Shown one piece after another: positions 1-64,000 of a stretch of 64,000 nucleotides of DNA; positions within the stretch are counted from its first letter, which is position 1, and every line of letters starts with the position of its first letter. The stretch comes from a virus: the IMG/VR virus record IMGVR_UViG_3300043449_002450, positions 32,001 to 96,000 of that record; one strand, given 5' to 3'. Both the position numbers and the translations under genes were made by a program. The notes below the pieces were generated by a model. It saw only the letters and a program-made list of their open reading frames with translations. It was not told the DNA's origin and did no database searches.

Positions 1-354
1 GTAATTTTTGACCTACCCCAGCTCAGCAAACTACAGAGAAGCTATCTTGACTCTAAAGATCTACAGAAAGTAAAGACCGATAGCAGCACGGAAAACTTAG
101 ATAACCTGTCTAAGACATGCGATTTATTTGTTGCGACATGGTCTCTTAGCGAATGTCCAGTTGAGCTTATTGATAAAGTTGAAAGTCTAGGTTTCCTAGA
201 CACTTCTATGTTGGTGGCACTACATCAGTGTGGGTCCCACATTCCATTCTTCAAAGAATCAACCCATCTCCTAGAAAAGCTTAAGAAGAGATCTCCTACT
301 ATCGTTAAAAATGAAGTTATACCAGGCATAAATTTTTATGCGTTCAAAGGATAG
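1..354 (+). CDS. Partial (5'-truncated) putative sugar O-methyltransferase
   Basis: Frame 1 is open from the window edge to TAG at 352-354 (not in the ORF track). Translation VIFDLPQLSKLQRSYL...DLFVATWSLSECP resembles the C-terminal half of class I SAM-dependent sugar O-methyltransferases; glycan-gene context. Confidence 0.55.
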   Translation, partial: VIFDLPQLSKLQRSYLDSKDLQKVKTDSSTENLDNLSKTCDLFVATWSLSECPVELIDKVESLGFLDTSMLVALHQCGSHIPFFKESTHLLEKLKKRSPTIVKNEVIPGINFYAFKG

Positions 355-367
355 GAGAAATTGTCAG

Positions 368-1186
368 ATGACAGAAATTAATAAGAAACCGCTTATTAGC
401 ATGATAACATCATGCTATAATATGAAGAGTTTTCTTCCAGGTTTTCTTACAAATGTTACTAAACAAGCAGAATTTGATAGAATTCAAATTGTCCTTGACC
501 ATAATGAGCCCGATAGTGAAGAAATATCCTGGATAGCACAATTTAATAACAAATATCCAGGCAAGATTAAGCATATGGTCAAAGACAAGGTTATTCCATA
601 TGGCATGTCTATCAATGAGTGTATAAGAAATGCCGATGGTGATTATTTGGGCATATGGAACATAGATGATGCTAGAACTTTCAATAGCGTGGCATCACAA
701 GCTAGGTTGCTTGATACCGATCGAGATATTGATATTGTCAATGGAAGCTTTATCATTACTAATAAGTTCGATCTTAGGTGGGGAAAGTTAGTAGATCACA
801 GCACTTACCCAAGGTCTGAGTATCAAAGAAGTATGATCCTTGGTCCTTTTTTCATGTTTAGAAAGTCACTCATAGAAAAGTGTGGCTATTTTGATGAGCA
901 ACTTAGGAGTGGCGCAGATTTTGACTTTGCAGTTCGAGCGACACATCATGCTAATAAGATTGGTTACTCAAAAAGCATACTAGGCTATTACCTTGATGAA
1001 GGAAAAGGGCTTTCAACTCGAGGCGACGGCCTGCAAGAGGTAGAAAGAACTGTAATTGAGTTAAGATACGGTATTCTTGATAAAGTTGATCATAAATTTG
1101 TTGAAAGAGCAAATCAATACGATATCAAAAATATTAAAATTGCAGGCAAAGACATTCCAGCACTATCTTTTATGGTGGCAAAATGA
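368..1186 (+). CDS. Glycosyltransferase family 2 (GT-A fold)
   Basis: PLISMITSCYN start, NIDD DxD-like motif, GYFDEQLRSGADFDF. Start placed at ATG 368 behind AGGAG (353-357) rather than at 338. Confidence 0.85.
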   Translation: MTEINKKPLISMITSCYNMKSFLPGFLTNVTKQAEFDRIQIVLDHNEPDSEEISWIAQFNNKYPGKIKHMVKDKVIPYGMSINECIRNADGDYLGIWNIDDARTFNSVASQARLLDTDRDIDIVNGSFIITNKFDLRWGKLVDHSTYPRSEYQRSMILGPFFMFRKSLIEKCGYFDEQLRSGADFDFAVRATHHANKIGYSKSILGYYLDEGKGLSTRGDGLQEVERTVIELRYGILDKVDHKFVERANQYDIKNIKIAGKDIPALSFMVAK

Positions 1187-2064
1187 AATTTATAGCTCTA
1201 ATTCCATTTAAAAATGAAGAAAGATTCTTGCCCACATGTCTTTCTAGCATAGAAAACATTGTTGATGAAATCATATGCATCGATGATGGATCAACAGACA
1301 GATCAAGAGAGATAGCAGAGAGCTATGGATGTAAGGTCTACAAAAATGATCAACTTCAAGATTACGGATGGGCTGAACACCACATTAGGCAATCGTTGCT
1401 TCGTTTAGGTAGAGAATCCGGTGGCACACATTTTCTTTGTCTTGACGCAGATGAGGCACTCACTTACCAATGTGGCATTACATGTAGATTTGCCGCATCG
1501 ATGTTAAAACCAGGTCAAAATCTAAGAATGCAATGGCTTGCATTGTGGAAGAGTCCATACCACTTTAGACATGACAGGTCGGTCTGGAGCAATAATTTTA
1601 AGGATTTTATATTTGCAGATGATGGCATCTGTAGCTACAATTATGAGTTTATGCATGTTGCAAGAACACCCGCAAGAGATGGTGATATTACGTTAAATCC
1701 TGATATGGGCGCCGTTCTTCACTACCAGTTTGTTGATTGGGATTCGTTCAATATAAAGCAGGCAGATTATAGATGCTCAGAGCTAATAAATGTTCCCTAC
1801 AACTCAATAGGAATTAATCAGAAATATTCTATCACTTTTGAGAGAGACGACGTTTTTCTTCAAGAAATCCCTGAAGAATGGCTCATCAATATTAAGCAGC
1901 CAGATTTTGATAGTCCATACACTGACTGGAGGCGTGATAGAATTACATCATTCTTCAAGCAGAAAGGACCTGAATTTTTTGAGTCTCTCAACATCTGGCA
2001 CATAGAATCGTTGAGTGAAGAATTTAGGTCTATGACAGGCAGATATCCAAGGAGCTTGGCGTGA
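1183..2064 (+). CDS. Glycosyltransferase family 2
   Basis: IPFKNEERFL...IDDGSTD...CLDADE motifs; ATGA overlap with the previous gene. Confidence 0.88.
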   Translation: MKFIALIPFKNEERFLPTCLSSIENIVDEIICIDDGSTDRSREIAESYGCKVYKNDQLQDYGWAEHHIRQSLLRLGRESGGTHFLCLDADEALTYQCGITCRFAASMLKPGQNLRMQWLALWKSPYHFRHDRSVWSNNFKDFIFADDGICSYNYEFMHVARTPARDGDITLNPDMGAVLHYQFVDWDSFNIKQADYRCSELINVPYNSIGINQKYSITFERDDVFLQEIPEEWLINIKQPDFDSPYTDWRRDRITSFFKQKGPEFFESLNIWHIESLSEEFRSMTGRYPRSLA

Positions 2065-3218
2065 TAAGAGTTGCATGTGTGAAATTTGGAGGTCTTGCAA
2101 CTGGAGGCACAGAACGCCTCTTGCAGTCTATTGCAGCCTACCTACCGAAAGACCAATTTGACGTAACATTCTTCTATTGCGATTCTGCACCTTATATTGG
2201 TTCTGATTGGGTGCACCCTGACACAGATCCATTACGTCTTAAGTTTCTTGAAGATCACAATGTCAAGCTTAAGAAGTTTAAGGTAAAGGCAAAAGATATC
2301 ACGCATCCGCACCATATGTGGATTGATAGCGATTTTTTTGATATTTTTAATGAAGAAGACTTTGATATTATACAGACAGCGAGAGCAGGACATCCTGAGT
2401 ATCCATTCACACATATCAACAAGACACCCATAATTGACGCCATCACACTTCCCGGTATGGCTGAAGACAAAGAAAATATTAAGTCTGTGTTCCACATTAG
2501 CAAATACCAGGCAATGACGTGGGCTAATGCTGGTGGACCAATTAGAAAGGCTGTTATACTCCCAATCTTTCAAGATTTAAAAAGATCAGATTTAAACCTA
2601 AGAGCATCTCTTGGAATACCTGATGATCATTTTGTTTTTGGTTTTCACCAGCGGCAAGACGATGGCATAGCAACAAGCCTAGCGTTGGATGCTTATTCTC
2701 TCATACAAAATGATAAAACTCATTTTTTGATTTTAGGCGGAAGCAAAGAGTATAAGACATATGCTGAATCTATTAAACTTAAGAATTTTATCCAACTTGA
2801 TCACACAGGTGACCCAGAAAAAATTAGTCAATTCTTAAACACTTTAGATGTCTTTTGTCACAATAGAAAAGATGGTGAAACTTTTGGTGCCGTAATTGCA
2901 GAGGCTTTATTTCATAGCCTGCCTATTATTTCACATCTTGCTCCAGCATTAGGTCAAATAGAAACAGTTGGACCCGCGGGCTTTATATGCAATGATCATG
3001 AAGCGTATTCTAAAAGAATGCGCCAATTGATAGATGATCACGATCTACGGGTCAGACTCTCAAAATTAGCAATTAAGCACTATGAAAGAAACTATCTGCC
3101 AGATATATGCATGAAGACAGTAATAGACACATACCATAGACATTCAAAATGCTTCATAAGGAAAGACTTGCGTCAAGACCAGTATATTGATAACTGGTTA
3201 GATGGTAGCGAGAAGTGA
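2061..3218 (+). CDS. Glycosyltransferase family 4 (GT-B fold)
   Basis: N-terminal GGTER and C-terminal GETFGAVIAEA (Ex7E) motifs. Confidence 0.88.
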   Translation: MIRVACVKFGGLATGGTERLLQSIAAYLPKDQFDVTFFYCDSAPYIGSDWVHPDTDPLRLKFLEDHNVKLKKFKVKAKDITHPHHMWIDSDFFDIFNEEDFDIIQTARAGHPEYPFTHINKTPIIDAITLPGMAEDKENIKSVFHISKYQAMTWANAGGPIRKAVILPIFQDLKRSDLNLRASLGIPDDHFVFGFHQRQDDGIATSLALDAYSLIQNDKTHFLILGGSKEYKTYAESIKLKNFIQLDHTGDPEKISQFLNTLDVFCHNRKDGETFGAVIAEALFHSLPIISHLAPALGQIETVGPAGFICNDHEAYSKRMRQLIDDHDLRVRLSKLAIKHYERNYLPDICMKTVIDTYHRHSKCFIRKDLRQDQYIDNWLDGSEK

Positions 3219-3240
3219 TAAACTAGGTCAAGCAAATCTC

Positions 3241-3246
3241 TATAAT
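3241..3246 (+). promoter_or_regulatory. Putative sigma70-type -10 element (TATAAT)
   Basis: Perfect TATAAT in the short intergenic gap, 14 nt before ATG 3261; no clear -35. Confidence 0.4.
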
Positions 3247-3260
3247 GATAAGAGAGAAAA

Positions 3261-4256
3261 ATGACCATATTAATCACAGGCGTCGCAGGTTTAATGGGAT
3301 CCAGACTCGCTGACTGGATCTTAAAGAATACAGAGCATAAAGTTATTGGAATTGATAACCTATCTGGGGGCTATGTCGAAAATATCCCAAATGGCGTAAA
3401 GTTCTATAAGCTCGATCTAGTCACCGACACCAATGACTTAAAAGATATTTTCAAGAACAATAGAATCGATACAGTCTACCATCTAGCAGCATATGCTGCC
3501 GAGGGCCTGTCACCATTTATTAGAAAATTTAACTACGAGACTAATGTTATAGCATCAGTTAATTTGATCAATAATTCAATACAAACGGGTGTTAGAAGAT
3601 TTGTATTTACTAGCTCAATGGCTGTATATGGGAATAGCACGCTGCCGCCGTTTAGTGAAGACATAATTCCTAGCCCAATTGATCCGTATGGCATTGCAAA
3701 ATATAGCGTTGAGATGGATCTTAGCGTTGCATTAAAACAGCATGGTCTTGAATATACAATCATTAGGCCTCATAATTTTTACGGTGAAAATCAAAACATC
3801 TGGGACAAGTATCGTAATGTTTTAGGAATCTGGATGTTACAAATTATTAACGGTAGACAGCCTACCATCTACGGCGATGGAAAACAGACACGTGCATTTA
3901 GCTATGTTGATGACTCACTAGAACCAATGTGGCGAGCATCACAATTAGATGAATGTAAATCACAAATCATCAATCTAGGTGGAATTAAGAGCCACAGCAT
4001 AAATGAAGCATGTGACATATTAAGAGATGTAACAGGCACCAAATTAACTCCAACTTATCTTGAAGCTCGCCATGAGGCTAAGCACGCGTGGTCAACATGG
4101 GAAAAATCTGAACGTCTGTTAGGATTCAAGCACGAAATTGATCTTCACGAAGGTTTAGCTAGAATGTGGAAGTGGGCGCAAACACAGCCGCGACGTCCCA
4201 TTAAGAAGTGGGAAGAATACGAGATCGATCGAGACATCTACAGCTATTGGAAGTGA
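3261..4256 (+). CDS. NAD-dependent nucleotide-sugar epimerase/dehydratase (extended SDR)
   Basis: ILITGVAGLMG Rossmann motif, FTSSMAVYG, catalytic YGIAK, RPHNFYG. Confidence 0.9.
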   Translation: MTILITGVAGLMGSRLADWILKNTEHKVIGIDNLSGGYVENIPNGVKFYKLDLVTDTNDLKDIFKNNRIDTVYHLAAYAAEGLSPFIRKFNYETNVIASVNLINNSIQTGVRRFVFTSSMAVYGNSTLPPFSEDIIPSPIDPYGIAKYSVEMDLSVALKQHGLEYTIIRPHNFYGENQNIWDKYRNVLGIWMLQIINGRQPTIYGDGKQTRAFSYVDDSLEPMWRASQLDECKSQIINLGGIKSHSINEACDILRDVTGTKLTPTYLEARHEAKHAWSTWEKSERLLGFKHEIDLHEGLARMWKWAQTQPRRPIKKWEEYEIDRDIYSYWK

Positions 4257-4257
4257 C

Positions 4258-5013
4258 ATGTTCTCAATAGGCATTGTGACGTATGAAGCAAGATTTGAGA
4301 AATTCTTCATTCCCTTGCTGCATAGTATCAAGGCAACAAATCCAGATGTTGAAATTATAGTCTGTGTAAATGGCAGTCATAACAAGCCATTTAATAATGA
4401 CTATAGAGCAAAGATGTGCTACTTATTAAGCATGTATAAGAATGTGTATCCAATGTTTTGGACACAGTTTAGATCCTTATCTAAGCTGTGGAATAATATA
4501 CTGATTAATTCTTCGAATGATAATGTCTTGATTCTTAACGATGATGTGTCAATACGAAGTGTAAAAATGTGGAATCTTCTTGATTACGCCATCAAGGCCG
4601 CGAAAGGACAATCATTTAAGATGAATGAGACGTGGAGCTTTGTTTGCCTTAATAGGAGAGAGATTGAGCGTGCAGGTTGGTTTGATGAGAGGCTTCTAGG
4701 TGTAGGTGAAGAAGACGGTGATATGGAGTTTCGTCTATGCCAGGATAAAGGTCTAAGTAAGTTTCCATCAATAAATGGTTTCCCTATTGTCAATTACACA
4801 TCACCTGATGGCAACCAACAAAACACTAGAACAAGTCATGGTCGTTACAACATCTTCAACACTGAGTTTATTCAAGAAAAATATAAGATTGATGATGAAG
4901 GGTCTAAAATAGGCATAATGTGCGGCGACGGAAATTCTAGAGTTGTAGTTAATCCAACACCCTTGCAATACCCATGCGAGAGATTCTTTTGGGATAATAA
5001 GGATAAACTATGA
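4258..5013 (+). CDS. Glycosyltransferase, GT2-like
   Basis: FSIGIVTY start, LILNDD DxD-like motif, GWFDERLLGVGEEDGD. Confidence 0.72.
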   Translation: MFSIGIVTYEARFEKFFIPLLHSIKATNPDVEIIVCVNGSHNKPFNNDYRAKMCYLLSMYKNVYPMFWTQFRSLSKLWNNILINSSNDNVLILNDDVSIRSVKMWNLLDYAIKAAKGQSFKMNETWSFVCLNRREIERAGWFDERLLGVGEEDGDMEFRLCQDKGLSKFPSINGFPIVNYTSPDGNQQNTRTSHGRYNIFNTEFIQEKYKIDDEGSKIGIMCGDGNSRVVVNPTPLQYPCERFFWDNKDKL

Positions 5014-5043
5014 CTACAACGCACACATTCTAAAGGAAAGAAG

Positions 5044-5667
5044 ATGTATTATTCACAACTAGGTCAAGATAAAATTATTGATGAAATTTTCAATTTTTCT
5101 AACGATAAATTTTTTGTAGAAGTTGGTGCGCACGACGGTGTATCATGTTCAAACACGCTCTTTTTTGAAGAAACACGGCAATGGAAAGGAATTTGTATCG
5201 AACCTAGTCCTAAAAATTTTGCTAAACTAGTTCAAAATAGAAAGTCTATAAACATAAACTCATGTGTATCTAATTTTGAAGGAGAGGTAAATTTTGCTAA
5301 CATCGTTGGTTACTCAGAGATGTTATCAGGAATCATCGATCACTACGACCAGCGACACATTAATAGAATAAATAATGAGCTAGCTCAATATGGTGGCTCT
5401 GCTGAGATTATCAAAGTCCAATCAGTCAAACTTCAAACCATATTCAATCTATTTAACGTAAAAAATGTTGATTTTTGCTCAATTGATACTGAGGGATCTG
5501 AGTTGGAAGTTTTAAATTCAATTGACTTCAATAAGACAAAAATTAAATGCTTTTCAATAGAAAATAATTTTAACACAGATGACGTCAAAAATTTCTTAGA
5601 AAGCAAAGGTTATAATCTTTTTGTTAGACTTTCATTTGAAGACATTTATACACTGGAGAAGATTTAA
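5044..5667 (+). CDS. FkbM-family methyltransferase
   Basis: YSQLGQD, FFVEVGAHDG, SNT, WKGICIEP, SIDTEGSE motifs. Confidence 0.9.
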   Translation: MYYSQLGQDKIIDEIFNFSNDKFFVEVGAHDGVSCSNTLFFEETRQWKGICIEPSPKNFAKLVQNRKSININSCVSNFEGEVNFANIVGYSEMLSGIIDHYDQRHINRINNELAQYGGSAEIIKVQSVKLQTIFNLFNVKNVDFCSIDTEGSELEVLNSIDFNKTKIKCFSIENNFNTDDVKNFLESKGYNLFVRLSFEDIYTLEKI

Positions 5668-6588
5668 ATGGTGTTAATAACAGGATCTTCTGGGCTTCTT
5701 GGAAGTGAGATTCTTGCCCTGTCACCAGGAGCCATCGGTCTTGCCTCAAGAGATTGTGATCTCACCGAATCGAATCATGCCATTCTCACTCTGGAAGATG
5801 GACGAGTAGACACTGTCATCCACTGTGCTGCAAGGGTCGGAGGCGTGAAGGCTAACACAGACTATGTTGCTGACTTCTTTGATGACAACGTCAAGATGAA
5901 TATGAACGTGTTGAACGCTTGCAAGGAGAGGAAGCTGAAGCTTGTCTCCGTGCTCTCAACTTGTATCTACCCAGATGCACCCTACGTGAAGTATCCGCTC
6001 ACTGAAGACCAGCTTCACATGGGTCCTCCGCACCAGTCAAACTTTGGCTATGCCTACGCAAAGAGGATGCTCGAGGTCCAGAGTCGAGCTTACCGCCAGC
6101 AGTATGGGTGTAACTTCATCTCCGTCATTCCGAACAACCTCTATGGCATCAATGACAACTACGATCTCAACAGCGGACATGTCATTCCAGCTCTCATTCG
6201 GAAGTTCCATGAAGCGACAATTAACGGTAAGCAAGAAGTTGTTGTTTGGGGATCTGGAAAGCCCTTAAGAGAATTCACATTTGCTAGAGACGCGGCAAAA
6301 ATCATCTTATGGCTTGCTTCCAACTATGATGGTGATAAACCAGTCAACATAGGTAATCCAGAGCAAGTCTCAATTGAAAGCCTTGCACTTGCCATCTCGG
6401 GTGAAATGAGATTTAAGGGAACGATTAAGTTTGATAACACCAAACCTGATGGTCAATTTAAGAAGCCATCATCAAATGCGCATCTAAGGTCTCTCGGTTG
6501 GAAAGGTGAATACACGCCACTTTGTGATGGATTGCGTGAGACGATAGAGATATTCTTAAAAAATTACCCTAAAGTGCGAGGCATCTAG
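5668..6588 (+). CDS. fcl: GDP-L-fucose synthase
   Basis: GSSGLLG, AARVGG, STCIYP, YAYAKR, PNNLYG, HVIPALIRK, WGSGKPLREF, KPDG motifs. Confidence 0.93.
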   Translation: MVLITGSSGLLGSEILALSPGAIGLASRDCDLTESNHAILTLEDGRVDTVIHCAARVGGVKANTDYVADFFDDNVKMNMNVLNACKERKLKLVSVLSTCIYPDAPYVKYPLTEDQLHMGPPHQSNFGYAYAKRMLEVQSRAYRQQYGCNFISVIPNNLYGINDNYDLNSGHVIPALIRKFHEATINGKQEVVVWGSGKPLREFTFARDAAKIILWLASNYDGDKPVNIGNPEQVSIESLALAISGEMRFKGTIKFDNTKPDGQFKKPSSNAHLRSLGWKGEYTPLCDGLRETIEIFLKNYPKVRGI

Positions 6589-6594
6589 AAGTTA

Positions 6595-7230
6595 TTACTT
6601 AACAAGAAATGCAGTGTGTGTTCCAGTTTTTTTGATATCATAAAAGAGTTTATTTGCTTGTAAGTACTCATCAACAGCTTGCCTCTGTCCTTCCCACCAG
6701 AAATAATCATCAAGTATTAAGACGCCACCAGTTTCTAAACGTGGAAATAGTGCTTCCATTTCTGACTTTGTAGACTCATACCAGTCTGTATCAAGCCTTA
6801 AAAGTGCAATTCTATTAGGAATGTTATCGTTAATTTTCAATGTCTCAATTACGTCACCAACAACGTATTTGATCATGTCATGAGGATAATTGAACTGTTG
6901 CAGATTATTCTTGACCTCTTCTAGAGGCGCATAACACCATGTATTAATATTTCCATTCTGGTACATCTTCCAATTTTCAAATAACTGACTTGGTGTGTAA
7001 CTTGTAGAGCTTTGTGAAGATGAAAAATCTTTACTGCCTGGCGCGGTTAGACCAGCAAATGTGTCATAAAGCCAAATCTCTCTACTTGTAGAGTTGACTT
7101 GATTTAAAAAAGACAGCCAGATCTGTTGATGCTTACCACTTTGAACACCACACTCAACTAAAGCACCTTGAATATTTTGTTCATGAATGTACTTGATTGC
7201 TTCGAGACCGTCTAAATTTTCTTTGATCAT
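6595..7230 (-). CDS. TylF/MycF-family (macrocin-type) O-methyltransferase
   Basis: GALVECGV, WLYDTFAG, IALLRLDTDWYEST, GGVLILDDY..WEG motifs. Confidence 0.9.
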   Translation of the reverse strand: MIKENLDGLEAIKYIHEQNIQGALVECGVQSGKHQQIWLSFLNQVNSTSREIWLYDTFAGLTAPGSKDFSSSQSSTSYTPSQLFENWKMYQNGNINTWCYAPLEEVKNNLQQFNYPHDMIKYVVGDVIETLKINDNIPNRIALLRLDTDWYESTKSEMEALFPRLETGGVLILDDYFWWEGQRQAVDEYLQANKLFYDIKKTGTHTAFLVK

Positions 7231-7868
7231 TTTATTACTACTAAAACATTATTATCTGACATATTCCTGGGATTAGGGATCTTAATGAGACCCATATAGT
7301 TGTATTTATTTCTACTAGAATCTATGTAATTTTCAAAATCGCTGAAGGAAGATTTATCAATATCCTCGATGATAAAAATGCCGCCATCAACAAGAACATC
7401 AACTGAATTTTCAAAAAATATCTTATTTGCATTAAAATTATGCAAGCCATCTTCAATGATGATATCAAATTTCCTATTAATAAATTGCCACATACTGCTG
7501 ATACAAGATGAGTTAGTTTGATCACAGTAAAAAGTCTGTATGCGATCTTCGCTAACTAGTATCTTATCATCAATGTCGGCGCCAAAAATATTAGCTTGTG
7601 AGAAATACTCTCTCCAACCACGAAGCGACCCGCACGGTGTTCCTCTCCCACTCATGTTTGATTCAATCGTTAGATCGTTTGTGCCTAAACCAAGCTCAAA
7701 GACGTTAAGCTGCCTATCTCTAAGGTGTTGAAAAATAAAATGATAGAATGTTGTGTAATTGTGATGACCGCTACCCTTGTCACTACCACAACTGTTCATA
7801 ATCTGACATAAATCTGTGCTACTATTTTGTAGGTTATGTTCTAAAAAATATTGAAATCTATCATTCAT
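7227..7868 (-). CDS. Class I SAM-dependent methyltransferase
   Basis: GSDKG..HHNY, VFELGLG, SLRGWREYF, IFGADID, CDQT, FDIIIEDGLH, GGIFIIED. Start moved to ATG 7868, which overlaps the upstream stop. Confidence 0.82.
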   Translation of the reverse strand: MNDRFQYFLEHNLQNSSTDLCQIMNSCGSDKGSGHHNYTTFYHFIFQHLRDRQLNVFELGLGTNDLTIESNMSGRGTPCGSLRGWREYFSQANIFGADIDDKILVSEDRIQTFYCDQTNSSCISSMWQFINRKFDIIIEDGLHNFNANKIFFENSVDVLVDGGIFIIEDIDKSSFSDFENYIDSSRNKYNYMGLIKIPNPRNMSDNNVLVVIK

Positions 7869-8715
7869 TTTTGTTCTCGCTATGTGATAAAAAATCAAAG
7901 ACAGGAAACCAGTCACCTTCAGGCGGATTATTAAGCCACTGTGTCGAATTAATAACATGACACAGACTTTTATCATTTGCAATTAGAGAAAGGACAGTCT
8001 GATCATCGTCTATTAGGCTCTTCTCAAATAGTTGGTAATTTACAATACTATTGAATTCTTCATAGAATTTTTCTATAAGGACAGATGGCACTACAAAAAA
8101 GCCACCCGGGACAAAAACATTATCATCTAGAGCAAAGAATGTTTCTACGTTGTCAGGAGGAAATATTTCTTTTCGATTAAAAAGAATAACTTTGTCTACA
8201 GTGTCTCTTTCTACTAGACGTTTACCTCTAATTGCGCCTATAAAATCAGGCGCTCTATGTGCAATTCCAAAGTCTATCCATGCCACCTGTTTATCATTGT
8301 CTTCGATTAGATTTCTGTTTTTTGCAAGCTTGAGAATCTCAGGCTTCGAAAACATTGTGGCAACATATTCTGGTCTTGTGTACTCAGGAACTTTGGACGT
8401 ATGACCGCTAATTGTGATTTTTAGCTTCTCTGACTGTTGAATTTTTCTAATTTCATCTAATTTTGAGAAATACGAAAGATTGTTTCTATCAATGATTTCA
8501 AAATTAACTTTTGATCTAAAATTAGGGTGATTTTTGATGATAGGATCTAGAAAATTTTTGAAGTCTTCTTCACAAAAAAGTGTTAAGTCGACTTCAAGTT
8601 CTGAATAAAAACTAAGAAAATTCCAGACATATGTCATGATGGACCTACTACAACCGCAAGTCCAATCTTCTCTTCCTATATCGATGAAGAGACTAAAACA
8701 TTTAAGCAACTTCAT
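7861..8715 (-). CDS. HtrL/YibB (WlaTC)-like protein, putative glycosyltransferase
   Basis: FIDIGREDW, PEY..PEY..MFSK, WIDFG, GGFF, DDDQ motifs. Start ATG 8715 lies 6 nt downstream of a TATAAT. Confidence 0.75.
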   Translation of the reverse strand: MKLLKCFSLFIDIGREDWTCGCSRSIMTYVWNFLSFYSELEVDLTLFCEEDFKNFLDPIIKNHPNFRSKVNFEIIDRNNLSYFSKLDEIRKIQQSEKLKITISGHTSKVPEYTRPEYVATMFSKPEILKLAKNRNLIEDNDKQVAWIDFGIAHRAPDFIGAIRGKRLVERDTVDKVILFNRKEIFPPDNVETFFALDDNVFVPGGFFVVPSVLIEKFYEEFNSIVNYQLFEKSLIDDDQTVLSLIANDKSLCHVINSTQWLNNPPEGDWFPVFDFLSHSENKNE

Positions 8716-8721
8716 TTGTTT

Positions 8722-8749
8722 ATTATATTGATGCTTACTTTTGAGTAAA
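8722..8749 (-). promoter_or_regulatory. Putative sigma70-type promoter for the inverted cassette
   Basis: Minus strand reads TTTACT-16 nt-TATAAT-AAACAA-ATG. Confidence 0.55.
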
Positions 8750-8772
8750 ATTGACATGAAAGGACACACTAG

Positions 8773-9747
8773 ATGAAGACTGCATTGATAACAGGTATAA
8801 CGGGACAAGATGGAAGTTATCTTGCCGAACTTCTCCTAGACAAAGGATACAAAGTCGTCGGTATGAAGAGGAGGACATCGCTTCTTGCCACCGACAGGAT
8901 TGACCACCTTCTCACACACCCAAACTTCCAGCTCGTCTATGGATCGATGAATGACGTAGGCGCTTTTTATCGCCTCTTTTCCGCACAGAAATTTGACGAA
9001 GTCTACAATCTCGCTGCACAATCACACGTTCGAGTCTCATTTGAAGTCCCAGAGGAAACAGTTGATGCAGTAGCAATGGGCCCGCTTCGACTGCTGGAGT
9101 GCATACGCAACGTCCAACCGCGGTGTCGTTTCTACCAGGCATCTTCCTCTGAGATGTATGGTGATAATCCTGAGCACCCACAGAATGAGGACACTCGACT
9201 CATGCCCGCGTCTCCCTACGCCTGTGCCAAGGTCTTTGCGCATGGACTCACTCGCAACTACCGTGAAGGTTATGGCATCCACGCCTCATCTGGTATCCTC
9301 TTCAACCACGAGAGCCCCCGCCGCGGCGAGACATTTGTCACCAGGAAGATCACCCTAGCTGCAGCCCGGATCAAACTCGGCCTACAGGACAAGATTGCTC
9401 TCGGCAATCTCGATGCTCTTCGCGACTGGGGCTATGCCAAGGACTACGTCGAAGCGATGTGGCTCATGCTTCAGCAGGACAAGCCCGATGATTATGTGAT
9501 ATCGACCGGCGAGACACACACAGTTCGTGAATTCTTGAACGAAGTCTTTGAAATTGCAGAGCTAGATGTAGATAGACACCTCGTGATTGACAACAGGCTG
9601 AAGAGGCCTCACGAGGTCCCGTGGCTAGAGGGAGACAGCACCAAAGCGAAAGAGAGGCTTGGATGGACACCAAAGACAACTTTCAAAGGTCTTGCTAAAC
9701 TAATGTACGAATCAGATCTAAAAAATGAAGAAAAGAGGTTAAGATGA
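8773..9747 (+). CDS. gmd: GDP-mannose 4,6-dehydratase
   Basis: ALITGITGQDGSYLAE, NLAAQSHV, YQASSSE, SPYACAK, LFNHESPRRGETFVTRKI, RDWG motifs. Confidence 0.97.
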   Translation: MKTALITGITGQDGSYLAELLLDKGYKVVGMKRRTSLLATDRIDHLLTHPNFQLVYGSMNDVGAFYRLFSAQKFDEVYNLAAQSHVRVSFEVPEETVDAVAMGPLRLLECIRNVQPRCRFYQASSSEMYGDNPEHPQNEDTRLMPASPYACAKVFAHGLTRNYREGYGIHASSGILFNHESPRRGETFVTRKITLAAARIKLGLQDKIALGNLDALRDWGYAKDYVEAMWLMLQQDKPDDYVISTGETHTVREFLNEVFEIAELDVDRHLVIDNRLKRPHEVPWLEGDSTKAKERLGWTPKTTFKGLAKLMYESDLKNEEKRLR

Positions 9748-10715
9748 GCATAGCAGTAATAGGACAAGGTTTTGTTGGTGGAAGTCTTACCACTGTGTTC
9801 TCTGAACGTGGAGAAACTGTGTATGTTTATGACAAAGCAGGCAAGCGCGCGCAGGGAGGCATCTCAGAATTTACTAGACAAATTACTAGAGACGTTGTGT
9901 CTCCCAAGTCACTTACTGAATTTATTAGAGAATGTGAAGCTACGTCGGGATTTTCTGGTGTCTATTTTATCTGCGTTCCAACACCGATGTTTGAAGATGG
10001 ATCACCTGATACGAGAATAGTTGAGGACGTTCTTGATCTTATTGCGTCTGCGCCATATGTTGCCGATAGTCCTCAGAGAATTATAGTTATCAAATCTACA
10101 GTGCCACCTGGATCAACAGAGAAATGGAATAAAAAATACAATGATCAAGATCTTTACATCATCTTTAATCCAGAGTTTCTAACCGAAGCAAACGCAATTG
10201 ATGACATGAGAACGCAGAACAGAATTGTTCTCGGCGGTCCGCGTCCCTACATCAATACAGTCAGAAACATCTTCATGCGTGCATTTCCCAAGGTTCCAAT
10301 CATCAAGACAAGCTCCACCACAGCCGAGATGGTAAAATACACAACAAACTGTCTTCTGGCAGTAAAAGTTGCTTTTGCTAATGAAGTTTCCCAAATATGT
10401 GAAGAGCTAGACAAGGATGGTATGAACGTTGACTATGATAAAGTTGTCGAGTATATTAAGTTTGATCCAAGGCTAGGGGAGACACACTGGGCAGTCCCTG
10501 GACCTGTGCCTACCCATGATGGACGTTATGTTAGGGGCTTCGGCGGTCATTGTTTTCCAAAAGACATCAATGCGCTGATGACAGTTGCTAAGCACTATGG
10601 TGTAAGACCTACAGTTATGCAGGCCGCTTGGGATAAAAATCTTGAGATTAGACCTCCGCAGGATAGAGACTGGGAGCGACAAGTTGGTCGTGCTATTAGT
10701 AAAAAAGACTCCTAA
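9744..10715 (+). CDS. UDP-glucose/GDP-mannose 6-dehydrogenase, short form
   Basis: IGQGFVG, ICVPTP, KSTVPPG, FNPEFL, AEMVKY, catalytic GFGGHCFPKD; ends about 50 aa after the catalytic Cys. Confidence 0.88.
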   Translation: MSIAVIGQGFVGGSLTTVFSERGETVYVYDKAGKRAQGGISEFTRQITRDVVSPKSLTEFIRECEATSGFSGVYFICVPTPMFEDGSPDTRIVEDVLDLIASAPYVADSPQRIIVIKSTVPPGSTEKWNKKYNDQDLYIIFNPEFLTEANAIDDMRTQNRIVLGGPRPYINTVRNIFMRAFPKVPIIKTSSTTAEMVKYTTNCLLAVKVAFANEVSQICEELDKDGMNVDYDKVVEYIKFDPRLGETHWAVPGPVPTHDGRYVRGFGGHCFPKDINALMTVAKHYGVRPTVMQAAWDKNLEIRPPQDRDWERQVGRAISKKDS

Positions 10716-10730
10716 GATGTATAATTTATC

Positions 10731-11540
10731 GTGACTACATTCCCAACTGGCAAACAACACGTTTCTTTCTCTGAAGTTAAGATGTGGCATGAGTGCGGGT
10801 GGCGACACAAGCTTGTCCATATTGACAAGGTTGATCTCTCTAAGCCTGCTGAGAGCCCAAGTTTTGGAACTGCAATTCATGCAGAATGTGAAGAATATCT
10901 AGAAAAGAAAACATACAATCTTGAACGACTTGACGAGTCTATACGAAAGACTTGGGAGGTCAATGGCTTTGATAATGCTGATGCATGGATCAAAGATGGC
11001 AAGATAATTCTCGAAGATGTTACCTCATTTCTTGATGAGACATTTCCAGGATGGTCTTTTATTGCTGCTGAGCAAGCGCTTTATGAGCCAATTGAAGGAG
11101 AAGACTTCTTAAAATTTAAGGGCTTTGTTGATGGAATCATTAGAGCAAAAAATAAGCGTGGTCAAGATTGCCTGTGGATTATTGACTGGAAGACATCAGG
11201 ACCTAGAGGCTGGAACTCTGATAAGAAGCGAAATAAGCTAATTCTTGCGCAGCTTGCGCTCTATAAGCATTTCTGTAGTGAGAAATTTCAAATTGATCCT
11301 AAAGATATAAAATGCGGTTTTATACTCTTGAAAAGAGGTGTAAAGCCAGGAAAATCGTGCGAACTTGTAGAAGTTTCTGTAGGACCTAAGACGCTTGAAG
11401 ATGCTAAAAAGCTTGTGCTCAATATGATCAACGGAGTTCGTGCAGGCAAAGCACTAAAAAATCGCACATCTTGCACTTTTTGTGACTATAAAAATACATC
11501 ACATTGTCCTGGATCTGGGCAATACGCAGCATTTACTTGA
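10731..11540 (+). CDS. PD-(D/E)XK nuclease, Cas4/AddB-like
   Basis: SFSEV..WHEC, GTAIH, GFVD, IIDWKT, QLALY and C-terminal CTFC...C (four-Cys Fe-S pattern). GTG start 5 nt after TATAAT (10720-10725). Confidence 0.85.
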   Translation: MTTFPTGKQHVSFSEVKMWHECGWRHKLVHIDKVDLSKPAESPSFGTAIHAECEEYLEKKTYNLERLDESIRKTWEVNGFDNADAWIKDGKIILEDVTSFLDETFPGWSFIAAEQALYEPIEGEDFLKFKGFVDGIIRAKNKRGQDCLWIIDWKTSGPRGWNSDKKRNKLILAQLALYKHFCSEKFQIDPKDIKCGFILLKRGVKPGKSCELVEVSVGPKTLEDAKKLVLNMINGVRAGKALKNRTSCTFCDYKNTSHCPGSGQYAAFT

Positions 11541-11573
11541 TTTTCACCTGTGCTATTGTTTAGCACAGGTACC

Positions 11574-12818
11574 ATGAGCAAGAAAAAAGTAATTGTTTTA
11601 TCTGATCACGCTTTGTCAACGTCGGGTGTCGGAACACAAACACGCCATCTAATCAATGGCATGATTGGTAAAGGCGACTGGACGTTTAGGCAGTTCGGTG
11701 CTGCTATGAAGCACACTGATTATAGGACTGTTGCCGTTAATGATGATTTTATCATCAAGCCAATTGATGGCTTTGGCAATAGAGACCTAATACGTGTGAC
11801 TTTAGCATCAGAAAAGCCCGATCTTCTTCTTATTTTTACGGATCCTAGATTCTTTATCTGGCTCTTTGAGATGGCCGATGAAGTTAATCAAGTTTGTCCA
11901 ATTGCTTGGTGGCATGTGTGGGATAATCTTCCTTATCCTGCATTTAATGCCCCGTTGTATGAATCAACTAGTCTCATAAATTGTCATTCGCATATGACAT
12001 ATGAGATGATAAAGGAAAAATTTCCTAATAAGACAAACTTCATACCTCATTCTGTGCCCGAAGATTTATTTTTCCCGCTGTCGCAAGTCGAAAGAAGAAT
12101 GTTCAGGAGACAGCTTCTGGGAACGCACAGGGAGGATCACTTCGTCGGTGTGTGGATCAATAGAAATGCAAGGAGAAAGCGTCCCAGCGATGTCCTAGAA
12201 GCATGGAAGATATTTCTAGATGACATGCATAAGAAGCGTGGTCACAAGAAAGCAACTCTAATAATGCATACAGACCCGCTTGACCAAGAAGGGCCAAATC
12301 TTTACGCTGTCGCTGAAAATTTAGGCATATCTGAAAATGTTACCTTCTCTAAAGAAAGGCTACCATTCGACAAGATCAATGTTCTCTACAACATATCAGA
12401 CTTTTGCATTAATATTAGCTTTGCTGAGGGGTTTGGGCTAGGCACACTCGAAGCAATGAACGCCGGTGTCCCAATTATTGCAGCCAAGACGGGTGGTTTA
12501 ACACGTCAGGTTGTTGACCATAGGGACGGCACACACAACGGTGTCGCTCTTGATATTGACTTAAAGACGCTGGTTGGATCACAAACCGTCCCATACATTT
12601 ATGAAGATTATGTGACAAACGAAAATATTGCTAAAGGGATAATGAAGTTCTACAATCTCTCTGACACAGAGCGTCAGGCTCTAGGACAAAAAGCATTCAA
12701 TTATGCAAGATCAGAGTTTAACTTCAATAAGACAATAGACATGTGGCACGAGACAGCGTCTAATCTTTTGGACACGTGGAAGCACAATAGAAAGACATAC
12801 ACAGTTAAGGAGCTCTAA
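11574..12818 (+). CDS. Glycosyltransferase family 4
   Basis: LSDH...SGVG, NRNARRKR, EGFGLGTLEA (Ex7E). Start set at ATG 11574. Confidence 0.9.
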   Translation: MSKKKVIVLSDHALSTSGVGTQTRHLINGMIGKGDWTFRQFGAAMKHTDYRTVAVNDDFIIKPIDGFGNRDLIRVTLASEKPDLLLIFTDPRFFIWLFEMADEVNQVCPIAWWHVWDNLPYPAFNAPLYESTSLINCHSHMTYEMIKEKFPNKTNFIPHSVPEDLFFPLSQVERRMFRRQLLGTHREDHFVGVWINRNARRKRPSDVLEAWKIFLDDMHKKRGHKKATLIMHTDPLDQEGPNLYAVAENLGISENVTFSKERLPFDKINVLYNISDFCINISFAEGFGLGTLEAMNAGVPIIAAKTGGLTRQVVDHRDGTHNGVALDIDLKTLVGSQTVPYIYEDYVTNENIAKGIMKFYNLSDTERQALGQKAFNYARSEFNFNKTIDMWHETASNLLDTWKHNRKTYTVKEL

Positions 12819-13978
12819 TGAGAATAGTTGTTCGTGCACCATTACTAAGCATTTCAGGTTATGGTCAACATAGCAGGCAAGTCTATGAAGCTGTTAAGAC
12901 AATACCAGATTCTCAAGTGAGCACACAGGTTGTCCAGTGGGGAAACACGTCGTGGTATATCAATTCTGATGCTGAGAACGGGCTGATCGGTGAGATTATG
13001 TCAAGGTCATCTGACCAGTCAAGTGGATTTGATGTGTCATTTCAAGTCCAGCTACCTGATGAGTGGTCACCAAATCTTGCTCGCATCAATATTGGAATAA
13101 CAGCTGCAGTCGAGACAGATCGTTGCAATCCTGAGTGGATCCAGCGGTGCAACCAAATGTCTGCGATTGTTGTCCCATCAGCTTTTACTAAGAGCGTTTT
13201 GACATCTACGGGTGACGTAAAAGTTCCGATCTATGTCATAGGAGAATGGTATATTAAAGAAATCGATCAAGCACCAGAGGCGCTGGATGTAGACTTTAGA
13301 ACACCATTTAATTTTCTTATTGTTAGTCAAATGTCATCTCCTGATTCTACGATTGATAGGAAGAACATCACAAACACCCTTAAGTGGATATGTGAGACAT
13401 TCAAAGATGACCCATCTGTGGGTATAATCTTAAAGACAAATAGTGGTCGTGGAACAGATATTGACAGGCATGTTACTGTCGGAGCTCTTAACCATATTAT
13501 TAGCTCGATAAGACAGACTTCATCCACGCCGATCTATTTGATGCACGGAAATATGACAAATCAAGAAATTGCCTCGTTGTATGTGCACCCAAAGGTAAAA
13601 GCGCTCGTGAGTCTCACGCGCGGCGAAGGATTTGGACTACCGATACTTGAAGCAGCAGCATCAAGCTTACCTGTTGTTGCTACAGATTGGTCGGCTCACA
13701 CTGAGTTTATGAATCTTGGTAAGTGGATTAAGATCGAAAAGCAGAAGATGGTCATACCCACAAGCAGAGTTGATGGAAGAATCTTTGTCGAGGGTGTGTC
13801 TTGGGCAGATCCTTCTGAAGCTGATTTTAAGAAGAAGATTAAGAAGTTTAGAGAGTCGCATATTGTTCCAAAAGGCTGGGCAACAGATCTAGCCAAGATT
13901 TGCAGAACAAGATACACACGTGATAAAATCATTGAAGACTATCAAGGTCTCTTCAACGAGCTGATCGTTAATGTTTGA
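12818..13978 (+). CDS. Glycosyltransferase family 4
   Basis: SGYGQHSR, DRKN, RGEGFGLPILEA, TDWSAHTEF motifs. Confidence 0.9.
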   Translation: MRIVVRAPLLSISGYGQHSRQVYEAVKTIPDSQVSTQVVQWGNTSWYINSDAENGLIGEIMSRSSDQSSGFDVSFQVQLPDEWSPNLARINIGITAAVETDRCNPEWIQRCNQMSAIVVPSAFTKSVLTSTGDVKVPIYVIGEWYIKEIDQAPEALDVDFRTPFNFLIVSQMSSPDSTIDRKNITNTLKWICETFKDDPSVGIILKTNSGRGTDIDRHVTVGALNHIISSIRQTSSTPIYLMHGNMTNQEIASLYVHPKVKALVSLTRGEGFGLPILEAAASSLPVVATDWSAHTEFMNLGKWIKIEKQKMVIPTSRVDGRIFVEGVSWADPSEADFKKKIKKFRESHIVPKGWATDLAKICRTRYTRDKIIEDYQGLFNELIVNV

Positions 13979-14264
13979 GACTATATTTTGCGTGGTTCTT
14001 GCTATTTTAGGTGTATCTGTATACTACAACATCAAATTTGGCCTAATTATCTTGCGCATTGAGGATTCAATAGAAGAATGCTTGGACCAGCTTGATGAAA
14101 GGTATAGGGTAATTTCTAAAATTCTAGAAAAGCCAATATTCTTTGATTCAATAGAGGTCAGACAGACAGTTCAAGAGATTAGGTCAAGTCAAGAGCTGCT
14201 CCTCAAAGTTGCAAATAGGATGTCTAACCTACAGGAGCCTGTCAAAGATGAAAAAGATCAGTAA
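13971..14264 (+). CDS. Small hypothetical membrane-anchored coiled-coil protein
   Basis: Hydrophobic N-terminus (IFCVVLAILGVSVYY) followed by a heptad-like helix; overlaps both neighbours. Confidence 0.6.
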   Translation: MFETIFCVVLAILGVSVYYNIKFGLIILRIEDSIEECLDQLDERYRVISKILEKPIFFDSIEVRQTVQEIRSSQELLLKVANRMSNLQEPVKDEKDQ

Positions 14265-14967
14265 GAAGCAGGTGTCCAAGAGCGGTAGCTTGAAGATGTA
14301 TTTTCATGCAGGAACGCATGATGCCATCGTCAGATTTCAACAAGAGGCTCAACAAGAGGTGCGAGATCTCATATACACAATTGAGATACTGCCAGCTTTT
14401 ACCAAGCTTGTTGAAAATCTTATCTTTATACACGGTGCGAATATCGTCGGACCAATTGATGAGTTCAAGAATGACTGCATCAGCTTCCTATACGAGACAT
14501 TGAAGAAATTTGATGCATCTAGAGGGACCAAGGCGTTCTCTTACTTTAATGTTGTTGCTAAAAATTGGATAGTTGTCAAGACACGTCAAAAGATTAAACA
14601 CACCAGAAAACATGTCAACATAGATGACAAGACAGTTGTTCCAGAAATAGAAACACTTGATATTGTTGAGCCTACTTTTGAGATCTATGGTGCAGGTGGA
14701 AAAAAAGCCTTTCAAGCACAACAACTTGAGCTTATGTTCGATGAAGTGAAGTCAAGACTTGATCAAGAACATGAATTGACGTGTATGAACGCAATTATTG
14801 AGATATTTCATAATATTGATGATATTGACTTTTTTAATAAGCGTGCCGTCTTTGTTTACATACGTGAAATGACCAATTTGAACACAAAACAGATATCATC
14901 AGCAATGTCTAACATCAAGAAGCATTATCGAGAATCTATGAAAGACTGTGAGTTCGATATCTTCTAA
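14248..14967 (+). CDS. Late-transcription sigma factor, T4 gp55-like
   Basis: Region-2-like LKKFDASRGTKAFSYFNVVAKN and C-terminal helix-turn-helix-like YIREMTNLNTKQISSAM; sits at the head of the structural genes. Start at ATG 14248 behind AGGAG. Confidence 0.65.
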   Translation: MKKISKKQVSKSGSLKMYFHAGTHDAIVRFQQEAQQEVRDLIYTIEILPAFTKLVENLIFIHGANIVGPIDEFKNDCISFLYETLKKFDASRGTKAFSYFNVVAKNWIVVKTRQKIKHTRKHVNIDDKTVVPEIETLDIVEPTFEIYGAGGKKAFQAQQLELMFDEVKSRLDQEHELTCMNAIIEIFHNIDDIDFFNKRAVFVYIREMTNLNTKQISSAMSNIKKHYRESMKDCEFDIF

Positions 14968-14976
14968 GGAGAATAC

Positions 14977-15354
14977 ATGTCTAAAAAGACAGACTCAGAA
15001 AAGATTAATAATCAATTTGATAATCTTAAAGAAAAAGAGGACAAGGTTAAGAAATTTTCTTCTCTCCTGGAGACGATTGAAGGCCTAGATGATAAAAAGC
15101 GTGTTCTTTGGAGCGAAATCTACCATAATGCGCTGACTGATAGAGAGAACGCATCAATACTTTTTACTGATACGATCATACAGATCAAAGGAAATGCAGC
15201 AAATCACAGCATTCTTGGTCCCGTTATTGTCAAATACATTGAAAGAATGTCACGGGCAAATGATCAAATAATAAAGCTCGCTGAGATGATCACTGCAGAA
15301 GAAAACAAGCCTTTAGACACGGGTTCCATCTTTGATAAGATAATGGAGGACTAG
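14977..15354 (+). CDS. Hypothetical helical protein
   Basis: 125-aa ORF with AAGGAG SD, coupled to the next gene. Confidence 0.6.
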   Translation: MSKKTDSEKINNQFDNLKEKEDKVKKFSSLLETIEGLDDKKRVLWSEIYHNALTDRENASILFTDTIIQIKGNAANHSILGPVIVKYIERMSRANDQIIKLAEMITAEENKPLDTGSIFDKIMED

Positions 15355-16304
15355 TGTTTGAAGAAATTTTAGTTATTGACTATATCTCAAGTTACGCTTC
15401 TCTCACAGAAGACCAGCGCGACCAATTAAAAAGAAAAGTTATTGACCCAGGTTTTATAACAAATTGTCCAAATGGGACAATAATCGGCCACTTTATCTCT
15501 AAAGAGAGACTACCTCAAGCGCAAGTTTTTTATCCATTTTTCTCTCACATGCGAGTGCCTATTAAGGCAGGAGAGCGAGCATGGGTATTTGTGAATCACA
15601 CAGAAAGAGTTTCATATTGGCTATCAAGAAAAGTCCAAAATGGTTATGCAGAAGATTTAAATTTCACTCATGATGATCGTGCTTTCTTTGCCAAGAGCGT
15701 CACAAGCGATACGAATACTAAATTATTTCTTGATGCCGATACATCTGGACTTGATCTTGAATCGACAAGAAAAAATGCGATAAGTCGGCCACAATTTACG
15801 GGTCATGTGGTTGTAGGCGTTGCATCAAAATCTCCTGATTTTTTAATACAAGGGTCAAATAGCACTGCAATACAGCTTACAGATGACAGCGGTATAGGAA
15901 AGATACTAATAAAGTCGGGTCTAAAAGATGATATAGCAGCTTCTTTTTCTGCTGTCCAGAATACTGATGGTTACAAAGAAGCGCTAAAGCCAAACACAAA
16001 TCCGCCAACAGCACAAGCAGACACATCTATAATAGAAGTCTCTGCAGGTTTTGGAGTCGTGATTACAGTAGGAGGTGCCAGCATTAGAGTCCAACCCAAC
16101 GGTGACGTTGTTATAACACCGGCACCAGATGGTGTTATTAAGCTAGGCGGTGATGATGCTGATAAAGCTATTCTCTGTCAAGAAGCAATAAGGACGGGAG
16201 GAAATATCGTGGCACCATCAATTGTGTCAACGGCAGGAGGAATATTAGGTGCGCCTAACTATCCTGCAACAGGTCAATTTGCATCCAAAATTTTGGTGAA
16301 GTAA
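15354..16304 (+). CDS. Putative baseplate hub/spike protein
   Basis: PIKAGERAWV OB-fold-like segment and C-terminal short beta repeats (ASIRVQPNGDVVI..DGVIKLG); two genes upstream of the gp25-like gene. Confidence 0.5.
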   Translation: MFEEILVIDYISSYASLTEDQRDQLKRKVIDPGFITNCPNGTIIGHFISKERLPQAQVFYPFFSHMRVPIKAGERAWVFVNHTERVSYWLSRKVQNGYAEDLNFTHDDRAFFAKSVTSDTNTKLFLDADTSGLDLESTRKNAISRPQFTGHVVVGVASKSPDFLIQGSNSTAIQLTDDSGIGKILIKSGLKDDIAASFSAVQNTDGYKEALKPNTNPPTAQADTSIIEVSAGFGVVITVGGASIRVQPNGDVVITPAPDGVIKLGGDDADKAILCQEAIRTGGNIVAPSIVSTAGGILGAPNYPATGQFASKILVK

Positions 16305-17428
16305 TGGGCGCCTTGTCGAGCATAGGCATATTGGATAATGGCAAACTAACTGATAGTGCAAAGACCAGCTTTAGGATTGCTACAGCAGGATCAGTAGAAT
16401 CTGGTTTTTCTATAGGCGCAAGCTCTATTTCTGCTGACCTAATTAGTTTAGGTAATTTTAAAGATCTCGACCAGCAAGAGCACAATAATCAATATCCAGC
16501 GTGGAATGCTTACTATTCTTCTGGGCTTCTTCAAAATATTGCTCTTTCTCTTGATAAGATTCCAGATGCCGGTGTCTTGAAACCTATCGGCTTATTTGAC
16601 CCAACAAAGCCTATCGTAGTTTTAATCACAAAGCTGCAGTCTCTATTCAATAGAATTTTTAGCTTCTTAGATTTTCCATTTATTGATCTTTTGATTCTTA
16701 ATATTGATGTAGTTCTTTCAAAAGTTAGACAAATTTTACGTGCACTTGACGATATTATCAGTAATCTTGTTGAAGATGGATTATCAGCAGCAAAAGACGC
16801 CGCAGAAAGTTTTATTGACATATTGAAGACAATAGTGAGAGAAGTTCTTACAAGGTCAAATGTGTCTTCGTCTAGAATATCGGATGTGATAGAATCCATT
16901 AATGACAATATTGATGACATCAAAGAGTCTGTTGTAGAAACTGCTCAAGAAATAACAGCATCATCTTTGTTAAGCATTCCAAGCTTACCTGTTCCGTCTC
17001 TTGATATTTCTTTTATCCCACCAGGGATTGATGTCACGCCATTATTCGCAACAGTTGAAGCTGATGGTATAGATGGTATTGGAACCAAGTTTGTTAAGTT
17101 AATGGCTGCCTTTCTTGCTTTGCCGGCAAAGATTGCTGAACAGATAAAACAAGGCGTTCAAGCAGCAATTAGAATAAAAGAAGCATTTGAGATACTGATC
17201 ATTAATGTTGCGCAGGGCGTTCAAGCACTTTTATCTGCTTTATTAGAGCTAGTGTGGTCAATTATTACTAGTGTAATAAGCATTGCAGAAGCTGCCATTC
17301 TTGAGATAGCTTCTATATTTCAAACTGTCACATTTTTTGTAAAGTATTTCATAGTTAGCATGATTTCATTTCTTTTAGGATCTGGTCTTATAGCGTTGAG
17401 TGCTGCTAAAATTCTTGGAATTGCTTAA
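16304..17428 (+). CDS. Hypothetical amphipathic-helical protein with hydrophobic C-terminus
   Basis: 374 aa; long I/L/A-rich helices with TM-like segments at the C-terminus; lies within the baseplate module. Confidence 0.6.
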   Translation: MGALSSIGILDNGKLTDSAKTSFRIATAGSVESGFSIGASSISADLISLGNFKDLDQQEHNNQYPAWNAYYSSGLLQNIALSLDKIPDAGVLKPIGLFDPTKPIVVLITKLQSLFNRIFSFLDFPFIDLLILNIDVVLSKVRQILRALDDIISNLVEDGLSAAKDAAESFIDILKTIVREVLTRSNVSSSRISDVIESINDNIDDIKESVVETAQEITASSLLSIPSLPVPSLDISFIPPGIDVTPLFATVEADGIDGIGTKFVKLMAAFLALPAKIAEQIKQGVQAAIRIKEAFEILIINVAQGVQALLSALLELVWSIITSVISIAEAAILEIASIFQTVTFFVKYFIVSMISFLLGSGLIALSAAKILGIA

Positions 17429-17450
17429 GGCAGAGGAACCTTACATGCTA

Positions 17451-17457
17451 ATAGTTA
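17451..17457 (+). promoter_or_regulatory. Putative late promoter motif ATAGTTA
   Basis: [AC]TAn[TG]TA instance 6 nt before the gp25-like ATG. Confidence 0.5.
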
Positions 17458-17463
17458 TAAGCG

Positions 17464-17934
17464 ATGGCCGAACGTAGCTTTAAAAGTGTCGGAGAACTTA
17501 ACACAGACGCGCGCGCTTCGCAGCCGCGCCAACCTGTGCCTATTGGAATTTTAACCCCTGTCAACTTTTCATCAAAGGTTGGTGGTCCATTTGAGATGTC
17601 AACTAATATTGTCAATCAAGTCCTAGACAATTTTAGGAACATGCTACTAACAAACCATGGCGAGCGCGTTCCTCTCTATGACTATGGATCAAATTTGAGA
17701 CAACTTCTAACAGAAAGGCTGTCTATTGACAACTACCAAGAGCAGGCCATGATGTTCATCAAGACATCAACAGAAAAATACATGCCGTATGTTAGCCTAG
17801 ACACTTTCGATTTGCAGCCATTGCAGACAGATGACCAGGGATTTTCTAAAGTTAGAGTTACAATTAAGTGCTCAATTCCTAAAATAACAACTGCAACCAA
17901 ACAAATTGAATTAATAATCACAAACATAGGATGA
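17464..17934 (+). CDS. Baseplate wedge subunit, gp25/GpW-like
   Basis: QVLDNFRNMLLTNHGERVPLYDYGSNL...KYMPYV signature. Confidence 0.88.
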   Translation: MAERSFKSVGELNTDARASQPRQPVPIGILTPVNFSSKVGGPFEMSTNIVNQVLDNFRNMLLTNHGERVPLYDYGSNLRQLLTERLSIDNYQEQAMMFIKTSTEKYMPYVSLDTFDLQPLQTDDQGFSKVRVTIKCSIPKITTATKQIELIITNIG

Positions 17935-17938
17935 GACC

Positions 17939-19786
17939 ATGGCCCTAACTGATGTAAAAAAGTCTTTAAAGCAAAAAAGGCAGCGGAATTATCTAGCAAG
18001 AGATTTTGACAGCTTTAGATCAGAGTTTGTTCAATACGCTAAGACCTATTTTCCTGATAAGATTCAGGACTTCTCTGAAGCGTCTGTGGGCGGAATGCTG
18101 CTTGATTTGGTTGCTTATATCGGAGATTCTACTTCTTTTTATCTTGATCACCAGTTTAACGAGCTTAGCCTTGATACAGCTGTAGAAAGAGGAAACATTG
18201 AGCGTCTAGTTCGTCTTGCAGGTGTCAAGATAAAAGGCGCAGCGCCCGCATTTTGCGATGTAGACTTCACGTTTAGCGTCGATGCAGAATTGACTTCTCT
18301 GGGCTACCTTCCTAAAAATTCACAACTCCCGATCCTCAGAACAGGCACAACTCTAAAGTCTAATTCGGGAATCGAGTTTACGCTATCTGATGATATTGAT
18401 TTTTCTCAAACGAATGCTAGAAACAAATATATTGCATCTTACAAAGTTACGTCAACAGGATCAAGAGGTGAACCAACAACTTTTAATGTGACAAGACGTG
18501 GAACATGCGTTTCTGGCGCAACATCAGAAGAATTGTTTACATTTGGTTCTGATCTTACGCCGTTTAAGACTATAAATCTTGCAAATTCAAATGTTAGTGA
18601 AATTCTCCTAGTCAAAGATACGGATGGAAATGAGTATTACGAGGTTGACTCGCTGGCACAAGATACAGTCTTTAAGGTTATAGACAACGCAAATCCTGAA
18701 GATGGTATCTCTGATTCTCTCGCCGTCATTCCCGCGCCATATCGATTTGTCACAAGAATTGCAGCAGACTCAGGCGCTGCAGAGCTAATATTCGGATCGG
18801 GAAATGCTGCCTCTTTAGATAATGATATATTGCCAGACCCGAGTCAGGTCTCTCTTCCTCTTTTTGGTGATAGAAAGACATTTCCAAAAGTCACAATAGA
18901 TCCTAACTCGCTTCTTAACTCACAAAGCTTAGGAATTACTCCAGCTAGCACGACAATTCGAGTCAGATATCGTCATGGTGGTGGTGTGTCACACAACGTG
19001 TCTGCCAACACCATCAAAACAGTTATTAACTTGGAGACAAGCTTTGGATCTGCTGTAACACCAGCAAAAGTTGCTGCAATAAGAGCGTCAGTTGTTGTTA
19101 ATAATCAAAGAGCCGCTTTAGGTGGAGAAAATGCACCAACGCTTGAAGATTTACGGCAAGTTGCTTTAGCAGTTAGAAACTCTCAAAATAGAGTTGTTTC
19201 CAAAGAGGATCTTATCGCTCGCGTTTTCTTGATGCCCACAAATTTTGGAAGACCATTTAGAATCGGTCTTAGTCCTAATCCTGTCAATCCACTATCATCA
19301 ATCATTTATCTAGTTAGCAGAGACGCTGATGAGAAGCTAGCACAATCTCCTGACGCCCTAAAGAGAAATATTGCAACATACATTAATGAATTCAGATTAG
19401 TATCAGACTCATTTGACATTCTTGATGCAAAAATAGTCAATATTGGATTTGAATACCGAGTGTCCATCGACCCAAGAGATGACAAGTCTGGTATCTTAAC
19501 AAGAATAAATAATTCAATAAAAACCTATCTAGAAACAGCAAATATGAACATCGATGCGCCAATTATGATCGCTGATCTTATGAATCTCATAATTAATCAA
19601 GATGGCGTTCTAAGCTTAGATAGCTACACATTTACAAGCCTTACCGGCACCATAGACGACAGAAAATACTCGTCTACACCAATAAGCATCAAAAATTCTA
19701 TTGTTAAGGGAAAGCTAGTGCCACCATTAGGTGGTATATTTGAAGTGAAATACCCAGATTCGGACATTGTTGGCAATGCCGTGTAG
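17939..19786 (+). CDS. Baseplate wedge subunit, gp6/baseplate J-like
   Basis: YLARDFDSFR, DFSEASVG..LLDLVAYIGD..FYLD, ELIFGSG, YRHGGG..NV, GGENAPTLEDLR, QNRVVSKED. Confidence 0.9.
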   Translation: MALTDVKKSLKQKRQRNYLARDFDSFRSEFVQYAKTYFPDKIQDFSEASVGGMLLDLVAYIGDSTSFYLDHQFNELSLDTAVERGNIERLVRLAGVKIKGAAPAFCDVDFTFSVDAELTSLGYLPKNSQLPILRTGTTLKSNSGIEFTLSDDIDFSQTNARNKYIASYKVTSTGSRGEPTTFNVTRRGTCVSGATSEELFTFGSDLTPFKTINLANSNVSEILLVKDTDGNEYYEVDSLAQDTVFKVIDNANPEDGISDSLAVIPAPYRFVTRIAADSGAAELIFGSGNAASLDNDILPDPSQVSLPLFGDRKTFPKVTIDPNSLLNSQSLGITPASTTIRVRYRHGGGVSHNVSANTIKTVINLETSFGSAVTPAKVAAIRASVVVNNQRAALGGENAPTLEDLRQVALAVRNSQNRVVSKEDLIARVFLMPTNFGRPFRIGLSPNPVNPLSSIIYLVSRDADEKLAQSPDALKRNIATYINEFRLVSDSFDILDAKIVNIGFEYRVSIDPRDDKSGILTRINNSIKTYLETANMNIDAPIMIADLMNLIINQDGVLSLDSYTFTSLTGTIDDRKYSSTPISIKNSIVKGKLVPPLGGIFEVKYPDSDIVGNAV

Positions 19787-19794
19787 GAGTCAAA

Positions 19795-21309
19795 GTGTAT
19801 AGAGTCTTCCAGACAGATAAAGATGCATACATTACCAACAAGATAATATCGCCAACGCTTAGAGCTGTTGATTCTAACACTGGTCAAGCTGGAACTGTCG
19901 ATCTTTTTAAACTTTATGATGAGAATACCATAGAAGGAGAATCTGCACCAATTGAGCTTTCGCGAGGACTAATTCACTTTGATATAACAGAACTTAGTAG
20001 ATCGTTAGCAGCGGGTGAATTTGACATAAGGTCTTCTAACTTTAAGTGTAGACTTTACATGCATGATGTCTACGGAGGCCAAACAACACCATCAAATTTC
20101 TCTTTAGTTGTTTATCCATTATCAAAAAGTTTTGACGAAGGAATAGGAAGAGACATTATTAGATTTGAAGATATTGATGTTGTGAACTACATTACAGCAT
20201 CCACATCACTATCGGCAACAATGTGGTCCACACAGGGCGCCGGCGCTGGAGGCACACTAGGCAATCCTAACTTAGACTACTTTACACAGGGTAATCTAAA
20301 TGATGGGCTAGGTGTTCTAACATTTGCCGTGACACAATCATTCGAATCTGGTGAAGAGGATCTTGATGTCGATGTCACTAGAATCATGTCAGGCGTCCTG
20401 TCAGGACAAATGCCCGATGCAGGATTTAGAATATCATTCATAGATGCGCAGGAGCAAGATGCAAAGACTCGATTTGTCAAGAGATTCGCTTCAAGAAACA
20501 CTACAAACACTTCAAAAAGGCCCGAGCTTATTGTCACATATGATGACACAATATCTGATAGCACTCAAATCTTCGAGTTCAACACAACAGGATCAATATT
20601 TTTAAACTCATTTAATAGAGGTGCACCTGCAAACCTACTGTCAGGTTCCGCTTTGGCGTCTCTTACGGGACAAAACTGCTTAAAAGTAAAGATTACATCG
20701 GGATCATTGACAAGAACATTCGACGCATCACAGCACAAGATAGGAAACACTTACATCGTAGGGGTGTATTCTGCGTCATTTCTTGTAAACTCGTTTGATA
20801 ACGACATTTTTCCTTATATGACAGCATCAAATTACCCGTCGCTTGAATTCGGTGTTAAATGGCTGTCACAAGACCAAACAGTTCAATTTGCTACGGGCAC
20901 TCTCAACATCGCACATCGTAATACAACATATTTTTCTCAAACACCCGAGCGCTATTTTGTAAACATTACAAATATGAGATCATCATATAAGTTTACTGAG
21001 AAATTTAGATTCCGGCTCTTCATCGAAGACTTTAACCGCGAAATTAAATCTGTTAAGACGCCTTTAGAAAATACAGGTATTGTTGTTGAAAATTGTCAAT
21101 TCAGAGTCAGAGACTTTGAGAGTGGTGACATTATTATCCCATTCCATGATCCTGGCACAAAGACATCTAATGATGCAACGACTCATTATTTTGACTTCTA
21201 TATGTCTTCTCTGCCTAGAGGAAGGACATACACGTTTGACTTTAAGATTATTAATAAGGGTCAAGAAATCGTTATTAATGATGTAGCAGCCAAATTTAGG
21301 GTGGAATAA
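19795..21309 (+). CDS. Putative baseplate/virion structural protein
   Basis: DKDAYIT...SRGLIHFD...RPELIVTYDD resembles DNRLRE-type beta domains; follows the gp6-like gene; GTG start with AGGAG. Confidence 0.6.
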   Translation: MYRVFQTDKDAYITNKIISPTLRAVDSNTGQAGTVDLFKLYDENTIEGESAPIELSRGLIHFDITELSRSLAAGEFDIRSSNFKCRLYMHDVYGGQTTPSNFSLVVYPLSKSFDEGIGRDIIRFEDIDVVNYITASTSLSATMWSTQGAGAGGTLGNPNLDYFTQGNLNDGLGVLTFAVTQSFESGEEDLDVDVTRIMSGVLSGQMPDAGFRISFIDAQEQDAKTRFVKRFASRNTTNTSKRPELIVTYDDTISDSTQIFEFNTTGSIFLNSFNRGAPANLLSGSALASLTGQNCLKVKITSGSLTRTFDASQHKIGNTYIVGVYSASFLVNSFDNDIFPYMTASNYPSLEFGVKWLSQDQTVQFATGTLNIAHRNTTYFSQTPERYFVNITNMRSSYKFTEKFRFRLFIEDFNREIKSVKTPLENTGIVVENCQFRVRDFESGDIIIPFHDPGTKTSNDATTHYFDFYMSSLPRGRTYTFDFKIINKGQEIVINDVAAKFRVE

Positions 21310-24300
21310 TGCCTCGCCTGAGAACAAGACCTTCGATCTTCAAGGCAAAATCAAGCCTAAGTTCAACAAATGGAATTAGTAGATCTGTTAGTAATAGCAC
21401 CTTATTTGGAAGAAACACGTCAAATGATTCTTTCGCATTAGACTCATACAAATCAGGAATTAAATCAACACAGCAGCTATCTATTAATTTTTCTAACTTT
21501 GAGAACCATACATTTTTTGCTCCTGCAAGAGCCAAGGTTGACATTGCAGCCCACAAAGTTTTTAATGAATTTCCTTACACAGGATCTTTGAGCGATATTG
21601 ACGCTTTCTTACAAAGCTTGACAGGTTTTGAGCGCTATGTCTATGATAACACACCTAAAAATGCCGGATATCTGCTATTTCAAGGTGCAGTTAACAACGG
21701 GACATTTATAGATGTAAGTCCAATATCCGGTAATAAGTTTCCCAAAGCACCCGGTGCTACAAGCCAAAATGCTTTATCTCTGTCAAGTAGCCCATTTGAA
21801 ATAGAAGCACACGTCTATGTTTCACCTAATGCCAATAATGTCCAAATAATCACCCAAAGATCATCATCAGACGCTGCCTTTACGCTTGCGCTTGACCAAT
21901 CAGCAAGCACAACACAGTGCAACTTAATGTTCCTGGTATCATCAGCCTCAGACGCCTATGTCATAGCATCCGCTTCCATAGGAAAAGGACAATTTAATCA
22001 TCTTCGGGCGAGATTAAATTCCGAACTAAGCGGAAAAAGAGCAGTAATTTACTTAAATGGCAATCTAATAGCATCATCATCTGATATACAGGACTTTGGT
22101 GATCTTAATTTCACAACACAGAGCATGCTGATAGGTTCTGGATCTGCGCATGGCATCATTGATTATGCCATTAGCCCAGTGACAACATTTGACGGCGCAA
22201 TTGATGAATTTAGATTTTTTGTTGGTGATCGGACGCAAGATGATGCTGAAAAATATGCATACCAGCAGATCTATAAAAATGATTTGATGAAGCTTAGGTT
22301 TGGATTTGACGAACCTTATGGGACGTATGATTGTGAAGACGTCGTTCTAGATTCATCTGGGAATGCTTTACATTCTTATATTAATAACTACACAAGCATC
22401 TTAAGGTTGACATCATCAATCTCATTACCCCTTACGCGCCAGGATTATTACTATAGTCCCATTCTATTTGCAGATGAGCTAACTACACAAACTTACTACC
22501 AGTCACTCATCACAAGCGCATCTGAATATGATAGTGACAACCCTAACATTATTTTTACTCTTGTTCCACTTCACTACTTGGTCGAGAGTGCAAATGCGTC
22601 AGGTCTCATCGATTATGACAGCGGCTTAGGAACACTTCCCACACTTGATACAATACCTGGCACAGGTAACCTAGCCACTACAGCTGCTCTGACACGAATT
22701 CTATGCACATTATCAATACCGCTCGATGAAATTAAGCAGTTTGTTGATAGCATGTCTAAGCTTCTCGCCATCGAACTAGACTCAGATGAAGATGTAAGTG
22801 ACCAAATGCTTCCATTTGTTGCTGACTACTTTGGTGTAGAACTTCCTAACTTTTTTGCTAAATCAAACACAGAACAATTTGTCTTTGGAGAAAATGTTCT
22901 AGAAGACCAGGTAACAGACTACACTCTAAAAGAACTACGAAGCACACTTTGGCGTAGAATTTTGGCAAATATGCCAAACATTAACGTGTCTAAAGGCACA
23001 CCATCTGCTGTAAGATCGGTATTCTTATCATCAGGTATTGTTCCCGAAAACTTTTTTGAGATTAGAGAGTTGGGCATGGCAGGCGAGACACGCTTGCAAG
23101 ACAAGAGAGAGCAGACAGTAGAAGTCATGTCTGTTCTTGACTTCTCAGGAAGTTTAGCAGCACCTACAGGAAGCAACGCTTTAATGGGGTTCAAGAGTGA
23201 TTCACCAAGGGTCGTCGGTTCCTACTTAAGCGCATCCAGAGTAGAAGTAGGATACCCATATCCTGTCGGAACATTTACCAACAAAGACATTTATTACCCA
23301 CATGGAATATCTAATAGCACTAGAGATGGTCTTTTAACAAGCGGATCTTTTTCAGTCGAAGCATCATACGTCTTTGATGTTACAAAGACACACCCAGCAC
23401 CACAGAGCCTGATGCGACTGGAGACAACATCAAGCTCGGGCTTTAACCCGCTTCTAATGAATTTAGTCTACAATCATGCAGGCATATCGGGTAGTGTTAC
23501 TTGCTCTCTATGCGTTGATTCAGTCAATACAACTAATCCAAGCGTGCTAAATTTAGTTTTGACAGGTGTCAACCTTTATGATGGTGATCGCTGGGTTGTA
23601 GGACTTGAGAAGAAAAGGCTCGATGATTTAGGCATATCATCGGGAAGCAACTACACATTAAGATGCGGTCGTCAAGCAGGCAATACTGTAGCTTTTTTCA
23701 CGACTTCGTCTTATTTCCTAGAGACGACAAATAGCGCCAATAATGCATTTTGCAACGTTGGAACACACAATGCATCTGGTAGCTTTGTAGTGATTGGATC
23801 GCAAAGTATTGACGATACACACAGCTTATTTTTAAATAATTTTGGATCAAAAGAGACACTCTTTACGGGCAAGATATCGGGAGTTAGATTTTGGTCAACT
23901 GATATTGGTCAAGCATCGTTTATCGAACACGTGAGGAGCGCCTACAATATAGGCACAAGCAACCCAGAATTAGGTCTGGGATTCGATTTGGTCCAGACAG
24001 GTGCATACCAACGGCTTCGTGTAGATGCTAGCTGCGATCAATCTACGATCAACGCAGACACGGCAGGAAATATTAGATTGTTTGATTTTAGCCAAAATTC
24101 ACTGCACTTGAGTGGATCTGGCTTTGAAGCTGGCGCGACAGTCATTAAGCCTTATAGGCAGTTTATTAATCGATTGGCACCTAGATTTGACTTGCAACAA
24201 AGCTCAAACAAGGTAAGAATAAGGGGACTTAATACTGTCCTGCCCACTGATCCCCAATATGTCATAACAGGACCTGCCTATGAGATCTATAGCGTTGACA

Positions 24301-24644
24301 ACATAGTTGATGATGTTCGATATTCAATAGAGCACTCAATAGTAAAAGCACTTGATCAAGATATTATTGCGACTATTGGAGACACACAGTATCTTGATAA
24401 TGCGTTAGGTAGCCAGGCAGACCTCTACGCAGATTCTTACAGCGATCTTGACCATCTTTCAAATGTTTATTTTAATAGGTTAACAGATAAAGTTGATATT
24501 ATGAGAACATATGAGGTTTTTAGATGGGTTGATACTGCCTTAAGTCAGCTTATAGAGTCGATTCTTCCCAAGAGAACAAGATTTTTAGGTATCAACTACG
24601 TTATAGAACCACACATACTTGAAAGAGGAAAAATTAGATACTAA
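21309..24644 (+). CDS. Large baseplate-associated protein with LamG/concanavalin-like domains and a P2 gpI/gp7-like segment
   Basis: FDGAIDEFRF...LRFGFDE..VLDSSGN and FTGKISGVRFW (LamG-like); MLPFVADYFG...ILANMPNINVSKGTPSAVR (wedge-like). May extend to 24731 (see findings). Confidence 0.7.
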   Translation: MPRLRTRPSIFKAKSSLSSTNGISRSVSNSTLFGRNTSNDSFALDSYKSGIKSTQQLSINFSNFENHTFFAPARAKVDIAAHKVFNEFPYTGSLSDIDAFLQSLTGFERYVYDNTPKNAGYLLFQGAVNNGTFIDVSPISGNKFPKAPGATSQNALSLSSSPFEIEAHVYVSPNANNVQIITQRSSSDAAFTLALDQSASTTQCNLMFLVSSASDAYVIASASIGKGQFNHLRARLNSELSGKRAVIYLNGNLIASSSDIQDFGDLNFTTQSMLIGSGSAHGIIDYAISPVTTFDGAIDEFRFFVGDRTQDDAEKYAYQQIYKNDLMKLRFGFDEPYGTYDCEDVVLDSSGNALHSYINNYTSILRLTSSISLPLTRQDYYYSPILFADELTTQTYYQSLITSASEYDSDNPNIIFTLVPLHYLVESANASGLIDYDSGLGTLPTLDTIPGTGNLATTAALTRILCTLSIPLDEIKQFVDSMSKLLAIELDSDEDVSDQMLPFVADYFGVELPNFFAKSNTEQFVFGENVLEDQVTDYTLKELRSTLWRRILANMPNINVSKGTPSAVRSVFLSSGIVPENFFEIRELGMAGETRLQDKREQTVEVMSVLDFSGSLAAPTGSNALMGFKSDSPRVVGSYLSASRVEVGYPYPVGTFTNKDIYYPHGISNSTRDGLLTSGSFSVEASYVFDVTKTHPAPQSLMRLETTSSSGFNPLLMNLVYNHAGISGSVTCSLCVDSVNTTNPSVLNLVLTGVNLYDGDRWVVGLEKKRLDDLGISSGSNYTLRCGRQAGNTVAFFTTSSYFLETTNSANNAFCNVGTHNASGSFVVIGSQSIDDTHSLFLNNFGSKETLFTGKISGVRFWSTDIGQASFIEHVRSAYNIGTSNPELGLGFDLVQTGAYQRLRVDASCDQSTINADTAGNIRLFDFSQNSLHLSGSGFEAGATVIKPYRQFINRLAPRFDLQQSSNKVRIRGLNTVLPTDPQYVITGPAYEIYSVDNIVDDVRYSIEHSIVKALDQDIIATIGDTQYLDNALGSQADLYADSYSDLDHLSNVYFNRLTDKVDIMRTYEVFRWVDTALSQLIESILPKRTRFLGINYVIEPHILERGKIRY

Positions 24645-24727
24645 TCGGATGAGATGGCTATTTCGACAACAGGCAGAAAAGTTTCTGCGACAATTAGTAA
24701 AGTTGAGTTTTCTGCAGGAAAGACTAA

Positions 24728-25444
24728 ATGAAGCCCTATAATGATCAAGGAACATTTAGATATCACGATACAACAGTGTCGCCGATATCATCAAGTTTTT
24801 CTCCAGATCTAAACTTTGCGCAAGGTGTCGAGATAAGACAGGGTAGAAATGTCTTTAAAGCATCGGCACGGCCATTTATCTCATCGGGCCGCTGGTTGGA
24901 TATGCAGGAAGATGGTGTCATCGACCAAGAAGTTGCACCTTCTGTTCTAGGCGTGCTAATTGATCCTCTACCCTACGTAAAGTTTAATGATGCTGATGAG
25001 CGAAGAGCACCAAGCCAGATCCTTCAAGATGAAGAGATAGTTAGATCAGACACTATAGATTATAGTGATGACACAAGCAAAGACGGGCGAGCCACGGTTT
25101 TTAACCTAAATGCTAGAAGCTACATCTTTCGTGATGAAATACCGCTCCCAGCACGTGGCGTAAAGATCAACAATGAATCAATTCAGGGATACAGCGTAGG
25201 CACAAGATTTTCTCCCTACTACGAAGATGGAGAAAGCATACTTGGAATAGTGAAGCTAGGATTCCATGGAACACCCAGCGAAGTTGTAGACATATACTAC
25301 GACACTGTGCTGACAAGCTCGCTTGGCACAAAGATTGATTATGACTCGTTTGATCCGCTTAGCGTGTATGGATCATTTGGGCGCGATCTATATTCGGCAA
25401 TATTCGAGACGGATTCGGTAGCATACGCGGGGTTATTGAGATGA
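24728..25444 (+). CDS. Hypothetical protein in the tail/baseplate module
   Basis: 238-aa ORF; ATGA overlap with the next gene. Confidence 0.6.
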   Translation: MKPYNDQGTFRYHDTTVSPISSSFSPDLNFAQGVEIRQGRNVFKASARPFISSGRWLDMQEDGVIDQEVAPSVLGVLIDPLPYVKFNDADERRAPSQILQDEEIVRSDTIDYSDDTSKDGRATVFNLNARSYIFRDEIPLPARGVKINNESIQGYSVGTRFSPYYEDGESILGIVKLGFHGTPSEVVDIYYDTVLTSSLGTKIDYDSFDPLSVYGSFGRDLYSAIFETDSVAYAGLLR

Positions 25445-28413
25445 AAAGCAGAATACTTAATGTTTCGCCTCGTCCCTATCTAAGAGACTTAGATTCCAAA
25501 AATGTCTTACCCGCAATTGTCAGGACAGGATATCAAAATGAGATTGGATCAAAAAATGAGCCGTTCAATGATGCTGATGTTTTAGTCTACACATCAAGTC
25601 AAGTCATTGCGCCCTACATGATCCCATCGGCATCTGCAGGTTTTACGACAGGCTCTCTAATTTTCACAAGCAACATTAAAGATTCAACGTCATACCTTGA
25701 CAAGCCTGTCGTCAATGGTGTGCTTTCACCGTTTATTGAATATTCAAATCCCGCAGGTTATAACTTAGGTTCTGAAGATAAAGGTTTCCCGCAAAACACA
25801 TATCCGGGTTTTTCGTCTCCTGAAAAAGATAAAATTGCCATAACAATCGACATAACACCCAGCGCTGAGAAAAAACTTACACGTCTTAGTAGAGCTGACA
25901 GCATATCAGGATCTGCGGCTGGCGAGTTTTATGATTCAACACACACAGGATTTGCTTATTTCAACTTTGTAAATAAGACATGGGACTATGTCGGTGAGAC
26001 TGATCCTGTAACAGGAGCGGATCTAAATTACACTTCTATCTTGACTTCGTCTGATGCTAGAATGACAAGCGGTCATAGAAAGATGATGTCGCAGTTTTGT
26101 AGCACACCTAACGTTGCAGGATCAACTAATCCTGCTGCGGGTTTAGCGCCTACGACTGTTAGCCAGCAATATGATAGAGGCTACGATAAAATTGGTGAGC
26201 CAACCTCAATGTTTGAGGCACCATACGCACCGCGCTATCATGCTAATCAAAACCAAACAATCAAACTTTCAGACTACATTAAGCATCCAATTGTTGTGGA
26301 CAGATTCTCAGTCGAGCTTCCTGTTAAATCTAGAAGAATTCAAAATCCACCCGTAGATGCCACTTGGTCAAGAGACACTGGATTTGGACGAGATATTGAT
26401 AACTACGTTGTCTTCCTATACACACAAAATAGATCAAATGCTGTCAAAGACAGCATAACGGATGTCTCAAGTAGCATAAGAAATCTAGTAGCTAGAAAGT
26501 CATTCTGCTTCTATAACACACAGACATTTTCTTCTGGCCTACAAGCACAGCCTATAATACATGATGCAGCCTACTCTGCGTCATTTAGCATGACATCAAC
26601 TCAAGCCAAGACGGCAGGCGTTCGCCAGATAGAAGAAATTGATGCAAATGTCTATATGACATTTCGGCCCACAACATTTAATCAATATTATGGTGGACAA
26701 TCAAAATACGGCGCATTTAGAGAAAATGCTTCATCAAAAGACAACATCATACTGCAGCATTTTTGGCGCGGCGGACAGTATGCATCTGGTTCTACAAATG
26801 ACAGCTTTGTTCGATGGGGATCGTCGACCTACACGTTAAATAAAATGGCAGGCTATGAAGCTGAATCGGGCAGCATGAACCAGAGCCTTGTTGCTACCGT
26901 CCCAAGCCAGCGGGCGCTTATTAGCTCATTTTGGAAATCATCACAAGATACAAGAACAGATACAGCATGGACTCCTGATGCTAAAATATCAACAGAAATT
27001 TCATGTAGTGTCGAGACGCCAATTATTCTATTTCCTGAAGACGAGCTAGTCCTCGGAATCGAGTCAGGTGTTCATCCAAATACAGCATTTGTTAATTCTA
27101 CAGGAAGCGGCTTAGATGAATCATTGTTTAACGTCACAGGTTCAGTGCTCACCATCAAACAAGAGAATGCTAAGATTGTAATCTATGGATCTCTTGTGCA
27201 GAATGCAAAAGAACTTTTGCCCAGTCTAAACCAGCATCTCGGCTCAGCGGCTGTCAGCGAGGATATACACTATAACAACTCAGTTGTAGATCAATATGAT
27301 GTCTATCCGCGTGCTTATTACTCGGCTTCATACATTAATAACATCATAAACGGATCTAATCTTCCTAATAGAAGAAGAATTGGTAATTTCACTGACGTAA
27401 ATCCCGCTCAAAGCATTTCAAGAGGTTATCTAACATATGCAAATACACAATTCACGGGTTCATTTTCGAGAAATTTAAAGATCTTTGATCAAGATGTTGT
27501 CTTTTATGATTCAATGACACCTGCGCCTAGCGCAATTGCAGCTGGAATTACAAGCGCATCAGCCAATTTGACAGCCTCATACACAGGATCTGCTGGCTCT
27601 CAAACGTTAATCAGCGCGTCAGTGCCGCCATCTAGAGTAAGAATTGATAGAATATTTGTTGATACAGATGTTACGGTTAGTGTATTTCCTGCCGTAAACA
27701 TAGACATACCAGTTTTTGCAATCCAAAATATCAAACCAGGCGAAAATACTTATGATGTTGGAGGCGTGTCTGTTAAATTCATTAGTAATGATAAAAGATA
27801 TTTTAGAAATGCTTTTGCTTACGAAACAAGCACAGAAAATACGCAGAGGAGTAGAGAAATTGAGCTAGAGCTCATAAGAGCACCACTAACAAGCTTGTCT
27901 CCGATCGCGTTTGGTGTAACATCAGTTCTTGGAAGAGGCGACGCAGCACGTGCTTTGCTTTATTATGATTCTTCATGGCATCCTCTTTTCAATGACTTTG
28001 AGCCCGATATTGATCCTCCTTTTAAATTCAACTACGGTGCAGGCGCAGCATCAATACGTTATGGCCTTTCTAACATACGTCTAACACCACCAACATACGT
28101 TTTTAAACGAGATCATTATGGCTTTGTTCGAGACATGCTAGAACAGTCACGCGATTCTAGAGCACAATATCTAGTTGGATCAAAGCCAGTTGTTACAGAT
28201 AGTGTCGTTATTGCTGAGTTTGTTAGTGCATCATCGGACATTAAAGCTGACCCATACAGGACTCAGTGTAATAACGTCAGTAGATTTTGTACATCGTCTG
28301 TTCCTTACGATGATGGACGTGTTAGAAGCAGAGGCGCTGTTCCTGCTGTAACATTGTCAATTGGCCCCAACAATCTCATTTTTGGTGTTACAGGTAGCTT
28401 TGGATTCAAATAG
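25441..28413 (+). CDS. Large Ser/Thr-rich putative virion protein
   Basis: 990 aa, beta-rich composition, 16 [ST][GA]S motifs, within the structural operon. Confidence 0.65.
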   Translation: MKSRILNVSPRPYLRDLDSKNVLPAIVRTGYQNEIGSKNEPFNDADVLVYTSSQVIAPYMIPSASAGFTTGSLIFTSNIKDSTSYLDKPVVNGVLSPFIEYSNPAGYNLGSEDKGFPQNTYPGFSSPEKDKIAITIDITPSAEKKLTRLSRADSISGSAAGEFYDSTHTGFAYFNFVNKTWDYVGETDPVTGADLNYTSILTSSDARMTSGHRKMMSQFCSTPNVAGSTNPAAGLAPTTVSQQYDRGYDKIGEPTSMFEAPYAPRYHANQNQTIKLSDYIKHPIVVDRFSVELPVKSRRIQNPPVDATWSRDTGFGRDIDNYVVFLYTQNRSNAVKDSITDVSSSIRNLVARKSFCFYNTQTFSSGLQAQPIIHDAAYSASFSMTSTQAKTAGVRQIEEIDANVYMTFRPTTFNQYYGGQSKYGAFRENASSKDNIILQHFWRGGQYASGSTNDSFVRWGSSTYTLNKMAGYEAESGSMNQSLVATVPSQRALISSFWKSSQDTRTDTAWTPDAKISTEISCSVETPIILFPEDELVLGIESGVHPNTAFVNSTGSGLDESLFNVTGSVLTIKQENAKIVIYGSLVQNAKELLPSLNQHLGSAAVSEDIHYNNSVVDQYDVYPRAYYSASYINNIINGSNLPNRRRIGNFTDVNPAQSISRGYLTYANTQFTGSFSRNLKIFDQDVVFYDSMTPAPSAIAAGITSASANLTASYTGSAGSQTLISASVPPSRVRIDRIFVDTDVTVSVFPAVNIDIPVFAIQNIKPGENTYDVGGVSVKFISNDKRYFRNAFAYETSTENTQRSREIELELIRAPLTSLSPIAFGVTSVLGRGDAARALLYYDSSWHPLFNDFEPDIDPPFKFNYGAGAASIRYGLSNIRLTPPTYVFKRDHYGFVRDMLEQSRDSRAQYLVGSKPVVTDSVVIAEFVSASSDIKADPYRTQCNNVSRFCTSSVPYDDGRVRSRGAVPAVTLSIGPNNLIFGVTGSFGFK

Positions 28414-28416
28414 TTA
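28410..28416 (+). promoter_or_regulatory. Putative late promoter motif ATAGTTA
   Basis: Instance overlapping the upstream stop, before GAGG and ATG 28432. Confidence 0.5.
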
Positions 28417-28431
28417 GATTAGAGGATTGAG

Positions 28432-29373
28432 ATGGGTTTCTTAAACTCTAAGACTAGGATCATGGACGTTGTGATGACTCCCCTTGGGCGTGCATCTCTA
28501 GCGACAGGAGGATTGACTGTATCATACGCGTCATTCACAGATGGCCAGACATATTACGATGCAAGCAGCATAAGCGGATCCTATGATGACGCAGTTGATC
28601 GTGTCTTTTTGGAAAGTCCACCATCGCTTCCTCAAGACACGTATGCAATTGTGACAGACGACACCGGACAGATAATTCCTGTGGACGCATTTGGGACTAA
28701 AGTTACCGCAAAAGGAGATCTATTCCAGGGAGGAAAGGATGTCACCCGCCTTAATAATACGGGATCATTCTCTTCAGCTATCAGCAGTGTGACCAACTTA
28801 TTTCAAGATTCGATGAGATTTGGCACAATCATCGCGTCTAGAGATCCACTTGATGATCACCCAGATTTGATATTATCGACTACAACGGCCTCATTTCAGA
28901 TAAATAACTCTGAACCATTTGATCTGGATGACAAGCCAATCTCAGTTAACGCTGCGCCAAGCCTTTTCTTTGATAAGCGCCTGACGAACTTTGCACAGTT
29001 CACATATTTGCCGCCCACTGTTAAAAAAAATGATGTCTATAGCAAGCTAGGCAGATACAAAAATATAAAGTCACACGACAGATACACTTACAACGATTTA
29101 AAAAATGACCTACAGGGAAAAAGCGGCACACCCAAGCGGCAAAGAGTCGACATAGAGATAACAGACACATCAGAAACTAATGATATTGTTATCCAGCTAT
29201 TTGAGACAAATAATAATGGAATTATTAAGTTGGATGCTGTTGATTACGGCCAGTTCGTGGATTCGAAAGACAGAGATCATCCAAGCAAGAGAGTCATATT
29301 TTATGGCAAGGTATTTGTTGATGAGACAGGCTCTCCAACATTCGTCAACTTGTTTACCATGGTAATTGACTGA
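28432..29373 (+). CDS. Putative baseplate/fibre-attachment protein (N-terminus paralogous to 36765..37469)
   Basis: MGFLNSKTRIMDVVMTPLGRASLA aligns with MGFLDQSTNNIILDAVLTDAGRNLLA. Confidence 0.6.
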   Translation: MGFLNSKTRIMDVVMTPLGRASLATGGLTVSYASFTDGQTYYDASSISGSYDDAVDRVFLESPPSLPQDTYAIVTDDTGQIIPVDAFGTKVTAKGDLFQGGKDVTRLNNTGSFSSAISSVTNLFQDSMRFGTIIASRDPLDDHPDLILSTTTASFQINNSEPFDLDDKPISVNAAPSLFFDKRLTNFAQFTYLPPTVKKNDVYSKLGRYKNIKSHDRYTYNDLKNDLQGKSGTPKRQRVDIEITDTSETNDIVIQLFETNNNGIIKLDAVDYGQFVDSKDRDHPSKRVIFYGKVFVDETGSPTFVNLFTMVID

Positions 29374-31298
29374 TGCCAACAATCCAACAAGATCAAGTAA
29401 GATTTCCGCTAACATTTGATAGTGGCGACTTATTCTCAATAGTAACACATAGAAACGTGGGAGAGATTACATACTTCACTTATAGAATTCCTCTTGTGTA
29501 TGATGTCAATGTTGAAATTGATCCATCTTTGACCATGCAGGTTAGGATAGTAACAGAGCAAAAAAGAAATCCAATCAAGAACATCACAAAAAAGTCTCTT
29601 CTGAATGGGACAGCTTTAAAAGATATTAGAGCTCAGCCCGCAAATAACTTTTTTACGCAGAATTTATCTACATCTCATGTCACAATACCCTACGTTGATC
29701 TAGTAAAGAAAAATCTAACATATGACATTGAGATCCCTATTACGGATATTAAGAATCAAATAGTATTTCAAAATGTTCTGCTTGATAAGGATGGTGTTTT
29801 TTACATAGGAAGTTCTATAACAATAAATCACGATGATAAATTAACGTTATACGATGTTGCAAAGAATAACTTTGATGTTAGAGCGGGATTTTTAGATGAT
29901 AACACAATTGCCGTGTCTGCCGTCTCTTTTGATCCCCTAATAGGAAAATTTAATTTTTATGTGAAAAATGAGACGCAGATTGATTCTAAGACATCATACT
30001 ATGAATTAATTTCATCTAGCGACTTAGATGGTAAGGGCATTGCAACAATTAATTTTAATATCGAAAAAGGGCAAAAGCTAATTTTTGCTGTAACGCCTAA
30101 CACAAAGTTTAAGAACACATCTATGTCTCAAATGAGAGAAACTGAGGTGGGAAGTAGATATAATCACATCATCTTGCCGTTCTATATGTCAGGAATAAGT
30201 GATGTTTTTCTACGATTTACAATTTCAAGTGTATCAAGCTCTGTAAAGCGTGTCTTGCTTTATAGGCAAATTTATGGAAGCAATAAACGAGAATATATCG
30301 CTTATGCTGACAATAAAGGGACAGATATCATAATTGATGATCCACAAAGACTTACAAAGTATGACGCTGTCTACACATTAGATTACATTGACAAAGATTC
30401 TGTTCTTAAGACATCGCCTAGCCAAGTTTTTGTGCCAAGCTTAAAGCTTAACACGCTTGCTAATATTGCGGCGAGTGTTGTTGATCAAAAATTCTATGAG
30501 GATAGAGTAACAACAAAATTTGATATTAAAGTTAATTACAATAATACTACTGCGTTCGACCAAATCGTCAGTGACTTAAAAAAGATCGGCCTAGACAATC
30601 TTTTTGATGAAGATCTGAAGAAGATGACAAATAACATTAAGCCGCTTATCAGAGTCCTTGCATCCAGGATAAATTTGAATGATGGCACTCAAGAAGAGTT
30701 AGGAGTGATTGAGCCAGGTGAAGTATCCTACGTAAATAGCACACGTGATTCATATCAGTATCTCTTTGAGATCGCGATAAGGTCTGCGCCCGAGCTAATG
30801 GAGAACCTCGCATCGAGCCAAAGAGTTTTATCAAATATTTCTAGAGACTCTAGAGACATAGTTGATACGGCAACAAAAACTATTGCAACAAGATTTAAGC
30901 AAGGACAAACATCTTTTACTGCCAAGTTTTTGTCAAAGGCATCTTTAAGCGATTCATTGCTAAAATATGGCAATGCAGCCTCAGGAATAGATCTAGGATA
31001 TTACTCTGGTCGAACAGGAATATTCTCTAGTATTTCAATAGCTAATCTTGAAAAAAGTATATTAATTAGCGATGTCACTTACCAGAAAATAAATACAGGT
31101 GGAATCTTGACATGGAAGTTTACCGGCAATCCCATCTATTTTAATGTGACTGCGGGTGGTATAACTAGAAAAGCGGCCATAACCAGCAACAGAACGTGTG
31201 TGTTTTACTTAGATTCATCTATCAAGGGTCAAGTTACTATTAGATCTGTGTCTAAGTCAACTGCACAAAATGCCTATGCTTCCACGGAGATCTCTTAA
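29373..31298 (+). CDS. Hypothetical beta-rich protein
   Basis: 641-aa ORF with TGATG coupling; Ig/FN3-like strand pattern (VKRVLLYRQ...YTLDYID). Confidence 0.6.
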   Translation: MPTIQQDQVRFPLTFDSGDLFSIVTHRNVGEITYFTYRIPLVYDVNVEIDPSLTMQVRIVTEQKRNPIKNITKKSLLNGTALKDIRAQPANNFFTQNLSTSHVTIPYVDLVKKNLTYDIEIPITDIKNQIVFQNVLLDKDGVFYIGSSITINHDDKLTLYDVAKNNFDVRAGFLDDNTIAVSAVSFDPLIGKFNFYVKNETQIDSKTSYYELISSSDLDGKGIATINFNIEKGQKLIFAVTPNTKFKNTSMSQMRETEVGSRYNHIILPFYMSGISDVFLRFTISSVSSSVKRVLLYRQIYGSNKREYIAYADNKGTDIIIDDPQRLTKYDAVYTLDYIDKDSVLKTSPSQVFVPSLKLNTLANIAASVVDQKFYEDRVTTKFDIKVNYNNTTAFDQIVSDLKKIGLDNLFDEDLKKMTNNIKPLIRVLASRINLNDGTQEELGVIEPGEVSYVNSTRDSYQYLFEIAIRSAPELMENLASSQRVLSNISRDSRDIVDTATKTIATRFKQGQTSFTAKFLSKASLSDSLLKYGNAASGIDLGYYSGRTGIFSSISIANLEKSILISDVTYQKINTGGILTWKFTGNPIYFNVTAGGITRKAAITSNRTCVFYLDSSIKGQVTIRSVSKSTAQNAYASTEIS

Positions 31299-34200
31299 AT
31301 GCCTATTCAAAAGTCTTCTACACGTCTCATTGCACAAAATGAAGGAAGCGGAAAGGCATCTGCTATTGCTAAGAGCGAGATTGGTTCTAGTCAATCTAAA
31401 TTAACAAGAGAAGATTTGACCACAAACTTGTCAACTGCAGGCGTCGCTGCAAATATTGATGCTAATAAATTGGCAGGTAACGATGTAGTCAAGTTAAAAA
31501 AAATAAATGACTCGCTTTCAAAAAGTTTAGCGATTCTACAAGAAGAAGATGAGAAAAAGAAGTCAAAAACTAGAGTCAGTGACGACCAGCTATCAGGAAA
31601 AGGAAAAGGAAAAGGAAAAGGAAAGGGCAAAGGGGAAAAAGGAAAAGATGGCAAAACAGGAAATTACATACCTCCAGAAGTAAAAAGCACAGCAATAACG
31701 CTAAGCCCAACTGATTATGATGTCTACTTGACAGGATCAGGCGTCAATAGTATACAGCCTGTCATCATTGCCGACGTTCCATTTAACAACTACTTCAACT
31801 CAGAAAGTCCTGCTTACGATATTGTGACACTTCAGCAAGGGCTAAAAGATGATACAGTCTTGATAGCTGATCAATTGGTAAAGAACTATTTTAGATCAAA
31901 CTCTGCAAGATTTGCCGCACTAAAGCAGATAAGCGATAAAAATATTTCTTTTTACAATACAGCTGTTAATTCTGTTGCCGATATTGCTGTTGCTTCAAGG
32001 AATCTTATTCAAGGTATTGAAAGTTCTAAAATTACAGGTAATTCCTATACACTTGTTAAATCTTTTAGAGCTGTAGGGTTTGATAATGTCACTAATATTT
32101 TTCCCTCGTCAACAGCAGTGTTTAAGATTGACGATCGTGTCTATGGCGGTCCTGCGACATCTTTTAATGATGACGATGTCGTAAAGACAGACAGAAATGA
32201 CATATTTTGGAATTACGACAACAAAAATGCTTATAAGTCAACAAAGATAGGTCAAGATCTAAGAGATGCATTCATTGCAACTATTTGTGGATATGAATCA
32301 AGGCAGAATCTAAATGATCCTAATATTATTAAGAATGAAGAGACGGGTGACCAAAAATTTCGAGAAGTTCTGATTAGAGCAGCAGTAGCGTGGCAACGCG
32401 GTGGCACAATAAATACTAGCACGCTTTATGAATACGCGACTCCTAATGCTGATGAAGGAACGCTTAGTGTGTCAGATGGAGACAATCTTAGAGACGTTAA
32501 TGATTTTTACTCCATTGGCAACGTTTTGTGGGCATATGACACTGCATCAAGTGACGATCCGTATGACATAATAGAGAAAAAAAGATTCAGCGATTTTGAC
32601 CGAGCAGTAAGAAATCCTGGTCTTAAAGGCGTTATACCCAATTTCAAAAATGTTGCGACCAAAGTAAATAGCACATTTAGCACTTATAGGTTGGTCCCAA
32701 TTGTTGCGTCTTTAATTGCAGAACAAGTAGGCGGAACAATCGCATCAAATGCAAACTTGCCAAGAATCTTTATAAATGCAGCAGACAATAATGTCAATAC
32801 ACAGATTGAATTTACGATAGATGATCTGCTGCCTCTAGTCGCTCAAGTTAATGACACATTACTCAGCTTGTTTGACGCAACAGTTAACTTAGAAGGACTA
32901 AACGCAAGAAGTCCATCCGGGCTAATTTATGCAACGTCTTTTGATCCCGACAAGCTAGAAACATTAAGGTTGGCTTATAACACTTCTAAAGTTAATATCC
33001 AGAACATTCTTATAAAGAATTCAGGATTATTTAGCAATCAAATTGCCGTATTTATACTAAAAGTAATGTTTGATGAATTTCTTAGCTTTTTTGAAAATTC
33101 TGTCCTTGTCACTGGGTCAAGCAAATACTCACTTTTGAGAGCTATTATGCTGTTTCATGCCTCACAGCAGCAAGAAAAAGCGGCTGATTTGTGGGTGATG
33201 CTCAATAATAAATCAAAGTTGCGTGGCGCTAGAGCTGCAGATGATGGCTATCTAGAAGATGAAATACAATCTTCATTAAATTTATACTTTGACCCTGTGC
33301 GTGGCTCTGAAGAGACAACTAGCGCACCCTTCACATTTGAAGCTTTTGCTGACACAGTTCGATCAGCAGCAGATATAGATGAGGCCGAAGATGAGGTAGA
33401 GGCTAGCACAACATTTTTATCAAAACTTTTTGACAGTGATTCATCATTTGGAATGTTTGATAGAATCGCAGACAAAGTTAAAAGCGCTTATTCTTTGGAA
33501 AACAGCACAATTGCCGAGGGTGCGTTGCGACTAACTTCGTATATGATTTTTCTTGACATTCTAAGGCTCGTGAAAGCTAAATATCGATACGATATTGTCA
33601 GAGATGGATACGGCGACTACAACGGTGTGTATGCATACATCAAGTTTTCTAAGAGAGACACGACGGCAATCACAGACTGTCTAAGGTCAGCAGTCGAGTA
33701 TTCAGTGCTCACAGATTACAGAACATATACATCTATTCGCAGTGGACCGCCTATTGAGTCGACTAAAGCATCAATTATTTCACATTTTTGGAATCCTATT
33801 AGGTCAATTGTTAGAAATGTTTTGCAGATTTATGAAAATCTCGATACAAAGTTTGCTTATATCTACTCGCAAGTATTGAATGCAATGAATGCATTAGACC
33901 CTGCAAAGCAAGCTTATAGTTCTTTGAAGCGCGCTTACTCATTTTTAGATGGACTGAGCGATCAAGATGCAAGCGCTAAAGCAAGCGCATTAGTGTCAAA
34001 ATACGCGACGCTTGAATCAATAATTGAACTAAAGCATAGATCTCGGAGATACCAGACACTGATAAAAAACACAGATATCACATCTTTTGCTGCCAGATCT
34101 CCTTATTTTAGGTCTATTGTCGAAGCTGTGCATCGCGATGTTTTAACTGAGCGGCAAGCTAGAATTTATGTCGTAGGGATTCCCTATGGAATGCTTGAGA

Positions 34201-34844
34201 ATCTTAGGCTTGAAAAATCAACAAGAGAGACCATTTCACCACAATTTACGCTTATCACAAACAGAGTTGAGCCTGATGGGTCTACAACAAGAGTTGATTA
34301 TTATTTCCCACACGACACATTGACAGGATCTAGCACACAAGCATTTAATAGCGCGATTACACAAATAACAGATGATCAAGATAACACGACAAGAATCACT
34401 AATTTTAATGATTCAAACATTAAAATTAGTAACTACAACTACACAAGTGAGAAATTTGAAGAATTTGCAGCAAGCGCAGGGTTTTTAGGAAATGCAAAAG
34501 CCGCCGCTCAAAATCAACTAATTCAATCATCTTTAGAAAGCTATGTTGAGGATCTATATGGACTTTATCCAAGGTATGCTTTTTTTAAGACAATCGGGTC
34601 CAGAGAGATAGTAGAAATTCCATACGCAAATGAAATAGTTGATTCTTATCCGGTCGACGAGCAAGAAGCACAACTCATAAGATCGCGCTTAAGAGCTGCA
34701 ATATTAATGCACAAGAATTTTTGCACTACAACCATGTTGAATGATCTTGAATCTTCGCCCCTCTTTGATAGGATTGTTTATTCTCTAGTAGAGACAGAGA
34801 CTGTTGGTAATTTGTCAACTCTAAGTTGCAAGGTGACAATATAA
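31299..34844 (+). CDS. Large hypothetical protein with GK dipeptide repeat
   Basis: 1181-aa ORF abutting both neighbours; no family recognised. Confidence 0.65.
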   Translation: MPIQKSSTRLIAQNEGSGKASAIAKSEIGSSQSKLTREDLTTNLSTAGVAANIDANKLAGNDVVKLKKINDSLSKSLAILQEEDEKKKSKTRVSDDQLSGKGKGKGKGKGKGEKGKDGKTGNYIPPEVKSTAITLSPTDYDVYLTGSGVNSIQPVIIADVPFNNYFNSESPAYDIVTLQQGLKDDTVLIADQLVKNYFRSNSARFAALKQISDKNISFYNTAVNSVADIAVASRNLIQGIESSKITGNSYTLVKSFRAVGFDNVTNIFPSSTAVFKIDDRVYGGPATSFNDDDVVKTDRNDIFWNYDNKNAYKSTKIGQDLRDAFIATICGYESRQNLNDPNIIKNEETGDQKFREVLIRAAVAWQRGGTINTSTLYEYATPNADEGTLSVSDGDNLRDVNDFYSIGNVLWAYDTASSDDPYDIIEKKRFSDFDRAVRNPGLKGVIPNFKNVATKVNSTFSTYRLVPIVASLIAEQVGGTIASNANLPRIFINAADNNVNTQIEFTIDDLLPLVAQVNDTLLSLFDATVNLEGLNARSPSGLIYATSFDPDKLETLRLAYNTSKVNIQNILIKNSGLFSNQIAVFILKVMFDEFLSFFENSVLVTGSSKYSLLRAIMLFHASQQQEKAADLWVMLNNKSKLRGARAADDGYLEDEIQSSLNLYFDPVRGSEETTSAPFTFEAFADTVRSAADIDEAEDEVEASTTFLSKLFDSDSSFGMFDRIADKVKSAYSLENSTIAEGALRLTSYMIFLDILRLVKAKYRYDIVRDGYGDYNGVYAYIKFSKRDTTAITDCLRSAVEYSVLTDYRTYTSIRSGPPIESTKASIISHFWNPIRSIVRNVLQIYENLDTKFAYIYSQVLNAMNALDPAKQAYSSLKRAYSFLDGLSDQDASAKASALVSKYATLESIIELKHRSRRYQTLIKNTDITSFAARSPYFRSIVEAVHRDVLTERQARIYVVGIPYGMLENLRLEKSTRETISPQFTLITNRVEPDGSTTRVDYYFPHDTLTGSSTQAFNSAITQITDDQDNTTRITNFNDSNIKISNYNYTSEKFEEFAASAGFLGNAKAAAQNQLIQSSLESYVEDLYGLYPRYAFFKTIGSREIVEIPYANEIVDSYPVDEQEAQLIRSRLRAAILMHKNFCTTTMLNDLESSPLFDRIVYSLVETETVGNLSTLSCKVTI
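31596..31646 (+). repeat. GGAAAA hexamer tandem repeat encoding (GK)n
   Basis: GGAAAA x4 exact (31596-31619), then degenerate copies GGAAAG, GGCAAA, GGGGAA. Confidence 0.9.
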
Positions 34845-36712
34845 TGAAAACTCAAGCTCAAAATAAGTCAAGTCAAGAGCGCGAAGAAGATCTAATACAG
34901 ACAACTACGTTACCCTTTTATAGCGTTAATCTACCTACCTTGACACAAGGCGAGGAAATTAGTGCTAAATTTGTCTACAACTACTACACACGAGATGAAG
35001 GCATATCAGAAACAACGTCACTATCGGGACTGCAGAGAGATACGGATGAATATGATTTCGTTGTTGAGAATTACGAGAGAAATGCTTTCCCAAGATATGT
35101 CAACATACAGATAAAGCCCCCAAAGACTGTTACTAAAAAAACTACTCTACCAAGAGAAACTACATTAAAAATTCAGAGAAATCCTGACAGCTTTATAGTC
35201 TACGAAGACGCTCCTTTTAATGATAAATTTTGTTCAATCATCGTGAATGATACAGCAATCGATGATAAAATCTATTTACAGTCAAATAGTCAGTCTTCCA
35301 CCAGCCAATCCGATATTAGGCGGATTGGAAGTATAAGCAATATTTCTTTACCCAAACGCGACTTTTTAAATAATGCAAACTTACAGTCTGCAGGAATTAG
35401 ATTTTCAGAAGCACAAGCGCGTCAAGAAGTTGTTGATTCTTATGCCAAAGACGTTAAAGCAATTAATCTAGGTATATCTATAAATTCGCTGCTAGTCTCG
35501 GACATGATTAGAACTGTTGAGAGATGGCAATCGTCAGTGTTTACTGATGAGTATGCAGCAGCATTTTCTGATGCCGACAAAAAGCAATCCAATTCAAGAG
35601 CAATCGACGACCCACTCAGGATTAGACAAGAAGAGCTTGATGTCGAGATTCCAGCGTATGATACTAGGCTACTATCGAGTGCAAATGCATCCGACTTCAG
35701 AACTGGAATAATTTCTCTAGCAGGCTTTATCATAGAAAAATATGGTGAGCAGCTTGATGGCACGACAAGACGCTATGATGACATATACATTTGGGATCCG
35801 AACGCCACCGCTTATCAAGATTCAAATGTTAGATACGGTGCAGTTTATAAATACAGACTCCGATCCTTGTATAGCAAAGTGATCTATGAATCTTCAAATT
35901 TAAAATCAGTCAAAGGTGTTAAGAGCGACACAAATAGAAAAATCATCGCTGCAAGTGTAATGCTTGCATCAGGAGGAACATTTACATCTTTGCAATGTAT
36001 TGAATCTATTCCTCCCAATCCTCCTAACAACATTACATTTCAACAAACGCTAAACGGACTTTATATAAGATGGAATTTTCCAATTAATAAACAAAAAGAC
36101 ATTAAGAGATTCCAAGTCTTTAGAAGAACGTCTATTACGGACCCATTTGAGCTAATTCAAGAGATAAATTTTGATCAGACATTGTTGCCGTATACGTCTG
36201 GTGAAAATGTTCCAGAAGAGCTAGTGCTAAGAGCTGATGGGCCGATTAAGCATTACCTTGACAGAGATTTCCAAAAACTCAACAGCGACTTTATTTACGC
36301 AATTTGTTGTATAGATGCACACGGATACTCATCGGCACTGTCAGAGCAATTTAGGGTTAGATTTGACCGCTTGAATGCAAAGCTACTTATAAGCAGAGTT
36401 TCTACAGAAGGTGCGCCAAAACCCTATCCAAATGTTAACATTTTAGGCGATTTTTTTACTGACCTTATTAAGTCAAGCGGATCAAGAAGGATAAGCCTTT
36501 ATTTTGATCCTGAGTATCCTGATGTGACAGACGTTAATGGAAAGTCTCTAAAGCTAATTAATGTCGGCGGCGATGGATCAACTTCATATAAGTTGGTGTT
36601 AACCGAAGTAAATCTTGCACAAAGTCAGGTTGTCGACATTAAACTATCTGATAGAAGAATTGATATTAATGGAATACCACCTAGCCAGGCAAGATTCTAC
36701 ACAGCAAGATAA
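34844..36712 (+). CDS. Fibronectin type III domain-containing putative virion protein
   Basis: YQDSNVRYGAVYKYRL and PPNPPNNITF...LYIRWNFP...IKRFQVFRR...YAICCIDAHGYSSALS. Start at the TAATG overlap (34844). Confidence 0.65.
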   Translation: MKTQAQNKSSQEREEDLIQTTTLPFYSVNLPTLTQGEEISAKFVYNYYTRDEGISETTSLSGLQRDTDEYDFVVENYERNAFPRYVNIQIKPPKTVTKKTTLPRETTLKIQRNPDSFIVYEDAPFNDKFCSIIVNDTAIDDKIYLQSNSQSSTSQSDIRRIGSISNISLPKRDFLNNANLQSAGIRFSEAQARQEVVDSYAKDVKAINLGISINSLLVSDMIRTVERWQSSVFTDEYAAAFSDADKKQSNSRAIDDPLRIRQEELDVEIPAYDTRLLSSANASDFRTGIISLAGFIIEKYGEQLDGTTRRYDDIYIWDPNATAYQDSNVRYGAVYKYRLRSLYSKVIYESSNLKSVKGVKSDTNRKIIAASVMLASGGTFTSLQCIESIPPNPPNNITFQQTLNGLYIRWNFPINKQKDIKRFQVFRRTSITDPFELIQEINFDQTLLPYTSGENVPEELVLRADGPIKHYLDRDFQKLNSDFIYAICCIDAHGYSSALSEQFRVRFDRLNAKLLISRVSTEGAPKPYPNVNILGDFFTDLIKSSGSRRISLYFDPEYPDVTDVNGKSLKLINVGGDGSTSYKLVLTEVNLAQSQVVDIKLSDRRIDINGIPPSQARFYTAR

Positions 36713-36737
36713 TTTTAACTGCAAACTATTTCGCTGA

Positions 36738-36744
36738 ATATTTA
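36738..36744 (+). promoter_or_regulatory. Putative late promoter motif ATATTTA
   Basis: Instance in the intergenic gap before ATG 36765. Confidence 0.5.
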
Positions 36745-36764
36745 AGATAGCGAGGAAATCACTT

Positions 36765-37469
36765 ATGGGTTTTCTAGACCAAAGCACGAACAACATCATC
36801 TTAGACGCCGTTCTCACTGACGCGGGCAGGAATTTGCTTGCGCAACAGGGGCGATTTGTAATTACTAAGTTCACGCTAGCAGACGATGGTGTTGACTATG
36901 GCATCGTCCAGCAATATGGGCGGACTGTAGGAAAAGAAAAGATTGAGAAGAACACGCCCGTCTTCGAGGCGTTGACAAATCCATCACATGCCATAAGAAA
37001 TAGTCTGGTTAGCATTTCTACGGTGTCAAACAATATCACATACATACCGACACTTAATTTGACGCCAGCTGGCGTTGTCTCGCTAAACTTTAGCACAACA
37101 ACATCGCAGCTAGTCACGGTCCAGCTAAGCATCTCAGAGGGATTTTCTAGCCCACCCGAGCTTATTGATGATGACTTCATAGTCATGCTTGATAATCGCT
37201 TTTTACGTGCGTCAACAAAGAGCGTAACAGCGCCAATATCAATATCGCAGACAAGCATGGCAACATACGTTTTCCCGTCCGACCAGACATCGTCAACGAA
37301 CCCACTGTCTACGCTCGCTTTCTCTTTGACGCCCCAGTCTGTTCCTGCAGCAACGCAGGCAGCTTATAAGGTTGCGGGAACGACATATGTCACGTCATAT
37401 GTCAAGGTAGTTGGTAGAAATTCTGGGCAAAGTCAAGACATCAGAGTTAACATTACAACAGCGCAGTAA
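36765..37469 (+). CDS. Putative baseplate/tail-fibre attachment protein
   Basis: DAVLTDAGRNLLA...ITKFTLADD resembles the N-terminus of tail-collar fibre domains; GAGG SD. Confidence 0.6.
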   Translation: MGFLDQSTNNIILDAVLTDAGRNLLAQQGRFVITKFTLADDGVDYGIVQQYGRTVGKEKIEKNTPVFEALTNPSHAIRNSLVSISTVSNNITYIPTLNLTPAGVVSLNFSTTTSQLVTVQLSISEGFSSPPELIDDDFIVMLDNRFLRASTKSVTAPISISQTSMATYVFPSDQTSSTNPLSTLAFSLTPQSVPAATQAAYKVAGTTYVTSYVKVVGRNSGQSQDIRVNITTAQ

Positions 37470-37480
37470 GGAATAGATAA

Positions 37481-38767
37481 ATGCCAGTCTATAAAGCGAT
37501 ATCACCAAACGACATTAAGACAGCAAGATCATACCTGAACCAGCTTGTTGACATTATCCAAGAGAGCGTGAGCGGTTCTAATACTAGAAAGGCTTATGAG
37601 GTCTTCGTTACTGGCTCCGGTGCAGCTGGAGTAACATCTTCGATATTTCAAACTGTCTTTGACCAAGATTTTACTCTTGCAACCGCTAATGAGATGTTTG
37701 ACATCACAGTAGGACTTTATGCGTCCGGCGGAATAGTCACGGGTTCACCAGGCTATAGTGTAGACTCAGCAGGAAAGCTAATTTTTGCTGGCAACACTTT
37801 GATGATGCGCGAGAAAGTGCAGATATACAACCAGATGGCTCAAGCGCTATTAGGTGATAGTTCTGCACAGTTTACGTCGCCATTCACGGGTGCGACTACA
37901 AACGACTACATAGACGCTGCTTTGTTCTTGCCATTTAAGAGACTTTTCGCTCGTGACAAGATAAAACCTGAGACCTTTGCAATGAAGGTTTTCTCAACTG
38001 CTGCATTCGATGGCAGCCAGCTTGCTACAACCTTCGAGCAGAGTGTTAGAAATGCTAGAGTTGGTCCAAATCTTGAAGCTCCTATTGCCTTCAACCCTAT
38101 CATCATAACAGACGCAGGCGCTACAGCGAACCCTGAATACACGTTTGGTGGAACGGTAGGTAATCTTGTCAATGCTTCAAACACAGCTGAAAAAGTTGGA
38201 TTACTATTTTATGATTATGGTGTCGCAGTCCTGGACATCGAGAAGGTCTTCTGGGGCAACCAGCACATGTCAGGAGTTATAAGCGCTGTTACATCTGCGG
38301 CAACTCCTCTGGCAGCAGGAACAACGCTTATTGGTGCTAACCCAAGCTGGTATACTGCAGCAGGTGCCTCTGTAGTTGGTAATGCTAGTGCATCTTTCGT
38401 CCCTGACTTTATGGTGTCTGGATCGATAGATGACATTGTTAATCACATTGCTAGCGTTAGATTTGGCAGTGGATCTGATACAACAGTCACATTCCAGAAT
38501 GTAACAACAATCAATTCGACTCTTGTCTTTTGTGAGGCAGCCGCGGATGAGTTTAACTACTCATCTAATCCAACATTTACAGATGATGATGGAAGAATTG
38601 TCGTGATTGATTCTGGTGCTGAAGATACACAGAAGTCTTTCACTTTCATTACAACAATCGGCCTCTATGATGCAGCTGATAATCTTCTTGCAGTTGCTAA
38701 ACTTTCACGTCCTGTGGAGAAGAACGACGAGAAGAAGCTGACATTTAGAGTTCGGCTAGACTACTGA
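37481..38767 (+). CDS. Putative tail/baseplate structural protein (C-terminus paralogous to 38774..41161)
   Basis: C-terminal EFNYSSNPTF...FITTIGLYD..NLLAVAKLSRPVEK..LTFRVRLDY. Confidence 0.65.
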   Translation: MPVYKAISPNDIKTARSYLNQLVDIIQESVSGSNTRKAYEVFVTGSGAAGVTSSIFQTVFDQDFTLATANEMFDITVGLYASGGIVTGSPGYSVDSAGKLIFAGNTLMMREKVQIYNQMAQALLGDSSAQFTSPFTGATTNDYIDAALFLPFKRLFARDKIKPETFAMKVFSTAAFDGSQLATTFEQSVRNARVGPNLEAPIAFNPIIITDAGATANPEYTFGGTVGNLVNASNTAEKVGLLFYDYGVAVLDIEKVFWGNQHMSGVISAVTSAATPLAAGTTLIGANPSWYTAAGASVVGNASASFVPDFMVSGSIDDIVNHIASVRFGSGSDTTVTFQNVTTINSTLVFCEAAADEFNYSSNPTFTDDDGRIVVIDSGAEDTQKSFTFITTIGLYDAADNLLAVAKLSRPVEKNDEKKLTFRVRLDY

Positions 38768-38773
38768 GATAAC

Positions 38774-41161
38774 ATGTCAATACTGCCGCTCAGCAATGAA
38801 AATGTTGAGCTGACGACGTTGCTATTGCAACCAAGTCAGTCATTTACGACGTCGTCTTTGGGTATGACAGGCAGCATTTTCTTAGTTGCTAAATCTTCTC
38901 CTGCTATTAAGACACTTGTTCGCCCGTACGACCAAGCACCTGTGTCATACACAGAGACGCTTGGTATATCAGATGATGATGATCTCATTTATAGCGCGAG
39001 CGCTGCAATAGCATCTGGCTCAACCAACGTAAAAAATTTAATTAGCGCTTACATGGACAAGGTGAAGGATCAGGACGGTGATCCTCGCGCCGGAATCGTT
39101 TTTAAGCCCGTGTCTTATTTCTCTAAGGGCACAACAGGCGTTCCAGGATACACAGATACAGCAGTCGTTGAGGTTGCTCGCGAAATTAATGCAGAAGACA
39201 CGTATCAATGGCAGAATTATCAACGTAAGGTCATAAGGAATTGTTTGGTTCCAGATGCTCTTGTAGAGAATCCTAGGTCTACTTTTGGTTACACAAACTA
39301 TCACTGTCTTAACATTATGTCAACGAGCTTTTCAAGCGTAGGACAAGCTCTAATATATCCAAACTATAAGACAGCGACAAGGCCCTACACGCCAAGCAGC
39401 GCTTTCACGATAAACTTCTTTGTCAAGCCAAAAAAAATGCTAGACACGCAGAAACCACACGTTGCTGGCACAGTCATGCATCTATCATCATCTTTTGCTG
39501 TGACGATAGTAAGCGGATCAAGAACAGCAGATGATGGCAAACCAGAGACATTTCGTGTCTTATTCCAGATTGGCAGCGGCAGCGCATATTCGCCCAAAGA
39601 TTTAAACCCACTAAGCTTCTTACCAGGTGTAACGCCGCCAAGTTATCCACAAAATTTAATATTTTCTACTGATGATGTCTTAAAGAGAGATGTTTGGCAT
39701 CAAGTTTCTATTAGATGGGACGCCAATAGAAGCTACGGAACAGGATCAATTATAGTTGATAACTCGTATAGAAGAACATTCACATTCCCATCAGGCACCG
39801 TTGACCCATATGGAAGTGCGTCCACGCCGGGCGGTCTTGTCATAGGAAATTTCTATGATAGCGGCGACAGCATATCAAAGTTTTTTAATAGCAACAACAA
39901 TAGCATCGATGGAACCGTTGTCGATCCAAACGCAAGTTCTACTGATCCCACAGGTTTTACTTTTGGCTGTCAACTAAATGCAGAGATCCACCAGCTTTCA
40001 ATTTTTAAGCGATACTTGAGCGATGAGGAAATTGGTGATCTAGCATCTGCTACAGCTATAACTTCATCTAGCGGGCCCGCTTTCTATCTACCTGTTCATT
40101 TTTCTGGGTCAACTTCGAAATACAAGACATATGGGTCACCTAAAGAGTTAAAAACTGTATCAACTGATAGTCCTTTTTCTTATGACATGGCTGCTGGTTA
40201 TAACGGCTACTATCTAAATTTGCAAAATTTCATTGCTGATGCTGTAACGGCGAATCTGCCTCGTGCTTACGGGTATCACAGTCCTGTGCAGTATGGACCC
40301 ACATATGATCTCAAAACACAAGATACAAATGATGTCCTTATGACGCTCAATAGCGTTAAAAGGAGAAATTTTCTTGTGGTTCCCTGTGACAATGGGACAT
40401 ACACACCGACATTTAATAGAATACAGAATGATAATTCTAGATTCACTAAAAATGATGCAGCTACCATATCAATGACACAACTTGTTCCGAATGACGTGTT
40501 GAAAATAACACCAACATTCGCAGACACTTCAATACCCTATGACGGTGTCTTCACGAGCACATTGCAAATCTTACCTGTTCTTCAAAATAGCAATGCAAAT
40601 TTTAGAAGCGGGTATGAGGATCTTAGCTCAAACTTAGTGACAGTGATCTCAATTCCCACACCTTATTACGGCAATAGAATTGTTCCAAATACAGTTGTTT
40701 TGACTGATTCTAGCGTATCGGGCTCAAGTGGGCAGAAGTTCACGCTTAGAGACGACGGAATAGGCAACTTGTACAGGCACGACACAGCTTCTGCCCCTGC
40801 AATGTGGAATAGAGTCGGATCTATATTCTACGATCACGGAATAGTGGCATTAATGAGCCCACACATTCCGTTTTTTGCTAAGGAAGGTTACACAATTAGC
40901 TTTAGGGGCGAGCACAGGAAGCATGTCATGAGCGTTGCAATTCCTGCAAAGCCTGATGCTTTGAACACATCAAGAAACACATCTTATAAACGATTCCCAC
41001 CATCTGATCTTTTGTCCGAGCAGGCAGAAGATTTTGTCTACATCACGGGAATTAACTTGCATGACCAGAATTTTAATGTTGTCATGCGCGCGAAACTGGC
41101 ACAAGCCGTGCACAAGCGTGAAAGTGATGAGATTGTGTTTAGGTTGAGGTATGACTTCTGA
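38774..41161 (+). CDS. LamG-domain putative tail/baseplate structural protein
   Basis: FTINFFVKP...WHQVSIRWD...LNAEIHQLSIFKRYLSDEEI (LamG-like) and C-terminal YITGINLHD..VVMRAKLAQAVHK..FRLRYDF. Confidence 0.7.
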   Translation: MSILPLSNENVELTTLLLQPSQSFTTSSLGMTGSIFLVAKSSPAIKTLVRPYDQAPVSYTETLGISDDDDLIYSASAAIASGSTNVKNLISAYMDKVKDQDGDPRAGIVFKPVSYFSKGTTGVPGYTDTAVVEVAREINAEDTYQWQNYQRKVIRNCLVPDALVENPRSTFGYTNYHCLNIMSTSFSSVGQALIYPNYKTATRPYTPSSAFTINFFVKPKKMLDTQKPHVAGTVMHLSSSFAVTIVSGSRTADDGKPETFRVLFQIGSGSAYSPKDLNPLSFLPGVTPPSYPQNLIFSTDDVLKRDVWHQVSIRWDANRSYGTGSIIVDNSYRRTFTFPSGTVDPYGSASTPGGLVIGNFYDSGDSISKFFNSNNNSIDGTVVDPNASSTDPTGFTFGCQLNAEIHQLSIFKRYLSDEEIGDLASATAITSSSGPAFYLPVHFSGSTSKYKTYGSPKELKTVSTDSPFSYDMAAGYNGYYLNLQNFIADAVTANLPRAYGYHSPVQYGPTYDLKTQDTNDVLMTLNSVKRRNFLVVPCDNGTYTPTFNRIQNDNSRFTKNDAATISMTQLVPNDVLKITPTFADTSIPYDGVFTSTLQILPVLQNSNANFRSGYEDLSSNLVTVISIPTPYYGNRIVPNTVVLTDSSVSGSSGQKFTLRDDGIGNLYRHDTASAPAMWNRVGSIFYDHGIVALMSPHIPFFAKEGYTISFRGEHRKHVMSVAIPAKPDALNTSRNTSYKRFPPSDLLSEQAEDFVYITGINLHDQNFNVVMRAKLAQAVHKRESDEIVFRLRYDF

Positions 41162-41684
41162 TCTGATTCTTGGTCTAGATATTTCTACGAGCTGCACGGG
41201 TGTCTGTGTCCTATCACCCACCGGCGATTTAATTGATATTACATTTGTTGATCTCGGTAAGAGCAAGACTTTTATTGACAAGTGCAATCTCATCACGAAG
41301 AGATTCAATGAGATCGCAAGAGATAGAAATATTGGCAAGATATACATTGAGCAGAACATGAGCGCGTTTAGGCCGGGAATGTCTTCAGCGCACACGATTA
41401 ATGCTTTGGCAAGATTCAACGGTGCTGTCAACCTAATTGCATATCAAGTTTTTGGTGCTGAACCTATTCTTCTCAATGTTATAAACGCGCGTAACCATAT
41501 TGGCCTTAAGATTAACCACAAGGACAAGACCACCACAACCAAGGAAAAGATATACTCCTGGGTTAACCAGATGATCTCTGTTGAATGGCCGCTTAAGAAA
41601 TCTGGTGCACCAAGGCCCGAGTGCTTCGACATGGCAGACGCTTACGTGGTAGCACGTGCAGGGTGGGCTGGTTGTAAAGAGTAG
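41151..41684 (+). CDS. RuvC-like Holliday junction resolvase
   Basis: ILGLDISTSCTG, IYIEQ and DMADA catalytic acidic motifs. Confidence 0.88.
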   Translation: MTSDLILGLDISTSCTGVCVLSPTGDLIDITFVDLGKSKTFIDKCNLITKRFNEIARDRNIGKIYIEQNMSAFRPGMSSAHTINALARFNGAVNLIAYQVFGAEPILLNVINARNHIGLKINHKDKTTTTKEKIYSWVNQMISVEWPLKKSGAPRPECFDMADAYVVARAGWAGCKE

Positions 41685-41701
41685 ACACGTGTCTGTTTAA
41701 T

Positions 41702-42673
41702 GTGATCGTGCAACCTACATTTACAGAGAAAGTCGTCTTCGTCGAGAAGTGGTTCGGAAAGGGCCAGATCTCTAGAACAGGCGCAGACATTGCCATCTGC
41801 TGCCCTTACTGTGGTGAGACAAAGAAGAAGAAGATGTCGATCTCACTTGTCAGCTGGCAGTTTCACTGTTGGGTGTGTGCTGCCAAGGGCAAGACGCTTA
41901 TTCCTGCGCTTAGGAAGTTCAAAAGTCGTGAAGCAGCACAGGAGTTTAGGCAGAGATTCTTGGGAGAAGTCCCAGAATTTGAGACAGCGCAACAGGCACA
42001 AGAGCTTAAATTTGAATACCCAGAAGGTTATGTCCCACTTGGCCTTCTGCTTGACACAAAGAATCCAAACACGCGTGCCTGCATCAGGTATCTCCAGAAG
42101 CGTGGCTGGACTGAGAATGACATTTTTAAGTTTAGAGCTGGTGTTACACCAGGCGGCAAGGATCCTAGGCGGATATATTTCATCTCTCTTGATGACGAAG
42201 GAGAAGAAAATTACTTCGTGTCAAGGACAATCGATGATTCATCAACATATCGATACATAAATTCTCAGCTTGATAAGACACAGATAATTTTTAACGAGTG
42301 TGATGTTGACTGGGACCTGCCTGTTTATCTAGTAGAGGGTGTATTTGACCTTGTAAGCTTGAAAAAGAACACCATCTGCATGCTTGGTTCGTCTTTGCCA
42401 GAGTCTAGCCTGCTGTTCAAAAAGCTGGTTGCAAATGAGTGTGACGTTGTTCTTGCACTGGACAGTGACGTGCAATCAAAGGCTGCAAGGATCGCCGATA
42501 AACTTGTTAGCTACGGCTGCTCTGTCAAGATGTTTCCTCTTTGTGGTGCTAAGGATGTTGGATCGATGACAAGAGAGCAGATCGATGAAGCTGATACTCG
42601 TCTAATTACGTGGAATTTAACAAATTCTCTAATCTCTAAGATTGGAAATATTAGAAGTGGCTCATTGTTCTGA
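41702..42673 (+). CDS. DNA primase (Zn finger plus TOPRIM)
   Basis: CPYC...FHCWVC zinc finger, LVEGVFD, LALDSD, KDVG. Confidence 0.9.
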   Translation: MIVQPTFTEKVVFVEKWFGKGQISRTGADIAICCPYCGETKKKKMSISLVSWQFHCWVCAAKGKTLIPALRKFKSREAAQEFRQRFLGEVPEFETAQQAQELKFEYPEGYVPLGLLLDTKNPNTRACIRYLQKRGWTENDIFKFRAGVTPGGKDPRRIYFISLDDEGEENYFVSRTIDDSSTYRYINSQLDKTQIIFNECDVDWDLPVYLVEGVFDLVSLKKNTICMLGSSLPESSLLFKKLVANECDVVLALDSDVQSKAARIADKLVSYGCSVKMFPLCGAKDVGSMTREQIDEADTRLITWNLTNSLISKIGNIRSGSLF

Positions 42674-42679
42674 TAATTA
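42673..42679 (+). promoter_or_regulatory. Putative late promoter motif ATAATTA
   Basis: Instance 8 nt before ATG 42688. Confidence 0.45.
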
Positions 42680-42687
42680 CTATTATC

Positions 42688-43020
42688 ATGAAACTCATCC
42701 GAGAGCTTATTAGGTCTATTCTTAGCGATGACGCGCTCTATCGCAGGCGAGATTTGCCGGGCGATCTAGGCGATCCGCCAGAAATTTATGACACACCCCA
42801 CGATGATGAAGACGAATCTGATTGTGGTTGTGGGTGTGGTAATTGCGATGACACGCACGACGACGAGGATGATTATGTCACCCCCAAGTATGCGCTTTAT
42901 TCGGCGATTGGAGATGCGATAAGCGTCTATGATGACATGGAAGATGAGTCGTTTGGTGATGATGAAGCTGACGCCGCCATTATGCGTGTCGCAGAAGAGA
43001 TTAAAAGAATAAAGCGCTAA
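42688..43020 (+). CDS. Small acidic hypothetical protein with CGCGCGNC cluster
   Basis: 110-aa ORF, Asp/Glu-rich, preceded by ATAATTA. Confidence 0.65.
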   Translation: MKLIRELIRSILSDDALYRRRDLPGDLGDPPEIYDTPHDDEDESDCGCGCGNCDDTHDDEDDYVTPKYALYSAIGDAISVYDDMEDESFGDDEADAAIMRVAEEIKRIKR

Positions 43021-43041
43021 TTGTCGCAGTAGTGTTTAACC

Positions 43042-46000
43042 ATGAAGATTGCGCATTTCGCTGACGTTCATTTTCGCGGTCTAGCACGCCATAACGAATA
43101 TAAAGAGGCATTCACAGACGCTTTTAAGACGCTACGACAGATCAAGCCCGATATCATCTACATCGGCGGCGACATTGTCCACTCTAAGACACAGGGGATC
43201 ACACCCGAGCTCATCGACATATTGACCTGGTGGTTCAACTCCATGACGGAGATTGCACCTGTCTATGTCCTGCTAGGCAATCACGACGGCTTAATTATGA
43301 ATAAGAGCCGGCAAGATGCGGTCACACCCATCATTGCCGCCATTGATAATCCACGCATCAAGCTGATGAAGACATCGGGCGTGTATGAGACAGAAGACGA
43401 TGACTTTGTTTTCTGCGCTTTCTCTCTATTTGATCGAGAAGGTTGGAAGAATGTGTCACCCCAGGATGGCAAGACCAACATAGCTCTGTTTCACGGCGCT
43501 GTCAAGGGAGCACTATCTGACACTGACTTTGAGCTTGAGGGCGAGATCAATCTCAACTTCTTTGAGAGGTATGACTACTCTCTTCTAGGTGACATTCACA
43601 AGCGACAGTTCCTCAACAATAAGAGAACCATTGCATATTGCGGATCCACCATCCAGCAGAATTACGCAGAAGAGCTTGTGAAGGGCTTCTTGCTCTGGGA
43701 CATTCGATCCCGTAATGATTTTGATGTCAAGTTCCACCAGGTCAAGAGCGTCAATCCATTCGTCACTGTAGAGTGGTCAGGCAGCAAGTCTGATCGGTCA
43801 CAGATCAAGAGACTCCAACAGGGCTCACGTGTTCGAATCGACGTTAAGTCAAGAGACACGACGGGCCTCAAGGATTTTTGCGAGCTGATCACAAAAGAAG
43901 TCTCACCATTTGAGATCACATACAAGACAAGCGTCAACGTAGAGACTGGCAGACAAGATGCCACTGTAAATGTTGCCGATACTATCGACGTCAAGCAGGC
44001 TCTTGTTGATTTCATCAGGCGCCGCGACCTGCCTGCAGACGTGTCAAAAGAGGCACTAGAACGTCTTGAATCTTACATGTCGCAACGTCAAGATGCAGAA
44101 GAAGCAATTAGGAATGTGAAGTGGGATCTTCGCCGGATCGAGTTTGATAACTTGTTCTCCTATGGTGAAGGCAATTACATCGATTTTGACACGATGCCCG
44201 GAATCACTGGTATTTTTGGTCGCAATAGGTCAGGAAAGTCATCCATCATCGGCGCGATCGTGTATGCGTTGTATAACACGACTGATCGCGGCAATATGAA
44301 GAATCTGCATGTCATCAATGCCAAGAAGAATGATTGTCGTGCGAAGGTGAGCCTGACAGTTTCATCTGATGACTATGAGATCTCTAGGGAGACCACGAAG
44401 AACTTTCCTAAAAAAGCCGAGGTGTGGGCATCCACCACCCTGTCTGTGACAAAGGTCTCTACGGGCGAGACAGTAGATCTTAATGATGAGCAGCGCAGAG
44501 AGACTGAGAAGGTCCTCCGTCGATTGATTGGGACATCTGACGATTTCTTCTACACCTGCCTTGCACCGCAAGGTAACATGAACTTGTTCATTAACGAGAA
44601 GTCGACCGCGCGCAAGCAGATGTTGACCCGTTTCCTTGACATCGATTACCTCGAGGATCTGCACAACCAGGTCAAGTCTGACATATCGCCCTACAAGACA
44701 AAGATCAAGATGATTGGGTCATCGTTAGACTGTAAGGCAAGAATTGATAGTTGCAATGCTGAGATCTTAAATCTTATCGATGATCGCGATGACAAGATCC
44801 ACAAGGCAGAGCTGGTTAGAGCAGAGCTTGCAGAGCTGAATAGCAATGTTCCCAAGGACCTTGTCAAGGATAAGCTCGAGATCGGTCGTCTTGAAAAGCT
44901 TGTTGACACAGCAAGAGCTGAGTCTGTAAAGCTGGAGAAAGAAATTAGCGAACTCAATACACATCTTACAGAGCTTAAGCTCAAGCTAGGCAAGGTCGAC
45001 AATGCACTTGATGGTATTGACTTCAATGAACTAGAAAAGTCTGCGCAAGATCAACGTGATATTGTTAGCCAGATTGATGCCGAAGAGCGCGACCTTAAGT
45101 CCAAGAGGCGAGAGAGAGACATCCTGCTTAAGTCTGTTGAACTTTTAAGTGAGGTGCCATGTATGGGGCAATTCCCGACATGTCAATTCATCTGCGATTC
45201 ACACAGTAACAAGGGCAAGCTTCCTGCTATAGAAAACCAGATTGGCCTCAAGGAGCGGACAATAGAGATCATGAGATCTCGCAGCGCCAGCCTTGAGAAA
45301 GAGAATCCAGCGTCTGCGCTAGGCAAGGCAAAGAAGATCAAGGAGCTACAGCGTGACCTGCAGGTCGATGTCAAGACCACAACAGCCAAGATCGATTTAG
45401 CAAGCGAGCGGCTAAGCACAAAGCTGAGTGAGATTAATGTCAACGGCGAACGCCTCGCGGATCTTCGAGAGACTGTTTCAGGTGTGGATCTACCTGATGG
45501 GCAGAAGATTGATAAGTTGACAACCCAGCTTAAGCAGATTGAGAAGAGCACTCTTGATATCGCAGCTCAGATAGGAACTCAAACAGAGAAGATTCGTCGG
45601 CTTAATGAGCAGGTTGATGAGATCGATTCAGCTCAGTCTACACTTCGCGTCCTTGAGACACTAGAGGCAGCTTTCTCTAAGAAGGGTGTCCCACAGGAGA
45701 TAATCTCTAGCGCCCTGCCTAGGATCAATGCTGAGATATCTAACATCCTGACGGGCATCGCAGGATTCACAGTCGAGATTGAGTGCGATGACTCAAATTC
45801 TGTCGAGATCTATCTCAACTACGGCGACAGCCGCCGCCTAATTGAGCTCGGTTCAGGTATGGAAAAGATGATCTCATCGATCGCAATTCGAGTCGCTCTC
45901 ACGAATATTTCATCACTTCCAAAGTCTACAATGCTCATTATTGATGAAGGATTTGGAGCGCTAGATGAAAGCAACCTTGAAGCATGCGCTCGCCTTCTAA

Positions 46001-46125
46001 CAAACCTAAAGAGCTATTTTAAGAATATCCTAATCATTTCTCACGTAGATGCTATAAAGGACATTGTCGATAATGTTATCGATATTAGCTGGGTTGATGG
46101 ATATGCCAGGGTGACATGTGATTAG
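43042..46125 (+). CDS. Fused Mre11/SbcD nuclease-Rad50/SbcC ATPase (gp47-gp46-like fusion)
   Basis: Phosphoesterase motifs ADVH, GGD, GNHD, FHG, GDIH; then Walker A GRNRSGKS, a long coiled coil, signature-like GSGMEK, Walker B IIDEGFGALD and IISH, all in one ORF. Confidence 0.93.
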   Translation: MKIAHFADVHFRGLARHNEYKEAFTDAFKTLRQIKPDIIYIGGDIVHSKTQGITPELIDILTWWFNSMTEIAPVYVLLGNHDGLIMNKSRQDAVTPIIAAIDNPRIKLMKTSGVYETEDDDFVFCAFSLFDREGWKNVSPQDGKTNIALFHGAVKGALSDTDFELEGEINLNFFERYDYSLLGDIHKRQFLNNKRTIAYCGSTIQQNYAEELVKGFLLWDIRSRNDFDVKFHQVKSVNPFVTVEWSGSKSDRSQIKRLQQGSRVRIDVKSRDTTGLKDFCELITKEVSPFEITYKTSVNVETGRQDATVNVADTIDVKQALVDFIRRRDLPADVSKEALERLESYMSQRQDAEEAIRNVKWDLRRIEFDNLFSYGEGNYIDFDTMPGITGIFGRNRSGKSSIIGAIVYALYNTTDRGNMKNLHVINAKKNDCRAKVSLTVSSDDYEISRETTKNFPKKAEVWASTTLSVTKVSTGETVDLNDEQRRETEKVLRRLIGTSDDFFYTCLAPQGNMNLFINEKSTARKQMLTRFLDIDYLEDLHNQVKSDISPYKTKIKMIGSSLDCKARIDSCNAEILNLIDDRDDKIHKAELVRAELAELNSNVPKDLVKDKLEIGRLEKLVDTARAESVKLEKEISELNTHLTELKLKLGKVDNALDGIDFNELEKSAQDQRDIVSQIDAEERDLKSKRRERDILLKSVELLSEVPCMGQFPTCQFICDSHSNKGKLPAIENQIGLKERTIEIMRSRSASLEKENPASALGKAKKIKELQRDLQVDVKTTTAKIDLASERLSTKLSEINVNGERLADLRETVSGVDLPDGQKIDKLTTQLKQIEKSTLDIAAQIGTQTEKIRRLNEQVDEIDSAQSTLRVLETLEAAFSKKGVPQEIISSALPRINAEISNILTGIAGFTVEIECDDSNSVEIYLNYGDSRRLIELGSGMEKMISSIAIRVALTNISSLPKSTMLIIDEGFGALDESNLEACARLLTNLKSYFKNILIISHVDAIKDIVDNVIDISWVDGYARVTCD

Positions 46126-46345
46126 CATGCCTTTCTTTTGTCAAGTTTGCGAATTTCCACACGATCTTCATCGTGACTGGCAATATTTTGAAAAATTTCA
46201 GATGTGCCAAGAGTGTGCAACATCTTTGGTAGAAGCTAGACAAGAAGAGTGGTCAAAGGGCTGGCGTCCAACAGACGAGCAGATACATATTTACATCAAC
46301 AGCCGTCTGGATCTAATGCGACGTGCGAGAGGGTTCAATGCTTAG
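46118..46345 (+). CDS. Small zinc-finger hypothetical protein
   Basis: CQVC...CQEC; an alternative ATG start lies at 46127. Confidence 0.6.
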   Translation: MISMPFFCQVCEFPHDLHRDWQYFEKFQMCQECATSLVEARQEEWSKGWRPTDEQIHIYINSRLDLMRRARGFNA

Positions 46346-46721
46346 CATGCAAGAAGTCAATATCATCGGTCAAATATTGAATGACACATATGGCGCAAGC
46401 TCGACCATAAAATCTCCTACTTTCTCCATCAAGACAACGATGCAAGGCAACATGATCGTGTTCAATTACACAACAGTGGCAAACCTTGTCATGGGGCTAG
46501 ACATCCGGTCGCAGCTTAGGGAGCAGGAGAGAGCTTCTGTAAAGCTCATTGATGAGAAGGTTAAAGACCTCAAGTCAGAGTTTAAGAAAGCTGCTGGTCG
46601 CGCGCTTAAGATCAAGGAAGAGTCAACAAACGACTCTGTGGAGTTCATCTCCATGTCACCTCACAATCCCAAGAGGACTGTCTACTACAAGAGAAAGACA
46701 ATCTTTGTCTTGGGGGACTAG
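46338..46721 (+). CDS. Hypothetical protein preceding the terminase
   Basis: ATG 46338 behind GAGGG and overlapping the previous stop; 127 aa. Confidence 0.6.
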   Translation: MLSMQEVNIIGQILNDTYGASSTIKSPTFSIKTTMQGNMIVFNYTTVANLVMGLDIRSQLREQERASVKLIDEKVKDLKSEFKKAAGRALKIKEESTNDSVEFISMSPHNPKRTVYYKRKTIFVLGD

Positions 46722-46724
46722 TAG

Positions 46725-48332
46725 ATGTCCACCGCACCGCCAAACAAGAACCGTCAGGTTCAAGAAATTATCCGGTGCGGCAAAGATCCGAGCTACTTCT
46801 TCAACACGTATGTGAAGATCCAGCACCCGACGAAGGGCTTGCTACCTTTTAAGACATTTCCATTTCAAGATGATTGTGTCCAGGACTTTATTGATCACAG
46901 ATTTACCGTTGTTGTTAAAAGTAGGCAGTTAGGTCTTTCTACGCTTGTTGCTGCATACGCAGTCTGGCTAGCATTATTCCAGAAAGATAAAAACATACTC
47001 ATCATCGCAACTAAACTCCAGGTCGCGCAGAACTTCATCAAGAAGACCAAGACCATGTTGAGAAATTTGCCACCTTGGTTGATATTGCCCCAGGTGACGG
47101 CCAATAACAAGCAGATGGTAGAGTTTAGCCATGGATCATCAATCAAGGCTATTCCAACTTCAGATGATGCAGGACGTTCAGAAGCGCTCTCTCTTCTAAT
47201 CATCGATGAGGCAGCATTCATTAGAAACTTCGATGAGCTCTGGACGGGCCTTTATCCTACACTGTCGACAGGTGGTCGCGCAATTGTTCTATCGACTCCC
47301 AATGGTGTTGGTGGTCAATATTATAAGCTGTATAAAGAAGCTGAGTCTGGTGTCAACGAGTTTAAATCGATCAAGCTAAATTGGGATGTCCACCCGGAGA
47401 GAGATCAAGCTTGGTTTGAGAAAGAGACTAGGAACATGTCACCAAGGCAGGTCGCACAGGAATTGCTATGCGACTTTGCATCATCAGGAGAGACATTTCT
47501 TGGCGAAGATGATTTAAAGTGGATTTATTCAAACATTAAGAATCCTATAGAGCGGCAAGGATCTGACAGAAACATCTGGGTATGGAAATATCCTCTATCT
47601 GAGCACAAGTATGTTATATCTGGAGATGTCGCTAGAGGCGACGGAAAGGATTACTCTACATTTCACATACTCGACCTCAATACGGGAGAAGTTGTCGCTG
47701 AATATAGGGGTAAAATAGCACCGGATAGATTTGGTGATCTATTAAGTGAGTATGGGCACAAATACAACAGAGCGTTAATGTGTCCAGAGAACAATTCATT
47801 TGGTTACGCGACAATAATCAGACTTCGCGATCTCAACTATCCAAAGATGTATTACCAGAAGAGCACGGCAGTATACATTGGTGATTATATTCCACCTGGA
47901 AATACGGACACGGCAGGATTTAACACCAGCGGAAAGACACGCGCTCTAATTTTAACTAAGCTCGAAGAGCTCTTACGCAATAAGCAAGTAGTATCTTACT
48001 CATCTAGATTCTACGACGAATTAAAAACTTTCGTGTGGCAAGACAACAGAGTTTCTGCAATGAAGGGCGAAAACGATGACCTTGTCATGTCGTTGGCAAT
48101 TGGATGCTGGCTCTACGATGCCTCTGCTGAACACTCAAGAGATTCTGACGTTATAAATCGTGCCATGATTGCAGCTATGTCAGTTAATTCTAATAACTTC
48201 AATGGTGCCGCGAATAGTATTATGAAGAATGAGCATATAAAAAATGTTCAAGCTAAGCGCGACCTTGTCACAGGTGGTCTTAGGTCGATGAACACAATTC
48301 CCCCAGAATTTAGCTGGGTCTACAAGGGTTAA
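46725..48332 (+). CDS. terL: Terminase large subunit (T4 gp17-like)
   Basis: FPFQ Q-motif, KSRQLGLST Walker A variant, LIIDEAAF Walker B, STPNG coupling motif, nuclease GDVARGDGKDYS, ENN, NDDLVMS. Confidence 0.96.
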   Translation: MSTAPPNKNRQVQEIIRCGKDPSYFFNTYVKIQHPTKGLLPFKTFPFQDDCVQDFIDHRFTVVVKSRQLGLSTLVAAYAVWLALFQKDKNILIIATKLQVAQNFIKKTKTMLRNLPPWLILPQVTANNKQMVEFSHGSSIKAIPTSDDAGRSEALSLLIIDEAAFIRNFDELWTGLYPTLSTGGRAIVLSTPNGVGGQYYKLYKEAESGVNEFKSIKLNWDVHPERDQAWFEKETRNMSPRQVAQELLCDFASSGETFLGEDDLKWIYSNIKNPIERQGSDRNIWVWKYPLSEHKYVISGDVARGDGKDYSTFHILDLNTGEVVAEYRGKIAPDRFGDLLSEYGHKYNRALMCPENNSFGYATIIRLRDLNYPKMYYQKSTAVYIGDYIPPGNTDTAGFNTSGKTRALILTKLEELLRNKQVVSYSSRFYDELKTFVWQDNRVSAMKGENDDLVMSLAIGCWLYDASAEHSRDSDVINRAMIAAMSVNSNNFNGAANSIMKNEHIKNVQAKRDLVTGGLRSMNTIPPEFSWVYKG

Positions 48333-48334
48333 AC

Positions 48335-50389
48335 ATGGCAAAGAATGAAAACATCTTCAATCGGCTAACATCGCTTTTTAGAAGCGGTCCAGTCGTTAAG
48401 AGAAGAGTAAAAGAATACAAGCCGAGTGAGCAAAATACCTCGGCTTATGAACTCTTTAGGAAGACACAGTCGAACGTCTATAGCACAGCAATGAGTGCCT
48501 ATGGCACGTATGACCGAATGGCAAGATATTCTGACTTTCAAGAGATGGAATACACACCAGAAATAGCGTCCGCGCTAGACATCTACGCTGAAGAGTCTGT
48601 TTCACCCGATGAGAAGGGCAATATTGTTCATATTTACTCAGAAAATGCTCAGATTCAGAAGCTGCTAAATGAGCTCTTTTATGATACGCTCAACGTCAAC
48701 TTTAATATGACGTCCTGGGCGCGCAACATGTGCAAATATGGCGACTTCTTCCTCTTTAACGACGTCTCACCTGAGCATGGCGTTATAAATGTCTTTCCAA
48801 TTGCTGTCAATGAGATCGAACGTGAGGAAGGATTTGATAAGAACGATCCTCTGGCTGTCCGGTATCGCTGGGTAACACAGGGTAATCAGGTCCTGCAGAA
48901 CTGGCAGGTAAGCCATTTTAGAATCTTGGGAAATGATGCATTTCTTCCATATGGAACATCAGTCCTAGAAGCAGCAAGACGTATCTGGCGTCAATTGATC
49001 CTCGTTGAAGACGCGATGCTAGTCTATCGAATTGTTCGTGCACCAGATCGTCGAGTTTTCTACATTGACGTTGGTAACGTTCCGCCTGAAGAAATTCCTA
49101 ATTACATGGAGCAAGTCCAATCAACGCTTAAGAAGAACCAGGTTATTGACAGGAATACAGGGCGCGTTGACTTGAGATATAACCCAATGTCTGTCGATGA
49201 GGACTACTTCTTGCCCGTTAGAGGTGGCCAGACAGGCACTAAGATTGATCCTCTTGCAGGTGGCCAGAACGCTGCGGCGATCGAAGATGTGCAGTATATC
49301 CAGAAGAAGCTTTTCTCTGCACTTAAGATACCCAAAGCATACCTTGGCTATGATGAGGGATTGGGCGCAAAGGCAACACTTTCGCAGGAAGACATACGAT
49401 TCTCCAGGTCTATCAATAGAATCCAGCGGACAATTGTGTCTGAGCTTAATAAGCTTGCAATTGTTCACCTCTACTGCAATGGCTTTGAGGGACATGATTT
49501 GTTAGATTTTGAATTAAAGCTAACAAATCCTTCAACGATTGCTCAACAACAAAAGCTTGAACTTTATACAACAAAGTTCACAATTGCGCAGACTGCAACA
49601 GGAATAGACGGTCTTGTTGATAAGCGCTGGATTAAGAAGAACATCTTCATGATGCCTGACGAAGAGATCGAGTCAATCGAGAGAGGTCTTTACAAGGACA
49701 AGGAGATGTCGCTGAAGCTTGAGGCTGTCAAACTACCCGAGCCCGAAGCACCCGCGGGCGGTCCGCCCGGAGAAAGTGGGACTCCTGCAGAACCAGCGCC
49801 AGGCGGAGGACCTCCTGGAGGTGGTGAGAGCCCGCTAGGTAATCTTGACCTTGGCGGCGGTGCTTCTGGTGAACCAATAACTTCTGGTGACACAAGAAAT
49901 CCATTTAAGCTTCCAACGCTTGATGAAGATGAGTTTGAGACACCCATTAATTTGGACCAGATCGCGTCGATCAAGGGATTACCATTGCGCGCCTTTGCAG
50001 GTCTTTCTAGAGCACCAGGCGTTGCGTCCAGAAGCTTGCTAGATGAGACTAAGGCGGGACCTGATTATGCAGCTAGAGAGCGTCACAACGCTCGTCGTCG
50101 AAAAGGAACTAGAGCAAATACTTCTACAGATCACGCAGCGCTCGTTGGCGTTGATAAAAGCGACCCTAGAGATTCAATTGCGCACCCATACGGTGAAAAG
50201 AAGGACCTTGTTAACCCCTTAAAGAACGCACACAAGGTAAAGATTGATGAGTCTGGAAATGATGACTTCTTTGACACATACTTAGATAGCAAGCTTGATA
50301 TCACAGAAATGAACCAGCACAACATTAACAGAATAATTAAGAATTTGAGATCTAACAACTCTGAGTCAAATACTCCAGAGGAGGAATAA
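48335..50389 (+). CDS. Portal protein (T4 gp20-like) with long low-complexity C-terminal tail
   Basis: PEIASALD, EDAMLVYRIVRAPDRRVFYIDVGN, EDYFLPVRGG, IEDVQYIQKKLFSALKIP. Confidence 0.96.
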   Translation: MAKNENIFNRLTSLFRSGPVVKRRVKEYKPSEQNTSAYELFRKTQSNVYSTAMSAYGTYDRMARYSDFQEMEYTPEIASALDIYAEESVSPDEKGNIVHIYSENAQIQKLLNELFYDTLNVNFNMTSWARNMCKYGDFFLFNDVSPEHGVINVFPIAVNEIEREEGFDKNDPLAVRYRWVTQGNQVLQNWQVSHFRILGNDAFLPYGTSVLEAARRIWRQLILVEDAMLVYRIVRAPDRRVFYIDVGNVPPEEIPNYMEQVQSTLKKNQVIDRNTGRVDLRYNPMSVDEDYFLPVRGGQTGTKIDPLAGGQNAAAIEDVQYIQKKLFSALKIPKAYLGYDEGLGAKATLSQEDIRFSRSINRIQRTIVSELNKLAIVHLYCNGFEGHDLLDFELKLTNPSTIAQQQKLELYTTKFTIAQTATGIDGLVDKRWIKKNIFMMPDEEIESIERGLYKDKEMSLKLEAVKLPEPEAPAGGPPGESGTPAEPAPGGGPPGGGESPLGNLDLGGGASGEPITSGDTRNPFKLPTLDEDEFETPINLDQIASIKGLPLRAFAGLSRAPGVASRSLLDETKAGPDYAARERHNARRRKGTRANTSTDHAALVGVDKSDPRDSIAHPYGEKKDLVNPLKNAHKVKIDESGNDDFFDTYLDSKLDITEMNQHNINRIIKNLRSNNSESNTPEEE

Positions 50390-51255
50390 TGAGTAGCCCG
50401 ATAAGCATTAATCACAATAAGAAGAGAAACGTGGGAGTGGTCTACGAACTGCTCCTCCGTGCTGTGTCATCTTACATTGTTGAGGGGAAGAAAGATAAAG
50501 CGCAGTTAGCACTTGACATTATCTCTAAGAGATTTTCACAAGACACAGAGTTGTTTAAAGAGTTTAGACTCTTCAATGCTCTTGCCAAAACACAGATCAC
50601 AGATCCTACTGTCGCAGCCGTTATTTTGACAGAAACAAAAGCAGCAGCTAGACGTCTCGATCTAGCAAAGCTTGATAGAGAAAAATCGCTATTGATCAGA
50701 GATATCAATCATAGTCTTGATGATTCGAGCTTCTATCACAGGCGTTTGAATAACTACCGCGATTTGGCTACGATACAAGTAGCAATTAACGAGTGGGTGC
50801 TTTGTGACAGGTCAGACTTCTCACAAACTTTGATGGTAGAGTCAAAACTAATTGAGCAACTCAAGAACAATAAGGCAAATCCCGAACCTCTTGAGAACCA
50901 AAAGAGTGATGCTGTTGACAATCTTGTTGTTAAGATTCTAAATGAAAAGTTTAATAAGAAATATGAGGGAAAGCTTACAGATGACCAGCGATCTTTAATT
51001 CAAGATTATGTTATTACTAGAACAAACGGCATAGTCTCAAAAGATATGGTTGATAGAGCCAAAAGAATTAAAAATGAGGCACTTGTTTGTCTAGAGACAA
51101 TTCAGAAAACAGAGAGCAATACCGTTATACAGGAAAACATAAAGAGTGTTAGAAACAAGGTGTCTGAACTTGATGTTGATGATCTAAATGATGACACATT
51201 AAGCAAACTCATGACACTATCACAGCTTGCCAAAGAAACACAGGAGACGAAATGA
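50389..51255 (+). CDS. Hypothetical helical protein between portal and protease
   Basis: 288-aa ORF coupled to both neighbours; starts HNKKRNVGVVYELL. Confidence 0.65.
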   Translation: MSSPISINHNKKRNVGVVYELLLRAVSSYIVEGKKDKAQLALDIISKRFSQDTELFKEFRLFNALAKTQITDPTVAAVILTETKAAARRLDLAKLDREKSLLIRDINHSLDDSSFYHRRLNNYRDLATIQVAINEWVLCDRSDFSQTLMVESKLIEQLKNNKANPEPLENQKSDAVDNLVVKILNEKFNKKYEGKLTDDQRSLIQDYVITRTNGIVSKDMVDRAKRIKNEALVCLETIQKTESNTVIQENIKSVRNKVSELDVDDLNDDTLSKLMTLSQLAKETQETK

Positions 51256-51860
51256 ATAACGCTCTCACACTTCTAACTGAGTGGCTACCTCTATCTTTGA
51301 CACCAAATGTTGTCAAAGAGTCCAAGCAGATCAATGGTGGCAAAATAATGCTGCGTGGCGTCATACAGCGTGCAGATACTCTCAACCAAAATGGAAGAAT
51401 ATACCCACGCGCCATTCTTGAGAGAGAGATCATAAACTATCAAAAGTTTATTCGAGAGAATAGAGCACTCGGTGAGTGTGACCATCCCGATACTTCCGTT
51501 GTAGAGCTAAAGAATGTCTCACACATAGTCAGAGAGGCTCACATGGACGGCGATACTGTGTTTGGCACAGTTGAACTGCTCGACACGCCAAGCGGCAAGA
51601 TACTTCAGTCTCTAATCGAAAGTGGTGTGACACTTGGCATTTCATCACGCGGCGTAGGATCTACGCGTCAGCAGTCAGGCAGTCTTGTTGTTCAAGAAGA
51701 CTTCCAGTTAATTTGCTTTGACATAGTTTCCGAGCCAAGCACACCAGGTGCCTTCATGATGAACGAATCAAAGGTTGTTAGACCATCTGATTTGCGTGCG
51801 ACGTTTAATAAGTCTGACAGAATTAATAGAATCTTCAATGACATAAAAACATGGAAGTGA
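51252..51860 (+). CDS. Prohead core protease (T4 gp21-like)
   Basis: NQNGRIYP, ALGECDHP, VSH, TPSGKIL, LGISSRGVGS, DIVSEPS. Confidence 0.95.
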   Translation: MNNALTLLTEWLPLSLTPNVVKESKQINGGKIMLRGVIQRADTLNQNGRIYPRAILEREIINYQKFIRENRALGECDHPDTSVVELKNVSHIVREAHMDGDTVFGTVELLDTPSGKILQSLIESGVTLGISSRGVGSTRQQSGSLVVQEDFQLICFDIVSEPSTPGAFMMNESKVVRPSDLRATFNKSDRINRIFNDIKTWK

Positions 51861-51861
51861 C

Positions 51862-52377
51862 ATGAAGATGACGCGTCAAGATCTTAAGAGCATAGTAAAG
51901 GAATGTCTTGTGGAGATACTATCTGAAGGGCTAGTTGAGTCCACTAGAAGCATAAATGAAAGTCGACAGCAGCAAGCACCTGTCCGCCGAGAAGCACAAC
52001 AGACAAGACAGGCTCCCGCGCCTATGCGTCCAACAACAGCAGATAAGATTAGTTTCTTACCTGCTCGTCAAGAGATAGCAACACAGCAAGCGCAACAGGC
52101 ACGTCCTCGCCAATCGATTGCAGCAGGTCTAACAAGCGACCCAATTCTGGCTGAGATGTTCGCTGACACTGAGCGTAATGGTGGGCACTTAAAGATAAAT
52201 GAATCACCATCAGCACCTCACAAAGTGAGCTATGAGCAGATGATATCGACAGCGGGCGACGCCGCCTCTAAGAAAATGCTTGTAAGCGAGCCTGCTGACG
52301 TCTTCGGCGAAGCATCAAATAAGTGGGCAGCTCTAGCTTTTGCTGAGAAGGGACCCGCAGGATCGCGCGCAGTGTGA
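51862..52377 (+). CDS. Hypothetical protein, possible prohead core/internal protein
   Basis: N-terminal MKMTRQDLKSIVKECLVEILSE, two INE sites, Q/A/P-rich linker. Confidence 0.6.
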   Translation: MKMTRQDLKSIVKECLVEILSEGLVESTRSINESRQQQAPVRREAQQTRQAPAPMRPTTADKISFLPARQEIATQQAQQARPRQSIAAGLTSDPILAEMFADTERNGGHLKINESPSAPHKVSYEQMISTAGDAASKKMLVSEPADVFGEASNKWAALAFAEKGPAGSRAV

Positions 52378-52383
52378 TACGTA
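52374..52383 (+). promoter_or_regulatory. Putative late promoter motif GTGATACGTA
   Basis: The identical 10-mer also occurs at 53808-53817; both precede head genes. Confidence 0.55.
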
Positions 52384-52409
52384 GATAATGCAACCCCAGG
52401 GGATAAAAC

Positions 52410-52700
52410 ATGGCAACTAGACTAACACCAGATACTCTTCGCAGGCTTGTCCTCGAGGAGAAGGCAAAAGTAGAAAGGCAGCTTGACAAGGCAGCTCTCA
52501 AGGAGCTCGCTCTTGACGCCGAAGAAGAGGGCGATTGGTCGCACCCAAAGGGCCAGAAGACAGTTAAGCAGACTGCTGGCAAGAAGCTTGCGACTCTCAA
52601 GATGCTCAAGGAGCACGAGGAGAAGCTCCGCAAGCAGCTTCGTGAGACAACAGAGCGTCGTCTTGCGCTTCGTCGACAGCTGATGAATGAGATAGACTAA
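52410..52700 (+). CDS. Hypothetical coiled-coil protein, possible prohead core/internal protein
   Basis: MATRLTPDTLRRLVLEE start; charged heptads. Confidence 0.6.
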   Translation: MATRLTPDTLRRLVLEEKAKVERQLDKAALKELALDAEEEGDWSHPKGQKTVKQTAGKKLATLKMLKEHEEKLRKQLRETTERRLALRRQLMNEID

Positions 52701-52717
52701 TTTACTAGGACTTCATT

Positions 52718-53251
52718 ATGTCAACATTAAGAACAGCTACAGTCATCCCGCAAGGTCCTCCTGGTGAAGGTGGATTTGGGCACAGGAGCGATGTAAACAT
52801 TAGAGCAATGTTTAGAACTCCTGTTGGCACAACTTACAGCGAAGAAGCTGTCAGAAATGCTGCTGTTGCCGCTTTTAATGGCGCAGGTGGCCCAGGCGAC
52901 AGCATTCCTAACATAGGCGTTTCTAATGGCGTCATCAATGATGGCGGCCACGCATTCGGATCTTTTGATTTGAATTACACAAACGCACCAGATTTTAGCA
53001 CTGTCCTCGTCGGCGGCGAAGGTTTGCCTGCGTCGCCTTATGTTCCTAACCTAGCATCTCCAGGGCCGGGCAGCACTTCTCCAAGTGACCAGCCCGAGTA
53101 TCTTGGGAACATACCTGAGGCTCGAGCACAATATGGTTCTGGAATGGGTAGTGCTGTTGCACCTAGCACAACAGCACCTGGCATTTCTTCTCAAAAGATT
53201 GGTGCATATATCTCTGGAAGATCTTACAGAGGATCTGACGGTATCTACTAA
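52718..53251 (+). CDS. Gly/Pro-rich hypothetical protein
   Basis: 177-aa ORF with AGGA SD in the head module. Confidence 0.6.
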   Translation: MSTLRTATVIPQGPPGEGGFGHRSDVNIRAMFRTPVGTTYSEEAVRNAAVAAFNGAGGPGDSIPNIGVSNGVINDGGHAFGSFDLNYTNAPDFSTVLVGGEGLPASPYVPNLASPGPGSTSPSDQPEYLGNIPEARAQYGSGMGSAVAPSTTAPGISSQKIGAYISGRSYRGSDGIY

Positions 53252-53784
53252 TGCCTAAATACGTCCATGACCAACGCGTAGGTGCTGGTTACGGAGCTGT
53301 AGGCGGTCGCGGGCTCCGGCACAACTCAACAGTTGCCGGAGCCCGCTTTCCATACAATGGCGATGACTCTGAACCCATAGACATGGATGACGAGGATCAG
53401 GAGACACGTGACATTATTGGGCGTCGTTTAAGCCACTCTAATATTGCACGTGAGCCTAGCCAGAGCATGAGGCGCGACTACTTCACAATGTCTAAGAACC
53501 GCCTTAATCTTGCTGAAACTGATTCACAAGCAAGAACTCTGTTAGGCATGGTGCCGTTCCCAATGCAAAGAATAGATGGACCTGCAATAGGTGGGCACTC
53601 TTCAAATCGTGCCTACAGGGTCGCACCGGGCAGAATTGATGGATCACCGTATGGTTGGACAAAGGGTGCAATGAATAAGAAATGGGGTGACGAGAATGAA
53701 GCACCACCCAGATTCATGGACGCTATAGATCCCGAAGTTAGAGAAAAAGTTAGCTTAAAGTTGAAAATACCACGTCTAAGATAA
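53251..53784 (+). CDS. Hypothetical protein
   Basis: 177-aa ORF with TAATG coupling. Confidence 0.6.
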   Translation: MPKYVHDQRVGAGYGAVGGRGLRHNSTVAGARFPYNGDDSEPIDMDDEDQETRDIIGRRLSHSNIAREPSQSMRRDYFTMSKNRLNLAETDSQARTLLGMVPFPMQRIDGPAIGGHSSNRAYRVAPGRIDGSPYGWTKGAMNKKWGDENEAPPRFMDAIDPEVREKVSLKLKIPRLR

Positions 53785-53807
53785 TATCAAGAATAAACTA
53801 CGTGTGA

Positions 53808-53817
53808 GTGATACGTA
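53808..53817 (+). promoter_or_regulatory. Putative late promoter motif GTGATACGTA (scaffold-capsid operon)
   Basis: In the intergenic gap, 23 nt before the scaffold ATG. Confidence 0.55.
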
Positions 53818-53840
53818 TTCTCAGTAAGAGGTAGTAACCT

Positions 53841-55241
53841 ATGTCGAAGTCTCTGTTCGAAGAGGCAATAGCAGATGCAAAGCAGCTACGTGAAGCAGCT
53901 GAAGCTAATGCCAAGAATGCCATCATAGAAGCCGTAACACCACGCATCAGAGAGTTTATTGAAGCTCAGCTGGTGGGCGGAAAGGTCGTAAATGAGAGTA
54001 ACTTTCTAGCTGATGCTCTGCTTAGCGAAGAGAATGAGGGCATCGAAGATGAGACCGATGAGAATGTTGAGCTTGATGAGACAGCATTACGTTCTCTCGC
54101 AAATCTAGTCAATGGGACTAGGACTAATGAGTCTGATGCACTGCGTGAGGCCTTCGAGACTCTGACTGAAGAAGAGCAAGAAAAGCTTTTTAGCATGCTT
54201 CGTGAAGAAGAGTCTAATAAAGTGCCAGCCACTGCCAAAAAAACAGCAAGTGGTGGCCTAGATAATGAAGGAGAGGCATCTGAAAATCTATACGAGGTCG
54301 ATCTCGAAGATCTTAAAGAGACTCTAATGAAAGAATTTAAAAATAAGAAAACATCAGGAGCTTCAAAGATGTCAAGAAAGACCCTAAGAGAAAGTTATCA
54401 CATGGACGAGGACCTCTATGAGCTCGACGAGATGATGGATGATGCCGATCTCGAAGAGGCCATTCTAAAGATCGTTGGAAACTCTGAGGAGCGTGACAGC
54501 TTCGACAAGCTCGGCCTATCTGGCATTGAGTTCGAGGAAGAGGCTGGAGAGGACGAGGAAGAGGAAGTCGCGATGGGCGACGAGGAAGGCGAAGGCGAAG
54601 AGGCCGGAGAGGCCCCTCCCGAAGGTGAAGGCGCTCCAGAAGCTCCTCTCGCCGAGATGGGTGTCTACGAGATCGATGAGAATATGCTCCGTCGAGAGCT
54701 TTCTCGTCTCCGTGAGGCCCGCAAGCGCGGCCGCGGTCGCAAGGCTAAGAACTCGTCGCACAAGGCAGCTGCCGCCGCTTTCGGTGGCGGAATGCTCGAG
54801 GGAGATCCCCTCGATGTGAAGACGCTCCAGGGCGTCAACCAACTCAAGAAGAAAGCTTTAAAAGAGGCGCACGAAAATCGTGCCCTAAAGACCCAGCTCA
54901 ATGAATACAGGAGTGCCGTGCAGACTCTCCGTGAGCAACTCAGTGACCTTAACTTGTTCAACGCAAAGCTTCTTTACGTCAACAAGATCCTCCAGAACAA
55001 AGACGTGTCTCCAGCACAGAGGAGATCGGCCATAGAGGCTCTTGACGGCGCATCCAATCTTCGCGAAGCCAAGTTGCTCTACCAGGGCTTGACAGCCTCG
55101 ATACAGTCGAACAACGCTTCGATCAACGAGTCTGTAAGGCACACAGCCGGCATGGCTTCACGTCCTGTCGCCTCCGCATCCGCTCGAATTGGCGCAGCGG
55201 GCGAGGTCGATCGTTGGGCAATCCTTGCAGGCATCAAGTAA
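53841..55241 (+). CDS. Prohead scaffold/core protein (gp22-like by position)
   Basis: Immediately upstream of the capsid gene; highly acidic, coiled-coil, many [LI]xE sites, ends RWAILAGIK. Confidence 0.75.
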   Translation: MSKSLFEEAIADAKQLREAAEANAKNAIIEAVTPRIREFIEAQLVGGKVVNESNFLADALLSEENEGIEDETDENVELDETALRSLANLVNGTRTNESDALREAFETLTEEEQEKLFSMLREEESNKVPATAKKTASGGLDNEGEASENLYEVDLEDLKETLMKEFKNKKTSGASKMSRKTLRESYHMDEDLYELDEMMDDADLEEAILKIVGNSEERDSFDKLGLSGIEFEEEAGEDEEEEVAMGDEEGEGEEAGEAPPEGEGAPEAPLAEMGVYEIDENMLRRELSRLREARKRGRGRKAKNSSHKAAAAAFGGGMLEGDPLDVKTLQGVNQLKKKALKEAHENRALKTQLNEYRSAVQTLREQLSDLNLFNAKLLYVNKILQNKDVSPAQRRSAIEALDGASNLREAKLLYQGLTASIQSNNASINESVRHTAGMASRPVASASARIGAAGEVDRWAILAGIK

Positions 55242-55267
55242 TCATTCGAAACTAGGAGATTTTTCAA

Positions 55268-57196
55268 ATGTCTAAGACATTCTCACTCAACCAGCTCACA
55301 GAGGGCATCAGCGATCGGAATGTGACCGATGAGGGCCGCAGGCTCCTCGAGAAGTGGAACCGCACTGGCCTTCTCCGCGGACTTGATGGCGTCAAGCGTG
55401 ACACCATGGCTCGCCTCCTCGAGAACCAGGCTTCGCAGCTTCTTCGGGAGTTCAACAGCCTCGGCTCAGGTGGTGGTAGCCAGGCTGCCGGTGGCGACAT
55501 CCGCGGCTTCACCAACATCGCCTTCCCCATCGTCCGCCGCGTCTTCGGTGGCCTCGTGGCCAACGAGCTCGTCTCGATCCAGCCCATGTCACTTCCAAGC
55601 GGACTCCTCTTCTACTTGGACTACACATACGGCTCTGACGTCGGTGGCGACGCCAACCTCGTGACCGGTAACTCCACCAGCGGCGCAACCTACAAGGCCG
55701 GCCAGTCGATCTACAACAACCCCACAGGCAAGGGCGTCCGCAGCGGATCTCTCGCCACGGGTGGTCAGTATGACCTCATCGGCACTGGCTTCACCAAGGT
55801 TCACACATCCTCACTCGTTGTGGGTGTCGCAGCCAAGGGCGCTTTCCACACAGCAGGCGGCGCAGCTTCTTCTGTTCTCGTTAGCAGCCAGCTGTGCTTT
55901 GCAACTGGCACAGACGGTCGCCTCCTCCAGTTCGACCCACAGGTCACAACTGCAATCGAGGACGATGCTGCCGATGGCGCCATCAACGGTTTCGGCCAGT
56001 TCCAGTTCCTCCTTCTCCCTGCATCCTCGTTCCCCCCGAACGTTGACTTCCAGCAGGTCAAGGAGATCGCTCTCCACTCAGCACAGGTTAGCTCGACTGC
56101 ACTCGGCCTCGCAGTTCCTGGTGAGTCGTTCCAGGGTGGAAGTGGAATCCTCAACATCCGTCGTCTCAACCAGTTCGGAACCTACGCGGGTGGCGTGTTC
56201 ACACCAAACCCACTTCTTCCATCCGGTTCATCTAACGCACACGTTCTGGTCGTTGTCTCTGGTTCATACCAGCCTAGCGCAGCTACCCCAGGACCTTACC
56301 TCACTGCATCGTATGCACTCACAGATGCACTCACAGTTGACAGCTCTGATGCCACGACTCTCACGATCCCCTCGTTCGAGTCTGACTTCAGCACGACACC
56401 CTCGGTTGTCATCCCTGAGATCGACATCAAGATCGAGAGCATCCCAGTCACTGCCACGACCCGCAAGCTCCGCGCTCGTTGGTCGCCAGAGTTGGCCCAG
56501 GACCTCAACGCCTATCACTCGATGGACGCTGAGGTGGAGCTCACCCAGATCCTCTCCGAGCAGATCGCTCTAGAGATCGACCGTGAGATCCTCAACGACC
56601 TCCTCACCGAGGCTCGAGGCGCCAACTACTACTGGTCCCGTGCACCTGGTCGATTCCTCAACAAGACGAACGGCGCCGAGATCGCTCGCTCCGACACCAC
56701 ATTCCCCGGTCCCCAGTTCACTGGCACCGTCCGTGAGTGGTACGAGACTCTCATCGAGACCGTCATTGACGTCGCCAACGAGATCCACCGCAAGACTCTC
56801 CGTGGTTCGGCCAACTTCATTGTGGTCAGCCCCGACGTCGCCACGGTCCTCGAGGCTTCGGTCATGTACAAGCCCAACTACAGCATCGACGGCCAGGGCC
56901 AGGTCGGTGGCTCCATGTCGATCGGTGCTTCACCCATCGGCACTCTGAGCAACCGCTTCACCGTCTACAAGGACCCCTACTTCCCCCGTAACAAGATCCT
57001 CGTCGGTTACAAGGGCGGCAGCTACCTCGAGACAGGCTATGTCTACGCTCCCTACGTTCCGCTCATCGTCACCCCGACGATCTTCGCTCCTGAGGACTTC
57101 ACCCCCAGGAAGGGCGTGATGACCCGTTACGGCAAGAAGATGGTTCGCGCCGACTTCTACGGAACGGTCACCTGCCTCGACATGAACATCATCTGA
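55268..57196 (+). CDS. Major capsid protein (T4 gp23-like) with enlarged insertion region
   Basis: ARLLENQ, FPIVRR, VSIQPMSLPSGLLFYLD, RKLRARWSPELAQDL..H..DAEVEL...EIDREI, VGYKG, YAPYVPL, FTPRKGVMTRY; strong C-ending codon bias; AGGAG SD. Confidence 0.97.
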   Translation: MSKTFSLNQLTEGISDRNVTDEGRRLLEKWNRTGLLRGLDGVKRDTMARLLENQASQLLREFNSLGSGGGSQAAGGDIRGFTNIAFPIVRRVFGGLVANELVSIQPMSLPSGLLFYLDYTYGSDVGGDANLVTGNSTSGATYKAGQSIYNNPTGKGVRSGSLATGGQYDLIGTGFTKVHTSSLVVGVAAKGAFHTAGGAASSVLVSSQLCFATGTDGRLLQFDPQVTTAIEDDAADGAINGFGQFQFLLLPASSFPPNVDFQQVKEIALHSAQVSSTALGLAVPGESFQGGSGILNIRRLNQFGTYAGGVFTPNPLLPSGSSNAHVLVVVSGSYQPSAATPGPYLTASYALTDALTVDSSDATTLTIPSFESDFSTTPSVVIPEIDIKIESIPVTATTRKLRARWSPELAQDLNAYHSMDAEVELTQILSEQIALEIDREILNDLLTEARGANYYWSRAPGRFLNKTNGAEIARSDTTFPGPQFTGTVREWYETLIETVIDVANEIHRKTLRGSANFIVVSPDVATVLEASVMYKPNYSIDGQGQVGGSMSIGASPIGTLSNRFTVYKDPYFPRNKILVGYKGGSYLETGYVYAPYVPLIVTPTIFAPEDFTPRKGVMTRYGKKMVRADFYGTVTCLDMNII

Positions 57197-57219
57197 TGTT
57201 CTAGCCGACAAGGCACATG

Positions 57220-57251
57220 GCGGCCACCCTTCGGGGTGGCCGCTCTTGTAT
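57220..57251 (+). terminator. Intrinsic terminator-like hairpin with C(UUCG)G tetraloop
   Basis: GCGGCCACCC-TTCG-GGGTGGCCGC perfect 10-bp stem (57220-57243) 23 nt after the capsid stop, followed by an imperfect U-tract TCTTGTAT. Confidence 0.85.
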
Positions 57252-57360
57252 CTGCACCAGCTTCTGTTGGACTTCGTCATGACTGATGGGTGTAATGTCA
57301 TCCCACTTTTTAATGTGATCTGATGAATCTGCAGTGTGTTCGGCCTATGTAATCCTAGGC

Positions 57361-57423
57361 CCAATCCAGTGATCACCTGACACCGACGGGGGATTGGAAG
57401 CATTCGGAGCATAGGAGGATCAC
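57361..57423 (+). ncRNA. Candidate cis-regulatory pseudoknotted 5' leader RNA
   Basis: CCAATCC/GGATTGG stem whose loop (GTGATC-A-CCT...CCGA) is complementary to TCGG...AGG-AG-GATCAC, covering the SD and abutting the ATG. Confidence 0.45.
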
Positions 57424-57894
57424 ATGCCAAAAACCGTAATTAGTGACGCGAAGGGCGTCGTCAACTCAGCAGGATCAGGAACAACCATCTCTAACGCTGT
57501 TACACTTAGCGGCGCGACAACTCTAAGCGGCGCGACAACTCTAAGCGGCGCGACAACTCTAAGCGGCGCTGTAACGCTAGGTGCTGCACTCGTAGGTAGT
57601 GTAGACACGCGTACTGACGCAGGCGCTGTGAGCCTTACATCTGTTGTAACGCTAGTTGTTACAACAACAGCCTCAGCACTTACACTTGCTGCAGGAACAG
57701 CAGGTCAAATTAAGATTTTGTCAATGACGACTGACGGTGGCGATGCAACACTTACGCCAGCGGGAGGCATCTTGAGCCCGTCCGCGGGCGCATTAACAAC
57801 AATCACATTTGATGCAGTGGGTGATGCTGTTACTTTGGTCTATACGGGCGCTAAGTGGGCCATAGTATCCAATTACGGTTGTGCATTAGCATAA
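57424..57894 (+). CDS. Small Ala/Gly/Thr-rich virion protein, putative head decoration/fibre
   Basis: AGGAGG SD; SGATTL repeats; C-terminal TLAAGTAGQIKIL...ITFDAVGDAVTLVYTGAKW beta-sandwich pattern; directly follows the capsid gene. Confidence 0.7.
   Translation: MPKTVISDAKGVVNSAGSGTTISNAVTLSGATTLSGATTLSGATTLSGAVTLGAALVGSVDTRTDAGAVSLTSVVTLVVTTTASALTLAAGTAGQIKILSMTTDGGDATLTPAGGILSPSAGALTTITFDAVGDAVTLVYTGAKWAIVSNYGCALA
57508..57569 (+). repeat. Perfect 18-bp tandem repeat (3.4 copies) encoding SGATTL
   Basis: AGCGGCGCGACAACTCTA at 57508, 57526 and 57544, plus a partial copy at 57562. Confidence 0.95.
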
Positions 57895-57912
57895 TAACAT
57901 TTAGGAGTCAAA

Positions 57913-58062
57913 ATGAGCACACAGATTAAGGCAGATGAAAAAACTGCTCCCAAGAAAGATCTAGCTGTAGAGGCAGCCATCAAAAAGCTGGTTCAAACTC
58001 TCGTACAGAGAGGCGTTCTTAAGTCACATGAGGCAGAAGAAGTTCTCAAAGACTTCAAGTAA
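57913..58062 (+). CDS. 49-aa hypothetical protein (not in the ORF track)
   Basis: TAGGAG SD, then MSTQIKADEKTAPKKDLAVEAAIKKLVQTLVQRGVLKSHEAEEVLKDFK*, followed by a hairpin. Confidence 0.65.
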   Translation: MSTQIKADEKTAPKKDLAVEAAIKKLVQTLVQRGVLKSHEAEEVLKDFK

Positions 58063-58078
58063 AAAGACCAAACAGCAC

Positions 58079-58105
58079 TCAAGCGTCCTCAAAAGGGGCG
58101 CTTGA
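58079..58105 (+). terminator. Hairpin, possible terminator or processing site
   Basis: TCAAGCGTCCT...GGGGCGCTTGA stem with two G-U pairs; weak downstream U-tract. Confidence 0.5.
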
Positions 58106-58145
58106 TCTGTATTTGCTGCCTACTTAATTAGGAAAGAGCGGCGAG

Positions 58146-59321
58146 GTGAATGTGTCCACATTTAGCACAACATTAAATCCAACACCATTCGGTGTATTTG
58201 ACGCTGATGTCGTCTTTCAAAACGATGCCGACAAAATGGTCACGTTTGTCAAGCGCAAGATGGGTGATGATGTCCTGTCTGTCGAGCTGACAAAGAAGAT
58301 GATCTGGGGAAACATGGAGGAGGCAGTTCTAGAGTATGGTGCTCTCCTCAATCAATACCAGGCAAAGTCACAGATGCTGACTTACCTCGGTTATACGACA
58401 GGCTCGGGCACCGAGGCAACCAATAAGTTGCCACGCGACAGCCTTGAGTATCTATCAAGATTTGCCGAGCCATATGCAGCCGAGGCTGGCATTGGGGGCT
58501 CATACAATCATTATTCTGGCTCCATTACGCTTGTCGGCGGAAAGCAAGACTACGACATCTACGACGATCTTGTTGATGCGTCTGGCACACCAATGTTCTT
58601 GACAGCATCTAATACGCCTCGAACAAAGATGAAAATCATGGAGGTCTTTCACTTTTCCCCACAGGCAGCATACAGATTCTTTGATACAACATCAGCCATC
58701 AACTATCTCAACAACGCATTCTCGTTCGAGTCATTTACGCCGGAAACAATCTTTTATGTGCTGCCCGTCTTTGAAGACGTGCTGCGTGCCGGCATGCTTG
58801 ACCTTTCTAACAGGGTTAGACGTTCAAATTACTCTTACCAGGTGATTGGTAGAAAGATTAGGATATTCCCCGCGCCCGTCAACCAGATCCCAAATAAGCT
58901 CTGGATTAGAATCAGGTATTTCAATAATCCTCTAAATCCAGACTACGAGGATGGCACAATAGGTGGTGTGTCTAACCTATCAAATATTCCATTTGGAAAC
59001 GTAACATACTCGAAGGTCAATAGCATTGGAGTGCAGTGGATCAGACAATACACGATCGCGCTGTGCATGGAGCAGCTTGGATTAATCAGAAGTAAGTTTG
59101 GAACATTACCCGTGCCTGGAGGCAACGTTACTCTAAACGGTTCTGATCTGACATCTAAGGGTCGTGAAGATAAGAAGGAACTTGTAACAAAGCTTCGTGA
59201 GATGCTTGACACGATGACCTATGACAAACTTCTCGAGACAGCAGCTTCTCGTGCTGAAAATCTCAATAAACAGCTTTCTAAGATTCCTGTGCCTAACGGC
59301 CGGGCGATCTTCATGGGATAA
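58146..59321 (+). CDS. Neck/head-tail adaptor protein (T4 gp13-like)
   Basis: FVKRKMG..VLSVELT and WIRQYTIALCMEQLG.IRSKFGTLPVPGGNVTLNG; start may be GTG 58152. Confidence 0.85.
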   Translation: MNVSTFSTTLNPTPFGVFDADVVFQNDADKMVTFVKRKMGDDVLSVELTKKMIWGNMEEAVLEYGALLNQYQAKSQMLTYLGYTTGSGTEATNKLPRDSLEYLSRFAEPYAAEAGIGGSYNHYSGSITLVGGKQDYDIYDDLVDASGTPMFLTASNTPRTKMKIMEVFHFSPQAAYRFFDTTSAINYLNNAFSFESFTPETIFYVLPVFEDVLRAGMLDLSNRVRRSNYSYQVIGRKIRIFPAPVNQIPNKLWIRIRYFNNPLNPDYEDGTIGGVSNLSNIPFGNVTYSKVNSIGVQWIRQYTIALCMEQLGLIRSKFGTLPVPGGNVTLNGSDLTSKGREDKKELVTKLREMLDTMTYDKLLETAASRAENLNKQLSKIPVPNGRAIFMG

Positions 59322-59324
59322 CAC

Positions 59325-59990
59325 ATGGCAAGATTATTCATTACGCCTCGAGAGATCAACTTCATCAATGACATCGCTAAAGAGCTTGTCAAGGATGTCG
59401 TAGGCCAGAAAATATATTACTTCTCTATAAATGAGGTCAAGACACGAGTTCATGATGTCTATGAGGAAGCTGCCGATAAAATATTTGAAAAGCCAATAGA
59501 GCTCGAGTGCCTCGTTAAATACTCACCACAAGAGATCAGAACTAACAAGTTCGGATCTGAAGAATACTACACGATTGAGGCTTACATACAGGTCAGAGAC
59601 CTCATTGATAAGCAAATTGCGCTTGCTGAGGGTGACTTCTTTACATACGGTGACACGTTCTTTGAGATCATCAAGGCGCCCAGGACCGACACAATTTTTG
59701 GTCAGATCGAGCATAAGAGCTACATCACGATCACAGGTAAGCAGTCAAGAAAGGGTCAATTCATGTCGAAGATCTTCGGACCAACGTCAGAAGAATACAC
59801 CGACGCCGACGCCGTCCAGAACACATACGTGCAACAGCGAGGTTTTGCGGAGAACAAGCTTGGAAAGACAGGAGACGTCAGAGCTTTACAGCAGAATGGC
59901 GTCCTTGACACGCCTATCAGTGGACCAGCAGAGGTGTCGCCGCTTGGTGATCCTGACAATGTTGGCTCATCTTTTTATGACGAGACCTAA
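59325..59990 (+). CDS. Neck/head closure protein (T4 gp14-like)
   Basis: ELVKDVVGQKIYY, VYEEA..KIF, EGDF; lies between gp13-like and gp15-like genes. Confidence 0.7.
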   Translation: MARLFITPREINFINDIAKELVKDVVGQKIYYFSINEVKTRVHDVYEEAADKIFEKPIELECLVKYSPQEIRTNKFGSEEYYTIEAYIQVRDLIDKQIALAEGDFFTYGDTFFEIIKAPRTDTIFGQIEHKSYITITGKQSRKGQFMSKIFGPTSEEYTDADAVQNTYVQQRGFAENKLGKTGDVRALQQNGVLDTPISGPAEVSPLGDPDNVGSSFYDET

Positions 59991-59992
59991 CA

Positions 59993-61180
59993 ATGAGGCA
60001 AAAAGAGCAGCTTAAGAAGGGTTATGAGGGTTTTAATGTCCCTGATAATTTTGAGTTTCCATCCTGCGGTGTAGAGGATGTTGATCGCGCGCTATTCGAG
60101 CTGTTCGATAAGAAGCTTGCATTTGAGGTAAAGGTCAATGAGCAGACAACAAAGGTCCCTGTCGTTTTTGCAGCAGGCGAGAGATTTGCGCTGACCCGTA
60201 GGCAGAAACCAATTAGAGATAGAAATAACGCTCTAATTCTGCCCCTTATTGCCATCAAGAGGACTTCTATCGGTTATAAGACAGAAGCAGAAGCGGGTGG
60301 CACTGCCATATCATTCCGCCAAAACACCGACTATGTCATCAGAAAGCGCTTAGATGCTTCTGATAGAAGCTACCAGAATGTTATAAACAAGCTATCCTTA
60401 AAAAATCAAGACAACGTGTCATCCCGAGCTCACTTTATCAATAACGATATATCACCTGGCAATAATACACAACCAAACACGATCACATCAAGACGCAACG
60501 GCTCGGGCATTTCATATGGTGGCGGCAAGCTAGCGTTTGGGCTGCATGATAGCATTGGGAAGAATGTCTTCGAAGTGATCACGATACCTTATCCAGTTTT
60601 TGTGCAGCTTAACTATAACATCACTTTCTGGACGCAATACATGTCACAGATGAACCAGCTTCTAGAGCTGCTTCTGATGAGGACGGATGGTCAAGGTAGA
60701 GAATTTCACCTAGTCTCAAATAAAGGATTCACATTCACTGCCTTCCTCCAGGGGTCTTTGACATCGGGCGACAACTTTGACAACTTCACAGATGATGAGC
60801 GTATTATACGATACTCATTTGACATAAGAGTCCCTGCTTATATTCTCGCGCCAAGACATCCTGGTTCACCCACACCATTTAGGAAGTTCCAGTCGGCTCC
60901 AGAGATACAGTTTGAGTTCGATGAGATCCGCAAGCAAGTTGCAGTTCCTCCTGTGACTATGACTGCTGAGAGCAAGGTCAACGCATTCATATTGACAGAC
61001 ATTAACATACTTGATGACAATGGTCACATGGTTCGTCCAAGAAATGAGTCAATGCTTGAGACAACAGTCGATACGGCAGAAGGCAGAGAATACCAGCCCT
61101 TGGTCACAAGAGAGCAGCGTCAAGGTGAGCAGATTGATCCGGGAAGGATAGTTAAAGAAATAGAGACCACTAAGATCTAG
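59993..61180 (+). CDS. Tail completion/terminator protein (T4 gp15-like)
   Basis: KVPVVFAAGERF, LPLIAIKRT, PVFVQLNYNITFWTQYMSQMNQLLE, ERIIRYSFDIRVPAY. Confidence 0.75.
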   Translation: MRQKEQLKKGYEGFNVPDNFEFPSCGVEDVDRALFELFDKKLAFEVKVNEQTTKVPVVFAAGERFALTRRQKPIRDRNNALILPLIAIKRTSIGYKTEAEAGGTAISFRQNTDYVIRKRLDASDRSYQNVINKLSLKNQDNVSSRAHFINNDISPGNNTQPNTITSRRNGSGISYGGGKLAFGLHDSIGKNVFEVITIPYPVFVQLNYNITFWTQYMSQMNQLLELLLMRTDGQGREFHLVSNKGFTFTAFLQGSLTSGDNFDNFTDDERIIRYSFDIRVPAYILAPRHPGSPTPFRKFQSAPEIQFEFDEIRKQVAVPPVTMTAESKVNAFILTDINILDDNGHMVRPRNESMLETTVDTAEGREYQPLVTREQRQGEQIDPGRIVKEIETTKI

Positions 61181-61200
61181 TCATTTCAACCTTTGCCGGG

Positions 61201-61207
61201 ATATGTA
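61201..61207 (+). promoter_or_regulatory. Putative late promoter motif ATATGTA
   Basis: Instance in the intergenic gap before the sheath gene. Confidence 0.5.
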
Positions 61208-61231
61208 TTTGGTAGAACGCCTGGAGAGAAA

Positions 61232-64000
61232 ATGGCAGAAGTAACGTATCGGTCACCCGGATTTTTTGAGACCGAGATCGACCTAAGCGGTCAGGTGGCA
61301 GCCGCACCAAGTGGCACACCCGCAGGTCTTGTAGGAACTTCTCCGATGGGTCCTGCTTTCATTCCCACGACAGTCGCTTCCCTTGGAGAGTTTACCACGG
61401 TCTTTGGAGATGATCCAAACAATCGGTCGCCCGCATATTATGCAGCACAAGAGTATTTTAAGAGCGGTCAAGCGCTAACGTTCGTCAGAGTTCTTGGCGC
61501 AGGCGGAAATGCATCAGCAGCTGATGCTTCGATCACACAGACTCGCGGCACTGTAAAAGGCGCAGGTTTTGTCATATCAGGCTCGGTCCCAGCCGGCACA
61601 AATGATTCAAGAGGCGTTGGATTTGTTCAATACATTGTTGGCAAGCATGCCTTGCAGGCAAATGATACCACATCAAGCTACGCCATCTTCAATGAAGCAA
61701 CAAACACATACGCGGGCGGAAGTAGCAATATTAGCCTTGTCAGAGGCGTCCTCTTGTTCGCTACAGGGACACGAGCTCAAGTTTTAAATTATGCTGACAG
61801 CTACTCAGTTGCCAATGCATCAGACGACATCGCAACAGCTAACTCAAGCGGTCTATTCAAGCTTGTAATATCAAGCTCAGCTACGGGATACGGAACAGCT
61901 GATGGTAGCACGGGCATCAAGATCTACACGGCATCTCTTGATCCCGATAGCGATAGCTACATTGGAAAAGTGCTTAATACGTCACCGCAACTCTTCGAGA
62001 CACACCAGCACCTTCTCTACCAGCACTTCCCTGTCGACGGTGCTGTGGCAACTCTAGGCACGACTGATGCAGTTGCCATAGCAAGCGGTTCAGAGCTAAC
62101 ATCAGCCGCGTCAGGTGATTCTACCCTTCCGTTTGCAAGAGCATTTGGCCGATTTGATGCTAGATACTCCGCGTCAAGAACAACACCGTTTATAAGTCAG
62201 CCCTTTGGCGATAAGGAATATGATCTTTTCTACTTTGAGTCAATCGGTCATGGTGCTGACACGAGCACAAGATTTAAGATAGCCATCACAAATCTCCGCA
62301 AGTCTGATAATCCAACAGATCCATATGGCACATTTAATGTCATCGTTCGAGATTTCTATGACACAGATGCCAATCCATACATCTATGAGCAATTTATTGG
62401 CTGTAATCTCAATCCTTTGAGTGGTCAATACATTGGAAAAATGATTGGCAACCTAAAGTCTACTTACAACTTTGATGCGACATCGCAGTCTGAACGTCGT
62501 TTTGTGACGTCAGGCAACTATGTTTCTAGATCAAGATTCGTCAGAGTGATCATTGACGAGCAGGTTGAAAAGGGACTAGTCCCTAACGCAGCACTCCCGT
62601 TTGGTTTTAGAGGCTTGCCGCTCTTAAAGACAAATGATTCCTTGCAAGATGTCGGCGTAAAGCAGACACGTAGGCTTGCCCTATTGGGTGCAACAACCAC
62701 ACTGACATCCTCAGTTATGCCCCCAGTCCCATACAGATTTAAGATCACCACAGGTCCAACAACTAACACACCAACCTTTGACGGTGATGACGGAAATCAG
62801 GAAATTGTTGACGGTCGTCTACACTGGGGCTATAAGTTTGAGAGAGTTGAGATTGCTCTTGATCCTAATACTAGCGACAAGCGCAATGAATACATTGATA
62901 ATATTGTTAAGTTCGCAGGTATAGAGAAGCTGGACACTCTTATAACGGGTTCTGGCGCTGACAGCTTTGCTAACAATAAGTTTACTCTTGCCAAGGTTGC
63001 TCTCTACAACCAGCTTAATGGAAGAAGCGTTGATACAGCAGTTAGTGACCTGTCAGGAACTCTCAACCAAGTCATGGTGAACGCGTATTACGCACGTAGC
63101 GCAACTCCTGATCCTACCAACTACACAGTTGATACAGGCACCGGTGGCACTGCTCTAACAGATCGACTCACATTCGCGTCTCTTTGCGCAATGACGTCTT
63201 CTTACTACTTCAATAGGTTTACGGACTACATGAAGTATACGAACGTGATGTATGGCGGCTGGGATGGCACAAACATTCTAGATCCGGACATGGCGAAGCT
63301 TAATGATAAGGCGTCATCGTCTGAGACGGGCGGCCTTGCGATAAGCTCACCCAATATCGGCCTTGCAGTGAGCGCGACATCAAACGTATTTGGCACTAGC
63401 GCTACAAACTCTGTAGTCAACTCTTACAGAAGCTCGATCGACATCATAGCAGACCCAATCAAGTCACGTGTCAATGTGATAGCAATCCCAGGCATAAGAG
63501 AACCGGCTATCACAAACTACGCGATGTCGAGTGTAAAAACATATGCTAAGGGCCTCTATCTCTTGGATATTCCGTGCTACGATGATTCTAATACACGGAT
63601 ATTCAACACCACATCTCAACCAGATGTCACAAATACGATTAGAAACTTTGCGACCCGTAGAGTAGATAATCGCTACGCGGCGACCTATTTCCCAGATGTG
63701 TCGCTGATAGACAGCACAACTGATCGTCGCGTTCGTGTTCCAGCTTCTGTTGCAGCATTTGGTGCGCTATCACAAAATGACAAGCTGGCATTTCCGTGGT
63801 ATGCACCCGCAGGATTTAACAGAGCATCTTTGGCCGCCGTTGTTAACCTTGCGACCAAGGTTGCAAGCTCAGACAGAGACGCACTTTATGACGCAAGGAT
63901 CAATCCAATAACAACATTCCCAGGTGCGGGATTCGTGATCTGGGGTCAAAAGACACTGCAACTAGCAAATTCTGCACTAAATCGTGTTAATGTCGTCAGA
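61232..64000 (+). CDS. Tail sheath protein (gp18-like), 3'-truncated by the window
   Basis: Absent from the ORF track because no stop occurs before the window end. Starts MAEVTYRSPGFFETEIDLS...GPAFIPT behind GGAG; ends WYAPAGFNRA...LYDARINPITTFPG.GFVIWGQKTLQ...LNRVNVVR in the same frame (923 codons). Confidence 0.95.
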   Translation, partial: MAEVTYRSPGFFETEIDLSGQVAAAPSGTPAGLVGTSPMGPAFIPTTVASLGEFTTVFGDDPNNRSPAYYAAQEYFKSGQALTFVRVLGAGGNASAADASITQTRGTVKGAGFVISGSVPAGTNDSRGVGFVQYIVGKHALQANDTTSSYAIFNEATNTYAGGSSNISLVRGVLLFATGTRAQVLNYADSYSVANASDDIATANSSGLFKLVISSSATGYGTADGSTGIKIYTASLDPDSDSYIGKVLNTSPQLFETHQHLLYQHFPVDGAVATLGTTDAVAIASGSELTSAASGDSTLPFARAFGRFDARYSASRTTPFISQPFGDKEYDLFYFESIGHGADTSTRFKIAITNLRKSDNPTDPYGTFNVIVRDFYDTDANPYIYEQFIGCNLNPLSGQYIGKMIGNLKSTYNFDATSQSERRFVTSGNYVSRSRFVRVIIDEQVEKGLVPNAALPFGFRGLPLLKTNDSLQDVGVKQTRRLALLGATTTLTSSVMPPVPYRFKITTGPTTNTPTFDGDDGNQEIVDGRLHWGYKFERVEIALDPNTSDKRNEYIDNIVKFAGIEKLDTLITGSGADSFANNKFTLAKVALYNQLNGRSVDTAVSDLSGTLNQVMVNAYYARSATPDPTNYTVDTGTGGTALTDRLTFASLCAMTSSYYFNRFTDYMKYTNVMYGGWDGTNILDPDMAKLNDKASSSETGGLAISSPNIGLAVSATSNVFGTSATNSVVNSYRSSIDIIADPIKSRVNVIAIPGIREPAITNYAMSSVKTYAKGLYLLDIPCYDDSNTRIFNTTSQPDVTNTIRNFATRRVDNRYAATYFPDVSLIDSTTDRRVRVPASVAAFGALSQNDKLAFPWYAPAGFNRASLAAVVNLATKVASSDRDALYDARINPITTFPGAGFVIWGQKTLQLANSALNRVNVVR

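Follow-up and report, generated by a model that had tools for sequence, protein, structure and literature searches.

A selected [ST]-[GA]-S tripeptide in the outer virion proteins of a T4-like phage: a candidate sequon for O-glycosylation

A shared tripeptide in proteins without detectable homology

Why would baseplate and fibre proteins that belong to different families carry the same short sequence, and what, if anything, reads it? The source phage is uncultured, aquatic and T4-like, with a genome of 176 kb, and the window analysed here is a 64,000-nt stretch of it (IMG/VR record IMGVR_UViG_3300043449_002450, positions 32,001 to 96,000). An initial annotation of the window had noticed an abundance of [ST]-[GA]-S in outer virion proteins and had proposed that neighbouring glycosyltransferases (GTs) read it as an acceptor site. 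The features discussed below are collected in Table 1.

Table 1. Features of the window; positions are counted from its first nucleotide.
Feature	Coordinates	Strand	Remarks
Glycan-synthesis island	338..10715		Assigned with Pfam, NCBIfam
PD-(D/E)XK nuclease	10731..11540	+	Pfam PF12705; directly 5' of GT4a throughout the clade
GT4a, GT-B fold family-4 glycosyltransferase	11550..12818	+	422 aa; Pfam PF00534/PF13692
GT4b, divergent GT4 paralogue	12818..13978	+	386 aa; weak Pfam match
gp6-like baseplate wedge protein, non-carrier	17939..19786	+	PHROG baseplate wedge match
Carrier 1	19795..21309	+	504 aa; directly 3' of the gp6-like wedge gene
Carrier 2	21309..24644	+	1111 aa; gp7 position
Carrier 3	25441..28413	+	990 aa; without known family
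Carrier 4	28432..29373	+	313 aa
Carrier 5	37481..38767	+	428 aa
Carrier 6	38774..41161	+	795 aa; C-terminal domain in common with carrier 5
Major capsid protein (Gp23 family), lineage-specific insertion	55268..57196	+	4 sites
gp13-like neck protein	58146..59321	+	3 sites

The motif is under selection

Outer baseplate and fibre proteins contain [ST][GA]S about five times as often as expected by chance. The six carriers together hold 56 sites against 11.7 expected (Poisson P ~1e-20), expected counts being the means of per-protein shuffles. The individual counts of the initial annotation (6, 14, 16, 4, 6 and 10 for carriers 1 to 6) are all exact on recount, against 1.1, 3.3, 3.3, 0.6, 1.3 and 2.1 expected, and the excess survives both the composition-preserving shuffles that the annotation had called for and an unbiased scan. 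In that scan of all 8,000 exact tripeptides, SGS (21 against 3.3), TGS (15 against 2.5) and SAS (15 against 3.5) take the first three ranks in the six carriers, while SGT, TGT, SAT, AGS and GGS are not enriched; at the third position, Ser is favoured over Thr. In the whole genome, SGS ranks first and TGS fourth. Codon choice varies from site to site, which rules out a DNA motif and places selection at the protein level. The flanks of the sites are hydrophobic and poor in charged residues.

Three further carriers lie upstream of the window (genome positions 17660-27370; 43 sites against 16.6), and elsewhere in the 176-kb genome the count matches expectation (73 against 73.1). Could the excess be a statistical or compositional artefact? 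Ser/Gly-rich low-complexity fibres do swell some counts, such as those of a 1053-aa protein of Flavobacterium phage immuto (53 against 12) and an SGT repeat protein of Microcystis phage Mel-JY01. However, a first-order Markov expectation is still exceeded (SGS, 21 against 9.8), and the per-protein shuffles, the unbiased ranking, the codon diversity and replication in four genomes all contradict an artefact, to which we give almost no credence. [ST][GA]S is a real motif under selection.

Beyond the carriers, the earlier counts held up equally well. The four sites of the major capsid protein (residues 159, 319, 331 and 346) all fall inside its insertion, the main Gp23 match starting later (residues 365-632); 4 against 1.8 is without significance by itself. 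The gp13-like neck protein has the three sites claimed for it, against 0.56 expected, and its homologue in Rhodothermus phage RM378 is enriched too (3 against 0.29). For the sheath, at least four sites had been reported and five are present (3.1 expected). The terminase and the portal have none and Mre11-Rad50 has two, as stated (Rad50-like, 2 against 1.2), and the proteins named as caveats are indeed poor in sites: 1 against 1.4 in the gp6-like protein, 0 against 1.1 in ORF 29373 and 1 against 1.0 in ORF 34826. The putative internal scaffold also has its three sites, against 0.63 expected, which counts against the sequon reading set out below.

Conserved positions, mixed structural contexts

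More than 100 metagenomic relatives (25-81% identity to the 990-aa carrier 3 query) keep the split between carriers and non-carriers. Carrier families are enriched 2.7- to 5.5-fold across these relatives, and the gp6, gp25, 24728, 29373, 31299 and 34826 families are at or under expectation; the gp6-like wedge protein, at 0.38-fold over 86 relatives, serves as an internal negative control. The carrier 1 family shows 5.7-fold enrichment over 78 relatives, and ten of its columns are filled in at least 50% of sequences; the carrier 2 family (56 relatives) is 4.1-fold enriched, and carrier 2 has weak homologues in Mel-JY01, immuto and LR756508. The 38 homologues of carrier 3 sum to 398 sites against 119, TGS at residue 566 being invariant (38/38), and the carrier 4 family is 3.0-fold enriched, with the residue-48 site present in 21/24. 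Nearly all of the excess within the clade sits at positionally conserved columns, sporadic sites being near chance. Such positional conservation is expected equally from any conserved structural or functional role.

Are the carriers related to one another? Neither BLASTP nor profile-profile comparison reveals homology between carrier families, and to this extent the initial annotation was right to call their folds unrelated. The AF2 model of carrier 1 (pLDDT 86.9), however, is a chain of beta-sandwich (FN3/Ig/CBM-like) domains, matched in Foldseek by FN3/MG/CBM domains and uncharacterised virion proteins, and carrier 2 contains a LamG/ConA-like beta-sandwich (residues 154-311; Pfam PF13385); the carriers may therefore share a fold class. 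Convergent selection, as originally proposed, fits the absence of homology, but a common beta-sandwich class would fit as well. For carrier 3, the model is of low quality (pLDDT 56). Several fibre-like proteins encoded by Mel-JY01, immuto and RM378 have the C-terminal domain (~100 aa) of carrier 5, and the last 47 residues of carrier 6 align to carrier 5 with an hhalign probability of 83%.

These observations bring in a second explanation, in which [ST]-[GA]-S has a role in structure or assembly and is never modified: a lineage-specific small-residue idiom at strand ends, hairpins or helix caps, or for packing in beta-sandwich modules, with the link to glycosyltransferases described below a phylogenetic coincidence. 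We consider it possible, if doubtful. The sites are fixed in position within families; their flanks are hydrophobic and charge-depleted, as at strand ends; those carriers for which a model or an assignment was obtained are rich in beta-sandwiches; in the carrier 1 model, residues 302-304 form a textbook two-residue hairpin and other sites cap helices. Some conserved sites are replaced by SGA or TGA, in which the third hydroxyl is lost, suggesting that small size outweighs the hydroxyl. On the other hand, the six carrier 1 sites (residues 134, 265, 283, 302, 326 and 343) are predicted to lie within strands and at their ends, in one hairpin, at the ends of helices and in coil, several conserved sites in the family falling within predicted beta-strands; with at least four secondary-structure contexts occupied, one turn type does not account for them. 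T4 baseplate and fibre proteins, beta-rich as well, have no excess (4 against ~13), nor do the beta-rich baseplate neighbours gp6, 24728, 29373 and 31299, and the carrier families lack mutual homology. Deep homologues also preserve site density rather than position: gp7-like proteins at 25-32% identity share few site positions between motif-positive phages (1/3, 2/8, 1/5), which hold 8-14 sites each as against 4 in LR756508, whose homologues keep the fold and lose the motif.

A simple shield model is disfavoured by the constancy of site positions across the clade and by the mixed secondary structures in which the sites occur, some within strands.

The motif comes and goes with a pair of GT4 enzymes

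The initial annotation had suggested asking whether enrichment co-occurs with the GT4 pair. It does, in every relative examined: ~25 IMG/VR loci for which upstream DNA was available, together with five long contigs and the phages immuto, Mel-JY01 and RM378. A syntenic GT4a-GT4b pair is found in every metagenomic relative with enough upstream DNA, and equal enrichment in relatives devoid of glycosyltransferases, the outcome that the annotation had named as refuting, was sought but not seen. Genome-wide, SGS ranks 1, 1, 4 and 3 of 8,000 tripeptides in the source phage, immuto, Mel-JY01 and RM378, all of which have both genes, as against 2859 in T4, 11 in cyanophage S-RIM2, 244 in S-CBS4 and 147 in LR756508, the four genomes in which the excess is absent; ORFs with P<0.01 make up 5.3-6.9% in the first group and 0-2.6% in the second. 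S-RIM2 has no GT4 and owes its rank of 11 to Gly/Ser-rich low-complexity proteins.

LR756508 provides a contrast, being nested within the positive clade on terL and major capsid protein trees. It retains the nuclease and GT4a, but GT4b was undetected by protein, profile and Pfam searches and the excess is lost (1/478 ORFs). LR756508 is also a 484-kb jumbo phage that differs from the rest in many further ways, and on a seven-taxon tree the co-variation comes down to a single gain and a single loss. The excess comes and goes with the GT4 pair across related phages; the link between the two is unproven.

A candidate writer and its competitors

The start of GT4b overlaps the GT4a stop codon. Orthologues of GT4a occur in immuto, Mel-JY01, RM378 and LR756508 (25-31% identity in the three cultured phages that bear the pair). 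The E-x7-E motif (E293, E301) is invariant in the GT4a family and is kept in both proteins. The two are predicted to form a heterodimer, with an ipSAE of 0.86 against 0.00 for the best control, 100% contact agreement between runs and partner pLDDT of at least 92; the benchmark mark, met by 58/80 solved complexes and 2/110 mismatched pairs, applies only roughly, since our own alignments were used and a pass may reflect resemblance to solved GT pairs.

Upstream, the island encodes two clear GT2s, one weak GT2 and one additional GT4, together with GDP-mannose 4,6-dehydratase (GMD), a UDP-glucose/GDP-mannose dehydrogenase, two SDR epimerase/reductases, FkbM and TylF methyltransferases and HtrL/YibB; its gene content differs among relatives. 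Pfam and NCBIfam searches found no flippase, polymerase or phosphoglycosyl transferase in the island, and this lack of lipid-linked pathway genes is consistent with direct transfer onto a soluble acceptor.

The reading that we favour, at a probability of about 0.5, is that [ST]-[GA]-S, built around an [ST]-G-S core, serves as a sequon for virion O-glycosylation, an acceptor or recognition motif on outward-facing parts of the particle: the outer baseplate, the fibres, and the domains inserted into the capsid and sheath proteins. The reader would be the phage-encoded, soluble GT4a-GT4b complex, acting in the host cytoplasm, with GT4a as the catalytic subunit and GT4b as its partner. The complex would prime a Ser/Thr hydroxyl, and the GT2/GT4 enzymes, nucleotide-sugar enzymes (GMD, dehydrogenase, epimerases) and O-methyltransferases of the island would make and extend the glycan, which may contain deoxyhexose and uronate and be partly methylated. 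The outcome would be a sugar coat over the tail tip and particle surface, possibly serving stability, receptor contact or evasion of recognition by hosts or grazers. We infer both the action of the pair on protein and the details that follow: the acceptor residue, the identity of the glycan and the function of the coat. Of the original proposal, the enrichment and the co-occurrence with GT4 genes speak for glycosylation, but a single gain and a single loss, and sites whose fixed positions suit a structural role too, leave it short of established. Counted against the sequon are the SGA and TGA substitutions, the conserved in-strand sites, the generic nature of the GT4 matches and the location of the pair away from structural genes in immuto, Mel-JY01 and RM378.

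Could something other than the GT4 pair read the motif? It behaves like a selected short linear motif and might be phosphorylated, acylated, modified by a host enzyme, or bound as a tag by an assembly chaperone or decoration protein, leaving the island and the pair to serve elsewhere, for example in altering surface glycans of the host or in the synthesis of a small-molecule glycoside. In PDB and NCBIfam the matches of GT4a and GT4b are to generic GT4 models only, the best being small-molecule and lipid enzymes such as BshA and MshA, so the acceptor class is unreadable from sequence. But the phylogenetic profile singles out GT4a, GT4b and nucleases as the sole enzymes specific to the clade, and the PrkA triad of the source phage is not shared with immuto, Mel-JY01 or RM378; the loss of GT4b coincides with that of the motif. 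A different reader is unlikely.

More improbable still is that the pair and the island glycosylate phage DNA, as T4 does at hmC, and that the protein motif is unrelated. A nuclease always adjoins the pair, which in RM378 lies next to a 5'-3' exonuclease and ribonucleotide reductase; moreover, phage GT-B enzymes do glycosylate DNA (10.1101/2023.12.21.572611). Known DNA-modifying GT-B enzymes, however, resemble T4 beta-GT rather than family 4, and the motif and its co-variation with GT4b would be left unexplained. LC-MS of immuto DNA found dA, dC, dT and fdPreQ1 only, with no glycosylated base (PMC10516641), which weakens this explanation because immuto has an orthologous GT4 pair. The PD-(D/E)XK nuclease itself may be unconnected with the motif.

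Precedents for cytoplasmic virion glycosylation

Mycobacteriophage capsid and tail tube proteins are glycosylated by phage-encoded glycosyltransferases (PMC12363180, PMC11256854, citing Freeman 2023). As in our proposal, Che8, Corndog and Myrna modify their own virion proteins in the bacterial cytoplasm, yielding a glycan coat. That case was shown chemically, whereas ours is known from sequence and models. There, capsid and tail tube proteins are modified in siphoviruses and in one myovirus of actinobacteria, and the accounts cited describe no [ST]-G-S sequon; the source phage differs in its outer baseplate and fibre targets, its membership of an aquatic far-T4 clade and its candidate GT4 heterodimer as writer.

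As a predicted two-protein complex of paralogous GT-B enzymes, GT4a-GT4b recalls GtfA-GtfB of the serine-rich repeat adhesins, in which one subunit is catalytic, the other holds the acceptor and the complex primes cytoplasmic Ser/Thr O-glycosylation, with GTs of the same locus extending the glycan on acceptors rich in Ser alternating with small residues (PMC6973325). Yet GT4a and GT4b fall short of the GtfA/GtfB models (GtfA, E=0.007, 15 bits against a cut-off of 575), show no DUF1975 domain in a Pfam search and are further set apart in that both have the first Glu of E-x7-E. GtfA-GtfB acceptors are long disordered repeats, whereas the acceptors that we propose are folded proteins of beta-sandwich type, in which the tripeptides are scattered.

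In chloroviruses, cytoplasmic glycosylation of the capsid protein relies on virus-encoded enzymes (PMC5408694). PBCV-1 itself supplies most of the enzymes needed (GTs, among them a GT4, together with GMD, a GDP-sugar epimerase/reductase, UDP-glucose dehydrogenase and a sugar methyltransferase; PMC5408694), a set that resembles positions 338-13978 of the window, and the sites on its capsid protein are non-canonical. PBCV-1 is, however, a eukaryotic giant virus with N-linked Asn glycans outside N-X-S/T on one capsid protein, and its system involves no [ST]-G-S motif (PMC5408694).

The nearest cultured comparisons are immuto, Mel-JY01 and RM378, far-T4 relatives with orthologous pairs, whose core proteins are 30-44% identical to those of the source phage. 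SGS and TGS are among their top genome-wide tripeptides, and 7-12 strongly enriched ORFs lie in their baseplate/fibre modules, away from the GT4 pair. We found no report in the literature of an examination of their virions for glycans.

The TibC/AAH autotransporter heptosyltransferases provide a further parallel: a cytoplasmic enzyme O-glycosylates many Ser/Thr residues, located in short loops that join two short beta-strands of a beta-rich passenger domain. Unlike the GT4 pair, these enzymes belong to an iron-containing dodecamer family, transfer heptose and act on bacterial adhesins. The hydrophobic-[ST]GS-hydrophobic context of the sites described here presumably resembles those loops.

Motif excess in the outer virion proteins

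The tripeptide [ST]-[GA]-S is over-represented in outer baseplate and fibre proteins of this uncultured aquatic T4-like phage. The per-protein counts of the initial annotation each proved exact on recount, and the enrichment survives composition-preserving shuffles: six carrier proteins, named by the position at which their genes start, together hold 56 sites where 11.7 are expected (P ~1e-20). When all 8,000 tripeptides were scanned in these six proteins, SGS, TGS and SAS were the three most over-represented, so the motif was not cherry-picked; the same scan revealed no over-representation of SGT, TGT, SAT, AGS, GGS or NGS. Even against a first-order Markov expectation, SGS remains in excess (21 observed vs. 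9.8). Three additional carriers just upstream of the window hold 43 sites (16.6 expected), whereas the genome's other 153 ORFs lie at expectation (73 vs. 73.1); thus the motif is over-represented relative both to composition and to non-target proteins. The codons at the 56 sites are diverse and no 9-mer recurs, which rules out a DNA-level origin and argues for a signal at the protein level. Around the sites, residues at positions -2, -1 and +3 are hydrophobic and charge is depleted, and no longer consensus was found. In the capsid and sheath proteins, the sites are confined to lineage-specific insertion regions.

Paralogy and internal repeats were considered and rejected, as an all-against-all BLASTP comparison and hhalign of the family profiles returned just two short terminal similarities. 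Searches of the carriers against PDB (sequence and profile), Pfam and PHROGs assigned no family except LamG in the gp7-like protein 21309, and the cultured-phage collection holds no or almost no close relatives of the 990-aa and 1111-aa carriers.

Conservation within the metagenomic clade

The 990-aa carrier has 58 metagenomic homologs, 38 of which, once aligned, hold 398 sites vs. 119 expected. IMG/VR loci were fetched around this gene (32) and around the gp6-like gene (80; at least 551 gp6 relatives were found). The fetched loci share one gene order: sugar-nucleotide genes, a nuclease, the family-4 glycosyltransferase genes GT4a and GT4b, three small baseplate genes, gp25, gp6 and then the carrier region, in which genes like 19795, 21309, 24728, 25441, 28432, 29373, 31299, 34826, 36765 and 37481 follow one another. 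The split between carriers and non-carriers is kept throughout these relatives; the per-family counts (see the feature table) come from loci L001-L032, and larger sets agree. Some proteins are depleted: the gp6-like family (the window protein and 86 relatives) has the motif at 0.38-fold, the 24728-25444 family at 0.30-fold and GT4a itself at 0.34-fold, which may reflect avoidance in proteins that are not to be modified, or merely shared ancestry.

Most occurrences within the clade fall on ~10 conserved columns per family, where TGS, SGS, TAS, SAS, SSS, SGT and sometimes SGA replace one another. Site turnover in the style of a glycan shield was not seen within the clade, sporadic sites being near expectation. 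At larger distances the picture changes: gp7-like homologs at 25-32% identity share few site positions even between motif-rich phages (1/3, 2/8 and 1/5 of aligned sites), yet their motif density is kept. A few sites are very old; examples are residue 265 in the 19795 family (TGS) and, in the gp7-like family, two SGS/TGS columns. Selection on a short linear motif would keep density while letting positions drift, which is less expected of a fold-determined element, a comparison that carries the alignment uncertainty of 25-32% identity.

The motif and the GT4 pair move together

If the motif is read by an enzyme, which enzyme is it? The initial annotation pointed to the neighboring glycosyltransferases, and the co-occurrence expected from this proposal is borne out: the nuclease-GT4a-GT4b block is present in all relatives with enough upstream sequence, and three cultured phages, immuto (Flavobacterium), Mel-JY01 (Microcystis) and RM378 (Rhodothermus), have orthologous adjacent GT4a/GT4b pairs elsewhere in their genomes. 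A whole-genome scan of eight phages recorded the fraction of ORFs with P<0.01 and the rank of SGS among the 8,000 tripeptides.

Motif enrichment and the GT4 pair in eight phage genomes
Genome	GT4a and GT4b	ORFs with P<0.01	SGS rank
This phage	yes	5.3%	1
immuto	yes	6.9%	1
Mel-JY01	yes	6.0%	4
RM378	yes	5.5%	3
T4	no	0%	2859
S-RIM2	no	0.8%	11
S-CBS4	no (one distant GT4)	2.6%	244
LR756508 (jumbo relative)	GT4a only	0.2%	147

Enrichment is seen in all four genomes with the pair and in none of the four without it, one of which represents a nested loss. Terminase and capsid trees nest LR756508 within the clade that the four positive phages define (93-95% support) and separate that clade from T4 and S-RIM2 with 100/100 support. 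LR756508 retains the nuclease and GT4a, while searches with the protein, the family profile and Pfam detected no GT4b; its carrier homologs have lost the excess, the gp7-like protein holding 4 sites in 1400 aa vs. 13 in Mel-JY01, 8 in immuto and 14 in this phage. That GT4b and the motif move together is suggestive but thin, as it reflects one gain and one loss only. Combined, T4 gp6-gp12, wac, sheath and capsid have 4 sites where ~13 are expected, which excludes a generic trait of β-rich baseplate proteins.

Phylogenetic profiling singles out the GT4 pair and the nucleases as the only enzymes common to the motif-rich phages and undetected in T4 or S-RIM2. That the motif serves another reader or another modification is improbable; the PrkA kinase, considered as an alternative writer, is not one that the other motif-rich phages share.

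A predicted glycosyltransferase heterodimer

Both proteins belong to the retaining GT-B family GT4 by Pfam (PF00534/PF13692, above gathering score): GT4a scores 52.4 bits (cut-off 26.4) and GT4b 29.2-30.0 bits, the latter across ~60 residues only. Each has the E-x7-E motif of the C-terminal Rossmann domain. In GT4a (EGFGLGTLE, residues 293-301) both glutamates are invariant in 24 sequences; in GT4b (EGFGLPILE, 270-278) the first is invariant and the second is less conserved. PDB and NCBIfam describe both as generic GT4. The closest mechanistic analog is GtfA/GtfB, the two-subunit priming enzyme of serine-rich adhesins (PMC6973325); this locus, however, does not belong to that family, as TIGR02918 scores 15 bits (E=0.007; cut-off 574.6), and neither the GtfB models nor DUF1975 (Pfam) match GT4a or GT4b.

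The two genes overlap by one codon, and their products are predicted to bind each other. The model of the complex reaches an ipSAE of 0.86 (best control, 0.00), a mark that 58 of 80 solved complexes but only 2 of 110 mismatched pairs attain, a calibration that is rough here as the alignments were self-made. Three runs share 100% of contacts with a partner pLDDT of at least 92, and the predicted interface packs the C-terminal tail of GT4a (416-422) on GT4b residues 238-247. The model supports a heterodimer, although its score could reflect likeness to solved glycosyltransferase pairs.

Could the pair instead glycosylate phage DNA, as the T4 α- and β-glucosyltransferases do? This alternative is weakened: LC-MS of DNA from immuto, the phage covered by the literature, detected only dA, dC, dT and fdPreQ1 (PMC10516641) and hence no glycosylated base, and known DNA GT-B enzymes resemble T4 β-GT rather than family 4.

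Upstream of GT4a, the PD-(D/E)XK nuclease gene is adjacent in the clade, immuto, Mel-JY01 and LR756508; RM378 has a 5'-3' exonuclease homolog in its place. The Mel-JY01 GT4a ortholog is divided between two adjacent ORFs, an arrangement that could be real or come from a frameshift or a sequencing error. In many relatives a conserved ~105-aa ORF separates GT4b from the first baseplate gene; this phage has a 230-bp gap there.

Structural context of the sites

The model of the 19795 family is good (pLDDT 86.9, pTM 0.85) and forms a chain of β-sandwich domains that resemble FN3, macroglobulin and CBM modules as well as uncharacterized virion proteins. Eleven window or family-conserved sites were placed on it: four lie in strand interiors (6, 310, 326, 367), three at strand starts or ends (265, 283 and 302, including one two-residue hairpin), three at helix ends (72, 216, 343) and one in coil (134). 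With such mixed contexts, no single turn type explains the sites. In a strand, positions 1 and 3 share an orientation opposite to that of the small middle residue, and the motif would thereby display two hydroxyls on one face. The AF2 model of the 990-aa carrier was discarded (pLDDT 56), and its Foldseek matches in PDB were noise.

The main rival, a purely structural motif, would account for the positional conservation and for the SGA/TGA variants. We consider it less likely than a sequon. It leaves unexplained why T4 lacks the excess, why the contexts are mixed, why neighboring baseplate proteins differ and why LR756508 has lost the motif excess. The initial proposal of a sequon for virion O-glycosylation is the best available, if unproven, explanation, with a probability of about 0.5. 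It holds up in the enrichment and in the co-variation with the GT4 pair, and is less secure in that this co-variation rests on a single gain and a single loss and that the 4/11 strand-interior sites are among the conserved ones.

A candidate O-glycosylation system and its relatives

In its full form, the proposal is that a very abundant, worldwide aquatic far-T4 clade, to which the cultured phages of Flavobacterium, Microcystis and Rhodothermus belong, covers its baseplate, its fibres and the decorations of capsid and sheath with a glycan made by the phage. Attachment would occur at a defined three-residue sequon, [ST]-G-S, and a new heterodimeric family-4 glycosyltransferase would serve as writer, working in the cytoplasm on folded or folding β-sandwich proteins. 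We give this complete scheme somewhat less than an even chance. The glycan-synthesis island of the window encodes GT2 and GT4 transferases, a GDP-mannose 4,6-dehydratase, a UDP-glucose/GDP-mannose dehydrogenase, two SDR epimerases, FkbM and TylF methyltransferases, HtrL/YibB, the PD-(D/E)XK nuclease and the overlapping GT4 pair. No flippase, polymerase or initiating phosphoglycosyl transferase was found among its genes, which fits stepwise transfer onto a soluble acceptor.

To our knowledge, chemical documentation of phage virion glycosylation is so far limited to a few mycobacteriophages. PMC12363180 and PMC11256854, citing Freeman 2023, treat phage-encoded virion glycosylation as established in mycobacteriophages. 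Chloroviruses glycosylate their capsids in the cytoplasm with virus-encoded enzymes, a set similar to that of this locus (PMC5408694). For RM378, immuto and Mel-JY01, the literature search turned up neither virion glycans nor glycoprotein staining, and it yielded no glycoproteomics of such virions. As these three phages are in culture and share both the signature and the enzyme pair, the hypothesis can be tested directly.

If correct, tailed phages would have their first protein O-glycosylation system defined by a sequon, with targets predictable from sequence alone, and glyco-engineering would gain a tag and an enzyme pair that are compact and portable. Sugars would then decorate the host-recognition apparatus of a large, ecologically important group of marine and freshwater phages, including phages of bloom-forming Microcystis and of Flavobacteria. 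A coat of this kind would matter for adsorption and host range, for the stability of the particle and for its recognition by grazers or defenses. Even if the proteins are unglycosylated, SGS at rank 1-4 of 8,000 in four divergent genomes needs explaining.

Genome organization and other motif-rich proteins

The window covers positions 32001-96000 of a single viral contig of 176,181 bp. Its structural and packaging module is T4-like (wedge proteins resembling gp25 and gp6, large terminase, portal, Gp23-family capsid, gp13-like neck and two sheath paralogs), and the nearest cultured phages, Mel-JY01 and immuto, are remote (terminase identity 42-44%). The T4-type late promoter TATAAATA occurs twice in the window, as often as chance would give, and both matches are away from the GT4 operon.

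Coordinates of the features (window positions unless stated) and motif sites per family in loci L001-L032
Feature	Position	Length	Sites observed vs. expected
Glycan-synthesis island, upstream of baseplate genes; nuclease and GT4 pair at its end	338-13978
PD-(D/E)XK nuclease	10731-11540
GT4a	11550-12818 (+)
GT4b	12818-13978 (+)
Gap after GT4b	13979-14208
gp6-like protein	17939-19786		10 vs. 40.3
Carrier 19795	from 19795	504 aa	227 vs. 41.6
Carrier 21309, gp7-like	from 21309	1111 aa	391 vs. 100.8
24728 family	24728-25444		0 vs. 6.1
Carrier 25441	from 25441	990 aa	234 vs. 85.6
Carrier 28432	from 28432	313 aa	41 vs. 14.6
29373 family	from 29373		16 vs. 19.1
31299 family	from 31299		23 vs. 21.6
Carrier 37481	from 37481	428 aa	18 vs. 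4.8
Carrier 38774	from 38774	795 aa
Head and neck genes of raised GC	52000-60000
First tail-sheath paralog	61193-64000 (to genome 96294)	1033 aa
Second tail-sheath paralog	genome 96307-99204	965 aa
Mel-JY01 GT4a ortholog, two ORFs	L124:3442-4933 (record ~83.4-84.9 kb)	190 + 302 aa
RM378 small ORF	record 25085-25387	100 aa
immuto fibre-like protein	record 97658-100819
Mel-JY01 fibre-like protein	record 635-3052

The small RM378 ORF, which may encode a decoration or fibre protein, has five [ST][GA]S sites vs. 0.46 expected. Fibre-like proteins very rich in Ser, Gly and Thr hold 53 sites vs. 12 in immuto and 39 vs. 21 in Mel-JY01; the latter consists of SGT-type tandem repeats and dominates the Mel-JY01 tripeptide ranking. 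The two sheath paralogs are arranged in tandem, with 32% identity along the full length and large insertions in each; none of their motif sites (5 and 6) falls within the conserved C-terminal sheath domain. Across the capsid, scaffold-like and neck genes GC rises from ~38-45% to 50-52%, which suggests a distinct codon usage of the most highly expressed genes.

Follow-up and report, generated by a model that had tools for sequence, protein, structure and literature searches.

A covarying double-pseudoknot leader at the start codon of a putative virion protein gene in uncultured marine T4-like phages: a candidate translational control RNA

Known pseudoknotted leaders and the locus downstream of gp23

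The mRNAs of the E. coli alpha operon (rpsM, S4; RF00140) and of rpsO (S15; RF00114) carry pseudoknotted 5′ leaders that include the start codon. Action by ribosome entrapment is established for the start-codon-containing pseudoknots of both operators; the S4 site is a complex double pseudoknot, and repression by S4 or S15 traps a docked 30S subunit (PMC3616713). The leader described here, from a 64-kb stretch of phage DNA (the window), likewise has its start codon within a pseudoknotted 5′ leader, and by analogy the S4 and S15 leaders are its closest match in mode of action. However, it shows no sequence or covariance-model similarity to them, the order of its strands differs, the gene that follows is that of a putative phage virion protein rather than a ribosomal protein, and the binding protein is known for theirs.

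Three other groups of RNAs share single traits with the leader. HDV-like ribozymes share with it the nested double-pseudoknot order, a P1 of 7 bp and a short P3 whose 7-nt loop finds its partner downstream of P1. However, the leader has no P1-adjacent P1.1, no P4, no conserved catalytic C and no Rfam match of this kind, its junction is variable and bears the Shine–Dalgarno sequence, and a predicted promoter would start transcription 4 nt before P1. The SAM-II, SAM-V, preQ1-II and preQ1-III riboswitches have a comparable pseudoknot between a loop and the 3′ tail, whose 3′ strand overlaps the initiation region; in the leader, by contrast, the Shine–Dalgarno sequence is free and the AUG paired, two pseudoknot helices arise from one hairpin, the gene is non-metabolic, and no riboswitch model matches. 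The autoregulatory pseudoknot of T4 gene 32 also lies at the 5′ end of an mRNA leader in a T4-like phage and serves translational control, as is proposed here. The gene 32 pseudoknot is situated far 5′ of the ribosome-binding site and seeds the cooperative binding of gp32 along an unstructured stretch, whereas the present knot extends to the AUG, and the protein encoded behind it has a beta fold like that of gp9/gp10 and is not a gene 32 product. Finally, Mu-gpT-DE RNA (RF03012) shares its place after a phage major head gene and ends in a Shine–Dalgarno sequence and AUG; it was the only phage cis element in a weak list of Rfam hits, at a chance-level score (9.6 bits against a gathering threshold of 49, E 7.4).

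An Rfam 15 search with a 1-kb region, the 106-nt element and 13 diverse members gave nothing credible, the models searched including SAM-II/V, preQ1-II/III, Alpha_RBS, the S15 leader, HDV, pistol and twister, in agreement with the original prediction, which could not match the leader to the SAM-II/V or preQ1 riboswitches or to the T4 gene 32 operator. At E ≤ 10, only chance-level overlaps were obtained (MIR7729, SNORA65 and Mu-gpT-DE), and none in the 13 diverse members. A non-exhaustive survey of the literature, which also covered Mu-gpT-DE and the mechanism of double-pseudoknot operators, found no description of the motif. The leader is classified as a new RNA family of the pseudoknotted translational operator kind with an unusual topology, and it is a good candidate for a new RNA that controls translation. 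The catalogue of structured regulatory RNAs in phages is poor, and only a few model phages offer a detailed picture of how late structural genes are controlled at translation; here, an orphan motif is tied to a diversifying family of small, putative virion proteins, and the double-pseudoknot topology of the HDV type is put to a seemingly non-catalytic use.

The source is a 176-kb IMG/VR virus record (42.5% G+C) of a T4-like marine phage. The major capsid protein gene upstream of the leader (Table 1) is of the gp23 type, its closest named relatives by tblastn (Flavobacterium phage immuto, Microcystis phage Mel-JY01 and cyanophages) being only 34–48% identical. Downstream of gp23, a strong terminator hairpin at 57219–57244, which also appears in the MFE fold of a 264-nt region, is followed, after a gap of 227 nt from the end of gp23, by a 156-codon open reading frame, and equivalent hairpins precede the promoter-like motif in two related loci (L046 and L051). 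Next in order are a gp13-like neck or head-completion protein and a gp15-like protein; in T4, the gp23-to-gp13 interval, which is the position of the leader-bearing gene here, is occupied by wac. A 49-codon open reading frame with a good Shine–Dalgarno sequence (57913–58062) lies directly 3′ of this gene, and the hairpin behind it probably closes the transcription unit.

Table 1. Elements of the leader and of its surroundings, in window coordinates
Feature	Position	Strand	Basis or remark
gp23-type major capsid protein gene (642 aa), upstream neighbour	55268–57196	+	Pfam PF07068 Gp23, E 8.9e-78; tblastn to T4-like capsid genes
Intrinsic terminator 3′ of gp23: 11-bp G+C stem, TTCG loop, T-rich tail	57219–57254	+	terminator scan
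Late-promoter-like motif (A/C)TAnnTA, here CTATGTA	57345–57351	+	fixed spacing, enrichment
Predicted transcript 5′ end A-R-G-C (AGGC), unpaired	57357–57360	+	invariant A
P1, 5′ strand CCAAUCC	57361–57367	+	pairs with 57391–57397
5′ bulge AGUGAUCA; 57369–57374 is the PK-b 5′ strand	57368–57375	+	Watson–Crick-run test
P1b, 5′ strand CCUG	57376–57379	+	pairs with 57387–57390; covariation, RNAalifold
Apical loop ACACCGA; last 4 nt (57383–57386) are the PK-a 5′ strand	57380–57386	+	7-nt loop in 124/129 leaders
P1b, 3′ strand CGGG	57387–57390	+	covariation, RNAalifold
P1, 3′ strand GGAUUGG	57391–57397	+	covariation, RNAalifold
Unpaired linker AAGCAU, consensus A-A-K-C-W-U	57398–57403	+	6 nt in 129/129 leaders; five variants
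PK-a, 3′ strand UCGG (57404–57407); possible extra pair G57409–C57381	57404–57409	+	100% paired
Unpaired linker J with Shine–Dalgarno AGGAGG (57413–57418)	57410–57417	+	variable length, AGGAG kept
PK-b, 3′ strand GAUCAC, ends one base before AUG	57418–57423	+	Watson–Crick-run test
Gene proposed to be regulated, 156-aa protein	57424–57894	+	ORF list; N-terminal conservation; AF2, Foldseek
Terminator-like hairpin after the 49-codon ORF	58079–58105	+	terminator scan, ORF list

Relatives of the locus were collected by a gp23-based scan of IMG/VR, which yielded 80 loci with 62–82% capsid identity. By blastn, the 77 nt at 57356–57432 are 83–95% identical in a dozen of these 80 loci, an identity that exceeds that of the adjoining gp23 DNA, while the distance from the gp23 stop to the leader ranges from 68 to 2028 nt among the phages. 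Of the 45 gp23 relatives for which 2.3 kb or more of downstream sequence exist, about half (21) carry the leader. The set was enlarged by three IMG/VR pattern scans and a covariance model built from 32 sequences; a scan of metagenome contigs, TARA Oceans records included, added at least the matches listed. In total, at least 165 leader matches with at least 131 distinct variants were obtained from uncultured phages in IMG/VR and marine metagenome contigs, and these matches indicate that the leader is widespread in ocean metagenomes, TARA contigs included. The window's own genome has a single copy. A pattern scan of prokaryote genomes gave chance hits in G+C-rich genomes, and none of the 80 loci among the matches listed fits the model. 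Neither the 1.4-kb region nor the 77-nt element had a blastn match in 50,697 phage records, and the covariance model gave no hit near the gp23 genes of Flavobacterium phage immuto, Microcystis phage Mel-JY01 and LR756508, or at the Melnitz locus.

Helices of the leader and their covariation

The original prediction described an H-type pseudoknot, in which CCAATCC (57361–57367) pairs with GGATTGG (57391–57397), and the loop pairs downstream through GTGATC (57369–57374) with GATCAC (57418–57423), CCT (57376–57378) with AGG (57413–57415) and CCGA (57383–57386) with TCGG (57404–57407). All of these segments are present in the window as described, as are an upstream GGCCTA/TAGGCC pair, the AGGAGG at 57413–57418, the ATG at 57424 and the CTATGTA at 57345–57351. 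In the window sequence alone, such pairings are weak evidence. The nested MFE of 57342–57440 does not stand out from shuffles (z = −0.14); a 7-bp stem with 6-bp and 4-bp loop-to-tail helices occurs in 25 of 20,000 dinucleotide shuffles (0.125%), and about nine other chance places on both strands of the 64-kb window pass the same three-helix test. It is the comparison with related phages that makes the pairings solid. Both conservation and covariation were found in the homologous leaders, and P1, CCGA/UCGG and GUGAUC/GAUCAC all covary, so that a conserved leader pseudoknot is real. Comparative analysis indicates that the leader, about 67 nt long, forms a rigid double pseudoknot of the nested type; its four covarying helices are referred to here as P1, P1b, PK-a and PK-b.

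Among 76 distinct sequences, 98.1% of the cells of P1 are paired, and five of its seven pairs covary with up to five pair types. The corresponding values are 97.7% and three of four pairs for P1b (GC/CG/AU/UA; CG/GC; UA/UG/CG), and 100% and three of four pairs for PK-a, whose core 4-bp helix occurs in six versions (CCGA, CCGC, UCGC, CUGC, UUGC and UCCC) with matching partners. The covariation score of 0.399 compares with 0.06–0.09 when the partners are slid by 1–3 columns, and none of 500 shuffles reaches it. A MAFFT alignment of 32 sequences, which was not fitted to the model, gave the same picture, with 93.9% of cells paired versus 25–54% with slid partners, 13 pairs with double changes, and an observed covariation score reached by 0 of 500 shuffles. 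P1 and P1b were also independently predicted by RNAalifold. In P1 and P1b together, 82 G–U pairs were counted against 11 A–C pairs, showing that the constraint acts on the plus-strand RNA.

PK-b was analysed in an alignment-free manner because its register shifts between clades. The bulge and the stretch at −10 to +6 of the AUG share a longest Watson–Crick run of 5.9–6.0 bp on average, compared with 3.4–4.2 bp in shuffled or partner-swapped controls. PK-b is at least 5 bp long in 127 of 129 leaders, and about 24 helix-sequence/register combinations with about 20 distinct helix sequences were recorded; in the 32-sequence alignment, an AU/UA swap is split 15:15. Even a change of codon 2 from CCA to GUA is accompanied by a change in the bulge from GCAUAA to CCAUAA, by which the helix GCAUAA/UUAUGC becomes CCAUAA/UUAUGG. 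Of the 129 leaders, 100 have a 3′ strand that extends over the A of the AUG or beyond, 23 have one that stops at −1 (the type found in the window), and in 4 it stops further upstream. In 123 of the 129, PK-b thus reaches −1 or extends over the AUG, so that the start codon lies inside the pseudoknot and the Shine–Dalgarno sequence is unpaired. Simple duplex energies are modest, −3.5 to −4.6 kcal/mol for PK-a and −6.1 kcal/mol for PK-b.

The geometry is constant throughout the 129 leaders: P1 is 7 bp, P1b is 4 bp, the linker is 6 nt, and PK-a is formed by the last four loop nucleotides. Only the bulge (8–11 nt) and the Shine–Dalgarno linker from PK-a to the AUG (11–42 nt) vary.

P1b was absent from the original prediction and, on the covariation, is a new helix that replaces CCU/AGG. 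The latter was rejected as a conserved pairing because the strand changes to GCUG, GGUG, ACCG or GCCG elsewhere while the Shine–Dalgarno sequence stays AGGAG; these alternative 5′ strands covary with a local partner (CRGG, CAGC, CACC or CGGU), and the first position of CCU/AGG is unpaired in 8 of 32 sequences. The proposed occlusion of the initiation region therefore applies to the spacer and the start codon, which are paired, but not to the Shine–Dalgarno sequence, which was thought to be covered and instead sits in an unpaired linker of variable length. The observation of leader pairings is confirmed by the sequence comparison, and the interpretation given to them in the original prediction is partly supported. 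A further candidate helix, P0, in which the 5′ ARGC would pair with GCAU of the linker, was also rejected (69% paired, no covariation).

The clade of the window has GATC in both strands of PK-b (57418–57421 on the 3′ side), and the bulge sequence GTGATCAC (57369–57376) is a perfect palindrome. This palindrome is probably incidental, since the bulges of other clades (GTGAAC, GCATAA) are non-palindromic.

Predicted transcript start and the downstream gene family

In 72 of 75 leaders, an interval of exactly 5 nt separates the promoter-like motif from an invariant A (57357) on its 3′ side. Its positions −12, −11, −10, −7 and −6 are 80–97% conserved in these 75 leaders, in which the A is invariant and preceded by a pyrimidine, the G at the third position is conserved at 100% and the C at the fourth at 96%; among 129 leaders, the one exception to the start A is a G, in TGGGC. 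The geometry of motif and predicted start resembles that of T4 late promoters. Compared with the T4-type late promoter (a TATAAATA-like element at −13 to −6 and no −35 element), the motif is a relaxed (A/C)TAnnTA at −12 to −6. It is enriched 5′ of other plus-strand genes in the window (12 versus 4.7 expected, P 0.002), and terminators are frequently found just upstream of it. From these sequence features, (A/C)TAnnTA is probably the late promoter of this phage group, and the fixed spacing to the A suggests that the mRNA probably starts at A57357, 4 nt before P1. CTATGTA had been proposed as a late-type start just before P1, and a conserved element at fixed spacing is consistent with such a start. 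The competing pairings that had been suggested for a longer read-through RNA lie upstream of the predicted start, and would thus be missing from the transcript; moreover, they are not conserved as pairs.

Examples of (A/C)TAnnTA occur 10–35 nt before the window genes at 17464, 28432, 42688, 52410, 53841 and 58146, e.g., GATACGTA before 52410 and 53841, and GATAATTA before 42688.

The proteins encoded downstream of the leader are 135–190 aa long and share a conserved N-terminus, MPK..(K/R)G(L/V)VQ..GSG (MPKVxYxxxKGLVQExGSG), the remainder being variable with a weak C-terminal pattern. PHROGs and Pfam searches found no family for the window's protein. Its AF2 model is all-beta (pLDDT 82), with the best Foldseek matches to the N-terminal part of CBA120 TSP4, a phage KP1 baseplate protein, a Pa223 capsid spike and T4 gp9/gp10; neighbouring clusters in the Atlas bear PF07880. 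The model suggests that the product is a small, exposed, gp9/gp10-like virion protein that is probably trimeric. The earlier naming of the product as a decoration protein is plausible but unproven.

A perfect 18-bp tandem repeat of 3.4 copies, AGCGGCGCGACAACTCTA, at window positions 57508–57569 encodes repeated TLSGAT units and may be a place where the length of the exposed protein varies.

Some phages have tandem arrays of two or three genes of this KGLVQ family, each copy being preceded by a promoter-like motif and a double-pseudoknot leader of its own. Such tandem loci are L150 (2579–3213), L155, L180, L185, L353 and L383, the last two with three copies about 670–690 nt apart. Two loci on the reverse strand, L157 (3000–4577) and L184 (2248–3020), are arranged differently: the leader precedes a basic protein of 138–144 aa (MATSRGRKS...), followed by one to three leaderless KGLVQ-family genes. 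The presence of the leader on a different protein means that autoregulation via the conserved N-terminus cannot be general, and the basic protein is itself a candidate for an RNA-binding partner. In L014 (5082 and 5653) and L045 (6219), KGLVQ-family genes have the motif and a Shine–Dalgarno sequence without the structured leader; they are natural controls for the contribution of the leader.

Possible functions of the leader

The explanation that we regard as probable, with some reserve, is that the leader (57357–57423) acts in cis as an RNA gate on the translation of the gene at 57424. A late promoter at 57345–57351 would initiate the mRNA at A57357, and its first 67 nt would fold into a rigid nested double pseudoknot, in which P1 (7 bp) and P1b (4 bp) make up a hairpin. 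PK-a would form where the final four nucleotides of the apical loop pair with UCGG, six nucleotides past P1, and PK-b where the 8-nt 5′ bulge pairs with GAUCAC immediately 5′ of the AUG. The Shine–Dalgarno sequence would then be single-stranded between PK-a and PK-b, where a 30S subunit could dock, with the spacer and start codon locked in PK-b, so that initiation would need PK-b to open. A trans-acting factor would read the folded core and shift this balance, a role suggested by the fixed geometry together with the unpaired nucleotides that do not vary, and the output of the small virion protein would be tuned relative to that of the capsid. By analogy, the mode of action would be like the ribosome entrapment by S15 and S4. 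The effector, if one exists, is more likely a phage or host protein than a metabolite, and it would show by what means these phages keep the amount of an accessory virion protein in step with that of the capsid.

The own transcription unit of the gene, with a terminator upstream and a promoter-like motif at fixed spacing, supports the gating explanation, and so does the finding that every tandem gene copy has a motif and leader of its own. On the other side, the leaderless family members of L014 and L045 count against it, and a strong Shine–Dalgarno sequence, in a gene for a late structural protein, points to high output more than to repression. No alternative, mutually exclusive conserved fold was found for the leader, and it could simply set a fixed rate. 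More speculatively, the leader might be the sensing part of an RNA switch of a new class, responsive to a ligand or a protein and built on the HDV-type double-pseudoknot fold, which would gate hypervariable proteins of the virion surface in marine T4-like phages that are abundant and uncultured, or, less likely, a P4-less catalytic relative of HDV; we hold this broader reading to be possible but doubtful.

A metabolite or ion riboswitch, in which a ligand bound in a pocket of P1b, PK-a and the linker stabilises PK-b and thereby shuts off or tunes translation, appears unlikely. The compact, aptamer-like fold with its invariant helix and loop lengths, and the invariant unpaired A-R-G-C, A-A-K-C-W-U and first loop nucleotide, would suit such a role, as would an expression platform (the AUG in PK-b) that overlaps the fold in the manner of pseudoknot riboswitches. 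However, the gene is a putative late virion protein gene without a metabolic link, its context offers no ligand, and no Rfam riboswitch model matches.

Bacterial mRNAs can be stabilised by 5′-terminal stem-loops, and the ring-like pseudoknots of xrRNAs block exonucleases. The leader could accordingly be a 5′-terminal stabiliser of an abundantly expressed late mRNA against RNase E, which acts in a 5′-end-dependent manner, or against a 5′–3′ exonuclease such as RNase J, with any translational control being incidental. The predicted transcript start only 4 nt before P1 fits this proposal, as does a gene with a strong Shine–Dalgarno sequence, a predicted promoter of its own and terminators. However, stabilisation leaves unexplained why the partner of the bulge always follows the start codon through about 24 combinations of helix sequence and register, and why the unpaired linker nucleotides are invariant. 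As the main function it is improbable, and 5′-end stabilisation is likely a side benefit.

The order of the strands raises the question of a P4-less, HDV-like self-cleaving ribozyme, which would trim read-through capsid transcripts just 5′ of P1. The match comprises P1, P2 (PK-b), P3 (P1b) with a 7-nt L3, P1′, the L3 partner (PK-a), the junction and P2′, together with a 7-bp P1. However, the AA that follows P1 (128 of 129 leaders; GA in one) cannot form P1.1, and L3 has no U; PK-a is displaced by the 6-nt linker in all 129 leaders; the junction before the 3′ strand of P2 is 11–42 nt long and has no invariant C (U in L115, L140 and L074); and the first pair of P1 is C–G in 72 of 75 leaders, not G–U. 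No HDV-type Rfam model matches, and a predicted promoter at fixed spacing 4 nt upstream would make cleavage there pointless. On this comparison, a catalytic role is very unlikely.

The simple H-type pseudoknot, with an interrupted P2 (GUGAUC, CCU and CCGA) that sequesters the Shine–Dalgarno sequence, is hardly tenable as the conserved fold, given that CCU/AGG is unconserved and the local P1b covaries instead, even though CCU can pair with AGG in the clade of the window. In its nested MFE structure (−17.1 kcal/mol), the predicted transcript adopts just this extended hairpin and lacks P1, suggesting that an alternative conformer may exist in the window's clade.
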